A stretch of 64,000 nucleotides of DNA from assembly GCA_965202585.1 (NCBI GenBank), contig OZ241834.1, forward strand, positions 7,378,001 to 7,442,000, in the 5' to 3' direction. Both the position numbers and the translations under genes were made by a program. The first letter of the stretch is position 1, and every line of letters begins with the position of its first letter. Below are positions 1-64,000 of this stretch, piece by piece. The notes below the pieces were generated by a model. The model saw only the letters and a list, made by a program, of their open reading frames with translations, was not told the DNA's origin and did no database searches. This DNA is from Thalia democratica. Taxonomy: Eukaryota.

Positions 1-149
1 TGTTTTATGGCGCTTATTTTAATCTTGTGTTGAGTTAAACTTTTTTGTTTTAGTTTTTTAACCAACCAATTTTATTTAACTATAGAGTTTAGAACAAATA
101 AATAGGACACAGTAATCTATCCACTAATAGGAGATTGATAATTAATAAC

Positions 150-414
150 TTATTATTTTTTAGAAAAAAACAATTACTCAGTTTCACCGCAGAGCGGATT
201 TTCAAATTGTAAATCTGTAGTAAAATGATAATGGCAAAAATTACAAATAACTAAAAATTGGTTTAAGTTAAGCTTTTTTAATTAACAAAAACCTTATTTC
301 AAACCAACTTTAAGTTATTTGTCATTTTTACCATTATTATTTTACTACAGATTTACAATTTAAAAATCCGCTCTGCGGTGAAACTGAGTAATTGTTTTTT
401 CTCAAAAATAATAA
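150..414. mobile_element. Foldback/MITE: ~120-bp inverted arms with a short spacer
   Basis: aaacaattactcagtttcaccgcagagcggatttt...ctgtagtaaaat (about 168-230) is the reverse complement of 340-400. Flanks attaataac / atcattaac match 7/9 and may be a 9-bp TSD. Confidence 0.75.
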
Positions 415-1356
415 ATCATTAACTATTTTTGTTGCAACTAAAAAGCGTTAGAGTTTAAATTTCATAACCTCATCAACATACTTCGAACATTTTTACAGAC
501 ACTTTTGATCTTTTTTTGCTAACAGCCTTGTATTTATACTGTGTGGGTTAAGTCTTGAACGAAAAGTGAAACTCGAAACAAGTACATAACCAACTTGTAG
601 CAAAAATAAAAACAGTGTTAATAAGTAGTAACTAGTTTATTTTTAGTCATCGCTTAACTTTTTTTTCTTACACTTGTTTAATTCTAGATGGTTGTTAAGT
701 CATACACCATAAAATATATTAAAAAAAATCTTTAATCAATACTATATATATACTGTTTTAAAACAACGGCGTAATGTTAACTAAAAATTCTTTAAATGTT
801 TCAATTAAAAGAGAAAAGTTTAAAGCTTAAAACAAAAATATATTTCAAATGTTTAAAAATCGTTTAAAAATAAAAAAACTAAAATGTAGAAAGTTAAGAA
901 ACAAAGTTTTTATACTAATCAAGTCAAAGATGTTTTACTAAAGTAATAAACTTAATCTTACAATTTGCATTTTTTATAATTACAACTAATAGCAAATGCT
1001 TTAAAATAAAACTCATACTCAATCAAATTAAAAGTGATTTCTTTGTTTTTGAACTAAGTTATAAAATATGCTTGTAATTTAGTTCAAACAACTTTTTTTT
1101 AGTTATTGTAGATAACCACTGAAATAATTTTTTTAATTATTACAACATTTTTAAATACAAAAACATATCTTTTAAAACACTTTTATAGTACCCTCATGGT
1201 TGTGAATGTGATTATAGTTATCTAAAGAAGTATAAACACTTGTATTTAAATTAAGTAAGTTGTAAATTTTGTTTCAACATTTAAGAAAAACATTTATTTA
1301 ACATTTTTAAACTTTAAGTCACATTGAAAAAAGTGTTTGTTAACATATTCTTATGT

Positions 1357-1901
1357 TCAATAAAACCGGTCATTTTGTTTAAAACTTTTGTTTGTTCTTC
1401 TTAATACTTCTTTTTTGCTTGGGTTTTGATTTTTCTTAGCTTCCTTTACACTGCTTTTTAATGATTTTAGTTTTTTTACATCTGTTTCTGAAGCCAGATC
1501 ACTAAAAATTAATGTTTTGATAAAACTTTTGTGATCGTCCTTTTAATTTTTCTTTTCATTCTTGATAAAAACATTAAATTATGTCACAAAAGTGCATATG
1601 TATATTTTTTATATATAAAACTAAAATAAATATATAAATAAAAACTTTTAACAATTTTATCTGAAAAACCTTGAATATTTTAAACTAAAATTTATAATTA
1701 AATAGTCTTTTTTTTTTGATTTCTCTTTTGGTTCAAAATACACAAACATCTTTAAGCTGGTTATCAACTAAAATATAATTATTTTTCATAAACAAACTTG
1801 CTAATGGCGTAAGATATAACTTCATTTGAAATTTTTTCATAACAATAATCGTTCATCCACGAAGTTACTCTTAAAAATAGCTCGTCAACTTGCGACTCGA
1901 C
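1357..1901 (-). CDS. PKD1-like terminal exons 52-53 (1798-1901, 1357-1501): coiled coil and Lys-rich tail
   Basis: cacatag|VESQVDELFLRVTSWM...|gtttgt (phase 0 to 2), then ttttag|DLASETDVKKLKSLK...NDRFY* (phase 2). Phases fit and the heptad pattern continues from TEAVLAE. Confidence 0.65.
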
Positions 1902-4900
1902 CTATGTGTTAAAAAAATGCTTATATATATAATAAAGCTTACGAGTTCAGTTACAAAATAAACTAAGAAGTTATATGACAATGAATTTTTGTTTGTGGGT
2001 ATATTTTATACTCAAGTAGGACAATAATGTCATAAAATATTGATAAAAGAAGGAAACTTTCTACGTGCAAATTGTTTAAAAACAAAAAATTCAACTTCTA
2101 ATAAAATAAAACCAACCTCGGCGAGAACGGCTTCCGTGGTGTACACGTGATCCTCCAACTTGACTTTCTCCTCAACAACTCCCCCCATCTCCTCGATCGC
2201 CTTCAGCTTCCTCTTCGATCCGCGCCCCTCCGCGCGCCGCATGCGATCCGTCCTCCCCGGCAGCAGCCTGGCGAACAAGCAGGAGCTGCCGAGACGCCCC
2301 GCTCCCCCCGCGAGAACTCGGAGGAGGACCCGGCACGTTTCTGTTACTTTCAGCTTCTTCTCCCTCCTCACCTTTTTCTTCTTCCTCAAGCGCAGCGACA
2401 TCCTGAAGCATTCCGCCATCATCTCCGTCACCTTTCTCCTCGTCTTCCTTCTCTTCGAGCTCCAAACCACCTTCAGGACGATCTTGCCGACGAAGAAGAG
2501 CGCGGAGTAGTAGAGGAAGAGCGCGACGTTGGCTAGGAAGGAAAGTTTGGGTTTGGGGGATTTTTGTGCGCTTCTGGACAGCATTGCCGGCCAAGAGAGC
2601 GCGAATAAGTCGTTCATCGGTGAAGTGTGAAAAAGTCTGCTCATCAGGTAAGCTAACACGACTAAAATCAACATTATGAAAACTGAGCTGAAAATAACTC
2701 TTGTTTTTCTGAAGAGTTTTGTTATTTTTAAGTATTTTTCGTCAAGCGCTTGCAGGATGCACATCAAAGTTTTCAAGAGAAGCGCGCCAAACCAAGCTGC
2801 AAGGAAGCAACGTTCGACCTGATCGCTGCAAACCAAATCATCAAAAATCTCGAACACATCGTCTGATCGCAAGTTGTACGAAGTCAGTTCGAGCTTGACC
2901 GCGATTCGCTTCTTCAAGCAATTGCTCGCAACTACTGCGCACAAATGTGCCGCACCGAAAACCCACACCGACGCTTCTACGCAGCTTTCGTATTTGAAAT
3001 GTTTGCTTTTCGATTTTGCCAAACTTTCGTTTGTTTTGCTCATTAGAGCGTACAAACTGTAACAGCAGAACCAAATTACGAATACCAGCTCGGAAAGAAG
3101 GAAATCTTTTTGTGAGTGCGAAACAGATATAACTTCGCTAACTGCGCTCTTTTTCATAAGTATGTTGCTTTTGAAGTAACTTTTATGATTCGTTTTTATC
3201 AAGAACTCAGTTTTAGGATCGAAGGTGATCAAATCGCTCATTATCAAGTCCGAATTCAAATTACTTTTTATAAACTCATTGTTCATCCACGGTTTATAAG
3301 TACGTCGCTGGTCCACTTCGTAATTCACACCGTCCACGTTTTTGATGTCACCAACCGGTTTGCAGTCACTCGCCTTCTTCAGCCCGACTTGCACCAACTT
3401 TTGACAGTTGTCTCGCTGTAGCGTTTTCGAAAGCAGGTGCTGGTGAACTGGCGCCACTAGCAAACTGCTGCCAGCTTCGTTTCGATCGTTCAACACTTTG
3501 TACTCGTCAAACTTTAAAGTTGTGGTGTTGCGCAGAAACGACTCGAACTCGAGTTTGGATCTCGCCCTCGTAGTGTCGCCGCCCCCGGAGTGCTTTTCAC
3601 TCGTGAGGCAGATCAGCACAAGGAGCCACATTGACAAGATTTCTAACACTTTGTTGAACGATTTTATGGCTTTAGATCTTTTCCACTTTGAAACTTGGCA
3701 TATGCGGTTGCTGCTTCGTTTCTTTTCAAATCTTCTTTGCGGTTTGTCTTGCTGCATGAGAGTGGTGAATCTTGAGCTTTTGCTGCTCGCAAAATTTTCC
3801 ACACAGTCTTCTTTGATTCCATAATCTGCATGAATAGTACATCAAATATTTTTACTTTTAATTAGCGACCAAAAATTATTTGGAAAGTTGTTTTTCGTAT
3901 TCTTTAATGGTTGATAAAGTATTTATTAAATAAGTTAAACACTTACCAGAAGAATTGTTTTTGTAAAAGTAGTCTCCGGTGTCGACGACTTCCACACTCG
4001 GCATCAATTCTCCTAACTCTTCTGATGACGTCATAGCGCTGAACAGCGCCACCGTCACTACAACCACGACGTCGACGACCGCGAACGTCATCAGCGAGGC
4101 GACGACGAAACTCTGCCACCACGAATTCATGACGTCATCCGTGACGTAACAAGGGCGGAAGAAGCACGCATACGTCACATGCGCGTATGACGTCATAATT
4201 ATAACGATGTGGTAGGCTGTTGCGACGGGATTGAAAAAGCGCGGGAGAAACCTTCTCGGTTGGCTGTTGCTTGCATGTGGCGGCAGGTATGACGTAATAA
4301 TCGGAATGTTGTGCATTTCTCCTAAGTTGTTATGTTCAACTTGAGACAATGAGTTTAACCAAACCAGATCGCTGTTTGAATTTTTTCAATTTTTTGTTTT
4401 AATTTGGTATTATAACTATGATACTTTCCAAAGCAATCTACAATTGAAAACTTGTATATTATTTAACTTTTTATGGTTTATTAACTAAACAAACATTTTT
4501 TTTTCTATTTTTTAAGATTTAAAATTTCTATCTTATAAAATGGTGTAGGGATTTCAAAACGTTTTGTTTTATTAAAAAATAAGCAACATTATGTGAAAAT
4601 ATCTGTTTTCATAAACTCAAACTATTTATTTCAGTAAACAACTAACCTGCCAGTTTCGGAAGCAATAACGTCACTTGGAAAGTACGAGTGGTCTTTTATG
4701 CGTGACGTTTCAGATGACATCATCAGAGACGGAATTGTCACGTCACAGTCAGAAGACATGACCGAGACAGCCGTGTCACCGTTTTCTGATGAAAATTATA
4801 TATTATAAAAGAAGTGTTTAAAAATTAAGCTTGGTTATACGACAATGAAAGTACTTTTTTTTTTTAATTCAGTGACACATCTCAGTGACATGAAAGTCAT

Positions 4901-7900
4901 AAAAGTAAAATTTAAGATGTCATTATTAAGAATCCGTATTAAGATAAAATGGAAAATAGTTGTTAAATAAAAGAACTCATATATTATTACAATATATATT
5001 TATAAAGTCATTGTTTAATACGCTGTAAAACTTATTTTACTCATATCTGAAAAAATATTAAATTTACATTATAAAAACTGAACAAAATATTTAATAAATT
5101 AGAATCAATCACACCTGGGTAGCTTCTGTAGTTTTCGTCACTGTACGCGTCATAATACGACGACAAATATTTGTCGTGCTCGCTGTGATCATCTGCTGAC
5201 GAGTAGCGCATGACGTTGTCCACTTCCGCTATGACGTCATCGATGGGCGAGTTGGCGAGAAAGCCGAAACTTTTTTGCAAGTCGAAGTTGGCGAGCGTTT
5301 CCGTTTTTCTCAGTCCGCCTGTTTCGTAAAGAAAATCATTTCTAAGTAAAAAGTTAACAATCAAACAAATAATAGTGTTTTTATAAAATTATTCATAAAA
5401 TTCAATATTAGTGCATGCATTTTAATTTTTTACTCTAAAACAAAAGAAAAAATAATAGACTTGTTAGTTGTTTATTTTATAAAACAACATAATAACATAA
5501 GCTATAAATAAAATCTAAATTAAGTATACTTAGGAGCTATATCTAAAACCTGAGAAGTGTACATATTTACACGTACTTCGAGAAAAATTTTTCATTGGTA
5601 ATTCGTGCTTGAAATATTTGTCCTGATTATCAAAAAAGTACTCGCTATCATCGAAAGTCTGGGAATCAGTATTTTTTGTGCTTGTGTTGTCCTCAACTAC
5701 AACGGAAATTCGGTCGTCTAGTTTAGTTAATCTTTGAAGAAAATTATTTTTTATTTCCTAAAAGTCTTGACTTAAATTTATAATAATTATATATTATTAG
5801 AGTTTGTTAAACGGCTCAAAATATTTGGTCCTAGGACTTGGTGCACAAAGAACCTTTCGGTTATCGAGTTTCTTTTAGTCTTTATTATTTTTTTTTATTA
5901 GATCTAAATAAAAGCTTTTGTTTTTCAATTGAAATTTTAGTATGATACATTTTAATTAAGTCTTTTAGATTTACTAGTTAAACTTAGCAGTAGCATCACA
6001 AGAGATATAGTTTTCTTAATAGCTTAATAAAAGTATAAAATTTTAACAATAAAAAATTACCTATAAACAAGATTGCCTGGTTGTACAATCAACCAAGATG
6101 CAAACGATATACAAATACACCACACTAATTCCTCTATTTTTGTCAAGTAGTAACCTTTGAAATAAAATATTAGCTGTTTTAAAAAAAATTGAAATATATT
6201 GAAAAACTTTTTCAGATATATTATACTAATACTTAAACTGAAACTAATTTTGTTTAGTCGCATTACTGTTTAAGTTTCTTTAATTTTCATAAAAACTGTT
6301 TTATTAAATCTATTTTAAAACAGTAAGTTTTTTAAAACTTTAGTAAAAATATGCATCATTATCAAAAGTTTCCCAAACTTGAATTTTAAGGTTATAAGAA
6401 CTGTTCCGTCTACTCTATATTCAAATAATAAATTTACTTAAACAATTTGTTGACTAGAATTAACTATTATTCTGAAAAATTTTTGTTTAAACACGTCATA
6501 ATTTAAAACAAACCTTCAAAATGAAAGAACTGAAAGTTGAAAATTTTCTTTGAACAGCTGAGCGCAAGGAGGGATGATAAGAGCGCAATGAAGTTGATCA
6601 CTCTTTGAGATCTCTTCAAACTACCCCACTGAGGACAAGTGAATACCGACATCAAACTGTTGTTTCATTGTTATTTACATAGTTTTTGAGTGTTAGAATA
6701 ACTTAAAAACTTTAAACAACACAACAAGTTTTGAAATAAAAATTTAGCAAATCATAAAACTTTACAAATATTAGTTTATTATATAAAGTATAATTACTGT
6801 AAACCAGGAATTCCCAAACTTTTTTTCAAACGGTCTCCTATAAAATAACTAAAAAAGCTACTGCCCAAACTTAAAAGAGTTCTTAAAAAACTACTAATGA
6901 AACGGCTAAGATCTTCTTTTTCCTTTTTTTTTGCTCTTCATCATCAATTCCAGAATATCTAGTGAGAGTTTCAAATCATGGCTTTGTGGTTTCCCCTTTT
7001 ACAGCTTATTGTCTTCTAAATTTTCTAAAAGTTTTCTTTAACATCTGGTATAAATTTCAAAACTGCCATTAAAAACGCCTAAGACTTTTTTTTTTGCTAT
7101 TCATCATCAAATCCAGAAAGTTTAGTTTTAAACTATGACCTCATGGCCCCCTGAGGCCCAAGGTGCAATTTGGGTGCAAAATATAAAAAACCGTGCTGTA
7201 AACAAACATTCCTCAGAAATTTTTTAAACTTACTTTAGATTTATTATATATATTATAAAAAAAAAGTAGTATCAAACTTGTGAAATTCTACGAGGTAGTT
7301 TCTCAATCTGTAAAGAAAAGAAGTCGAGAACTTGATGTTTCCATCTAAATTTTTCAGCTTTATTTTGTCACCCGCGCGGACTGTTTTAAACGCAGGAAAA
7401 TAAAACATCTTTTGAGTATTGATGTCTCGAACTGTTACGTAATCAACAGCCCAATCTTTGACGTCATTCTTTTGATGCTTGTCACCATATTTCAATGTGA
7501 CGTGGCTGAGGTTTCCGAGGGACTGGCTGAATGTTGCTACAAACGCTTCTGAAGAACCTAAACAATGAAAGTTTAGATGTGATAAAACGAGTGAAAATAT
7601 ATACAGGAACTAAAATCATTTTCGATATTTGAAATTTATTTATTATTTTTTTTTTTTTTTTAATTATACTTTGATTACCTAAAATCATTATAAGTTGTAC
7701 ATTTTAATTATTTTTTTCTTTATAACACTAACTTATCCCTACAGTATTAGGACTTAAAAAAAAATGTTTTTGAAAACTTGTTAATGATCAAAATAAAATA
7801 ACTTACTAACCTGTTGTGAAGTTTGTAGAACGAGGTTTAACATCCGAGTTAGAAGATGAAGTCAATTTTCGCTTCTTGTAAGAACCCTGTGATTCAGTGT

Positions 7901-10900
7901 GCATCTTCAGGTAGACATTTGTATCAGCATCACAGTTGCTTCCCGGCCAACAACTAGTTTGAATCACTATCTCATAAGTCTGAACAATTTTATTAAAAAG
8001 TCAAACAAGCAAATAATTTTGTTGTGTAATATTCAAAACTAGCTGTTTAAAACGTATTACTCGAACGAGTTTTACCACTTGTAAAACTTATGTACAAACA
8101 ATCAATTTTGCTACAAATCTTATTATAAACTAACAAAATATTTGTAACTGAATACACTTTTCGTACTAAAGTTTTAGCTGTAATTTTGTACTAGAGAAAA
8201 GAGTTTTAACAACTTTACGTAACAAAAAAAAATTTTACGTTTGAATCAAGTTTGCTGAAATTGTAAATCATATTTGCTCACCTGTGTGTGGTAAAACTTG
8301 TTGTCGGGTAAAATTGCAGGCACGACTGCTTCCAGCACCTTGCTCGAACCGAGCCAATCAGAAAAGAAGTTGCCGTTTTTACTCGAAGCCGATTGGTTGA
8401 TGTTTTTCGAGAGATGCTGAGACATCATTAGCAGTGAAACGTTGATAAAAGTGATTAAGGCAACAATCTGTTAAATTTTTTATGTAAATTCTTAAACTCT
8501 TTGGTCTAGCAGTTAAAAATTTCAATGTTGTTGTTGTGACAAACCATAATAAATTAATTGTTTATTAAACAACAAAAAAACGCTCAAAACGTTTGGTTAT
8601 CTAGTCATACACCACAATTACAGTTTAATGTCTTGTCCAAGACGAGACTTAGATTTAAAAAGTTTTTTTCTGTTTTATGTAAAAAAAGAACTGTTATTGT
8701 TCATATACAAACCACAAAAAAGTCGTAACAATATTTGAAGCTTTCGAACTATTGTGACCACAAAACTTACAGTTAAAAACTTGTAGTTTGTTTCATAGTA
8801 GTAGAGTTTTTGTCTTGAAGTTGAAAAGGACAGCTTCTTGAAGGAACTCGTAAAAGTAGACAGATGATTGGTCAAACAAACTGTCTGCTCTACTGTTGAA
8901 TCAACTGACACCTGAAAAATAATAGACAACAATTGATACAATATAGATTTCTGAAACAAAAGTTTTACTTTATATCAACTTTATTCAAAACGGCCATTTT
9001 ATTTCTATTAAATTATTCTATTTGTATTTACTTTAACAGTTTATTACTAACAAAACAATGTTTCACTCATATGTATGTATGAGATATAGATAAAAATCTC
9101 CTTAAAAACATTTAAGTCGAGAACTTTAAATTGTTTGATATAAAACAAGTTACAACATTAAATTATTCCATCTTAACTAAACTATAAAAGCATAGAAATT
9201 AACATTTATGCATTCACATACTTTTACTCCGTTCGTGCTCCATATTCTACTATCTTCAACCCAATAGTAGCAATCCGACACCCAAACATTCACCATAAGT
9301 TCAATCTTCTTGGTTGACACAACACCACCTTCGCCTTCTTTGTGCATCTTCCACACAACGACATAGTACTCCGAACTCGGTTGAAAAGAACGCGATTGAA
9401 GCAAAAGCTTGACCACACGGTTCGAATCTGATGCATGTTAGGTTTAAGTTGTGCTAGCTCAAAAAACTTTGTTATAAACAAAAATTAATGAACTGATAAC
9501 TTGATAATTAAGAAGGGTTATACACTATTAATTTTCTAAATGATGTCCATCTTTTAAGACTATGGTTGTAGCTCTTTCTCTGAAGTTATCGACTGAAGCA
9601 GGCAGCATTTTCAGAGGCTTTTAGCCAATCTTCTCACAGGAGATGTTTGACAAGCATCAAGACTCGGATAAATTACAGAAGAGACCTCCTCTTTTAGCAT
9701 AGATCACAAAATTATTTAGATTCGAAACTGGCAAAACAAGAGGCTACATCTTCTTAGTCATAATCTACAAATATGACATTTTAACCAGTCCTGAGCTCTT
9801 GTTGAGGTTTTGGTTAGTGCTTCATCTTGTTTTTTTTTTTTTCATTCCTTTAAAAACTCTAATCAAAATAATATTAACCTAGAGATCTGTGTTGGTTTTA
9901 ATCACATGCTGAACAACAACAAAAAGTGACTTAAAAGACTAAAATGCTAAAACGCCATAAGTGAAAATTGCATCTGTAAGAGGTGGACTCTTCTCGGAGC
10001 ACATCAGAGAGACGGTTTGTTCATTTCTATTGATAACAGAAGCATTTAAGAATAACAAATTTAAGAATTTTTTGTGGGAAAAATACGATATATCGCTTTG
10101 CTGTGCTAGTATTTAAACTGGTAAGGAAACTCTTTACTCTGTGACTGTCCTTATTTGTTGCTTTTGGACTAAATCTGTAGGTATCATTTTATTTATATTT
10201 TGTAGTAGGAAAAGTTAGAAAAAATTATTGCCTCTATGTTACTCTTTTGAAAAAGTGTAAACAAAGCTATTATAATTAAATATAAAATCACTAATACAAA
10301 TAAAAAAAAATAAATGCTACTTTAATTTGAAGAAAAAGATAAAAAAGGAATCTAAGTTATCTTTAATTTGTTATCTTTTTATCTTAAATTAAATGATATT
10401 TATCATAAATAAACAAAAAACTCCGAGATCCTTTGATTCACCGAAATTATTTTTCAAATATTAATTCACACTAATAATTTAAAAACGATATTTTATAAAT
10501 TACTAATTAATTTACTTTTAACTTTGTATAAGACCGAAATCCTTTAAATAATTTATTACTTAATCTAAACTTTCTTTTAATTTTACAGTAGCAACTAAAA
10601 CTCGAACACCGATTTTCAGATTTAAAATATATTCAAAGTAACTGAACTTATTGAAATTATTGTTCAAAAATAGTATATATTTTAAGCTTCGAAATTGAAA
10701 TATTTTGGACTTCTTATGTTTGTTATTAGTGATAAACAACAAAATTACTAATTTAACAACTTAAATATAATTCAAAAACTATTAATGAGAATTTTAACTC
10801 AAAAAAATATATGTCAGCAAAAAAAATAAAATAACCTAAATTTTGTTCCAATTATTAATTGTGATTTAGAAGATAAAAACTATATATTAGTATAGTAATT

Positions 10901-13900
10901 TTCTAATGAAATTATTACACATTAGACAAAAAAAAGTAACTATTGTAAGAAAGATAAAAGTTTAAGATCAGAAATCTAAAGTTAAATTCATCAAAATCAT
11001 TATTGAAATTTAATTCATAGAAAGTATCAACCTTTTCTTTTAGACCTTGAATACCTTTTTGATATAACACCATAAGACAAGAAATTCTTGTGAGAATTTT
11101 TGTTTTCAGGTGAAAAACTCATTACGTCATCCATGCTCAGTTTTCTTTGTGTGAGTCCGACTATTGTGTCATAAAGTCTGTAACAAAACAGTTTTAATAA
11201 TAAAATCAATTGTTTAAATGAAATATAACTGTATAAAAAATTGCAGCAAACAAAAAACGTGTCATAAAGTCTGTAACAAAACAGTTTTATTAATGTTTTT
11301 TTTTTATTCAATATGTCTGTATGAAAAATTTTAGCAAACAAAAAACGTGGCTTGGTTAGTTTTTTTTTGCTTTTTAGAAATTAAAGCTAACATACATTAG
11401 ATCAAATATACTTTTAGTATACTAACCAATTAAACTAACGGTAATTTTATTTTATATTTTAGCATAGTGTTAGTAATTAAACCTGTATTATCTAAATGCA
11501 TTTATTACCACCCATTACTTTTCATTAAACTAAAAGTTACTCTATAACTATCTCATTTAAAAAATTAATAAACAACGATATTATAAGTGAAAAATTAAAG
11601 CTATTTTATAATAGTTGTAAACATAAGTATGAGTCTTATTTTAAGCAGAAATATAAAAAGCATATAGATTACTTTAAAAAAAAATGTAAGTTTTATAAAA
11701 AAAATACCTGTGAGAATTTTCCTCTGCTTCAACAGAAATGAGAATACTATTTCTATTTGAAAGTCCACTATTGTTTATTTTATGAAATACAACCTCTGTG
11801 CCATAAAAAAATGTATTTGTTGCGTATGATGTGCTCTAAAAAATATCAATACATTTTATTATTTCTTGACGTTTAACTACTATTTTTCATGTAACACGGA
11901 CATGACAAACATTTTACTTTTTAATAAACTTATTGCATGATTAAGTTTACTTTTACAAACTTTTTTGTATTAGAAATAAATGAAAAACTTTTAACCAGTA
12001 GAATTTTTAAATCTTGACTTATTTAGCTTTAACTAGAATACCTTTTCTAAAATTCAATAGTTTACACAACTTAATTACTTGCAATGCGTATTTATATAGA
12101 TAAAATTTTTACTGATAAACACATTAAAGTTGTCTAAAAATTTATTTACAAGTAGAGTTTATATAGTTAGTTTCATTATTTAAATCTAAGAAAAAATACC
12201 GTATAGTATTACACATAAGAATTTATGTTCAAAAGAGTATGGAATATGATTCTATCTAAAGATGTTAGTTAAACAAACTCAAAAGAAAAACTTTTACATG
12301 ATGATAATTAATATTCACACAGTATTATAGATACCTGTTGTCTTGGGGGTAACAGAATTTTCATATTTTTCTCATAATTTTGTATTTTTAAATCTTGCTT
12401 GTCAAATGATAACCAAACAGACAGCACATCTTTGCTTAGCTAAAAATTATAAAACGGTTGAAACTTATAGCGATATCAAAAAAAAATTAGGTATATTCAG
12501 TCTTTTATAAAACATAAGTTTATAATTTTGACAATAATTTTTCTATAATGAGGAAAAATAAAAGTTTGTACCTTTACGTCTGAAAACAGATCATTATTGA
12601 CTGAAAAATCAAATTTTTGGAGAGCTAAAGTTTGTTGAAGGCTTTTATAAGGAAAGTTTTGTTTCTCAGGAAACTTTATTCCAACTTCAACTGTAAAATT
12701 ATTTAATGTTTTGTTTACTTCAAGTTACAAATTTGTGTATTAGTAGTTCAAGTTCAAAAAAAGACTTCAAATCAAAATAGTTTGACTAAACGCATAAAGA
12801 AGAGCTTAATTTTACTAACTAGTTTAATTTTGTATTCATAAAAAGTGTTTTTAGTCTTAATTTATTAGTTACATTTATAAAACAGTTGATACACAACTTA
12901 ACTTAAAATACTTGAACATTTTATTTAATTAAAAAACAACTATTTTTAAAAAATAAACAGTTAAAATGTTTTTCCTATTTATACTTTATGTTGAAATGCT
13001 GTTATATTTTAAGTAATAAAAGTTCATGATTTCACGTCTTTACATCTTAAACAGAAATTTTAATTTTAAAAATATTCTGACATTTTAATGCAAGTAGAAT
13101 ATCTTAAGTTTAAAATATAAAATATAACAATCCCCAAAAACTTTAGATATTTTTAACATAAACTTATATTGTAACTACTTAAACAAGACATATACAAAGT
13201 CAGTAAAACTCACTCTATTACTAAAGATTAACACTTCACTTAATGATTACAACTTTAAAAACTAATATCTAAGAAAAATAAAGAACTCTATTAATGCAGT
13301 GATAAAATAACAAACCTGTTTTATTTTCGTACGTCATTTTGTCTATAACCAGAATTTTAGACTGTGATTGAGAAAACACAACATGATTTCCATTTTTTAA
13401 ATAAACAGATTCGAATTCTAAAGTCGAATGTTTTGAAGCTGTTAAAAGTGACAATGTATTATAAATACGATACAACAAACTTTATATAAGTACAAATTAA
13501 ACTATTTTTCTTAATTTGAACATTATGAATAGTTTGTTAAATGACAAAAAAGAGCGCTCAAAATATTTGGTCCTAGGACCTGGTGAACGAAGAACTTTAC
13601 GGTTATCTAGTCGCATACATTTTGATACCTTTTAACGTCTAGCCCAGGACATTGATAGTTTTTTTAAATGAGTAAAACTAAACAAACTGTTTAAACTTGA
13701 AACATTCATCACTGACAAACTTAATGAATATAAAATAAATCTTAGTAGCAAACAATTTTACCTGCAATGCCTCTTCTGAAAAGTAGCAACAAGTTAGACA
13801 GTTTTTGTTTGATACTAAAAGTTTTGTTTCTAACATCTGATATCGTCGAGTAAATCTCAAATGCAGTAGCAAAAGTATCATCAATTTTTTCTTTGATTTT

Positions 13901-16900
13901 CAACTCGGTTGCTGTGTGTTTAATTTAGTAACTTTTTAAAACATTTATAACCTCTTTACTTAATTTTTGTTATCTATTAAGTAAATACTAAGTAATCTTT
14001 TCATAGTTAAACTTTGTTTAAAAATTTTTTTCTTTAAAAACTAAAACTTGTCATACTATAGATAAATTTAAAAGAACGTAGTTTCTATTACCTATACCTA
14101 ACGATTTTGAAAACCCATCTGGTTTGTTTTCTTTTTTCGCAATTTGAGACAGAGAGCCGGTAGCACAGTTTAACAACTCATAACTCGGGTACGTCATGTC
14201 ATACAAACTGATCATTTTCATCAGCTCGTGGCAGCAATTTATTTTCTCCCAATTTGTTCTCAGTGATTTTTCTGTGATGCTTGCCAACCCAACAAGCAGG
14301 TTTGAGTATATTCTTTCAATTTTGCTTCTTTCATAACCGTCGAAATTTGAGCTTGAAATCTGAAGTTGGTGAAAATGTATACTTTAAGACGCTTAAGGTA
14401 TTTTTTCATTACTCAATGTTAGTACCTGATTGAAGTAGTCTAAAGTCACGTGGGTGAAATGAATGACTGAATTGTAATCGTGTTCAGATACTGAATGCAT
14501 CAGATCTCCCGAGTAAGTTGAAGTTTCGTTGTAACTAATAAGAGTGTGGAATGATTTTTATTTCAAAAACTAAACAGCACAGCAGAAAAAAACAGCTTTG
14601 TATAAAAAAGTTGAACAAAAAAAAACCTTATTTAAAACTTACAATGGTAGCTTTAGTATACAAAGTAATTGAAATTCTTTTAAATTTAAACTTTATTTTT
14701 ACTTTATAAGAGCACTAATTTAATTAAACAATAAAAACAACTTGATAACTTACAAATAGCTTATTTCCTTGTTTTGAACATGTACATGTTTGGTCATATT
14801 AACATAATAAGAGCAGACACTAGTCCTTATTTCATCAAAGTTATGTATTTCTATTTCAACGAACAAATCTGAGTTTAAAGGTTACTGTATTTTAGTTTCT
14901 TACAATCACTAAACTTCAGAAGTTTGTTTAAAAACAAAAAAAAAATTATAATATAAGCTAAAAACAAGTCTTACTTTAAAACAATAATTCTAGACTAAAC
15001 TATTTATCCAGCTACATGTTCTAAAAAATTTAAAAAGTTACCAACTGTAAGTAATTATACAAAATTACAAGTCCCTTAGATACTTCAAACTTTTGCTTAC
15101 ATTCCAATGTATATATAATACAGCCTCAATTTAGACTTTTGATAAATTCTCGAATATAGACAGCACTTCAAAAGATATCCAATGAAAATTATATCAGATA
15201 CTTTTAAAATGTTTGAATTTATCAAAAAAAATGATAAAAAATTTAAAGTAAACTAAGTGTAAACAGTTTTTTTGATGTATAACTTTTAAACTTGTCCCCT
15301 ACTTTTAAGATCAAAGTATAATCATTTAAAAAAAACTTGTAGCAAGGTTCAATTTAACAACGCTATTTTCTTATTGTTATCATGACTTTAAAAACTTACT
15401 TTTATTGAAAAAGTTTGTCGGAAGAATAAAGTCGTATTCGTTCATGGTGCCGTAATATATTGGATGCTTTTCAGTCTCATTACCGTAGTGGTAACTTATT
15501 TCGTAAAATAAGACATCATCCTAAGAGAAATTAATTTATAATTTTTAGTAAATCAAATTATTCGAATTTAAAAAATACTTGAGGTAATAAAAACTTTTTT
15601 TTTTTTTTTTGAGAAGTTTGCAGATTTGCTATGACAAATATCAACCAATAAAGCAAAAAGGTTTGAAATGATAATTTCATGCACTTATTTGTACCTCCTT
15701 CTTGGAACCTGCAACTTTCCAGTCTCTGCAAAACACTCTGTACATGTTCTGTTCGTCGTACAAACTCAACACCGCGCACCTCCCGTCCACTGGACCGTGA
15801 CCGAAATGAACCAATCGGCTCGCTTTCACTGGCGGTTGATCTTTTTATGAAGTTTTATTGTTGGTATGCCATGTAAATATATACTCTTATGTTTACAAAC
15901 TGTCTTAACTTTTCGAACATATAAATTTATCTAACTATATATAGTTTAATTTTTAAATATATACACAGTGTTAAGCAAGTAGCTAAATAACGAATTTAGC
16001 GTCGGTATAAACAAATAACTATTATACATTAAAAAACAACTTAAGTTTGTTTTTAAAACTTCAGTCTTTAACTTATTGTTAGCTTAAACAGTATTAGTAA
16101 AAAGCTGATTTAATCATAAAATTTTAATTTTGAAGTTGTTCCTCTGACCAAAAGTATTTATTTAGCTTACACAAAGCATATCTAAAAATGTATGTTTGTA
16201 CTACGCGTAGCGTAAAGCTTTTAAAAAGTTTTATACTAATTTATAAAACAATAACTTTTTTCAACTTTTTGCAAATAAAAACATAAAAAGAACTTTTTAA
16301 TATGTATTCTGACTGGATGGAGTACGATCGTCCTTCCTCGAAGTTTTGAGAATCAAAAACAACGAGATCTTCATTCCTTATGATGATTAGCTCGTCATTT
16401 GGAAGTGTGACGTAGTCCGTCTGAATAATACGATATGTATCAAATTTACATTAATCATAATCTAAAAAATGACAAAAAATTTAAAGTTGGAAAAATAAAA
16501 AAACTTATTTTATTTTTGAGTATGACTTTAAGTTATTATCTACAACTGAAATCAATAGAATACATAAATACTTGTGTTTCAACTTGAGTGAAAAGGTCCG
16601 ATTCATAAACATCATCATTGAATAGAAAATCTCCTTCTTCTAAATATTCGGGAAACTCTTCAACAACTGTTTTTAAATTGTAAATAATCAAATTCATCAT
16701 TTCTTTTTAAATATTTGTTTTATAATTTCTCACAACTGGCAGGTATAAAATTTAACTTTAAATTTTTAAATAAAAAAGCATAACAAAATATGTATTTGCA
16801 CAGTTTAATACTGCTTAAAAACAAAATTAACCTCACTAATGTTTTGAGCTTAATGCACTAAAATACACTCATAAACTTTTGAATATTTTTCAATATAAAC

Positions 16901-19900
16901 TTTTAACAATATTTCAACATCAATCTAACATAGCACAAGTTAAATCATTGTAGAAATATACAAACCAGGTCCGGTCCTGAATGCTTGGTCGAAACTGAAG
17001 CGTGTTGATTCGTCGCCGTTTTCAAGAATATTGTTCCATATAGCACTTTCATCTAAATATAAATATGAAACGGTTTAAACATAATTGAAAATAAAAACTA
17101 TTATAAGATTGTTAACATTTGAACACGAGATGCCAAAAAAGGGTTCTCGGTATGAAAATATTGCTAATGTCTTAAAAAAATTTTAACTAAAAAGCATAAT
17201 AAAACGAACAGAAAAGCAAATTTTAGCCAGTTTTCATATCTTGAAAATTTCTTTAAATAAGTAATGTTGTTTCACAATACTTACACAAAAAATTAGATTA
17301 AACTATTTATAAATGAGTGCGAACTAAGTTTTCTATTCATTTCAATACTGAAGTATTAAGTTTAAATACTGTTATGTACTAAAATTACCTAAATTAATAA
17401 ATTGCTGAACATCTTTATGTACTATAGTTTTAAAATTTTTAGTACCACTTTAATTAAGCCAAATTTATTAATTACAAACATCTTACCTAGTAACCTTACC
17501 TAAAGTTAAACTTTAATAAAGCTTCTATTAATTATAAGCAATTAGTAAATTAAACTAACTAGCATCAGGTAGTTCATCCCAGTTGTTTAGAATTTCAATT
17601 TTTCTTATTCCGCTTTGATAATTGCCAGAATCTCCAACAGAGTTCAAAAAGTTTTCGTAACTTGTTGAAGTTTCAGTTGCATTTTCATTCAGTAGAACTG
17701 ATTAAAAAAATATTTTGATTTGTAAGTGCTGTATAAATGTTATATCAAAAACGCAGCACAATTAGTTTTATTTATGCTAACTAAATAAAGTGCCCTGATA
17801 AAGTTGTGTTCAATGAGTTCAAAATTTATTTTTTATTTTTGTAAACACAAACTAACGATTGATTTTACAAACCTGTTGTGTAGTTGTTCATCGACTGATT
17901 TAGTGCTTCAGTGTAGTTGTTCAAATACTTGTATGCTTGCAAGTAGTACAACTTTTCTTCTAAGTCAGAAACTAAAAAATCATACTTCTATGTTTTTATA
18001 CTTGTTTTACGAAACAAAATAGGTTTAAACAGCGCAAATTAAACTACATTCAATTATTTTAAGATGTATAGTTGTAAGATAATTAAAGAATCAAGAAAAA
18101 AATAATTGATACTTAGTCTTTTACAATACTTTTACAAATCTACTTTGTAGATATATTTTTAGTAAAACTTAAATTGATAAAGAATACAAATAAATTTTAA
18201 AATTTTAAGAACTGTGCTATTTGAACATAACTAATAACTTCTATGATGTTTTGTATTTAACATTGTAATTTTTCTTTGAATTCAAACTACGTTTTTAGAC
18301 GCAAAATTCAAATAAATAAAAACAACTTACATAATACTAATACATTAAATTTTTTTATAAGTTGTGTGTTTTTATATCACGCTTATTTGAAACATTACTT
18401 TTTAACAAGATAATAAAATTCTAAAATTTAGAAAGTGTCAAAAATTTTAAGACCAACCAGCAACTTTGGTGGCAAGCTTTTCAATATTTTCCACTGATTT
18501 CGGTGAACAATCATATTCCTCTGAAAAACAAGTTACAACATTATAAAAATGTAAAGTTAAAAGCAGTATAAATGTTTGAATATATACTGAATTGAAAACA
18601 AAATACTTGGCTCTAATATGTCTTCCTGGTTCATTCTTTCTTCCACTTTGCTTACTTTCCAGTTGATCGCCACAACTTCAGGCGTTTCTACAGGAGAAAA
18701 CAGGTTGGAAGACAGGACGAGGTGGCGATCAGAACTCATCGAGTTTGAACATAGTGGACATTCAATGTGGACACTTTGAATGTTTATACGCATTTTGAAG
18801 TATTATTCAAAGCTTAAAACAAAAACAACTTGTTTTTAGACAATCAATTTAACAATTACTCAATACGTAGTATGTTTTAAAATCGCAAACAAGCAAAATG
18901 TAATTTTTTGAAATTAATTAATAAAATCTTGTATATTAACTTTAAAGCATGGTGAACGTGTTTGTCTACTGTCACTTCAAATTCGCTTCCAACTGACTTT
19001 TCTTCGTCATTTTCGTTGAACAACTTAACCTAAATTTTTTTTTTTCTAAATAAAATAAATAAAACTAAACAAACAAAAAACAATAAACAAATTGTGAAAT
19101 AAAATCAAATTTACATAAACTAAAAAGGATAAAAAGTACTGTATGTTTGTTTTAATATCATACTTTTATCGAAAAGTATACTATTGACTATCAAAGGTAT
19201 TTTTTACAGAAAGTATAGGAAGTATCAAAGTTGCATGAGTATAGTAAAAGGTTATGGGCTTAAGTTAGCGAATTTAATGTATGTACCTGTAAAAAATAAG
19301 TTTTGAGATAATTTTACACCGACCAAAAAAAGCTAACAGTTGCAAAATTTGCAACTCAAATATAATTAGAAATACTAGTATCTAAATCTTAACAATATTT
19401 GGTTACAATACTTTCACTAAAAATTACTGGTGAACAAACTTATAACATTACTTAGGTAGTATTTTTTTTCCTAAACGTAACTTAAACTGTGATTCGAAAA
19501 AAGAGAAAAATTTAATATTTTTAATAACTATTAAAACAAAAATTAAATAACAATGAAACTTAAACATAATGATGCGCTCTCACACAAGCAACAAACCTTG
19601 AAAACTTGCAAAACATAAAATTAGAAATGCTGATTTGAATGAGTAAAGAAAACAATTTAATTTTTATAATAAAAATTAAAACTCAAACACAATAATTATT
19701 TCTCACACAAGCAACGAACCTTAAAAAGAAAACTTCCGACCGCGTTGGTCAGCAGCTCGGCGGGAAACCTCAAGACTGGCGAGTCGGCCACGACATTGGC
19801 GGGAAACTTGCGGTGAATTGAAGCATACAATATATCTATAAAGTCATGGTAGTCGTCCTCGTAAAACTCGTCGTTGAAGCATGAAGTCAGCGGGGCCCCA

Positions 19901-22900
19901 ATCGCGTAACATTCCCATAAAAACCTTCAAAAATAAACTATAACTATAGATAAATTCATGTGAATTAAATTTTCTAAACCACACTATAAAGTGATTATTT
20001 TCATTTTAACAGAAAGTTTTACAAATATAATTTTTATGAGATGCTCAAAACCAAAAGTCTGTACTCTTTTTTTTATACATAAAGTTCTAAAACAAACAAA
20101 AAAATCCAGTTTGTAAAGATAAAAGGAATTAATTATAAACAAGAAACTAAAGTGCTTAAAAAAATGTTAAACCTAGGTTTTACTAAGCCATCCGGGTCGT
20201 AGCTGCTCGAAGCGTCTATTATGACGTCATCAAAGCGAGAAACGACTGAAGTAGACCGAGGAGCGAATTGAGGGAAGAAAAGTGACTTGAGTACTTTCAG
20301 TTCTCGCTTGTGACGCAGAGAAGTTGCTATTGGAGAATTTTCCAACTTCACCTGAATGGGGTAACTTAACATTAAGAAAATTATAAGGTTAAATAAAAAC
20401 TGACCAGTTTGGTTAAACTTAGACGAGGAGCAAAAAACTTTAAGCATTGAAATTGTTGAAAAATAGAAGCAAACTTATTTAACACCAACCAATAACTACT
20501 ATTTTACAGCATATATATGCAACAACTCAAAAATTATAAAGTTGACTGGTAGTAACTTATATTAAATTCTGAACACGAAAGTTATCTTAGTATTCTTATT
20601 CAAAAAACTGACAGACATTAGCTTTTGAGAAATTTTCTAATATAACTGTTTTCATTTTTTTATTAATACCCGTTATATAAAACACACCTCGACGTCGAGA
20701 CAGTAGTTTCCTGGTGTGAGGAACAGGGGAGGTATGACGACCACTCTGCCGTCCTGGTAAACACCCACATCGTCGTTGATCACAGCAGAGGGGTGGCTGA
20801 AATCAGCGTTGAGGCACGGGAACTTTTCTTTGTACGCTAAGTGGGGCATTCTGACGATCTTCCAGGAGTAACGGACGTCTGCGGCTTCGTTGCATTCGTA
20901 GTTCTTCAGCTTGGCCTCGATTCGAGTCTCTTGCGCTCTCAGGACCTTTTTTTAAATTTTTTATGATTTTTTTTATAATTTTAATAGTTAATCCCATTTA
21001 TTTAAATGCAGTTTTCAACATTTTTTCAAGTTTATGTCTCTTTTAATATTCTACCTCTAGTTTTTTTTTGTTCTTCTTCTTCTTCTTCTTTAGTTCTTAG
21101 TAATTTAAAAAGAATATAAATGAATCTGAATAAACTTTAACGTATTCTATGAAACTTGATTCCAATCTAGCGGAATTAAAACTTTGGAGTTATTACAACA
21201 GACAAAAAACTTACGAACATTTAAAATTTATAAACAAACAACCATGAAAAGTGTGCTAAAACAAATATTCTAACAGTCAGATGTGAGTCAAACGACACTT
21301 CAACGTTTGGTATCTTGCAAATTTCGTCAACTACATATACATCTAACACGGCAGTTCCTTTGCTCACGGGGTTTGAAACTTCAACTTTGATTTCATAAAG
21401 TCTCAACCTTCGCATTTTGTACAACAATGTTTATCTTGTCAGTTTTTAAGACAAAAAAGTAAGTAACTTTAATCAAGTGTTTGAAACTTACAAAATTAAC
21501 TTAAACTATTTATTGCCTCAGTTTTGTGACGAATAAGCTCTCTTTTTTTTAATTAAAACATTTTTAGATGCAAATAACCAAAGCATTTCTAATTTTTTTA
21601 AGTATTTGCAATCGGTTCAAATATAACTTACTCTTTGAAAACATGTGTGACTTTTGTTTTGTTCAAGTAAGTGACTCCGTCGTTAAATTTCCAGTTTTGA
21701 ACGCTCAGTTCATTTCCAGTGACCAATTCAAGTTCAAACCTGTATTAAACATGCTTACAAAATATTATTGTTAAGCTTATAAATGTAAAATACTTATATC
21801 TTCTAATAAAACATAATATCAATATTAAAAGTAAAACTAGATGTAAACATATTTCGAAAAAAAAAACATCACAACCAAAAAGTTTTAAAAATCGTTTGTT
21901 TTAAAAATAAAAGAAACAAATTAAATTACCATAAGTTATTTTATTCAGTTACAAAAATATCTTACTCGACGGGCTGGTTTATTTTGACCACTTTGGGTCC
22001 GTTTATGTTTACTGAAGTAATTTTTTCGTAAACATCGACTTCTACATACTGAGAGGTGACTTTGCTAACTTCATTAACAACTACCACACTTAGCTTGTAC
22101 CTTAAAAATAATATAAGATTGTCAAAATATATTAGATACTTTAAAAAGTTTTATTCAGTTTATACACATTTACAAAGTTAAATATACTGATTTAGTGTTT
22201 AGTTAAAAAAGAAAAGAAACATATTTGTCAGTAATAACAGTTATTTACAGTTCAGTTTTTTTTTGAATATAAACTATGTTTGAAGATATTTTTTTCAATA
22301 ACACCATTTCCATTATTTTAAAGCGTTAAAAACATTTTGATTTCATTCCATCTGTTATACCTATATTAAAAGTATTCTGCTTATTTTAGAAACTAACTTT
22401 CCGGGAATGAAGAACATGTGATTGTAGGTCGGTCTGTAAGTATTCACATTTGTACTGGTGTTAGACATTTGCCAGGAAAAATGTTTTCCCAGTCCCTTCG
22501 GCTCAGTTTCAGCAACAAACTTGTATTTTTCAAATGTTTTTAAAGGTTGAACTGCCGCTATAAGTTTGACCTCTACAATATAAAAAAGTTTTTTAAATGT
22601 TGTATTGGAAATCAAGATTGAAAATCAAAAGTTTTTTTTGTTTTTCTCAATGTTTTCTATGATAACTCTTTTTCTTACTTTTAATTTCTTCTCGTACATT
22701 TATAATCAAAGTTATGTTCCTCTGGCCCACTGAGTTGTTTAAACTTGCTATGATGCGAACTTTTCCAGTTTCATTGAAAGTTTTAGTGATACTCAAAGCT
22801 GTTATTAATTATTAATTGTTTTTTTTTTTATATTAGTTTGATTATCAGTAAAATATTTAATAACTTTAAAGTTTTTTACAAAATTCTAAAGTATACTTAT

Positions 22901-25900
22901 AAACGTTCTTTTAGTTCTAACTAACGTTATGCTTCCCAAATAAAGAAAAAAAAATTAAAACTAAATAAACAATACTTCAAACTTGTTTAAACTTTTAAAT
23001 TAATCAAAACAGTTTTTTTTTAAATCTTATCTTTAAAAATAGTCTACAATAAGTTAGTAACCGTCAGTCTGAAGAACTTGGTTTCTCAGTATCCACCTGA
23101 TGCCGACCTCCTGATTCGGGTTGTGGTTGGTCAGGTTGAAGGTGACCGGTTTACCTACTATGACGTAATAGTTGAGCCTTGCAGCAGTGACCTGCGGGAG
23201 CGTCTGCGCGATCATGTTCACTTGAGATGAGGAGCGAACTGAAGAGATCAGGTCTTCGTCGAGCTTGTTGAACGCGCTCACTGATACACTGTACCCTCCC
23301 TCGTCTAATTTTTTTGTGTTTTTAAAAAGCTGCGAAAGAGTTAAATTACCAAAAAAATAACAATGTTTAGTGCTTTATAAGTCTACATCAAATTGTAATA
23401 TAAAACTTACTAATAAAACATACACTATGCTCAAAAAAAAATTCTAGAAAAACAATTAAACAAATATCAGCCAATCACAAACGTCGAAATATGTAATGGT
23501 CCAGCAAGCACTGTTGCGTCCACTCTCCAACCTCCTCGTTTGCCACCGGTATGGCCCGCACCCTGGCAACGTCCTCGTGGCCGGTCGGAAGGTGGGTCAC
23601 GGTGAACTGGCACGTCACAAAATCCCCGTTTGTGAGAGCGGAGAGGCGGAGGGGAGCGCACTCGTAGGAGGAGGAGTTGGTGAAGAATGAGAATGAAGTT
23701 TGGAGGAGCTGGCAAGTTGAAACGACCCTGTTAAATTATTTTCATTTAACAGATGATTGAAATAATTTTGTTACAGACGAGCTGATTGTAACGGAATGTG
23801 TTTTTTCAGCTTTCGTCATAATTCTAGCTGATAACTTTTATAAATAAAAAACGAAAACTTTTTATAATAATTTAAAAGTTGTGATACTTGGATAATGAGA
23901 ATGAACTATACAATAGATAAACCTATTTTAAAAGTATGACAGAGTTTAAGACTATTTTTAATAAATTAAATGTTAGCTAGGAAATAACTCAAATTTAATA
24001 TTTGCTAGTTAAATACTTATTTATTAATTTATAAAAAAAGTTATACGTACTTAAAAAATTCTTTTAAATTAGTAGAAAAATTGTAAACGTCTTTTTTTTC
24101 CACACTACTCAAAATAACTTCAAACTTATGTAATTGGCTCACATTCAAACATAGTTTTACGATCATCATTATAACTAATAAACCAAAGTTAAAACTATTT
24201 ACAAAAAAAACTTAGTTATCAAATATTTTTAATTTTTTATGCTCATATTTTACACATGCTTAAATTAAATTGTTTAATTCGAAAAAACCTGGCTTACTTT
24301 TGTTTTTCATGACTGTATAGTTGTTTTAGTTGGATATCTGTGACATTGTTTATAACAAAAATATTGGCGCGATTTACTTCGCCCGATACTTCACTTTCCG
24401 CTGATATTGAATACTGACCTGTTAGTTAATACAATAGTTAAAATTTGTTTTAAAACATAGTTATGTATAATAAAACTGGTGAGTGTTAAAAAATTTTATT
24501 GTAAGTAACAAATTAATTAGCACATAAATATATATAGACTTAGAAAAGAAACTTTTTTTTAATATGTTTCTGTTAGAAACTCTATTAATAAAATAAAAAC
24601 ATTACTATAAAAAATGTTAACCTGGTAGAGTTATTTGTATATTTGCCTCTTGGTTTAAAACACCACCGAGATTTAGTTTTTGTTCATAAAACTGGTTTTC
24701 GTTCGTTATTAGTATTTTGAATGACTCCATAAAATTTTCCAGCCTGATTTTCAGTACATCGTACATTGCAACGTAGTCTAGATTTCACATGTTAGTTTTA
24801 TCAAAATAAACTTGTTAAACAACTATAATGTGTAAAACTATGTGTTTATACTGATAGTTTTTAGCTAGTAATCAATATAACAAAATTGACTGTGTTTAAA
24901 TTTTCTAGCTACCTATTTTTAGTTTTTTTTTTTTAATTAAGTTAGATTTGTATCAAAGCATATTAAAAAGTAATATAATTTAATTTTAAAAATAAATAAG
25001 TTTATTACTTTTTATTTCCTTAGAGCAATTTTTTTATAAAGCTGTTTAAAACATACCAACAAAGTAACTAATAAACTAAATATAGTCTTAAAGAAAACGT
25101 TATTAATTTTGGTTAACATTTTTAAGTTTTTAGTTAAATTTTCTTATAATGATTGATTTTAATGATATATAGTCTGTTGAAGTGTAAGTAGTTTATTATT
25201 TTAAAATATTATTGTTTATACAACTATCGAAGATAAAATACTTCAGCTTCTTGAAAAGTACTTAACTCACAAAACACATTTGTTAAAACAAACTAACATG
25301 GTTTTGACATTGCAATAGAATTATTATTTCGATAAAGAGTCAAATCGTCGTAACTATTTATCCAACTGTCAGTTTTATTTTCAGTTGTTGCGTCATACTC
25401 GTCTCCCTCGTTCCAATTCTCTTCAACAAAACCGTAGTCCAGTGTACTGATAATTATTTTTACGTAAAGTATAAGGGAACTGTTCATAGTTTCTATAAAA
25501 AAACATTTTTGAGTATTTTACGGAAATCTTAAAGATAAAAATATTGTTTAGAATAAAACTAGTTACTGTACTTTTTAATACTTAACTTATGAAAACGTTT
25601 AAATTTGTTTGCTTAAGTTTTAAAATTTACCACTCTAGTGTTATTAAATTCAAGCAAACCTGTTATTTTCTGGCATATACCTTAAAATAGACTCCTGTAA
25701 AAATAAAGATTATGTTTTTTTTTACTGTAATTAAAACTAACTGGTTATATAATATTTTAACCGCAATAAAAAGTAACAAAAAGTAAATTCTTCAGTACTG
25801 ATTTTTACATCTTTAATATAGAAAATAAAATCTTTATTATTTATTTAAGCAGCTTTGAAAATACAAGTGAATAAATACGTACAAGGTGTTTAGTCTAAAA

Positions 25901-28900
25901 CGTTTGTTTACAAAAGTAAAATAAATTTGAACTAACTTAAATTATTTTTACTTAACACTTTTGTTCATTTACAATAAGTTTATAAAAATTTTATTCATCA
26001 ATTTATACTTTAGCTGACACTTTTTAACATAAAATGTTACTTAAAAACCTCTGAAGACCTTTTTAGGAGAAACAGTGTCGGCTAAAATAACAATCGTTGA
26101 ATAATTATTTCATAGTTAAGCTCTTTAGTATTGAGCACTGTAATTCATACAGTTTTCTAACTTATATACAATAAGTTTATAACAAACAAGATATTATGAG
26201 ACATAGAACTTTTTTTTCATAATAAGTTTTCAACGTTTGCTTTACAAAGTAAAAACTAACAACATTTTAGTAGACGTTTGAATGTTAATCATAAGATAAA
26301 ACGCTCTAACATTAAGATTTAAATTAACAATTTGTTTACAAAAACTATTCAAAACACTCACTGTGACGACAACTTGGAGTTCTGTCTGTAGCTGACTGAC
26401 GTCATTTTTAACATTTACCACAATGGTGTAGTTCCCAGGTGTAGAAAATGCGTGTAGAAACTAAAACAAGTTACGAACTGTTATCTATGTATAGAAAAAA
26501 TCTAAACTTTTAAATTATGTAACATTTCTAACTCATATACATATAATGAATAATGAATACCATGTATTTTATTTAAAAAGGTGTTTAAAAGTTGTGGTTT
26601 ATAAAATACTTTTTATAGCTTAGAAAAACTTTCAATTTATTAAACTTTTAATGTTTCTAAAACTTAATGTTATGCCTGTATCTAAAAGTTCATAGAAAAT
26701 ACTTACATAAAATGTCAATTTGAACAGTTTTATATCACAACAAACTATAAATAAATACAATTAATGACAAAAAAATAGTTCAGTAAAACATTATAAATAA
26801 AATACAACAAAACTCTTAATTCGTCTTAAAAACGTAACGAGCTCTAAGGCTTCAAAATTTGACAGCTGAAAACAAAAATAAAAGTCTCACCAACCATCAT
26901 GTCTTCTTTAGTAACTTTTTTAATAATTTTGTCTTCCTTTTTGACGATCCACTCATAAATGACGTATTCAACTGCCCCCTCTTGCATCACGTGATAATAA
27001 TTACTCGTGTTGTCCGCTTTCGCTTGTGTTATGCCCTAAAAATTAACACATATATATGTTTAACAACATAAACAACAATTAATTGAAGAATACTTTTTTA
27101 TTTTAATAATTTAATAATTCTATGTTCTCTAAAACAACTATCTAAATAGTGAAGTTATTTTTCCATGTTAAAAGTTATTAATTTATCTTTAAATGTGTCA
27201 TACCTAAGTACTAACTAATAGATTTAACATCAGTTTTGCTAAATCTTAAACCAAAACTCAAAAGTTTGAAAACCAAAACTTAAATTATATAGTGTTATAA
27301 AAATCTCATAGGAGTCACGACTTACGTCAAGCCACACACTAGTTAATATATTCTGAACACAAATGTATGAAGTAATTTTTTCATTTATCTTTAACTTGTG
27401 AATTCCACGTTGGAAATATTCAGTAATAGTTTTTTGACCATAAAACTCAATGGGACTTTTGTCATCAATTTGTGCTGTAGAAAATACGTAATGTATAATA
27501 CAACTATATACAAAACTTCTTAAAAAACTATATGCAGACGCAAATAAAATATTAAGCCAAACTTCGTTAGGTCTTTGTACAACATTAAATTAGAGTATTT
27601 TGTTTTAGTATACAAATTAAATCTGACTAAAGCAAGCGAGAATATATGAAAACTTATTAATTTTACAGATTTTTTTTGAAAATTTGCACCTTACTTAAAT
27701 AAACAAACTTAAAAATGATTTAATCAGACAACACCTTAAAGTCAGACAGTTTTCAAGGTATCAAAAAAGCAACTGAGCTACGATTAACTTTGTATTTATT
27801 TATAATTTTTAGCAAGTTTTAGTTAATTATTAAATCTCAATACTTACAGAACAAAATTAAAGTTTTTATACTAAAAGCTTTTTAAAATACTGTAAAAAAC
27901 AAAAAACTTTAAATACTTCTCTCTTTGACGAAAAAGATATGAGATAAAAGACTTAAACCAAATCTAAATTAAAAAAGACTAAATATCATTATTACCTTAA
28001 ACTTATCACAAAACTATACATATAAATAAACACTTTTGAAAATTTAAACTGATAAATAGTAGTTAACATTACAGTATGAAACTCTTAATTACTACGTTAT
28101 TTGTTTTACAAAGCAAAGCAAAAAGTTTATAACATCATCAAATAGAAACATTAAAGTTACAAACGTTTTGATTTTAAATAAAATAAAGACAAGTTATACT
28201 TTACTAACTAATAGCATTAAAAAACAATTGATACTTTAATCAAACCACATAATAAAAATGTCTTAAACTAAAAGTCATATGAAACAAATTCATACCTGTG
28301 CACGCTTCTTCAGCGTCGCAGTTGAAATTAATTTCCATTTCTTCACCTTCAACACCGAACGTCGCATGGGAGAAGTGAGAAACCTCACCCGTCGCGTTGA
28401 CAACGGGAATTTCCCAGCTGACGTCACTCTCCGTGCCGAAAATGGCGTAAAACCGGACCACGCAGGGACCCATCCCCCATGTGCACTTTGGCGTGACTTC
28501 GAAGACGGGAGAAGCTGTGTATGACGTCACAATTGAATCGTAGTTGGGGATTTCCAGTTTGTACACAATGCCTCCATATGGAGGACCACCTGTAATATAA
28601 ACATACTAGTAAAGTAAAAAGTTTTTCTTACTTAATGTAAGTTGAAAAATTATAATAAACTTTGGTATTTTTAAAACTACTATGAAATCTATCAACTAAC
28701 TAATATCTATTAAAAACCTAAAATTGTGCAAACTTTTGTAAACTAATTTTACTTTTACAGTTTTCAGCAAACTTTCATAACATAAAATTTCAAAACACAA
28801 ACTCTTGTATAAAACCAGTTTAAACTAATTTTCTAATTAAATATTCTCTAGTACTAATGCACGCTTTAACTCCCACTCAAAAAACTACGCTACTTCATCT

Positions 28901-30825
28901 TTGAAACTCTCAAGTTCGACGTAACAACAAACATTTCACGAAAAGTCGGTTGGCTTTCTCGTTCTCGCACGTCACGTCATCACCGCTGACGTCATCGTCC
29001 GACGGCAGCTTGGCGACCTGAACGTTGTACGGGTCGAACTCGCACTCCTCCTCCCCACTCGTCTCCTCCTTCGCCTTCTCCTCGTCTATTTTGATCTTCT
29101 CCGATCTCTTCTCCAGCAGCAGCTCGAAGTTGAGGTTTTCCGCCGCCCCGGCCTCAAAGGGCACGCTCTCAGAAGCCCCGTCGAACTCCAACGTGTCTGC
29201 AACATAATTTAAGCAGTTTTTGTACAACATGTTAAATACCATATATCTGAGCCCGCTAAAAAACTAAAACAACTTTTTTTGTGCAAATGCTATTTACTCT
29301 ATTTGGTTTCGCTGCTCATGAGATACAGCTCTGCAGAGTGTGTAAATGATTGACGTTCAATAAAAAAGTATACAACATTATGTGTTTACTGTTGGATAAC
29401 CATTGTCAAATACTTGTGAGTAAAAAAAGTGCAGTATTTTTCTGATAGTAAAAATACACGCTTAAGCATGTTTAAATATATTTATATGTTTAAATATATT
29501 TATATGTTTATATTATTTTTAAATTCCAGAGACTCGATAAAGCTGTACTTTATGAGCAGTGAAACGTAGTAAGTAAATAAAGCGTACATAAACAGTTGTT
29601 TTCACTCAAACCTTATAATTTTTTATTTAAACTATTAATTACATATTATTTTTTTAATGCATGGATAAACTGTGAGATCTCGTAGTATCTATCAATGAAC
29701 AAAACTTTACTTATTTCAATCATGAGCTAGAATAAACTTGTATTTGTAAATGTAATAAGTATTCGATATATCTTTGTTTAATTAATAAAAAGATTACTAT
29801 TTTTTTCAGCTTTGTCGTAAGATTTAGTTATCGATCTATTAACTTCAGTAAACAAGCTTATACTTAACTTGGATTGAAGAACTTTAATAAACTAAAACAA
29901 TTGATTAACATTTGCTAAAAACCAAAACATTCAAAACTATTTTTTTTTGAAACAACGATTGATAATGGGTTAAACCATTTTATATAAATTTTATTTATAA
30001 AAAAAAACTACTTAAATGTGATAGTTTGAACAAAAACTTAATTTAATTTTAGTAAAACTGTTGGCAAGTATACATTTTTTACTATCTAAACTTTGTAGGT
30101 AGCGTTATAAGATTTTTTTTAATTATAACAGAAACTTAGTAAAACTACTTTTGCTTTTTGAATACTTTTTAGGTTTGTTTGACAACTTTTTACTTCCGAA
30201 CAAGACTTAGGTAAGGTATGTATTTTTTTAGTTACAAAGTTTTATACTTTACTATGCGACATTAAAATAGTGCTTTTTTTAATACGGCATGCTTGATGTA
30301 CATTTTATAACAGTAAAATTTCAAGATAGTTTAAGTGAAAATCAATAATTACTCGTTAGATTTAGTCTACTTAGCAAGAACTATTTTCTCACAAACTAAC
30401 TCCAAAATTTAAATTTTGTTATATGGGTTATTATATAAGCTGTACAGTGTACACAAAACAAACTTTGATTATAAATTCATTACTAAATACTTAAACTTTA
30501 AATATCAAAGTCTGAAAATGTAATTCTTGCTTTCAAAAAATTAAAGATAAGAATGTTTAGTGATTTTTGAAAGTTAATTTGAACAATGAAACTTTTTAAA
30601 TTAATCGTCTAAAAGAATTAGATTTTTTAAACTGACATTGATTAAAACTTTTTAGTCTTATACGTGAACATAAAATTCTTATATTTATAACATACTGATA
30701 AATAGTAACTTTTAAAGTCTTATTTCAATAAAAAATCAAACTTGTAATATACCTGCATTGAATTCATCGAAACCCGAAATAAAACAACAAAAACTAAATA
30801 AAAACAACGCTTTTATCAGCATCAT
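1357..30825 (-). CDS. PKD1: Polycystin-1 family (PKD1-like) 11-TM receptor, 53-exon model, ~3258 aa
   Basis: Hand-spliced GT-AG model, phase-consistent, CDS 9777 nt. Exons 5'->3': 30753-30825, 28933-29196, 28296-28589, 27326-27474, 26895-27035, 26362-26460, 25660-25694(uncertain), 25298-25446(5' end uncertain), 24622-24777, 24298-24418, 23483-23727, 23062-23304, 22679-22798, 22398-22572, 21966-22100, 21632-21739, 21275-21407, 20688-20945, 20173-20351, 19720-19924, 18941-19029, 18607-18773, 18458-18520, 17873-17971, 17560-17697, 16966-17052, 16572-16666, 16294-16420, 15695-15840, 15400-15520, 14754-14868, 14426-14534, 14092-14359, 13762-13911, 13316-13438, 12572-12690, 12335-12439, 11708-11835, 11032-11177, 9222-9427, 8771-8911, 8282-8467, 7811-7979, 7278-7557, 6514-6656, 6061-6154, 5577-5731, 5115-5318, 4647-4785, 3947-4371, 2117-3825, 1798-1901, 1357-1501. 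Domain order PKD repeats-REJ-GPS-TM1-PLAT-TM2-5-TOP/6TM-coiled coil is diagnostic of the family. Orthology to PKD1 rather than PKD1L1 etc. is inferred from the many PKD repeats and the PKD1-like GPS. Confidence 0.92.
2117..3825 (-). CDS. PKD1-like exon 51 (1709 nt): TOP domain, six TRP-like TM helices and basic C-tail
   Basis: Covers ORF 2030-3802. Six hydrophobic segments: VLEILSMWLLVLICL, FLLSELVFVIWFCCYSLYAL, ASVWVFGAAHLCAVVA, FLAAWFGALLLKTLM, IFSSVFIMLILVVLAYLM, FLANVALFLYYSALFF. Phase-1 acceptor at 3826; GTTGGT donor at 2116 where GC content drops abruptly. Confidence 0.85.
3947..6656 (-). CDS. PKD1-like exons 45-50: TM2-TM5 and the cytoplasmic loop
   Basis: HNLMSVFTCPQWGSLKRSQRV resembles the family HxWxSIFxRPxxSxFTRVQR motif. 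It is followed by hydrophobic segments ELVWCICISFASWLIV, FLPRFFNPVATAYHIVII and WWQSFVVASLMTFAVV. Confidence 0.82.
5808..5870 (-). repeat. SINE-like interspersed repeat, partial copy
   Basis: gctcaaaatatttggtcctaggacttggtgcacaaagaacctttcggttatcgag is shared with the other copies. Confidence 0.75.
6805..7180. mobile_element. Degenerate hAT-like MITE remnant with an internal ~163-bp direct repeat (PKD1-like intron 44)
   Basis: Left end caggaattcccaaacttttt resembles a hAT TIR. tttttgctcttcatcatcaattccagaa (6924-6955) recurs at 7086-7118. No right TIR found. Confidence 0.4.
7278..8467 (-). CDS. PKD1-like exons 42-44: TM1 and PLAT/LH2 domain
   Basis: IVALITFINVSLLMMS (TM1), LPDN, TYEIVIQTS...NVYLKM, FVATFSQSLGNLSHVTL and WAVDYVTVRDINTQKMFYFP. 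Confidence 0.88.
8559..8643 (-). repeat. SINE-like repeat, internally deleted copy
   Basis: tttattaaac...cgctcaaaac...ggttatctagtcatacaccac...tacagtttaatgtcttgtcca. Confidence 0.7.
8771..14534 (-). CDS. PKD1-like exons 32-41: GAIN domain ending in the GPS motif
   Basis: SDCYYWVEDSRIWSTNGVK|VSVDSTVEQTVCLTNHLSTF matches the GPS pattern C-x-x-W...W...C-x-x-x-H-L-[TS]-x-F. Confidence 0.88.
11166..11350. repeat. Tandem duplication (93-bp period) spanning the acceptor of PKD1-like exon 39
   Basis: tgtcataaagtctgtaacaaaacagtttta and gcaaacaaaaaacgtg each occur twice. Confidence 0.85.
13545..13650 (-). repeat. SINE-like repeat copy
   Basis: gagcgctcaaaatatttggtcctaggacctggtg...ggttatctagtc...tttaacgtctagcccaggac. 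Confidence 0.75.
14754..21407 (-). CDS. PKD1-like exons 17-31: REJ domain
   Basis: VDEICKIPNV, YSWKIV, VIPPLFLTPGNYCLDVE, VIIDASSSYDPD, RFLWEC, VHIECPLC, FEEGRSYSI and GPVDGRCAV...FCRDW are co-linear with the PKD1 REJ motifs. Confidence 0.88.
21275..29196 (-). CDS. PKD1-like exons 2-17: acidic N-terminal segment and tandem PKD/Ig-like repeats
   Basis: Repeated PKD signatures: FLHAFSTPGNYTIVVNVKNDVS, DHYIFRHEGGYSVSVSAFNKL, NHMFFIPGKYKLSVVVVNEVS, WKFNDG...VTHVFKELRLYEIKVEVSNPVS. Confidence 0.85.
30753..30825 (-). CDS. PKD1-like exon 1: signal peptide MMLIKALFLFSFCCFISGFDEFNA
   Basis: Met, Lys, then a hydrophobic core. Its phase-1 GT donor matches the phase-1 acceptor of exon 28933-29196. Confidence 0.85.
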
Positions 30826-30845
30826 TCTGATTGTTAAAAATTAAA
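30826..30845 (-). promoter_or_regulatory. Splice acceptor 1 nt upstream of the PKD1-like ATG
   Basis: tttttaacaatcag|aATG. Confidence 0.45.
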
Positions 30846-32076
30846 ATCATAATAATAAATAGAAGTGTTTCATTATTTTTGTTTTACTTTTTGTAATAAA
30901 CATGTGATCATATTTTTATTATGAACGAAGGCTCGGTAAAGCACAAATTTCTAAATACCCTTCGGCGAATTTCAACTACTGATGCGTAAACTCAGGTCTG
31001 TTTATGACGATATAATAAGCGTAGTGACAATCATTAGTAAAAACATTAGACAACTTGTAGAAGCACAATCAACTGATCAAAAATATTCTAAGACTTTAAA
31101 AAAATCTTAAGGTGTGACACAAATATTTTGTTGCTTAATAGATTATAAATAGTTTCTTAATAATTATCCTAGTAAATTTCTGTTTATAAGGTTATTTTTT
31201 ATTATTGTTTTCAAAGTTTTTTATTATAAATTTATAAAATTGTTTTGTTAATTTAATTTTGTAAGTTATCTTTAAATGAATTACTAATAAATTTAAATTT
31301 GTTTTAGTCAGCAAACTTGCTCTACTATTTTATTAAAAATGAGTGTAAGACGTCGACGGTTTGTTTTTCAATATATAATGTTTTAAAATGAAAAACCAAC
31401 ATCTAAAATTTAAAGAAGTACAAAAATATTTTTAAATACTCAACTACTAGTGATTGAGAAAAAATCCTAATAGAAAAAATTGCACAAAAAACGATAAAAA
31501 ACTTTAACAAGTAAGGAAACAAATTTACAAAAATGTTTGTATCACAATTTGAAATATAAATAAAAAATACATGCTACATCATATTTAAGTACGTATAGTC
31601 TAAGTAAAAACAAACATTAACAGACTAAGTATATACAATAAAAGGTATGTATTTGAGCTTATCTATACATTTTTAGTATCGTAAAATCCGCTAAGTACCA
31701 AAAATTAGTTCTATTAATATATTTATTAAAGATACGCACTAGATTTGGAAACTTTAGTAACACTAGATTTATATATAAAATTTCATTAGTAAACAAACCT
31801 ACAAATGTTATAATTTTATAGTATTTTTAAGTGTACAAGGTATTTAAGTTTATAAAAAGATGTCAAAATAAACTTTATAGAATTAAAACATAAGATATAT
31901 GTATTTAAAATGTATATATTATTGCTTATATTTTTTTTATAAACGAGTGCAAACTTTAAGAAAGACTGTTATATAACTGTAAAACTTATAAGTTATCTAT
32001 TTCTACCTAAATTAAAATATAGCACCGTGTTTTTTTTCTTTTTAAAGTCTGTATTTAACTTTATGGTTATCTAAAG

Positions 32077-32566
32077 CAGTGGTCGTCAAGCTTATCAAAT
32101 TCTGTGTACACCAAGCGGCAAAAAATAAAATTGGTGCACCCCAAGATATAATTTTAATAAGCGCCGCTAGTGGTGGGACTACGCAAACACTTTTATTTGT
32201 ACATTTCTCCTTAAAAGTCATATTTCAGTTAGTATTTACATGCAAACCGTTTAAAAACTGAAGCTGAAACATTTTTGTTTGATCCTATTTTTAATTACCT
32301 CTTTATTTGTTTTACCTTATTTTCACAATGATATTTTAGTTATATGGTCTTACATACTTATTAATTGAACACTTCTCCGCAATTACTACAAAATCCCCAG
32401 TTCAGTATTTTTTAAATGTTTTATTAAATATTAACTACATACTTAATCTAACTCTATGTATTTTTTTTGTAATCTCAAATTTTTGTGCACCTCTAAATGA
32501 GTTTCGTGTACCCTAAAAACTTCGTGCACCCCAAAAAAAGTTTCGTGTATACCTTGATGACCACTA
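32077..32566. mobile_element. hAT-type MITE (490 bp)
   Basis: TIRs cagtggtcgtcaag / cttgatgaccacta; 8-bp TSD atctaaag / ttctaaag; subterminal gtgcacc/gtgtacc repeats. Confidence 0.85.
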
Positions 32567-33713
32567 TTCTAAAGTTTACATTTTGGAGTTACATTTTGGA
32601 GTTATTTTCTGGAATAATAACGGATTTCAAAGTTTTTGTGTATTTTAATAACATATTTTTTTGATTTGTTGATTTTTTTTTTTAATATTTTAATTAAGAA
32701 AACTAGTATAATTTGCTAACAATCGATGATTTAGGAATATTTACATAAAAAATAAAACTTAAAGATGTAAAAGTTTTTCAAAACTGTAATTTTACTAAAC
32801 TTTTTTATTCTATATTATTTTTTAAAGGCTGATATTTTAGCAGTCTTACTTTGTATAGTTTTATTACCAAAGTACTATCTTAACTTTTTAAAGAGTTAGT
32901 TTTACTGCAATGATAATTCAATATGTGCTAACTATAAAAATACTAGCAAAAATAACATACTTTGCTAAGTTATCATGGTTATACTTGAATAAGCATGCAA
33001 AAATATTTTAATAAAAACACTAACCAAATTGTAAGTTTACATTTAAAACTCGTTAAAAGTTTATGAAAACATTTCAACTAAAAACATTATTATCGTTTTT
33101 AAATTAGTTGTAAAGACTCTGCCTACCATTTTAAGTTACCTACATAAGCTTGGTCTATACTTAGTCTAATTCAAGACAACCATTGTTTATTTTCTAATGT
33201 ATTTTTTTTTTCAGTTTGCATTTCAACGAGTTAAATTAACAATTTAAAATAAAAACTTAACATGGACAACTGATTTGAAAAACATATTTGCACAAGCGTT
33301 AGCTTTCTTATGTTGACTTACTGAAAAAACATTTTGTTTTCTTAGATTAAAATGTTTTTAGATTTTGATATTGCATTAAGCTTGTAAGACGTAACTACCA
33401 AAAAAAAATCTTTAACAAAAGATTTATTAGTTTATTGAGTTAAAATACTTATGTGAAAAAGCCAGATTTTACGTATATTTATTGTTTTTATCTGTCTATT
33501 AGTTAAGTAAAAGTTTTTGGTTACAGCTAAGTATTCTCTTAATATTATTCATTACTTATAATTTTGAACGTAACTATAATAACAAGGGAAAAAACTTTAA
33601 TAAAAGCTATAATAGTTGCCGTAATATTTCTAACACGAGTAGAATTTCACCTAAATAAATAAAAACTATAGCAATTATACACGACAGTAGGGAGATCTTT
33701 AAATGGTACATAA

Positions 33714-34610
33714 AAAACCTGTAACACAGGTTATAGACGGTCTAACCTACCCAAAACGGTAAACATTTCGGAAAACAAAAATACTCCAAGGCTAAATATA
33801 AATAACAAAACTTTGAGTTTATTACGCGATAAAAGCTTACAGAAGACACGCAAATCTTACAAAGAAAATAAAAACGTTCGTCCTAAGTCTAAAAATATCC
33901 AGCAGTTTACCTCTGCTGACAGTAACCATTTTATTTCTGATCCTATTAAAAATAGAGAATATTACATTGCAAAAATTAATAATACAGAGGCAAAACCGTC
34001 TAATTTGAGAACACAAAAAAAACCTCATTCCTTATAAATTTCTTGATATACTTTTCATTTTAAAAGCAATGTTTATTACATTAACTCTTTTAGGACGCAA
34101 GTTCTTTATTCGTCTACAAAAGTTTCATTCGACAAGACAAAAATATCTTATTGTTTTTATGAAATAATACGACATTCTAAAATCGTCGACAATGAGCAGT
34201 TTAATACTGCTAATAATAGTAATAATATTGCTAAATATATTCTAAATGCGAATAAATATAAAAACGCTACTATGAAGAAAACGACTCAACAAACTATGAA
34301 TGCTGAGGATGAGAATCTGCCTACTGTAGCAGATTCCTCAGCCAAAAATGCTTTTGAAATTAACAAGGAAGATTTACATAAACAAAAGCAGACTAAAGAG
34401 ACACAACTGCAACCAATACGCCAGGTGACAACATTGCATCTTAAACAACAAGAATCAGACTCTGGCTATTCAGACACAAAGTCAGAAAGCAGTGAGTTTA
34501 GCTACAATTCAACGTACGACGGGAAAACTCTGAAATAGCCTCGTACATCGGTTCCGAGCGACCTTACATTTAACAAAAAAACAATTTTTGATGGACGATT
34601 GGGCTCCTAA
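33714..34610 (+). pseudogene. Decayed single-frame coding relic (~299 codons, 3 internal stops), product unknown
   Basis: ORFs 33813-34037 and 34272-34538 and their flanks share one frame. Internal stops occur only at 34035, 34044 and 34536. Confidence 0.6.
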
Positions 34611-37255
34611 AAAAAGTTAGTTCTTAATAAAAAACTTTAGTTTTTTAAATGCACATGTTTAAAGAAAATGTTAAAGCAAAATATTAACATTACAGTTGTT
34701 TGACTTGCAAATGTATTTTTATGTAAGATTGATGCATGTTTTTTAAACTTTTTCGAACATTGAGATATTAATTTGAGTAAAAACTTTGTTCTAGATCTAC
34801 TAGCTTTTTTTAATCTAATAAATTAAAATTTAATCTGACTAAAATTTTCAAATTTTGCATTTCAGCCGGTGCATTTAGCAAAATTTTTCGTTATAAAATA
34901 AATTGAATTAAAATATTAAACTTACAACGCTAAGTCGCACTTGAGAAGCGTTTTTATAACTTTAGCAATACTAGTCGTAAAACTTTAAGATTGCTTTAGC
35001 TGTAGATTTTTCAATTATAAAATTATCGCTCATAGACAGAAATGCGTTTTCCGCACACGACTAGTTTATACAGCTCAAGCGGCAATAAAACATCTTAAAA
35101 TATAAAATAACCGAATTAAATAAAATACAATTAAAAATTTGTTGAGTTTAATGAAAACTCTTACTATTGCAAAAACACGTTAAGTAGAAGAGAAAAAGAT
35201 TAATGAGCAATTAAAACAATTTTCACTATATTTACAAAGACTTTACCACGCTTTAAAGTATATTTTTACTCAAAAAAAAGCATTATACTTCAGTTAAACT
35301 CTTGAGAAACAAACACAAGCTACACGACACAAAACATTGACGTTTCACATTGTGACGAACTACAGCAGAGAAATTCCAAATTTAAATTAAGTAAACTCGC
35401 AATAAAACTTCAAATTGATTTATAAAAGAGAACTTCATTGTAAGTTTAACTTGTTTTTGGCTTTTAAAAAATAGCTATCAAGTACTTTAAAATTGGCAAT
35501 CACAGAACAGTACATAAAGTTGTTTAGCTAAGAAAATTTTGGGAATAACATTTTCAAAACCAAAACGATAACTAAAACTGCAGATCTTTAAGTGTTAAAA
35601 GCTTTATCTTACTTATATACTTTATTCCACTATTTCCCAGCATTTCACTTCACAGACAAATTAATTTTAGTTTTCTTGTTTTTTAGAACAAGAAAATTAT
35701 GAAATGTTTTAATATTGGGAGTTACTGAACAATATGAAACTCTTTAGATAAAAAAATTGGGAAAAACAACTTGTCAACACTGGAAGATTGAAACTTATAA
35801 ATGCAGCTGCAAATTCTAAACTGTCAAAAGTTGTCCTTTATACATTTTATTTCAAAGCTTTCTACAAAAGGAAACTTCATTTCACAGTTTAAACTGTTCT
35901 TGTTTTCGAATTAAATAACTACAAACATTGTAACAGTGGGAGTAAGCGATGCCATACCATTATTTTTTATTTAAGGAAAATTCGTATTAATTTTTTCAAC
36001 ACCAAGAAACTGAGTTTTTTGACTATTAAAAGCTAACTTTATGTACAACATTTCTAACAAGAAATTTCATTTCACTATTACATTTACCAATAAAATACTC
36101 GTTAAACGATTATAAAGACGAATTTAAGTTTAAGCAAATGTTAAACAACAAATTATGAAGTTCTTGAAAGCTTAACTTAAGCTAGGGCAGTAGTTAATTT
36201 CGACAACAAACGAACTAACTAAAATGATTAAACGAATTTATTTTGAACTATATGTTTGTTTATTAAATGATTTCATGATAAGATTGCACGACAGTCAAAA
36301 GGTTAGTCCAAGTCTAAAATTTATTCAAATTGAATTAAACTGCTCTTATGGGAAAGTTTATCAAAATTATTTGGGAGTTTAATTTTTTATCGAAAATCCG
36401 CATTAAAAATTTCTTAGACAAAGTAAATTTCTTTATGACATTGCGAACAAAATTTGCTACCAATATTCATCGATGAAATAGTTTAAAAAATTCAACGAAG
36501 TCAAACAGTGTTAACTATCCACTTATTACAGTACATTGTTTACAAAATTTATCGAAGTCGTCATGTAAGTATAATTTAATCCTTAAAAATAGTGCCTTTG
36601 ACGCAATGGCAACGAGTACAATAAAAACATAACTTCTACAAAATAAGGTTACACTAATACAACGTAACTATAAAACTTACAATGAAAGATAAATGCACGT
36701 ATGCCAATAATAACACCACTATAAATTAGCTGCTTAAATTCTCAAGCGTAAACACTTTTACAGCACTTTTAAATTAAGTTAACAACTACGAAGAAATAAC
36801 TATAATAAAATCAAAAACAAACAAAGAGCTTTTTTAGGATTATGGCTTGAATATTATCGGTCAATCTTTTGTTTTGCCTTACAGAACAGTATAAGCTAAT
36901 AGTGTTTATTAACGAGTCAAAAATAATATACGTTTGTTGTGACAACCGTTAAGCTAGTCGACAATTGCTCTTACATACAACGTTAAACGCTGAAATGCAA
37001 AGTTTTTTTTATCGCTCAATGTAGTTGAACATAGATACTCGAGGTAGCACTGCTAACATTCATCAATGAAGGTTTTTAATTGTACTAAAAACTTTTTTTA
37101 ACGACTAGCTTATAGAATAACGCTCTAACTCAAAAAGTTGTTTCTTAACGATCGAGAAAAATATTTAAATTAACCAAAAAAAATTTGAAAGTCTTTGTTT
37201 TCTTATATAAAAAATACGAAAATAGACAACTTTTACTTTTTATTTTACCAATGTT

Positions 37256-38514
37256 CAGGGTTCGTGCGCAAAATTTTTTTCATTTAGCCTGACTGAGAAC
37301 AATTTAGCCTGACATTTTTTCAAAGTAAGGAAAACCCCCTTTAGAAGTCAATTTAGGTATTGGGGGGTCTTGATTAGTACTATTGTAGTCTCTGACTTCA
37401 ACAAGCTTTATCTAAAAAGTATTTTGAGCATTAAAAATCTGCAAAAAGCAACTCATAGCTTAGCTACAACTCAATAAAATAAGACTAAATTGTGAACAAG
37501 GTGATTTAACCCCCCTATGCCCTTTACATAACAAATTCAGTGATAAATTTTAAAATAAGTGTTATATCTAATCTATTACTAGTGAACAAATTTAATATAT
37601 ATTACTAAACACAATTGTTCAATTTAATTAAGCACTAAGTAAAAACATTGTAACCAGAAGATTTAAAATAAATTGACGTGCATTGTCGCGTTTTAATAAA
37701 ATTTAAAATGAAACGTTTACACGAGTATTAAGTATTAAAATAAGCAAAAATGTTTATTATAGTATTTTGACTAATACTTAAAATTGATACATAATTATGA
37801 ATCCTAAACTATAAATACAGTGATTGTTGACGTCGTATCAGAATTAAAAAGCTTACTTTTAAATAAAAAACCTTTAATATTTTGTTTTTGGAAAGAAAAA
37901 TTAATTGTACCTAAAGTTTATACTCCCACAAAACTTAGAACTTATATCTTAAAGCTAAGTTTTAGTGTTGTAAATGTCTCTAATAACTTTAAAATATATG
38001 AATAAACCGCTAAGAGTTTTAATATAAAAAGTATTTGGTATAAAGCCTTTAAATTAGGAATTAAAAAAGTTCAACTAACTAAGCTCTGAAAAACATAGCT
38101 GACGTAAACAAATTCAAACAAACAGCAAAGTTGTTGAACTAAACTGTAATGTTTAATTTTTTTATGAAGTTTCATAATTATGACGTATATAATCTACTCA
38201 AAACAAAATAATAGAGATTCTTAAACTTTTTTAGAGATTCAATAAAAGGTCTTAAGCATTTATATTTACAAATACTGACTGATTTGTCTTTAATAACTAA
38301 ATCTTTATTTAGAAATAAATTCATATTTCAATTTGATCTTAAAAAATTTCTCAACTTTTTTTAATCAAAAATTTTGAAGCATTTGAACTGAGAAAAACTG
38401 AGATTCTCAAACTTTTAAATAAAAAAACTGATTTAGCCTGACGTTTTTCAACTTTTTTCAAAAAACTGATTTAGCCTGACTTAGCCTGATTTAGCCTGAC
38501 GCGCACGAACCCTG
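37256..38514. mobile_element. Non-autonomous DNA transposon (1259 bp) with perfect 14-bp TIRs and a 6-bp TSD
   Basis: cagggttcgtgcgc (37256-37269) / gcgcacgaaccctg (38501-38514); aatgtt on both flanks; subterminal TTTAGCCTGAC repeats. Confidence 0.88.
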
Positions 38515-39679
38515 AATGTTGTTTCTCAATGAGTTGTTAAACTTGATGTTTGAGAGGGTAAAGAACAGAAGGCACATTAGCCGTATTCAATCTATCATAT
38601 ACTAATTATTTAGCCTAAATTGTCAAATTCCAGGTTTTTCCAGCTTTTTTGGCAACCCTGGTTAATATGAAAATACTAACTTTTTTACGGTGTGCCTACT
38701 GACCACTAAGAACAAACCCATAAACAGTTCAGTTTAGCTTTATAAGAAAACTTTTAACCTCATAGTCTTTGTAAGTATAAAAAACAAAACTATTTAAAAA
38801 ACAATAATACTTATTTTTTAAACATTCTTAAGCTCTCTAAGTTTCCTGTACAATGTATAAAGTTTATATGTCTATGCATATAAATGCTTAATTTGGCATG
38901 CACTAAATAAACATAGTATAAAATAATAGGTTTATAATTAAATATACTATATTAGTTTAATATCTAACAGTTTTGACTAAATTGTACCACTTATTGTCAA
39001 ATGTAAGTAAAATTCTTTGTTCACAGTAAACGATTTGTAACGATTAAAGAAATCAATTGGAAAAAATAAATTAATCAAAGAGAGAATAACTTATAAACAA
39101 AACTTCTTTGAAAATGTTTAATACATACAGCTTTTTAGTATGCATTCTAGACTGTTATTTTTTACCCTTATAAACAAATTTTAATTTACTATAATTTAGT
39201 CTACAAATTTAAAAATGATGTATTTAAAAGTTTTTCAAACGAGTAAAGGATCAAATATACAGAAGAGGTTTTTTTCTCATATGATTCTAACAGAAACGAA
39301 GTAAAAAAGCAAAATTTAAATAAAAAAAGCTAAATAAAGCAGCTTCATCAAAACTTTGATGTTTCAAATAAATGTAGAAATTTCTAATTTTACTTAAAAG
39401 ATCTGTTTAGAGTGCGAATGTAAAAGTAATTTGCATAAAATAAAAGCATGTCTTTAAAACCTCAGACTTCGGTGTTTTTGTCAATACGCTCAAAACAATT
39501 TTTAATGTTTTTGTCAATACAACTTAAACATAAGTTAGAAATTAAAAAAATAAGTAAAAGTTAACATTTTAAACTACAAAAAAATTCAAGAAATTTTTCA
39601 ATATCTAAATACATGCACAAGTCATTAAAAACTATAGCAGTAAAAACAACGAAAGCTTTCAATTAAACAACTTAAATAA

Positions 39680-41260
39680 CTAATCGCAAGTAGACCTGTC
39701 CAGTGTCAAATAATTCTTCCAAGCTTTTTCGATCTCGTCACAGATGAACGCGTCGAAATCCGACCACCTCTTCGGATTGTCAACCACATCCGGAAACGTC
39801 ACCAGCAGCTGCCTGTCCACATTGCAGCTCGTCCACTCCAGTCCCTTTCTCGCCAGCCCCCACATGCGGAACCTGTCGTCGTGGCGGGGAACCACCCCCG
39901 ATCTCTCCATCAGCGAGCCAATGAACGCGTCGTCCATCGGGTGGACCCTCAGCTCGAACGACGATTGGAACAGCTTCTTGATCACGTGACCGCTAAACAC
40001 CTGCCCCGTGCCGGACAGGTAATCGGGGTAGGTGTGGTGCGGGTAGAGGTTGTAGGGGACGTGGTAGGGAGAAAACGCGTACCTGTCCCTCCGCTGATTG
40101 CGCATCACGAAGCCGGCCGCCAGGTTCATTCGGTCCTCCAAAGTTTTCACTTCGGTCGTGAGGAACTTGTGGAGGTTCTCGGTGTGGAGGAAGACGTCGT
40201 CGTCGCCCTTGTAAACGAACGGGACGTGGCGGCACCTCCGCAGGTACCACTGCATCAGCAGCAGGTCCTTTCTCGTCAAATTTCTCATCTCCTCCTCCAA
40301 GTCGAACTGCAAGATGTCGCTGTTCTCCTTCATCTCAATCTCCACTTCGCGCGCGTCCGAACCCTTCCTGCACCTGCCGATGACGAACACCAGCCTCATC
40401 GCTCGACCCGTCTTCATCCCGAAGAACCGCTCGTCGCCCCACGTCCTCCTGATCGCCCGTCGCCTGGCAACGTGCCTGCAGGTCGACCGGACGGCGACCA
40501 GCAGCAGAACCTGGTTGCGATCCAGGTTCAGGAAGTCCGCCTCCTCGAAATTCTCCCGGCCGCACCTGTAGGGAGAATCTTTCAAAAGCACGAAGTCGCG
40601 CTGCTGGGAGTACCTCATCGGGTGGTCCAAGGAGAAGATGGTGAAGGGGGGAGGCGGGGGCAGCTTGAGGTGGTTTCCCATCTGGTAAATTCCCCTGATG
40701 TGGGAGGAGTAGAGGTTTTCCAGAGGCAGCGCCTCAATGTTGAGCTGGTAGAAGTCGATGTCGCCTGAAACAGTCAGTGAAAATAAGAAGTAAATAAATA
40801 AAAGTGTACATTGAGGTTAAATTAATAAAAAAATACAAAACGTAAAAAATAAATATAAAAGTTTTGATATTTAAAACACTTTTTACGAGTTGAATTTGTC
40901 ATATTTTAAATTTTGGTGTTTGAATTCGGACGTTCTTTATTCTAGTTCAACTAATATTCTTTATTTAAATAATTATTGTTGAATATAGTTTAAATAATCA
41001 TAGTCGAATAAAAAACACAATTAAGCTTTTACTACTGCAATAAATTAATTGAATAAATAAATTAGGTAACAAATACACAACTCACTTTTTTCAAGAGACT
41101 TTACTTCAAATTCGCGAACAGATACATAAACTGAAAGTTTATAAACGTAGTAGTTCCATAAAAATATAATAAACAACATAAGATATGCAAGATAATTTAG
41201 AAATTCATTTCTACCAAAGTCATAATTGCACCATTTCATACAATATCTTTTTAATCTCAT
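39680..41260 (-). CDS. B3GNT: GT31-family beta-1,3-N-acetylglucosaminyltransferase-like type II Golgi protein; exons 41086-41260 and 39680-40764 (~419 aa)
   Basis: Motifs RRAIRRTWG, NLTRKDLLLMQW, FVYKGDDDVF (DxD), YPDYLSGTG, MDDAFIG. Exon 1 supplies the signal anchor (FLNYLAYLMLFIIFLWNYY). The phase-1 gtgagt donor at 41085 joins the phase-1 tttcag acceptor at 40765. The paralogue number cannot be assigned. Confidence 0.9.
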
Positions 41261-41290
41261 AATTATTTCTGAAAAAAAACTTTTTTGAAA
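41261..41290 (-). promoter_or_regulatory. Splice acceptor 8 nt upstream of the B3GNT-like ATG
   Basis: agttttttttcag|aaataattATG. Confidence 0.55.
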
Positions 41291-44200
41291 CAAGTTAATT
41301 GAATGCAATGTTTAAATAAAATTTGTAATTGATAGTTAAATAAATTTCAAATATTAAAGTGTATAAGATATTAAAGTATTTAAGTAATCTAAAAACTCTG
41401 TAAAAGAAGAAATTAAATGTTTTTTTATTTTTAACTTTTAATATTAAATTAAAACTGTAAAAAACATAATTTTAAACGATGTAACAAATTTAATTCTTTT
41501 TATTAACGGATTCGTACCTCATTTTAATTTAAGGTTTTGTAAATTTTCTAAATAAAATCTAAAACAAGTTGAAAAAACTTTAAAACTTTTGATAGCTTTA
41601 TGTGTATACAGCTTGGTTTTGTGTACTCAAAATATGGTATTTTTGTTGCAATGCGTTTAGTGCTCTTTTTTAAATATTCACTGAAATAAAAATATTTTTG
41701 AATACTATGTGTCGGTTAGAACGTTTCAAACATAATTTAGTTAAAACAAAAAACATTTATGTCTAAAAAATTTGAAAGTCTTGTTTGAATTGAATTTCAA
41801 GCGTATAAAAGGACTTTGCAAATTGATAAAATGAAGATAAACGAAAAAAATGTTACTAAAACTTCAGATAATTTAAATGAGTAATTTGTTTCTAGACTTT
41901 TTTTCAATAAGTACTACAATCAAATGGTTTAGAAAAAGGGCATATTTTTCACAACTACGTTTTAAAAGTCATGAAAACTCAAAACAACTTTTAAGAAAAA
42001 CTGAAGACACTTTAAGATTGTAGGAACGGCAACTAAGATTAAATAAAAACATTTACAAAGCTTTTATTAAATTTAAAATTTTCTGATTCATTTAATAAGT
42101 TTAATAAAAATTTTATAAAAGAGTAAGCTGCTTTAAAAAATGTGATTTTGCTTAATTTTTTTCAAAGTATAAGAGTTATCCAGAAAAAAACGAAAATATG
42201 AAATATTTTTTTAAAGAAATTTATAAATTAATAACATTTTTTTATCGAAAAAGAACACTTAAATCTAAAGTTTATTTTGGTATTTATTCAAAGCTTTATT
42301 TTGTAAAAATTCGCAGAAAATTTATTAAAAGTTTCTTAAAAAGATTTCAAATAGAACTCATTCCGTCAATGGCACCTTTATGTCTGATAACTACGACAAA
42401 AAAATGTAGACTTGCAGTAAGATTAAAAATTTAGTACAAATTAAATGTTATGTAGATAAATAAAGAGACTCAAAATTTAGTTTATACAAGATATGTTTTG
42501 TGCTACTCACGTCGGTTGCATAAAGCTATGCATAATATTTCCTAACTATTCTTAAGAATTTATAACAAGAAGTTCTCAAGAAATTCATAAGAAATTATCA
42601 AGAACTTAAGACTTCTTGAGAATTTTTAAGTTATTACATGCTATGTTACAACTGATGGTATGAAATTTATCTTGTATAAATTCATTTTGAATGTCTTTTT
42701 TTTACTTGTTAGCAGCAAATAACTTTACTTTTTAGCTAATTTAAACATTTAAAATTATTTATAAAACAAAACTGTTTTATTAAAGATGATACAAATAGCT
42801 TTTTAGGGTTAAAAAACTACAGTTTATATGTTGTATACTAAACAAAACCGACATCACTTTACAATTGTTTCAAACTTGATGCTTTATGCATCATTAAGTA
42901 ACTCTCTGAGTAATTGCTTTCTAGTATTCACTAATTGCTCTGATGAGAACTTTGTGCACAATTTTTGAAACAATTGTAAAAAGTTTCGACTTTTTTTTAA
43001 TAATTTGATATATTTCAATTTACAAACATTTAGTGCACTATATACTAAACTTAAAACTAAACGGCATATTGTCTAAATTACATAATAAAATAATACATTT
43101 GTACAATTTTTATGCGTGCCATATTAGTAAAGTTTTAAAAATACAGTTAAAAATAATATTATTTATACAGGAACAAATTTTCAAAAACTTACCAATCAAA
43201 GTAAAAATTTCATATGATACAAAAAACTTTCAAGTAAGCTTATAGCAGTAAAACTAAATTCAAAGTTACAGACCATTCACTGTATTTTTACAAGTCAAGT
43301 TTTTACATGTAAGTTTACAGCATATAAACTTGTTATGCTTGGCAATTTTTAAAACTATAAGTTATTTTTTTGAATACTATGTAGAAAACACTAGTTTTTG
43401 TGTTTTTTACACATGTGTTTATATGAACTTTGTTTGATGTTGGAATTTGGTTAGTTAGCGTATTCTGTACTTTTTGTTCTTCAACATTACAAAATTTTAG
43501 TTTTCTGCAGTTTTCAACATAAAGATTTCTATTGAAACTAATCACATTTGAAATACAATGCTAGATAGGTGCAATATTGTTATATTATAGAATATTTCAC
43601 TAAAACAAATAAAAATGACAATATAAATTCAAAAAATTCATCTAAAAATCAAATAAATATTAAAACTTTAGAGTTTTTTACAATATATTAATATATACAC
43701 TACGCTAACACATATCTTTGTACTAAAGTTTTTAGAAAAAAATTGTTGTCCTAATTTTATTAAAATACTGATACTTGACTAAAAAAATTTTATATGACGT
43801 TTTTTATATGATACAAAAAAAAACTTACGGTCGTCTAGCTTAGCATTTTCTGTAAAAAAATACAAACATTTATCTAGTAACCTCAAACAGAACACAGGTG
43901 TAGTTAAACATGTTTTATATTATGATAGTTTAACTCTAATAGAAAAAACTATATAGCCCTACAAATCTATTTTAGTTTTTAGTGATGATAAAAAAGTATA
44001 TATTAAACAAGCTCTTCTTATGTGTTTAGATACAACAATTGAACAATTGAAAATAAATATACATTATATTTTTATATTTTTTATCATTTTTGCTTTATAT
44101 ATTTAAAAATCAACTCAAAAGAATTGTGTATACACATTACTACAATAAAATGTAAAATTTCTTTAATTTTAGACTGTTTGTTTGTAAATAAAAACTACAG

Positions 44201-46064
44201 CATGCTCTAAGTTTATTTTTTAACTTATTTTTAAATTCAACTACTAAAAATTCCAAACTTGTGTTAGTCAGCAATGTCTATTAAAAATTAGCATTAAAAT
44301 TCGACTGTTTATTTTTTAATGTCTAACCTTTTGAAACAAAAAACCAACAACTAAACTTTATTAAAGAACAAAATTGTTTTAAAATACTCAACTACTAGAG
44401 AATGAAAAAAAAAATCGTAATAGAAAACATAGTTTAACAACAAGTATCTCAATCAATCTAATAAAGCAATTTTTTACCATTAATGCTGCTGTTATCTATG
44501 CTTTAAATGAAAACTTTTATAACGTAACCTTTAACCTTCCTTTCAACTCAACTAAAGAGATTTTTTTTCAATCTGTAATTGTTTCTTTATTTTTTTGTAA
44601 TAATGGTTTACAACTTTCTTCTCTCTCATTTGGATTTTTCTTTCACTTCAAACTCACTTGCTAAAATAAATTTGTTTAGGCCTTAAAAGAATATAAATAA
44701 TCAAAATGTATGCTTTAAATAAAAAAATTATAGTTCAACCAAAATTTGAATACTAACTTTCTACTAGATTTAGGTTTTAACTTTACGTAAAAAAATGTAA
44801 ATCCTAACTAATCAAACAAATAGACCTCTTTAGTAAAAATATAATTAAAACCTTTCCAATATGCATCTTTTCATTCTTAAATTAAATTTATTTAATAAAG
44901 TACATGTGTAAATTAAACAGTTTTTTACAAAACTTTATTTTACAGTGATTGTTTTTTATTAAAGGCTGGGAGACTAACTTATTATTGAATTACTTTAAAA
45001 TATTAATATTATAGTAATTTTCAAATACCTATGTATAAATTTATTTTTAGTATGCTATTGTAGTTTAACTAATCTAAAACATCAATATGCGTCTTGATAG
45101 CTTCTCTTAGTGTACTCGAAAGTACAACATTTAGGCTTACGGATAGAACTTGTACTTTAAAAAGGCAAAGTAAAGTTTTTCAAAGTATCAAAATTTGTTT
45201 TAGCATGTATAATATACGTAACAAACTATTTAAATGACGAATACATATCTTATGAAAATGACTAAACGTGTTTACGCTTTACTAGATATTACCAAATTAT
45301 AATAAGTAAATTTTACAAGATTTTTATCAATAACATAATTCAGCACATAACTTCATAGAATTATAAACAATAAAAACTTGGCTTATAATTCTAATCATTA
45401 TTTTTACTCCTTATTTTTTGTTCATAAATGTTTTAGGGTCATAAAATACAGATCTCACTATACTTTAAATAAATTTAATACATTTTTAAACTCTTTCAAC
45501 TAAATTCAAGATAAGTTATTAAACTCCAACTCAATCTTTAAACCTGTACATTGTATAATTATTAGTAAATATAAAATAGATAACAACTTAATCATGAGAA
45601 TCTAAAAAATATAACACTTTTGGCTAAATGGTTTTTAGGTATTAATTACTGGATTACTAAACAGAATACATTTTTAATTGAAGCAACAGAAAACAGAAGC
45701 ACTTTATTAAGTAAATTTCACATGAGTACGAAACAAAATAGAATAGTAATACTTGTAAAACATAAAGAACAACTTTGTTTTTATTGTATGTATAGAAGAG
45801 TATACTAGAGTAACATAATACGGCCACAAGGATTGGTAAGGATAAAAATATAAAAGCATTTGCAACAAACACGTAAACTACTTGATGAAGTAAAATTATA
45901 AAAAGAAATATCATATTCAGCAAAAACAAATGGTATCATTATTTTGTTACTGTTTGGTTTAAAAAAAAAAGAGCTTCTTTTATTTAAACTTAATCATTGT
46001 GGAAATTAGAAAAAACTTTGTTTAAAAAACAAGTAGCCAAAACAACTAAATATTTTTGTACTTA

Positions 46065-48735
46065 TTACTGTTTTCCAATAGCTTCATTCTTTCTTTTTTC
46101 TTCTCCATTTTTCACCATACCAGGAACTTTCTTGCTTGGATCCTTGTTTTTCAGTTGATCAGACTCCTTTTTTGAGCGCCCTAGCAAAAAAAATAAGTAA
46201 GTTGATTGGGATAAAAACTATTTGTTTTCATTGCCATAAAATATGAGAAGTTGTTTTGTGTCCTGAAATTTCAAGTAAAATAAAACATGTACTTTGTAGG
46301 GCAAATTGCATTTGCTTTATTTGCATAGCTTTCATTCACCAAGAGTTCTTAATTACTATTTTTTTTTACATAAAAAGTTTAGTTTTTATTTTATTTTTAC
46401 ATCAAATTAGCCTAGAAATACAAAAATCGACAATATTTTAAAAATAAAAATGAAATTTTCTAAATACGAAGTATAAATTGCAACGATACAAAGGTTTGTG
46501 GAACACTAAATACATGTTATATTTATACTTCAACTACATGTAAAGCAAAAATATATAAAAAAAACTTTTATGTACATAAGTATATATTTTTCAGTTTTTG
46601 TATTGTCATACAGAAAGTAATTAAAGCTTACTTTTTTTACATCAATATCTTACAATCAAACACTAAGGATATAGATTTTTGTATATTTTTCTCATTGATT
46701 CTAAATAATCAAATAACACACTACACAAACACACTTTTTTTTCTAGAAAAAAATAAAACTTTGTCAGAAAATTATAATTTTTTAACTCCTTGCAACACAT
46801 ATTTCTTGAAACCTAGAGAATTTTTATTAAAAAAGAAGAAAAATAATAATTTTCAGTCAATTTTTTTAAATCTAAAAAAATCAATGCATTTCTCCATATG
46901 ATGCATAAACTCTTTGCTTAATTAACTATACCCTAAAAACTAATCAAATATTTTAAGCTTTATGTACAGTATTAAATAGTATATAATTTGAGCTCTAAAA
47001 CAGGAGTTAATTCTGCTATAAGAAATGTTTGACCTACCCCTATATCTTTAACAAATAATTCTTCCACTAAAAACTCTTAACTAACACAAAAATTACAATT
47101 TTTAATTAAAATTTACAAGTGGTCTTAGATTATAAAGGTTAGTTTCTAAACTTTTATTTAAAGTGTTTTAATATAAGAAAATCTGTAAGCTTTGATCATT
47201 TTATTTTTAAAAATATCTCTTTTAAAGTACAAAAACAGTATCAAACTCAACAAAGCTAAGTCTTACTCAGTCTACTTTAACATTTTAAAACAAAATGGTT
47301 GGCAAATTGCAGCTATAAAGAGATTTTTTTGAATTTTAAATGGGTTCAGCCCACGAAAGGTAAAACCAAAAAAAGAAATTTCTTTAAACTTTCACTCTAT
47401 ATTATGTGGTTTGTGATGAAATGCAAAAAAAGGATCTGTTACAATTTAGTGGAAATTTAAAATTTAAAACTGGATATTCTGGGGTTTGTATTAAGATTAA
47501 ATACTATTTCTAAAAACAAAATTACTTAAATAACAGGCAACAGTTAAATCAGCATAAAAAACATTCCATAATTTAAAATCTGAAATTTATGAGCCTTTTT
47601 TAAATTATCATTATTTTTCATAGATTATTGGGCAATTTCAATCGATAAGTAACACTTAAAATAACTAACTGGTAAATGAAATTTAATATTATACATGTTT
47701 AAAGCACTAAGGTTGCTTATTATTACTTTTACTAAGGGTGTATGAAGTCCATATTTTTTTTACAATATTCAACATATCAGTTTTTATATGAAAGCTTATA
47801 GTATAAACTATAAGTCAGTTTGTATAAAGTGTAAAAATTTTTATTTGATTGATATAATAATTTAAAAAAAGTTTCTGAAAAAAAAAACAAATGGACCACA
47901 TTTTTACCAATATTTTTTTTGGAAACTTTAAATTTTTTAATATTCTATCTTCTTTTTAGTTTTTTGAGCTAAAGACCTTTAGTATAAGAAATTGTGAAAT
48001 CTTTATGAACTTTTTTTTCAATTGAAAAGTTAAAACTTTATATTCATAAAAAGAAGACATTTTCATGTTTTCATTATTGTATATAACATTAAATAACTTT
48101 TTTTTCATTCTTATAAGGGTGTTGTAACTTTTAGAAATTGTACAATTTTTTTAGCTTTTAATTTCAAATTCAAAATAACAATAAAATATTTATACAAGCA
48201 CTACTGTTTACACTGTGAAACAAACTAAGAATACCTTTTTAAATAAATATTTTCATAAAAGTTCAATTTATAATGGTTTTCAAAAGATTTTTTATAGCTA
48301 ACTAGCCCATAGCAGGCCAGAGGTTTCTGTTAATAGGCCAAATAAAGCCGTAAGCTAACTGTGTGTTAACAATCCTTAAACTAACATATATGAATTTGTT
48401 TACAAAATAAGTTTTGATACTTAAAAGGTTTTTAATAAAAATTGTAAATGCCTAGTATTTGTTTATTGAACAACAAAAATAAAATTGCTCAAAATAGTTG
48501 GTCCTAGGACCTGGTGCACAAAAAAACCTTTCGGTTATTGAGTTGCACACCACTTGGATACCTTTTAACATCTTGTCCAGGACTAGTATTTTTTTTAGTA
48601 TTATATCCAATTATACCTTACAAAACTAAAAAACATCTTACCTTTTCCACCATGACCAGTCAACTTGTCTTGTTCATAGTTGTAATGTTCATACTTGTCC
48701 TGCTCAATCGGCTCACCGGCATTTTTAGACGACAT
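46065..48735 (-). CDS. NUPR1: NUPR1/p8-like small nuclear protein (69 aa); exons 48642-48735 and 46065-46180
   Basis: MSSKNAGEPIEQDKYEHYNYEQDKLTGHGGKG|RSKKESDQLKNKDPSKKVPGMVKNGEEKRKNEAIGKQ*. D-x-YEHYN-x-x-x-DK...GH-x-GK-x-R-x-K-x-E matches the invertebrate p8 signature. The gtaaga donor and gctag acceptor are both phase 1. Confidence 0.8.
48468..48583 (-). repeat. SINE-like repeat copy in the NUPR1-like intron, about 60 bp from the donor
   Basis: tgtttattgaac...gctcaaaatagttggtcctaggacctggtgcac...tcggttattgag...ggatacc...tgtccaggac. Confidence 0.75.
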
Positions 48736-48775
48736 AATTTAGCTTTTAGAATAAAACTGTAAAAGAATAACTGTT
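48736..48775 (-). promoter_or_regulatory. Splice acceptor 21 nt upstream of the NUPR1-like ATG
   Basis: gttattcttttacag|ttttattctaaaagctaaattATG. Confidence 0.55.
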
Positions 48776-49308
48776 CACACTTATTGTTTTTATTAAAAAG
48801 GAAATTATCAACTATATTAGATTAGTGTTCCAGGGTAAGATTTTTTTGGATATGTGATTTATTTTTATTAAACTTTCAAACTCTCATATTGATACGTTCA
48901 CTTGAAGCTGATCATGTAAGCTAACACTGCAGGGTACTGGTTTGGACACCAACTAGGATTGGTAAACAAATTTTTTGTTTTTTTTTCTTACAATCCCTCC
49001 AGTATTGTGAGAGTTGACTATTGCTTGATATAATATAAACTTTGTTCATTATATACCCAGTAGACTTAATTTGTGTATCAGAAGGTTGCCTAGTAACTCA
49101 TTTAAACTTACTGTTGAACTTAACTTAATACAACTCATATTTACAAAAACTTTTCTGCAAGTACTTTTGGCTGTAGCCACTTATAGCCTTTACTTGATCT
49201 TACTAAGTCATTTTGATCAACTTTATGTTTTTAATTTACTTTCAAATGTACAACTTAACTATTCAATGTAAGGTTAGGAAACACTTCTTTTTTACTAAAA
49301 TACCATTA

Positions 49309-49862
49309 AATGTAACTACTTAATACCTTTACTATTTAGCTTATGTCTGATAAAATACTTTTTAAACACTATTTATTACTTAGTTAAAAACTATGAGATT
49401 AATTTAAATGTAGCTACTTAATAACTTTACTATTTAAATTAAGTATTATGAATTACTTTACAACATTATTATTACTTATGCAGTAAATATGAGATTGATT
49501 TAAATGTAGCTACTTAATAACTTTGCTATTTAATTTAACTATTATAATTTACTTTACAACACTATTTATAATTAAGTTAGTGACTATGAGATTGATTCAA
49601 AAGTAAGTACTTAATAACCTTACTATTCAACTTACATTTTATGAAGAAATTGAACACTAATTATTACTTAATAAACACTATGAGATAAATTTAAATGTAG
49701 CTACTTAATAATTTTAGAATTTAAATTAAGTATTATGAATAACTTTACAACACTATTTATTACTTAGTTGAAAATTATGAGTTTGACCAAAATATAATTA
49801 CTTAATAACTTTACTTCTTAACTTAGTCTTATATATAATTTAAAAAACTTTATTTATTACTT
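49309..49862. repeat. Minisatellite, ~96-97-bp unit, about 5.7 copies
   Basis: aaatgtagctacttaataactttactattt...aacactatttattacttag...tatgagatt recurs near 49309, 49406, 49502, 49599, 49693 and 49790. Confidence 0.85.
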
Positions 49863-52800
49863 TGTTAACAAATATTGATTGCTTGTCAGCTAAAATATTT
49901 AAATACACCAACAAAAGAAAACAATCAAGAATAAAATCAAAAGACATACAAATAATAACTTTATAGTTTCCAAAAATTTTCTAAATTATAACCTTAAAAA
50001 TAAGAGAAGTTATCACAACTTGCCGAGTAAACTAAATACAAGTTTATATTATAATTTTTGTAACTTATTTAATTGTGATGTATCTATTTAAAATATGAGT
50101 TTTAAAATAAGCAGAATAAGTATGATGCTCATTATCGGTGGTGGATGTTTGACTAACAAATTACAATTTTATTTTAACTAACAAAGTATACCAACTCAAA
50201 AATATTATTTACAAAAACTAATGTTTATTAAACCTGAAAATACCAAGATAATAGTTTTAATTATGCAAAAACTTAAAGCTAGAACACTTGAAAACATAAA
50301 TTATATACAAATTGTTTCTTTTTATACAAATTTTTATATCAAAAAAACAAACAAGAAGATTATTTTTACAGCTTTGTGCTAATACTTGTTTCAATACTCT
50401 TAAAAAATATAACCATTAATTTGAAAAAAAACTTTATAAGAAACAAATTAATAAACAAAATTTGTGTTATTGTTTTATTTTGTATTTTTTGCACAAAAAC
50501 TAAAATAAATAAAAAGACTATGTAAAAAAAAATTCTCACAAATGTTTTTCTTGATATTAAAAACGTAAACAAGACAAATGTTATTTGTTATATTTATCCA
50601 TAAATATATCCATTATACAAGGAGGCCACTGATTTTTTAAAAACTTCTTCTGGGTTTTTAAAAGTTAAACTCATAAGGGGGTCAAAGATTTTTGTTAAAA
50701 AAGTTAAAACTAGCTCTTATTTACAAGTTTAGAGTATATACCATAAAATACTTTATATAGAACAAAAAAAAACTTTTAGGTTATAACCAGTTATGAAAAA
50801 AATCTGATACAACCATATAAAACAAAAAAATATAAAGGTAATTTACTTCATACAAGTTTTTAAAATAATTAACAACAAAGATTAAAGCAGGTAGGCCAAC
50901 TGTTTTTGATAAATTTCTTCAAGGTTTTTTAAAAGTACATGTTTTGGGTTTATCTTTTATTTAAAACTAAGTTTTAACTATAAAACTGTGTTAAATAGTA
51001 CAACAACATTGAAATGATACTGTGAAGCTACTTTAAATGTTTTTTTAAATAAAAAAATTTGATGATAAAAAACAATTATATCTATATGATAGATTTTTTG
51101 TTTTAAAACAAAATTTCATAACTTAAGTCCATAAGGAGGTAGGCCATGTTTCTTACAAATTGGTCTTACTTTATAGAGTTTTCACTGAGCTTCGAACTGC
51201 TTTTAACTATTTTGAAAAATTCAAATTATTTTTTAAGATATGATCGGTCAAAGTTGGGCCACATAATAGGTTCCCTATGGGAAAGGAAAAAAAACAATTT
51301 CATTTAAAAACTATCTCCTCTAACATTTTTCAAGCAATCTTCTTCAAACTTTCACAGTCTAATCTTTATATAGTAACAAAAAACATTACTTTGGACTTAA
51401 AAATTTTTTAGTAAAAATACCATTTTATTTTGAAAAAAGACAAGATTTATATTAAATTCTAAAATCGGACACAGTCAATTGTTTTTACTTTGATTTTATT
51501 CCCTGCATCAATAGTCACAAAAAATCAACAATTTCATCTGGATTTACTTTTACATACAAAAATATTATTATAATGTAAAAAATCTGCTAGCTTTTAAAAA
51601 TTTGGTTTTATTCACAGTTTTGAATTACTACATCACAATATATATTTTTCAAGTAGCATGAATGTGTTTTATTTCTGTTAGTTTAAAGTTCACTGAAGAA
51701 GAACTGTTGTCCGAAATTGTTTTGAACTAAAGTATGCAATAAACTTGTAGATTTTTTAAACCATCGTTTGATTTTTTGTAACTATTTTGAAAAAAAAACT
51801 TTTTTTTTTAATTTTTGTCATATTTTTTTTTTTTATTAAAAAAATTAACTGGCTAGTAGTTTGTACTTTAAGCTTTCATATAAAAGCCAAAGTTAATTTT
51901 TGTAAAAAAATGTGCTGATGAGTGTGGAAATTGTTAAAACCTTTGGAATTTTATTAGGTTAAGGACAAAATATACATAATGTATTTTTCGCAAAGTAAAA
52001 TAAAAACTCTAAATGACTTTACGAATCAAACTTATTTAACAAAACTTTGAAATATATTTTTAAGCCATAAAAAACACAGTATGTAAAACTATATTTTAAA
52101 TTACTTTGTTCTGATGGTTGCTTAAATTTTTCTAGGAAAATTAAAATTTAATCTAAACAAAAACTTTTTAATAGCTATGTGTCATCTGTCATAACTTTTG
52201 TTATGGACAGAAAACTTCAAGTATGTTTTAAAGTTTTAAATGTTTTCAAAACAGTTTTTTATTCAGTTACATACCAGTGTCTGCCCTCTTCAACAATAAA
52301 GTTATGCAAAAATCAAGGCAAGTTTTATCATAAGTAATTTTGCCAGCCCTTTCAATGACTAAAACTTTATTATCCAAAATAAACAAAACTACATTTCAAA
52401 ATAAAAAAACCATTGGTTATATTGTTATTTAGCAAATAAGGTTAATAAACTAATTAGTGCAATAAAATTCTTGAATCCTTTTGCAAGACAATGGAACTAA
52501 AAAAAACACCAACATTCCAATTGTGATCACTGCCACTAATGTGAACCAACAAAATAAAATCATCTTTACAGTTATAAAGAACATAGAGTTCTAAAAATTA
52601 GTTTTAATAAATTGGCGCTATTCAAAACAACAGTGAACAAAACTTTTGATAATATAGATGTTATAATAAAAGAAAGTAGTATAAACATATATTCCATCAT
52701 ACTTTAGTACATAACAACAATAAAACTGATTTATTTTAATATAAAAACAACACAAATGGAACTTTGAGTGGGTTAAAATATAAAAACGAAAAGCATCATT

Positions 52801-53510
52801 AAGACATTATAATTAGATTTTCATTAATTTAATACATTTACCATAAAAAACTAACTAACTGATTAGCTTTGACATTTTTGAAACTTTTCAAATCTTAACA
52901 CTTTTATTTATCAGTTAATTAGTAAAATTGTTTTGATTTTTATTTTAGTATTAAAATATATTAGTAAACTTTACATATGGAAACTAATAAATGGTATTTC
53001 ACTATATAAAAAAGCAGAAATAACAGTATTTATTGTTGCTTAAGGCAAAAGCTTTGCAGCAGAATTCAAAGATTGCAGTTTTTGATGAATGTGGCACTTT
53101 TCAACAACAACACTCAGTGGTTTATCACATGATAAACCATAAAAATTTGTCAAAACTGCTTTAAAATGTTTCTGAATATGCCTCAAAGACTTTACATAAT
53201 ATAGGTATATTTTAATTCAAATTGTAAAACTTATTTGGTAATTAAAAAAAATTAAACAAGATAATATATGAAATGTTGTAACCCAATGTGCAAGTTAAAT
53301 TTATAAATTAAGATAAATAATAATAATAAATTACTTAGTATAGTATTAAAACAAGTTTAAGCAAATTTTGTTTTACAAGATCATAAAATCATCATTATGA
53401 CTTTGATCTTCATCGCAAACTTATATGCAAGAAGTTATTTTACTGTTAACAGAAAACTTAAAGGTTGAAATACTTTTTAATTAAGTATATTTTGTCTTTT
53501 TCTATTAGAA

Positions 53511-53614
53511 ATGTTTATTTGTTTATTGAACGAAAAAAAAAGCGCTCAACAAAAACCATTTGGTTGTCGAGTCTTACACCACGGATTGGATACAGTTTAA
53601 CGTCATGTCCAGGA
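53511..53614 (-). repeat. SINE-like repeat, internally deleted copy
   Basis: tgtttatttgtttattgaacg...gcgctc...ggttgtcgagtcttacaccac...ggatacagtttaacgtcatgtccagga. Confidence 0.75.
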
Positions 53615-55989
53615 TAAAAAGCTAAATAAAGATAAAATGATAGTTCTTAATCTTGACATTAAAACGATATATCAAGATACTAAATCTTGAAAAGTAGTGT
53701 TTCTCCAATAGTATTTTCTGTGTAATCTAGTGTTCACAGATTTTAAAAAACATAAAAGACCAACGTTGTGCTTACTAAACAGTATTTAAGTAAGAAATAG
53801 ATACATTTAATTTTATTAAACTAGAACAGGTGTAGGCAGCAGATCTGTCAGAATGCTGATATTTTCTGTACCAACTGATAACCGAAGTGTATAAACTTTT
53901 GTTTTATTTTCATTATTATTTTTTTACTCGAGTAACTAAACCGATTTGTTTTAACAAGTATGGTCGACAAGCTTTTGGTGGTCGCTGGCTAAAATACTCG
54001 CGGGCCGAAGTTGTAGTTTTGTCTCAACTCTTCATAATAGATCCGAAATATCTAGTGTAATTTTCTAATTTCCCGTAAAACGTACATAAGACCTTTTTTC
54101 ACTCCATCCTATGTATCTAGTGTGAGTTTTAAAAAATTAAGTTTTCCGGAACATCTGGTTGTACATTAAATAAGTTTTTTTCGCGGGACAATATTTCAAG
54201 CTTGCGGACATGTTTTATCTTTCGCGCACCGCAGTTTTACCTTTAATGGCTGAATCCCATTTAAATTAAAACGTGGTAACAAGCCGATAGATTTTACCGA
54301 TAGGTTATAAATACATTTTTACAACTGAACAAAAACTCTTTTAAACAAAAATACAAATCATCTGTAAAGAATTTAAAAAGCAAAAGGTTTTCAATAGTTT
54401 AATGCTATAATAAAAGTATATATTTGTCTTAAACCGAAGTGTATTAAGTATTAAAGTGTTTGTATTTATCAAATAGATATAGGAGTGGTTCGGCTAAATT
54501 GTTGAGCTTTTGTTTAATTATGATGTGTTATAAAAAAAAACTAATCTTTAATTAAGCTCATAGTGAAACCCACAAATCTTCCTTTAATTACAATATACAT
54601 TTTTTAAGTATTGTTAGCAATGCACAGTACATTTGCTAATTATTTAATGTTTTACCTTTAAATATGTAAATGCTCTTTTTTTTAGGAAAGAAAAATAAGT
54701 TACTCAGTAGGTTTTATTAATAGCCTTTGTAGTTTATGAACAGAATAAGTAACTAAAAGTATCGGTAAATTGTTTATACTTTTAAAAGGTTTTGAGCAGC
54801 TTATTTAAAATGTTGTTTTTTTAACTTTTAGTCCACCAAAAGCAAAGACTTTATTGAGCTTTGTGTAAGCTAAAAATAAGTTTGAAATTATTTGAAAGTC
54901 ATTGTATTAATAAATTCTAAGTTTTGATTTTATTTTTAGTTAGTTAAAACTGTACTATGTACTAGTTAAACTTAATATTTAACATAAAACTTAAGTTTGT
55001 TGGAACTTGAAAACTTATAATAATCAAACAACAAAAGTACTATGTACGTTATCTTTATTCATTGATGTTTGTCCCCTGGTCATTTTCAGACTTTTTCTAA
55101 TCAAACAATTAAAATGGTGTCAATTTTAGTCGCTACAAGTTTAAAGTGTGTCTTTTGTACGGACACGCTTAAATGCACGAGGGACACAGTGTTGGGAGGC
55201 AATTGTCTAGAGAGTAACACAATAAAAATTTTTAAATCAAAAGTTTTTTTTTGCACAGAAAAAGCTCAATTGGGGAAAAAGAAACAAATGATAGCTGTAA
55301 GTTTTGTATCATTAAAAAAGATAAATAGCACGGCGTAACTTTAGCCCAAAATGATAATATTTGAATTTCTACAACTTAACTGTTTCTATCAAACCAAATA
55401 TGTTGTAAAATATATTCTGTGCTAAATTGTCTTAGAGTAAGCATCGTTATTATGATTTGTAATATTACTAGTGAGTAGTGACACTAACGGGAAAAGACCT
55501 TTAAAAGTCTAATACAGACCACTGCGGAAAAACAGCGCAATTTTGAACATCTTTTTAGTTGCCAACCCTGTCAAAACTCTGAAATAAAAACTTTAAAATT
55601 TTGAAACGATGTAAGCAAAGCGAACTCTACAGCCTGTAATCAATATTGATTGAGAAAGAGCGATCTAAGATAAATACGCGAATAGCATTAAATGGAATAG
55701 CAAAATTATTAACAATTTATTAATAAACATATCTGTACTTTAGTTTTACTTGCTAAATCTCAAAAGTTTGTATTCATTTGAATTTATTCATACGTCATAG
55801 TTTAAAGTTATTTTTTAAACTGTTTACTAACCAAAGAAAAAAAAATTCAAAATTTATTCAACATTTACCACTTGAAAATGGCACTAGTATAGTTTTGAAA
55901 AGCTTTGTGAAATAAATGTAAAACAAAATGAGTAATCTGTTAATAATAAGTTGCAAATGGTTTATAAATATGATACAGTAATTTCAAAC

Positions 55990-56210
55990 CTTTTCAAATA
56001 CTGTGTACACTAGATTATTAAAAAGGTTAATTAAATCGACGTTTTATGTTTTGTATTATAAATAAACAGCAAAATAGGTCATAAATCACTATCCTTCCAA
56101 GGTAGTAAGTTTTGGACTAAGCTACCATTATGTTTAAAAAATATAATTCATTTTGGAAAGTTCCAGGATGAACTTAAAAGTTATCTTTTAAATAGTGATT
56201 ATTGTTTTTT
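55990..56210 (+). mobile_element. 3' end fragment of a CR1/L2-group LINE ORF2
   Basis: IGHKSLSFQGSKFWTKLPLCLKNIIHFGKFQDELKSYLL matches the typical G-x-K-x-W-x-x-LP...FK-x-x-LK-x-YL C-terminus. Confidence 0.65.
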
Positions 56211-56727
56211 TTCTTGTTAAAAGCATAAATTTTACAGTACTTATCTTAATATTTTCGTTTATAAAAGTTAAGTTAATGTAAAAATCACTTCTTAAAAATT
56301 CTTAAACAAATTTAGAAATAGTTTATTTAACTATTCAAATGTAAAATTGTTTTTACTGTTCAAGTTAAATTATTAAACAAAATAAAAATTACCTTTTTAG
56401 CACAAAATACTTATAAAAAGTGTTTCGTAAAAATATTTCAGCGTATTACATTTTACTTTCTTTTAAGAAGTTGTAACCTATAATTCAAGTATTCACACGT
56501 TTGTTATTAGTGTTGTTTACCTTCTTTTAAAAGTTAATTCAAAGTTATATATACTTATAGTTCTAATGTTACTAAACAAGATTCATAATACACAACTAAA
56601 CACAAAATTCAGTTAATTTTCATTTAGTTTTATTTTCTTTTAACTGATTGTTTTTTTACTAAAGATTTAATTATTTAAAAGATAAAAAAAACTATGTGTA
56701 ATAGCTCGTAAGAAACTTTATAAGCAT

Positions 56728-56822
56728 GTGGTGTACGACTCGATAACCGAAAGGTTCCTTTGTACACCAGGTCCTTAGACCAAACTTTTTGAGCGCTTTT
56801 TTATCGTTCAATAAACAATTAA
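56728..56822 (+). repeat. SINE-like repeat copy, opposite orientation
   Basis: gtggtgtacgactcgataaccgaaaggttcctttgtacaccaggtccttagacc...gagcgc...ttcaataaacaa. Confidence 0.75.
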
Positions 56823-56949
56823 TTAAAATGCTAAGTGAAAATCAATGATTTGACCATGAAAACCAATTAAAAGTTAGTTGTATTTATAAAATAATTTTAA
56901 ACACTAAAATATATTGTTATAATTCTTAATCTTTCAAGCTATGCAACTA

Positions 56950-58200
56950 TAAAATGTAAATTTCATTTATCTACAATAAGAAACTGAGAGGAATTTAATT
57001 AATTCGCAAAGTTTGTTTGTTGCCAATTGAAAACGAATTTGAAGAAAAGTTAAGAATATAAAATTAAAAAAGAATCAAAATTAACAGGGAAGCAATCAAG
57101 ACAAAAGTCTCTGTTTTATAAAACACTTTGACCAAAAAACAACAAGATGTTGTTGAAAAAGAATCAAAATAACAGAGAAGGAAAAAGAATTTATTATTTC
57201 TGATGAAAAAAATTGGAAGTAGCAATAAAAGATAAGTAAGGTTTCGTCAAAGTTATAGACGTGTTGTTGGAAAGTTTAAGGCTTGAATGTGTGACTACAA
57301 ATTAAAAAAAATACGCAGCTTAAATCTGTCAGGGAGAAATTAGAAACAGCTATCAAAGAAAAAACAATCTTATAAAAAAGCAAGAAAAGCAGTTAGGATT
57401 GATTATTTGACTGTACAAAAATATTTTGAGAAAAACACATCGAGCTTTTGTTGAAAAAGATGAAGTATATAAGTTAATTCACGTAAAGTGATTTTAAATT
57501 AAACTAAGACTATGAAAAAATTCTAGTAAATAGCAGTTTAATATTACCTAATACAGTAATATTAAAAAAAAATTGTTAAAGTATATAAAATAAAAAGTTT
57601 TTATCCTTGATTTTAAACAGATAACTAAATCGTAGCATTTGTATAACTCAATATAGTTTTTAAATGAGCAATTAGTTTATTTACTTATACTAAACAAACG
57701 TTCAAATGTATTTTGAATACAAGATTGTTCATTTGTATATAAAACTAATGCTTCAACGACGCTTGGACAGTTTTCAAACAAACTACAAGAAAATGCTTGA
57801 CAAAGCAGCCAGCGAATCAAGGATCAAAATAAATTGATCGAGTTTGAAATGAACAAACTTAATTTGGATTTAGATTATGCAAAAGACAAGAATGGCGAAC
57901 TTTTGTATAAAATAGTGAGCTATTTGTATTGACATTTTTTTAAACTGAGATATTGAAAAAGAGTAAAAGTAAATAAATTGGTTACTTCTGATAAATAAAA
58001 GGTGGAAATAGCGATAAAAGAAAAAGAAAGTTTCATCAAAATTCAAGATGTATTGTTAGAAAGCTTTTGAGGGTCGGGTGTATTTCTGAAAGAAATTTTT
58101 TTTAGAAACAAAGAAACCGAGCTTCAATTGAAAAGGATGAAATGTATAAGTTTAAGATCACACAATGCAATTTTGAAATTAAACTGAATAAATAATCTAT
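56950..58200 (+). pseudogene. Decayed gene for a repetitive coiled-coil protein
   Basis: Two homologous modules, LEVAIKDK*GFVKVIDVLLESLR (~57215) and VEIAIKEKESFIKIQDVLLESF* (~58000). Between them is an exon-like segment ...QRIKDQNKLIEFEMNKLNLDLDYAKDKNGELLYKI|gtgagc. Many stops and frameshifts. Confidence 0.55.
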
Positions 58201-58650
58201 CAAAACATTCTTAACATATAGGTTTGTTTATCTGACCAAAAGCTTTCGGTGGACTCTTAGTGTACATGTTTAGGCTCTGTTAGACTTTCGCCGATATTTT
58301 CTTGGATCGTATTCAAAAGATTTTTTTATAAATTATTTACAAAGTTGTTTTTGAAGTGGAAAAGCTTTAGTTCATTTGGGTTGTTCTTTTTATTCTTCAA
58401 ACTTCAAATGATTTGAAAACCAAAAGATGTTTTAGCAATTGGAATAAAATTAGGAAAAAGTATCATGACGTAGTAATTAGAAATTTTTAAGTAGTTTGTA
58501 AACAAGGTAGAGCTTAATAAATTACTATATCTTTTTTATGGTACATAACTTATTTAAAAATATAACGATACATTTCATTATTAATAAATTAAAGGTTTAA
58601 TTAAAAATTAATTAGTAATTAACTAAATAATTTCTTTTCGGTACTAACTT

Positions 58651-59938
58651 TATATAAAAATTTGAGACAACAATTCATTTTGCAGTATATTTTATTTTTG
58701 TTAACTAAAAATTTTTCAATCTACCCTTTTCAATAGTTTTTGTAGATAACTAAATAGATTTTTCTAATATAGTAAAATTAATAAAATTGTAAGATTGTCT
58801 TAGTTCAAAGAACACCAACCTCTTTAAACACATCCATTTATAGAAAACCAACCTTCGTAGGCCAATATATTCCTTGGCAGTCTTTTTGTCCCACCTCACA
58901 AAAAACCAACTTAATATCGTGCTTAGTTTTTCGAGCACATAAAATATGTTCTAAGGTGAAACTAAGTGAAGAAATCAGTAACATTAAAAGTATTTTTGGC
59001 TCCTTAGGTTACCCTTTAGAAGTTATTGAAAAAACTATCAATAGGACTACCGCGAAGCTTGTCAGCCCTACAAAACACGGCCCAAATAAATGTGTAGTAT
59101 ATTTAAGACTTCCATATTTAGGAAAGGAAGCTAAGCTCTTTGAAAACCAAGTTTTAGAAACCGTAGATAACACTTTTGGGATTTAAGAATTACCCATTCC
59201 ACTAGAAAACCACTTAACGGAATTGTTAAAGATCTCACTCCTGATCCAGAAAAATGCAATATAATCTATAAATACAAATACCACTGTGATAGTGAGTATA
59301 TTGGGAGAACTTCGCAACGATTTCACATAAGAAGGGACCAACACGTGACCAACGCATTGAGAAACTGGATGATCTATGGGACTAATAAGCCAATAAAAAG
59401 TCAATCGGCAATAGGTGAACATCTGTTAAATAATTTAGAATGCGCAAAAAAATATAACGATAATATGTTTTCAATTGTTTGTAAAGGACGTAACATGTAT
59501 CATTTAAGTGTTTTAGAGTCTATATTTATTAAAACTAATAAGCCAAGTTTATGCAAACAAAAATTTGTTTATAACTCTAATTTGTTTAAATTATTGTAAA
59601 TTCGCTACTAAGTTTTGTTTTTGTTGTTTAATTTTATTTTAAGAAAGTTTAAATAAGTCGGTTTCCTCTTATTAAAATTGCTATTAATACTTTCAATTTC
59701 TAGTACTTAAGCTTTATACTTTAAATTTTGTTAAACAACTTTATATTAGCATCGCCTAGTACATGTAATTTTATTTACCTATTATGAAGCATAATCTTAC
59801 AATTTTATTAATTTTACTATATTAGAAAAATCTATTTAGTTATCTACAAAAACTATTGAAAAGGGTAGATTGAAAAATTTTTAGTTAACAAAAATAAAAT
59901 ATACTGCAAAATGAATTGTTGTCTCAAATTTTTATATA
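58651..59938 (+). mobile_element. 5'-truncated Penelope-like element (RT C-terminus and GIY-YIG endonuclease) bounded by a 146-bp inverted repeat
   Basis: TSIYRKPTFVGQYIPWQSFCP...RAHKICS...LGYP (RT thumb), then a frameshift near 59180, then NIIYKYKYHCDSEYIGRTSQRFHIRRDQH...SAIGEHL...LESIFI (GIY-YIG). 58651-58796 is the reverse complement of 59793-59938. Confidence 0.9.
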
Positions 59939-62900
59939 ATTAGTAATTACGTTTAAGTTTTGGTTTTGAAAAACATATGTTAATAAAAATAATTTAACCA
60001 GCATTATACTAACAAATGTCAAAGTAAAAATTTTTATTAAACATGTGTTATTACTTTAACTATTAATATCAAAATAAAATTTTCATTAAAGTGTATCTAA
60101 AGCAACTTAATTAGACTTTAGTACTGACTTTATATAAATATTTAAATTTTACATTAAAACCAATACTGTTTTAAAACATATCATGAACTATAGTTAGCTT
60201 ATTTCTGTTAAATAAAATCTTTAAAATTAACTAATTATTTATGTACTTTGATGATGACTTTGAATATTCATAAAAATAATATATTGAATGAAAAATCTGA
60301 ACTCAAAGTGATGTAAAAGCGTTTGAAATATTAATCACTCGTGTATAAAAAACTAAAGCTTAAACGTTTACAAAAAATACTAAAAAACACTTGATGAAGC
60401 TGAAGTTATTCGAGGATTGAACAGAAACTCTGGAATTTAAACTCCATAAGTTAAGATAAAATATCAAATATGCTACAGATTAAATATATACATGGAATAA
60501 AATTTTCATAAAAACTATCTTTTTATATTAAATAAAATTATTAAAAAAAATGTCTATGCAAAAAAAGGTTACGAAACTTTAATTATAACTTTATATCAGA
60601 GTACAATCACTTTTAAATTGTTTAAAATAAGTGCACTTGACAGCAAAAGTTGTTATCAAGCTTATTAGTATGAATATTTCGTTCTGATTTGCAAACTTAG
60701 TTTTACAATAGATAAAATTTTATTTTGATAAATTTAATATAAACTAGTAAGGGTATGGTATAAAAAGATGAAAAAATATTGGTATATAATGTTCTACACT
60801 CAATAATAATACAATAAAAAAGAAAAAGTCATAGCTTTTTGCAATAAAATTAAGCTAAAGTCAGTTTAACCTTAGAGACTGGTTTACATCTTAATGACCA
60901 AATAAAAACTTTGTAACAGCATTATTTTTTTGCGATCAATCTAAATTACGTTTAATCATAAAAAATAGTTTTTTTATATTTTTGTAAGTTTTGGAATACT
61001 TCGTTTATGTACTAGCGTAAAAATATTTTAGTTTGTCGATGAATCTTAATTAAGCTATGATCTAAAAACATTCTTATTGTAATCAAAACAATTTACTACA
61101 GTCTATACAAAAAAAAAATTATAACATATTACCAATAAAAACTTGAGTTTGTTTGTAAACTAAAGTAAGAGATCTTTTATAATTAATTAGTTGTATAAAG
61201 CTAAGCATATATAGTTATCCGTTGTTATTTTATTGTAATATGTTTAAAAATTAACATTATAAAGTTCTCAACTTGAGTATTTTTAAGGAGACGAACTAGA
61301 TTTAGTAAAACATTGACATGACAATCTCATATTGTTTAATACAAGAGTAAAAATTTGTTTTGTTTGTGAGAACAAAATTCTTTGTTATTTTAGTAAAACA
61401 TTTCTTAAACACATATGACATAAAAAAGTTTTTGAGTATAACATTTTAATAATAATTTGATTAAACTTCAGGTAAAAGAAAGTGTGTAGGTTTTCAATTA
61501 GTTAATAATGTACTTTTTTTATTTAATAAGATTATTGCACTTAATATTTCAAAAAAATCTATTAAAATTCTAATGTAATTGTGAACCTTGATTTATTTTA
61601 TAATTCACATATAAATAGTCAACTTAAACTAAATTTAGAATATTTATCGTAATAAAATCTTATCGGAAAATTGAAATCAAAAATTGGCAAAACTTAAATT
61701 TTACCTTAAATTAAATGTTAAAATTAAATTACGTTTGCACTATAAAAAAAGACAAAGTAAACTTGTTTAATGCATCTGTAAATTTACACAGATTGATGGT
61801 TTTAAATAAAACTTATTATATAAAAGAATAGTTTTATTTTCAATAAAAAACTGTTCTTGTGTAAGAAGATGCACTTAGTTTTTTAAATTGTAAAAGTCAA
61901 TCAAATGTAAATATGCTGAAAGCATACAATTAAAAAAGTTTATTCTTATACAATATCTAGATAATTAAAAAGTTTGTATGGTACTTGGTATTAAAAGAAA
62001 TAAAAAATTTAAGTTCACTTAGCTTTCAGAATTACAATAGTTTATAGTAATTTTAACATTAAAATCAAAAATGTTTCTGTTATAATTTTGAAATCTCTTC
62101 CAACAGTATGTTAGTATTTTAACTAGGCTCTAATTAAAAACTCAAATAAAACTGTTACAAGTCTAAAAAAAATACTCTATATGTACTTAAAAACTTCAAC
62201 AAAAAAAATATACTTTTAGAGAATGAATATTTTACAATATTTTAAACTGTTGTAGTTTAATTTGTATTTTTAGATATTCAATAAATACCAAAGACATTTA
62301 AAAATGTTTCAATAAGATTTATAATAGATTACGTTAACAGTTTTAAATTTACAAGACATTATTTCTTTAGTAACCAGACTGACTTCTTACTTCTGTCAGC
62401 ATGTATTTAGAATATATTTATGGAAAAATACTTTATCAAGTTTAACAAAATTAAATAAACAGGGCCATATCAATATTTAAACAAGTATACAGACAGAAAT
62501 AACCTTTAAAATGAAAAATTATAAACTTTTTTAAGTAAACAACTTTTGTTAAGTAGTACCTAAAGTAAAACATTCTGTAAAAGTTTGTTTTTCGAAATTC
62601 GTTGGTTAAAGAAATTAAAAAATCTAGTTGTTAGAGAAAAACTTCAAGCATAGCTTAAAAATTTTATAAAATACTTTTAACATTTGATATATTATAAATA
62701 AGTTTTTGGCGCAAGTTTCTATTAGATAGTCAAAAATATTATTTCTATGTACAGATGATAAAAATAATACTTAAGGCAACTCTTAAATTAATTGAAAAAT
62801 TACTTTTCCGTTATAAATACTAATTAGCTCTTTTAATGTTTTAGATTTAAAAATTATAACGTTGGTTTTGTTAATTTTTTTAAATGTTTAGATAAAATTA

Positions 62901-63011
62901 TTTTTATATCTTAAACGGTGATTTAGGTTTGCTATCAATCACTTTAGTTAAAAAATTTAAAATAACTTTTTTACCAGCTAACTTTTAATTCTAAAACACA
63001 CAAGTATATAA

Positions 63012-63313
63012 CAGGAGTCGGCAGCTTTTTATGACACTATTTTGAAAAAAAACCTCAAGGACTACACTTATTCTAAAATAAAGTTTATAATAACAATAAA
63101 AATGCTGTTTTAAAAGAAGTATATGATAAAATAAGCAAAAAATATGCACTAGTAAAAATTGAACTACGAACCTAGTTCTAAGTTTTTATTACAAAACCTT
63201 TTATTTTTATCGTTTTAAAAAAGTAAATTTTTAGCTAAAAAGTACCTCGCGGGCCGCAGATTTTTGCTTTGGGGGCTACATTTGGCACGCGGGCCGCAGT
63301 TTGCCGACCCCTG
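63012..63313. mobile_element. hAT (Charlie-like) MITE (302 bp)
   Basis: TIRs caggagtcggca / tgccgacccctg; 8-bp TSD gtatataa / gtttataa; subterminal cgcgggccgca twice. Confidence 0.85.
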
Positions 63314-63744
63314 GTTTATAAGTTTTATTAAAAAAAATATTATTACTAAGTTCATTAATAATTTATCATAAAAAAGGAGATGGTTATAAAATGTATTAAA
63401 ATTCTTATTTTACATAAAATAATGAAGATAAAAGATGTAAAAGTTTTGAACTTTTTATAAATATATAAAGAAAAACAATATAAACCAAAATATTTAAAAG
63501 AAGAAAATAAATCTTTAATATTCAATTACTTTGAGAAAATGTTTAAACAATTTAATAAAGTTCGTTCTAAAAATCAGTGTAAGAACAGAACATGCTTAAA
63601 TGATACGCTTAAAAACATAGAAACAACTGAATCTAAATTAATCGAACAACAATAAACAAGTTAAACTTTGAAGAAGTAATTTTAGTCACAAGTATTGATT
63701 TAAATAAGGTTTTGCTTCCAATCTTTTTTTAATTAATAATAGTT

Positions 63745-63860
63745 CATGGAACGACAAAAAAAGCGTTCACTAAGATTTTGTGCTAAGACCTAGTGTACAA
63801 AAAATATTTCGGTTATTGAGTCGTACACTACTTGGATACAGTTTAACGGCTCGTCCAGAA
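63745..63860 (-). repeat. SINE-like repeat copy
   Basis: aagcgttc...gacctagtgtacaaa...tcggttattgagtcgtacactacttggatacagtttaacggctcgtccaga. Confidence 0.72.
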
Positions 63861-64000
63861 CTTTTGTTTTGAGTAGGTCTTTTTTAAATGTAAATAAAGA
63901 AAAAATTCCTTAAACACTTTTAAAATAGATGGCTCAATTTTAAATAAGTAGAACAAGTTTAGAAGTATTTTTATTTTGTAAAATTTTTAGAAATGGATTA

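What the first reader, a model, noticed from the sequence alone, without database searches (positions are those of the whole stretch)
4026..28994. CRE palindrome TGACGTCA occurs 10 times, always inside coding exons and in two reading frames
Seen: exact TGACGTCA at 4026, 4130, 4188, 5232, 7459, 20222, 26397, 28419, 28522 and 28987. All fall in PKD1-like coding exons, and I saw none in about 50 kb of intron and intergenic DNA. Near-matches TGACGTAA/TTACGTCA at 4142, 4290, 11122 and 23161 are also exonic. The motif is read as (M/V/I)TS in some exons and xDV in others. Independent bases at ~40% GC predict only ~0.1-0.2 hits in 9.8 kb of CDS. Established: TGACGTCA is the CREB/ATF site. Inference: selection acts on the nucleic acid, giving a second code in the exons (exonic TF sites, a splicing or exon-definition signal, or methylation-protected CpG) that may offset the weak splice sites.
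Basis: partly seen in the sequence, partly recalled or inferred. Interest (0 to 1): 0.8.

Follow-up and report, generated by a model that had tools for sequence, protein, structure and literature searches.

The report
Exon-embedded TGACGTCA palindrome in a salp
In this salp gene, and across its genome, the eight-letter palindrome TGACGTCA sits in protein-coding exons far more often than chance or codon usage allows and is unchanged in related salps, which points to an unexplained second signal layered on the protein code.

Summary
All ten TGACGTCA copies are at the stated coordinates, where 0.3-0.4 are expected from composition. All ten lie in minus-strand exons of a PKD1/REJ-like gene: RNA contigs prove five, conservation and splice sites support three, a PKD-domain match one, and ORF/GC alone one.

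Synonymous-codon shuffles give 0.93 copies (maximum 6 in 3000). Ten of 18 amino-acid contexts that could carry the word do carry it. Those contexts are about five times more frequent here than in dynein exons, so the protein sequence is shaped too.

Six of six sites checked are unchanged in diverged ocean-metagenome relatives (joint P about 0.004).

Genome-wide there are 56,755 copies, against 9,487 for the reversed word and 3,680 for TCACGTGA. One-mismatch neighbours are not enriched. Spacings between paired copies are multiples of 3 (P=2e-6).

"Exon-only" is not absolute: a high-copy interspersed repeat, a local repeat family and a tandem array also carry the word. Introns of the sampled genes have none.

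Methylation-protected CpG is disfavoured. The consensus is the dyad-symmetric RTGACGTCAY, which implies a duplex reader. My leading reading is exon DNA bound by an ATF/CREB-type bZIP dimer (0.4); an RNA-level exonic signal is nearly as likely (0.35).

First readers flagged the same pattern in more than 20 other windows of this genome. I found no paper describing it.

The parts
4026..4033 (.). TGACGTCA site; sense (minus) reading AMTSSE, xTS frame
   Evidence: in RNA-proved exon; unchanged in L048 and L049
4130..4137 (.). TGACGTCA site; TDDVMN, xDVx frame
4188..4195 (.). TGACGTCA site inside a 12-bp palindrome; IMTSYA, xTS frame
5232..5239 (.). TGACGTCA site; IDDVIA
   Evidence: exon 5115-5316 proved by RNA
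7459..7466 (.). TGACGTCA site; KNDVKD, in the PLAT-domain exon
20222..20229 (.). TGACGTCA site; FDDVII
   Evidence: exon status rests only on an open 339-nt GC-rich frame
26397..26404 (.). TGACGTCA site; KNDVSQ, in a PKD-repeat exon
   Evidence: Pfam PKD E=1.1e-4
28419..28426 (.). TGACGTCA site; ESDVSW
   Evidence: unchanged in L050 and L051
28522..28529 (.). TGACGTCA site; IVTSYT
28987..28994 (.). TGACGTCA site; DDDVSG. It is an unchanged island between substituted and indel-bearing flanks in the relatives
3947..4371 (-). Internal coding exon (425 nt) with 3 full sites and 4 TGACGT half-sites; its acceptor is A-rich with no pyrimidine tract
   Evidence: spliced contigs of X4, X9 and X10
5115..5316 (-). 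Internal coding exon with one site
7278..7554 (-). Internal coding exon (second part of the PLAT domain) with one site
28296..28589 (-). Internal coding exon with two sites; boundaries inferred
   Evidence: ag|GTG acceptor, CAG|gtatga donor and exon/intron divergence contrast in L050 and L051
28925..29230 (-). Coding exon with one site; boundaries approximate
2115..3825 (-). 1.7-kb exon of the same transcript with no full site, no TGACGT/ACGTCA half-site and only 2 amino-acid opportunities
4142..4149 (.). Near-match TGACGTAA in exon 3947-4371. The other listed near-matches (4290, 11122, 23161) lie in open GC-rich frames; 27322 and 38100 lie in AT-rich DNA

Best explanation
TGACGTCA (wider consensus RTGACGTCAY) is a discrete nucleic-acid element that is kept in the coding exons of this pelagic tunicate by codon choice and, where the protein tolerates it, by amino-acid choice.

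Shown:
- the excess over codon-preserving nulls;
- use in both stop-free frames;
- conservation in relatives;
- specificity for the exact word;
- absence from the introns of the same genes.

Inferred: My leading reading is that a bZIP (ATF/CREB-class) dimer binds the exon DNA.

Since intronic copies are not favoured, the benefit must be tied to exon DNA. Examples would be slowing or marking RNA polymerase II over exons whose splice signals are weak, or gene-body regulatory input that works only in the GC-richer exon chromatin. That last step is speculation. The element is not a classical promoter-proximal cAMP-response element.
For: Excess in the gene:
- 10 copies observed against 0.93 in synonymous shuffles and 0.20 in codon permutation.
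- It is the commonest 8-mer in the gene's CDS; 10 of the 13 GACGTC hexamers are the full word.
- 10 of 18 amino-acid opportunities are used, against about 5% expected from codon usage.
- It is the only outlier among the 256 palindromic 8-mers in 27 kb of exons: 14 observed, 1.12 expected.

Genome-wide specificity:
- 56,755 copies against 9,487 (reversed word) and 3,680 (TCACGTGA).
- One-mismatch neighbours are not enriched: 174,827 against 214,176 for the control word's neighbours.

Symmetry:
- A purine lies at -1 on both half-sites in 45 of 58 cases, P=3e-5.
- In 39 C1 pairs counted by eye, 37/39 have a pyrimidine at +1 and 32/39 a purine at -1. The mirror arrangement (Y at -1, R at +1), which would serve RNA pairing equally well, is rare.

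Conservation: 6/6 sites conserved, joint P=0.004.

Known reader: ATGACGT(CAT) is bound at about 1 nM by the Atf1-Pcr1 bZIP dimer, including when it lies inside an ORF (PMC2396409).

Repeats: interspersed and tandem repeats carry the same word, as mobile-element promoters often carry transcription-factor sites.
Against: - Ordinary transcription-factor sites have no reason to avoid introns. Yet the introns of the sampled genes hold 0 exact copies among 10 one-off words, against 14 exact and 16 one-off in their exons.
- I found no clear promoter-type cluster. The one candidate (L016) turned out to be coding.
- Bending protein sequence to host a transcription-factor site is costly and has no precedent at this scale.
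- Binding, occupancy and any effect on transcription or splicing are untested.
- Genome-wide, the outer A..T flank is at composition level: 7,495 of 56,755, i.e. 13%.
Confidence: 0.4

Rival explanations
1. RNA-level exonic signal. UGACGUCA acts in the pre-mRNA or the mRNA in one of two ways. It could be an exon-definition/splicing enhancer that compensates for A-rich acceptors lacking a pyrimidine tract. Or it could be a self-complementary element that pairs with another copy (within or between molecules) to shape mRNA folding, packaging or fate.
For: - Exon restriction with empty introns is what an RNA signal predicts without extra assumptions.
- The sites are retained unchanged in spliced RNA contigs.
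- Strict dependence on the exact word fits base pairing.
- Copies cluster: 1,769 and 1,678 close pairs against 8 and 22 for the control. Both dynein occurrences are same-exon pairs.
- In the minimum-free-energy fold, the copies at 4188 and 4130 form an 11-bp stem.
Against: - A single-stranded RNA-binding protein has no reason to prefer a perfect palindrome, let alone the CRE.
- The flank preference is R..Y, not merely complementary.
- Only 7 of about 28-35 exons carry a site, the 1.7-kb exon has none, and there is no bias toward exon edges.
- The inner stem of the hairpin is broken without compensation in L049.
- There is no excess of G-U-compatible variants: 4 against 3.
- The two copies in exon 28296-28589 do not pair in the fold.
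Confidence: 0.35
2. Non-adaptive origin. A sequence-specific mutation, repair or gene-conversion bias, possibly coupled to spliced mRNA or to recombination at ATF-type hotspots, creates and maintains the word without any function.
For: - Density tracks how much freedom the protein has: 11.9 opportunities per 1000 codons in the fast-evolving PKD1-like part against 2.4 in dynein.
- Dynein-2 residues at the two sites look derived: ADII became ADVI by a single A>G change.
- Exons carrying sites are among the GC-richer ones.
Against: - No known process writes one exact 8-mer.
- One-off neighbours are not enriched, in the genome or in exons.
- Unconstrained introns of the same genes have none despite 10 one-off precursors.
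- Sites are conserved islands within variable flanks.
- Hotspot motifs are expected to erode rather than accumulate (established population-genetic argument).
Confidence: 0.1
3. Methylation-protected CpG. The central CpG survives because it is shielded from methylation-driven decay.
For: C5 DNA methyltransferase domains exist in the genome, and the word has a central CpG.
Against: - CpG observed/expected is 0.9-1.2 in exons and about 0.8 in non-coding DNA, so there is little decay to be protected from.
- TCACGTGA, with the same composition and ACGT core, is at baseline: 3,680 against 4,813 for its control.
- ACGT itself is barely enriched in the CDS: 35 observed, 28.6 expected.
Confidence: 0.03
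4. Artefact of composition, codon or dipeptide usage, or of duplicated protein repeats.
For: Exons are GC-richer than introns, D-V and T-S are common dipeptides, and the gene contains repeated PKD domains.
Against: - Local-composition, dinucleotide, synonymous and codon-permutation nulls all fail by 10- to 130-fold.
- Two different frames yield the same DNA word.
- The 300-bp contexts of the ten sites share no similarity with one another.
Confidence: 0.02

Closest known systems
cAMP-response element / ATF-CREB bZIP site (TGACGTCA; ATGACGTCAT)
   Same: The 8-bp palindrome is identical, and the dyad-symmetric purine/pyrimidine flanks match.
   Different: The sites lie in internal coding exons spread over 25 kb, not near a transcription start. 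They number about 57,000 per genome and constrain codons and residues. Binding is untested.
ade6-M26 / CRE recombination hotspot of fission yeast (Atf1-Pcr1 on ATGACGT, hotter as ATGACGTCAT; PMC2396409)
   Same: The same word acts on DNA while sitting inside an open reading frame, and the palindromic form is the stronger one.
   Different: M26 arose from a chance mutation and is not a genome-wide exon feature. Hotspot motifs should erode, whereas these are conserved. Recombination here is untested.
Exonic splicing enhancers and their imprint on codon and amino-acid usage
   Same: Both are exon-restricted nucleic-acid signals that bias synonymous and even amino-acid choice and are absent from introns.
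   Different: Known enhancers (from my own knowledge) are short, degenerate, strand-specific, concentrated near exon edges and enriched about 1.2- to 2-fold. This is one exact palindromic 8-mer, 10- to 100-fold enriched, not edge-biased, and missing from most exons.
'Duons' (transcription-factor footprints inside coding sequence, Stergachis et al. 2013; disputed; cited from memory)
   Same: A transcription-factor consensus lies inside CDS, with codon bias that preserves it.
   Different: The duon effect is weak, spread over many motifs and contested. Here a single motif dominates the exon 8-mer spectrum and reshapes proteins.
DNA-bound roadblocks that promote exon inclusion (CTCF at CD45 exon 5, Shukla et al. 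2011; cited from memory)
   Same: It would explain why a double-stranded-DNA site has to lie in or next to an exon.
   Different: That case is a single locus, a different protein and methylation-dependent. No genome-wide code of this kind is known.

Membership tests
CRE / ATF-CREB bZIP binding site | Palindromic core TGACGTCA | tested here: met
   10 exact copies in the window; 56,755 in the genome
CRE / ATF-CREB bZIP binding site | Dyad-symmetric flank preference of the ATGACGTCAT type | tested here: met
   Purine at -1 in 45/58 half-sites. In C1 pairs, 37/39 have Y at +1 and 32/39 have R at -1 (counted by eye). The outer A..T itself is at composition level genome-wide.
CRE / ATF-CREB bZIP binding site | Promoter-proximal, non-coding position | tested here: not met
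   Sites lie in internal spliced coding exons. The promoter-like triple in L016 is coding.
CRE / ATF-CREB bZIP binding site | Occupancy by a bZIP dimer; response to cAMP or stress | not testable with these tools
   Needs ChIP, DAP-seq or EMSA
Exonic splicing enhancer / exon-definition signal | Enriched in exons and depleted in flanking introns | tested here: met
   14 exact / 16 one-off in exons against 0 / 10 in introns of the window and dynein loci
Exonic splicing enhancer / exon-definition signal | Concentrated near exon edges and present in most internal exons | tested here: not met
   Sites lie 35-240 nt from exon ends. Only 7 of about 28-35 exons carry one, and the 1.7-kb exon has none.
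Exonic splicing enhancer / exon-definition signal | Association with weak splice sites | tested here: inconclusive
   Only 7 exons have proved boundaries. The 3-site exon has an A-rich acceptor, but the others are mixed.
Exonic splicing enhancer / exon-definition signal | Mutation changes splicing | not testable with these tools
   Needs a minigene assay
Duon (TF site constraining codons) | Codon choice preserves the motif beyond codon usage | tested here: met
   10 against 0.93 in synonymous shuffles; 10/18 opportunities used
M26-type recombination hotspot | Hotspot activity, and erosion by biased conversion | tested here: inconclusive
   Activity is not testable. The observed conservation (6/6) runs against erosion.
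Methylation-protected CpG | Background CpG depletion with selective survival of the protected CpGs | tested here: not met
   CpG observed/expected 0.8-1.2; TCACGTGA at baseline
Repeat- or domain-borne motif | Sites share homologous flanking sequence | tested here: not met
   No similarity among the ten window contexts. The feature is met for some non-coding copies elsewhere.

The most novel reading that the evidence does not exclude
This salp lineage has evolved a genome-wide exon-marking code. One exact 8-10-bp palindrome, written into tens of thousands of coding exons at the expense of codon and even amino-acid choice, is read as a duplex. The code may substitute for splice signals that have degenerated in an extremely AT-rich, repeat-filled genome.
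Probability: 0.3. Interest if true: 0.9.

Novelty: new variant of a known kind. Interest (0 to 1): 0.78.

Why it matters
Overlapping codes in exons are known, but they are weak, degenerate and disputed. Here a single exact word is the commonest 8-mer of a gene's coding sequence, uses more than half of all places where the protein could host it, alters protein sequence and stays fixed in relatives. That effect size makes the question experimentally tractable.

If a DNA-binding factor marks exons, or self-complementary RNA words organise transcripts, it would be a new way of telling exons from introns in a genome with poor splice signals.

It also matters in practice:
- Gene finders for thaliacean genomes could use the word as an exon feature.
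- Codon-usage and dN/dS analyses in these species would need to mask it.

Tried and rejected
Blocked or empty searches:
Gene-class comparisons therefore rest on dynein alone.
- A JGI metagenome scan for more relatives of exon 3947-4371 found none.
- Dynein-2 exon relatives were only 70% identical or less, or had no DNA. They were used only for residue comparison.
- A PDB sequence search with the 603-aa exon product found nothing.
- Seven full-text searches and three papers checked (two salp genome papers and a tunicate splicing paper) gave no report of this word in thaliacean or tunicate exons.

Ideas tested and dropped:
- The promoter reading of the site cluster at 3962-4345 and of the L016 triple: both are coding.
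- Mutational supply as the cause of exon bias: introns hold as many one-off words but no exact ones.
- In-frame insertion or a mobile mini-palindrome: the dynein sites arose by substitution.
- General enrichment of ACGT or of palindromes: not seen.
- A G-U wobble signature for RNA pairing: 4 against 3, no signal.
- Conservation of the nested hairpin: broken in L049.
- Sense/antisense asymmetry of near-matches: confounded by stop codons (TGACGTAA contains TAA in one frame), so not used.

Full report
**1. The observation**

TGACGTCA occurs exactly ten times in the window, at the coordinates given. Dinucleotide-preserving shuffles give 0.40 (largest 3). The window is very AT-rich (21-36% GC in 2-kb bins, apart from one of 44%), with short GC-richer patches. 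Those patches total 10.3 kb and contain all ten sites. Expectation from local base composition is 0.33 for the whole window and 0.075 for the strata with at least 40% GC, which hold all ten.

**2. The sites are in real exons**

Contigs of one RNA-like run of the source organism and of two ocean metatranscriptomes are spliced on the minus strand with GT..AG introns. They define these exons:
- ..2115-3825
- 3947-4371 (three sites)
- 4647-4785
- 5115-5316 (one site)
- 5575-5729
- 7278-7554 (one site)

Sites 28419, 28522 and 28987 lie in exons defined in two ways: by splice consensus, and by a sharp contrast between conserved exon and diverged intron in metagenomic relatives. Site 26397 lies in an ORF matching the C-terminal half of a PKD domain (E=1.1e-4). 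The exon holding 7459 matches PLAT (E=2e-4). A weak REJ match lies between them. This is the polycystin-1/PKDREJ domain order, so "PKD1-like" is reasonable. Site 20222 rests only on an open GC-rich frame.

In the sense frame, seven sites read xDVx and three read xTS. Two more of the same type (27322, 38100) lie in AT-rich DNA.

**3.

I assembled 6.26 kb of in-frame coding pieces, using RNA-proved boundaries where available.
- Shuffling synonymous codons within the gene gives 0.93 sites (sd 0.93, maximum 6 in 3000).
- Permuting whole codons gives 0.20.

So codon choice contributes about tenfold, and the amino-acid sequence itself about fivefold.

The word can be encoded only at x-D-V-[IMTNKSR] or [MLV]-T-S. 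The internal exons hold 18 such places and 10 carry the word. Several of the rest are one base away. Outside the word, GAC is 0.60, GTC 0.32, ACG 0.24 and TCA 0.21 of their synonymous sets, which predicts about 5% usage.

TGACGTCA is the most frequent 8-mer of the internal CDS. Ten of the 13 GACGTC hexamers are the full word, while ACGT itself is barely enriched (35 observed, 28.6 expected). The contexts of the ten sites share no similarity, so duplicated protein repeats do not explain them.

**4. Beyond this gene**

The genome (802 Mb; earlier follow-up notes call it a pelagic tunicate, a salp) holds the following counts:

| Word | Copies | Reversed-word control |
|---|---|---|
| TGACGTCA | 56,755 | 9,487 |
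| TCACGTGA (same composition, same ACGT core) | 3,680 | 4,813 |
| ATGACGTCAT | 7,495 | 857 |
| TGACGTCA, up to one mismatch | 231,582 | 223,663 |

Subtracting the exact copies from the last row, the one-off neighbours (174,827) are not enriched relative to the control's (214,176). Only the exact word is. These mismatch counts may be lower bounds.

In about 21 kb of approximately delimited dynein exons there are 4 sites. All are in allowed frames, using 4 of 17 opportunities. Opportunities run at 2.4 per 1000 codons there, against 11.9 in the PKD1-like internal exons. At both sites in a dynein-2 exon the salp residues look derived: ADII in other animals is ADVI here, a single A>G change. This fits a pervasive pressure that is limited by protein constraint.

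Across 27 kb of exons the word is the only clear outlier among all 256 palindromic 8-mers: 14 observed, 1.12 expected under synonymous shuffling.

Close pairs are frequent: 1,769 at gaps of 5-30 and 1,678 at gaps of 31-56, against 8 and 22 for the control. Among 75 non-redundant pairs on contig 1, 45 have a start-to-start distance divisible by 3 (P=2e-6). That is an annotation-free sign that paired sites are mostly coding.

**5. "Only in exons" needs qualifying**

A motif-blind 160-kb random sample has 15 sites against 0.69 expected, and eight lie in DNA below 30% GC. Looking closer:
- Three form a cluster that turned out to be coding. It follows the signal peptide of a small Cys-rich membrane protein.
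- One lies in a long open frame.
- Two belong to a roughly 265-bp interspersed repeat with at least 1,185 candidate copies.
- Two belong to a local repeat family.
- A separate locus is an 1,187-bp tandem array with one site per unit.

That leaves about four unique non-coding sites in roughly 290 kb.

In the introns of the window gene and the dynein genes there are 0 exact words among 10 one-off words. In their GC-rich exon patches there are 14 exact and 16 one-off. A higher mutational supply in exons therefore does not explain the bias.

Density is uneven even within this transcript. The 1.7-kb exon 2115-3825 has no site, no TGACGT half-site and only two opportunities. The intronless galactosyltransferase gene at 39680-40681 has none.

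**6. Conservation**

Ocean-metagenome contigs give diverged relatives: L048 and L049 for exon 3947-4371, and L050 and L051 for the two exons at 28.3-29.2 kb. They differ at 8-24% of third codon positions and 4.5-13% of first and second positions.

All six sites covered are unchanged in every relative. At 28987 the word is an intact island between substituted flanks and a 3-nt deletion. Only 32-42% of other 8-nt exon windows are fully conserved, which gives a joint probability of 0.004. Using third positions alone it is about 0.016. The relatives are not independent lineages, so this is supportive rather than overwhelming.

**7. What reads it**

Flanks are dyad-symmetric. A purine lies at -1 on both half-sites in 45 of 58 cases (P=3e-5). 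In 39 contig-1 pairs, 37 have a pyrimidine at +1 and 32 a purine at -1 (counted by eye). The consensus is therefore RTGACGTCAY.

Symmetry of this kind has meaning only for a duplex. The word is the optimal ATF/CREB bZIP site. Atf1-Pcr1 binds ATGACGT at about 1 nM, and the palindromic ATGACGTCAT is the more active form, even inside the ade6 ORF (PMC2396409). That favours a bZIP dimer on double-stranded DNA.

Against this, ordinary transcription-factor sites need not avoid introns, and I found no promoter-type cluster.

An RNA-level signal explains the exon restriction without extra assumptions. The self-complementary copies can pair: 4188 with 4130 forms an 11-bp stem in the minimum-free-energy fold, z=-2.0. 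But several observations count against it:
- A single-stranded RNA-binding protein would not favour a perfect palindrome.
- Y..R flanks, which would pair equally well, are rare.
- The inner stem is broken in L049.
- The two copies in exon 28296-28589 do not pair.
- Wobble-compatible variants are not favoured.
- The sites are neither edge-biased nor present in most exons.

My odds:

| Reading | Probability |
|---|---|
| Exon DNA read by a bZIP, with an exon-linked benefit | 0.40 |
| RNA-level signal | 0.35 |
| Non-adaptive bias | 0.10 |
| Methylation-protected CpG | 0.03 |
| Compositional or repeat artefact | 0.02 |

Methylation protection is disfavoured because CpG observed/expected is 0.8-1.2 and TCACGTGA is at baseline. 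DNA methyltransferase domains do exist in the genome.

**8. Novelty**

Seven full-text searches and three papers checked (two salp genome papers and a 2026 tunicate splicing paper) found no description of this word in thaliacean or tunicate exons. First-stage readers of this scan flagged the same pattern in more than 20 other windows of the same genome. Those are unchecked notes, not independent evidence. No follow-up of them was visible.

I file this as a new variant of a known kind (overlapping nucleic-acid signals in exons). The mechanism is open, and the effect size is unusually large.

**Limits**

- Exon models outside 2-8 kb are approximate.
- The dynein exon set was delimited by open frame and GC content.
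- Samples are small (29 non-tandem sites).
- Gene-class and UTR comparisons could not be made, because no more genome sequence could be fetched.

Noticed in passing
L005:7650-7915 (G000:C2:9007650-9007915); second copy L017:5167-5401: A roughly 265-bp interspersed repeat with at least 1,185 first-look candidates at 86-91% identity. Both sampled copies carry an intact TGACGTCA.
   Followed up: partly
L007:1-10000 (G000:C4:3000001-3010000): Tandem array with an 1,187-bp period. Each unit has TGACGTCA directly after a ...ttcctag acceptor-like sequence.
   Followed up: no
G000:C1:49968705-49997951 and C467:13962-15317: Three tandem, apparently intronless ORFs of 873-878 aa, plus one on an unplaced contig. 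Each has a complete C5 cytosine DNA-methyltransferase domain (up to 180 bits), which is unlike the split matches typical of animal DNMT genes. The DNA could not be fetched.
   Followed up: no
L016:6919-7437 (minus strand): A small predicted type-I membrane protein (signal peptide, Cys-rich PSI-like segment, TM helix). Three TGACGTCA copies within 58 nt lie right after the signal peptide, read as DVI, MTS and MTS.
   Followed up: partly
window 5800-5870 and 6830-7130: Intronic stretches with very high summed contig depth (up to 3e5) and many rearranged joints in run X2: very high-copy repeats inside the PKD1-like gene's introns.
   Followed up: no
window 4120-4200 (minus strand): A nested hairpin is possible in the mRNA. 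The two full sites form an 11-bp outer stem, and the near-sites GTGACGTA and TACGTCAC form an 8-bp inner stem. The inner stem is broken in relative L049.
   Followed up: partly
window 39680-40681 (minus strand): An intronless beta-1,3-galactosyltransferase gene (Pfam Galactosyl_T, E=1.9e-35) at 58% GC with no TGACGTCA. It is GC-rich enough to leave a 295-aa antisense open frame.
   Followed up: no
G000:C8:12.3-17.8 Mb and 53.5-53.8 Mb; C6:13.4-13.7 Mb: Large tandem arrays of single-ORF (apparently intronless) protein-kinase genes.
   Followed up: no
G000:C2:77.54-78.00 Mb: A cadherin-repeat gene cluster with a roughly 38-40-kb repeating unit, resembling a clustered protocadherin-type array.
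   Followed up: no
G000:C1:4714546-4723780 and 14423469-14423526: A repeated unit with three TGACGTCA copies in 58 bp. One frame stays open through all three (DVT...VTS...MTS), so it is probably a tandem gene family rather than a promoter.
   Followed up: no
exon set (window CDS plus dynein exons): TCACGTGA occurs 4 times against 0.39 expected under synonymous shuffling, but it is not enriched genome-wide (3,680 against 4,813 for its control). This is probably chance.
   Followed up: yes
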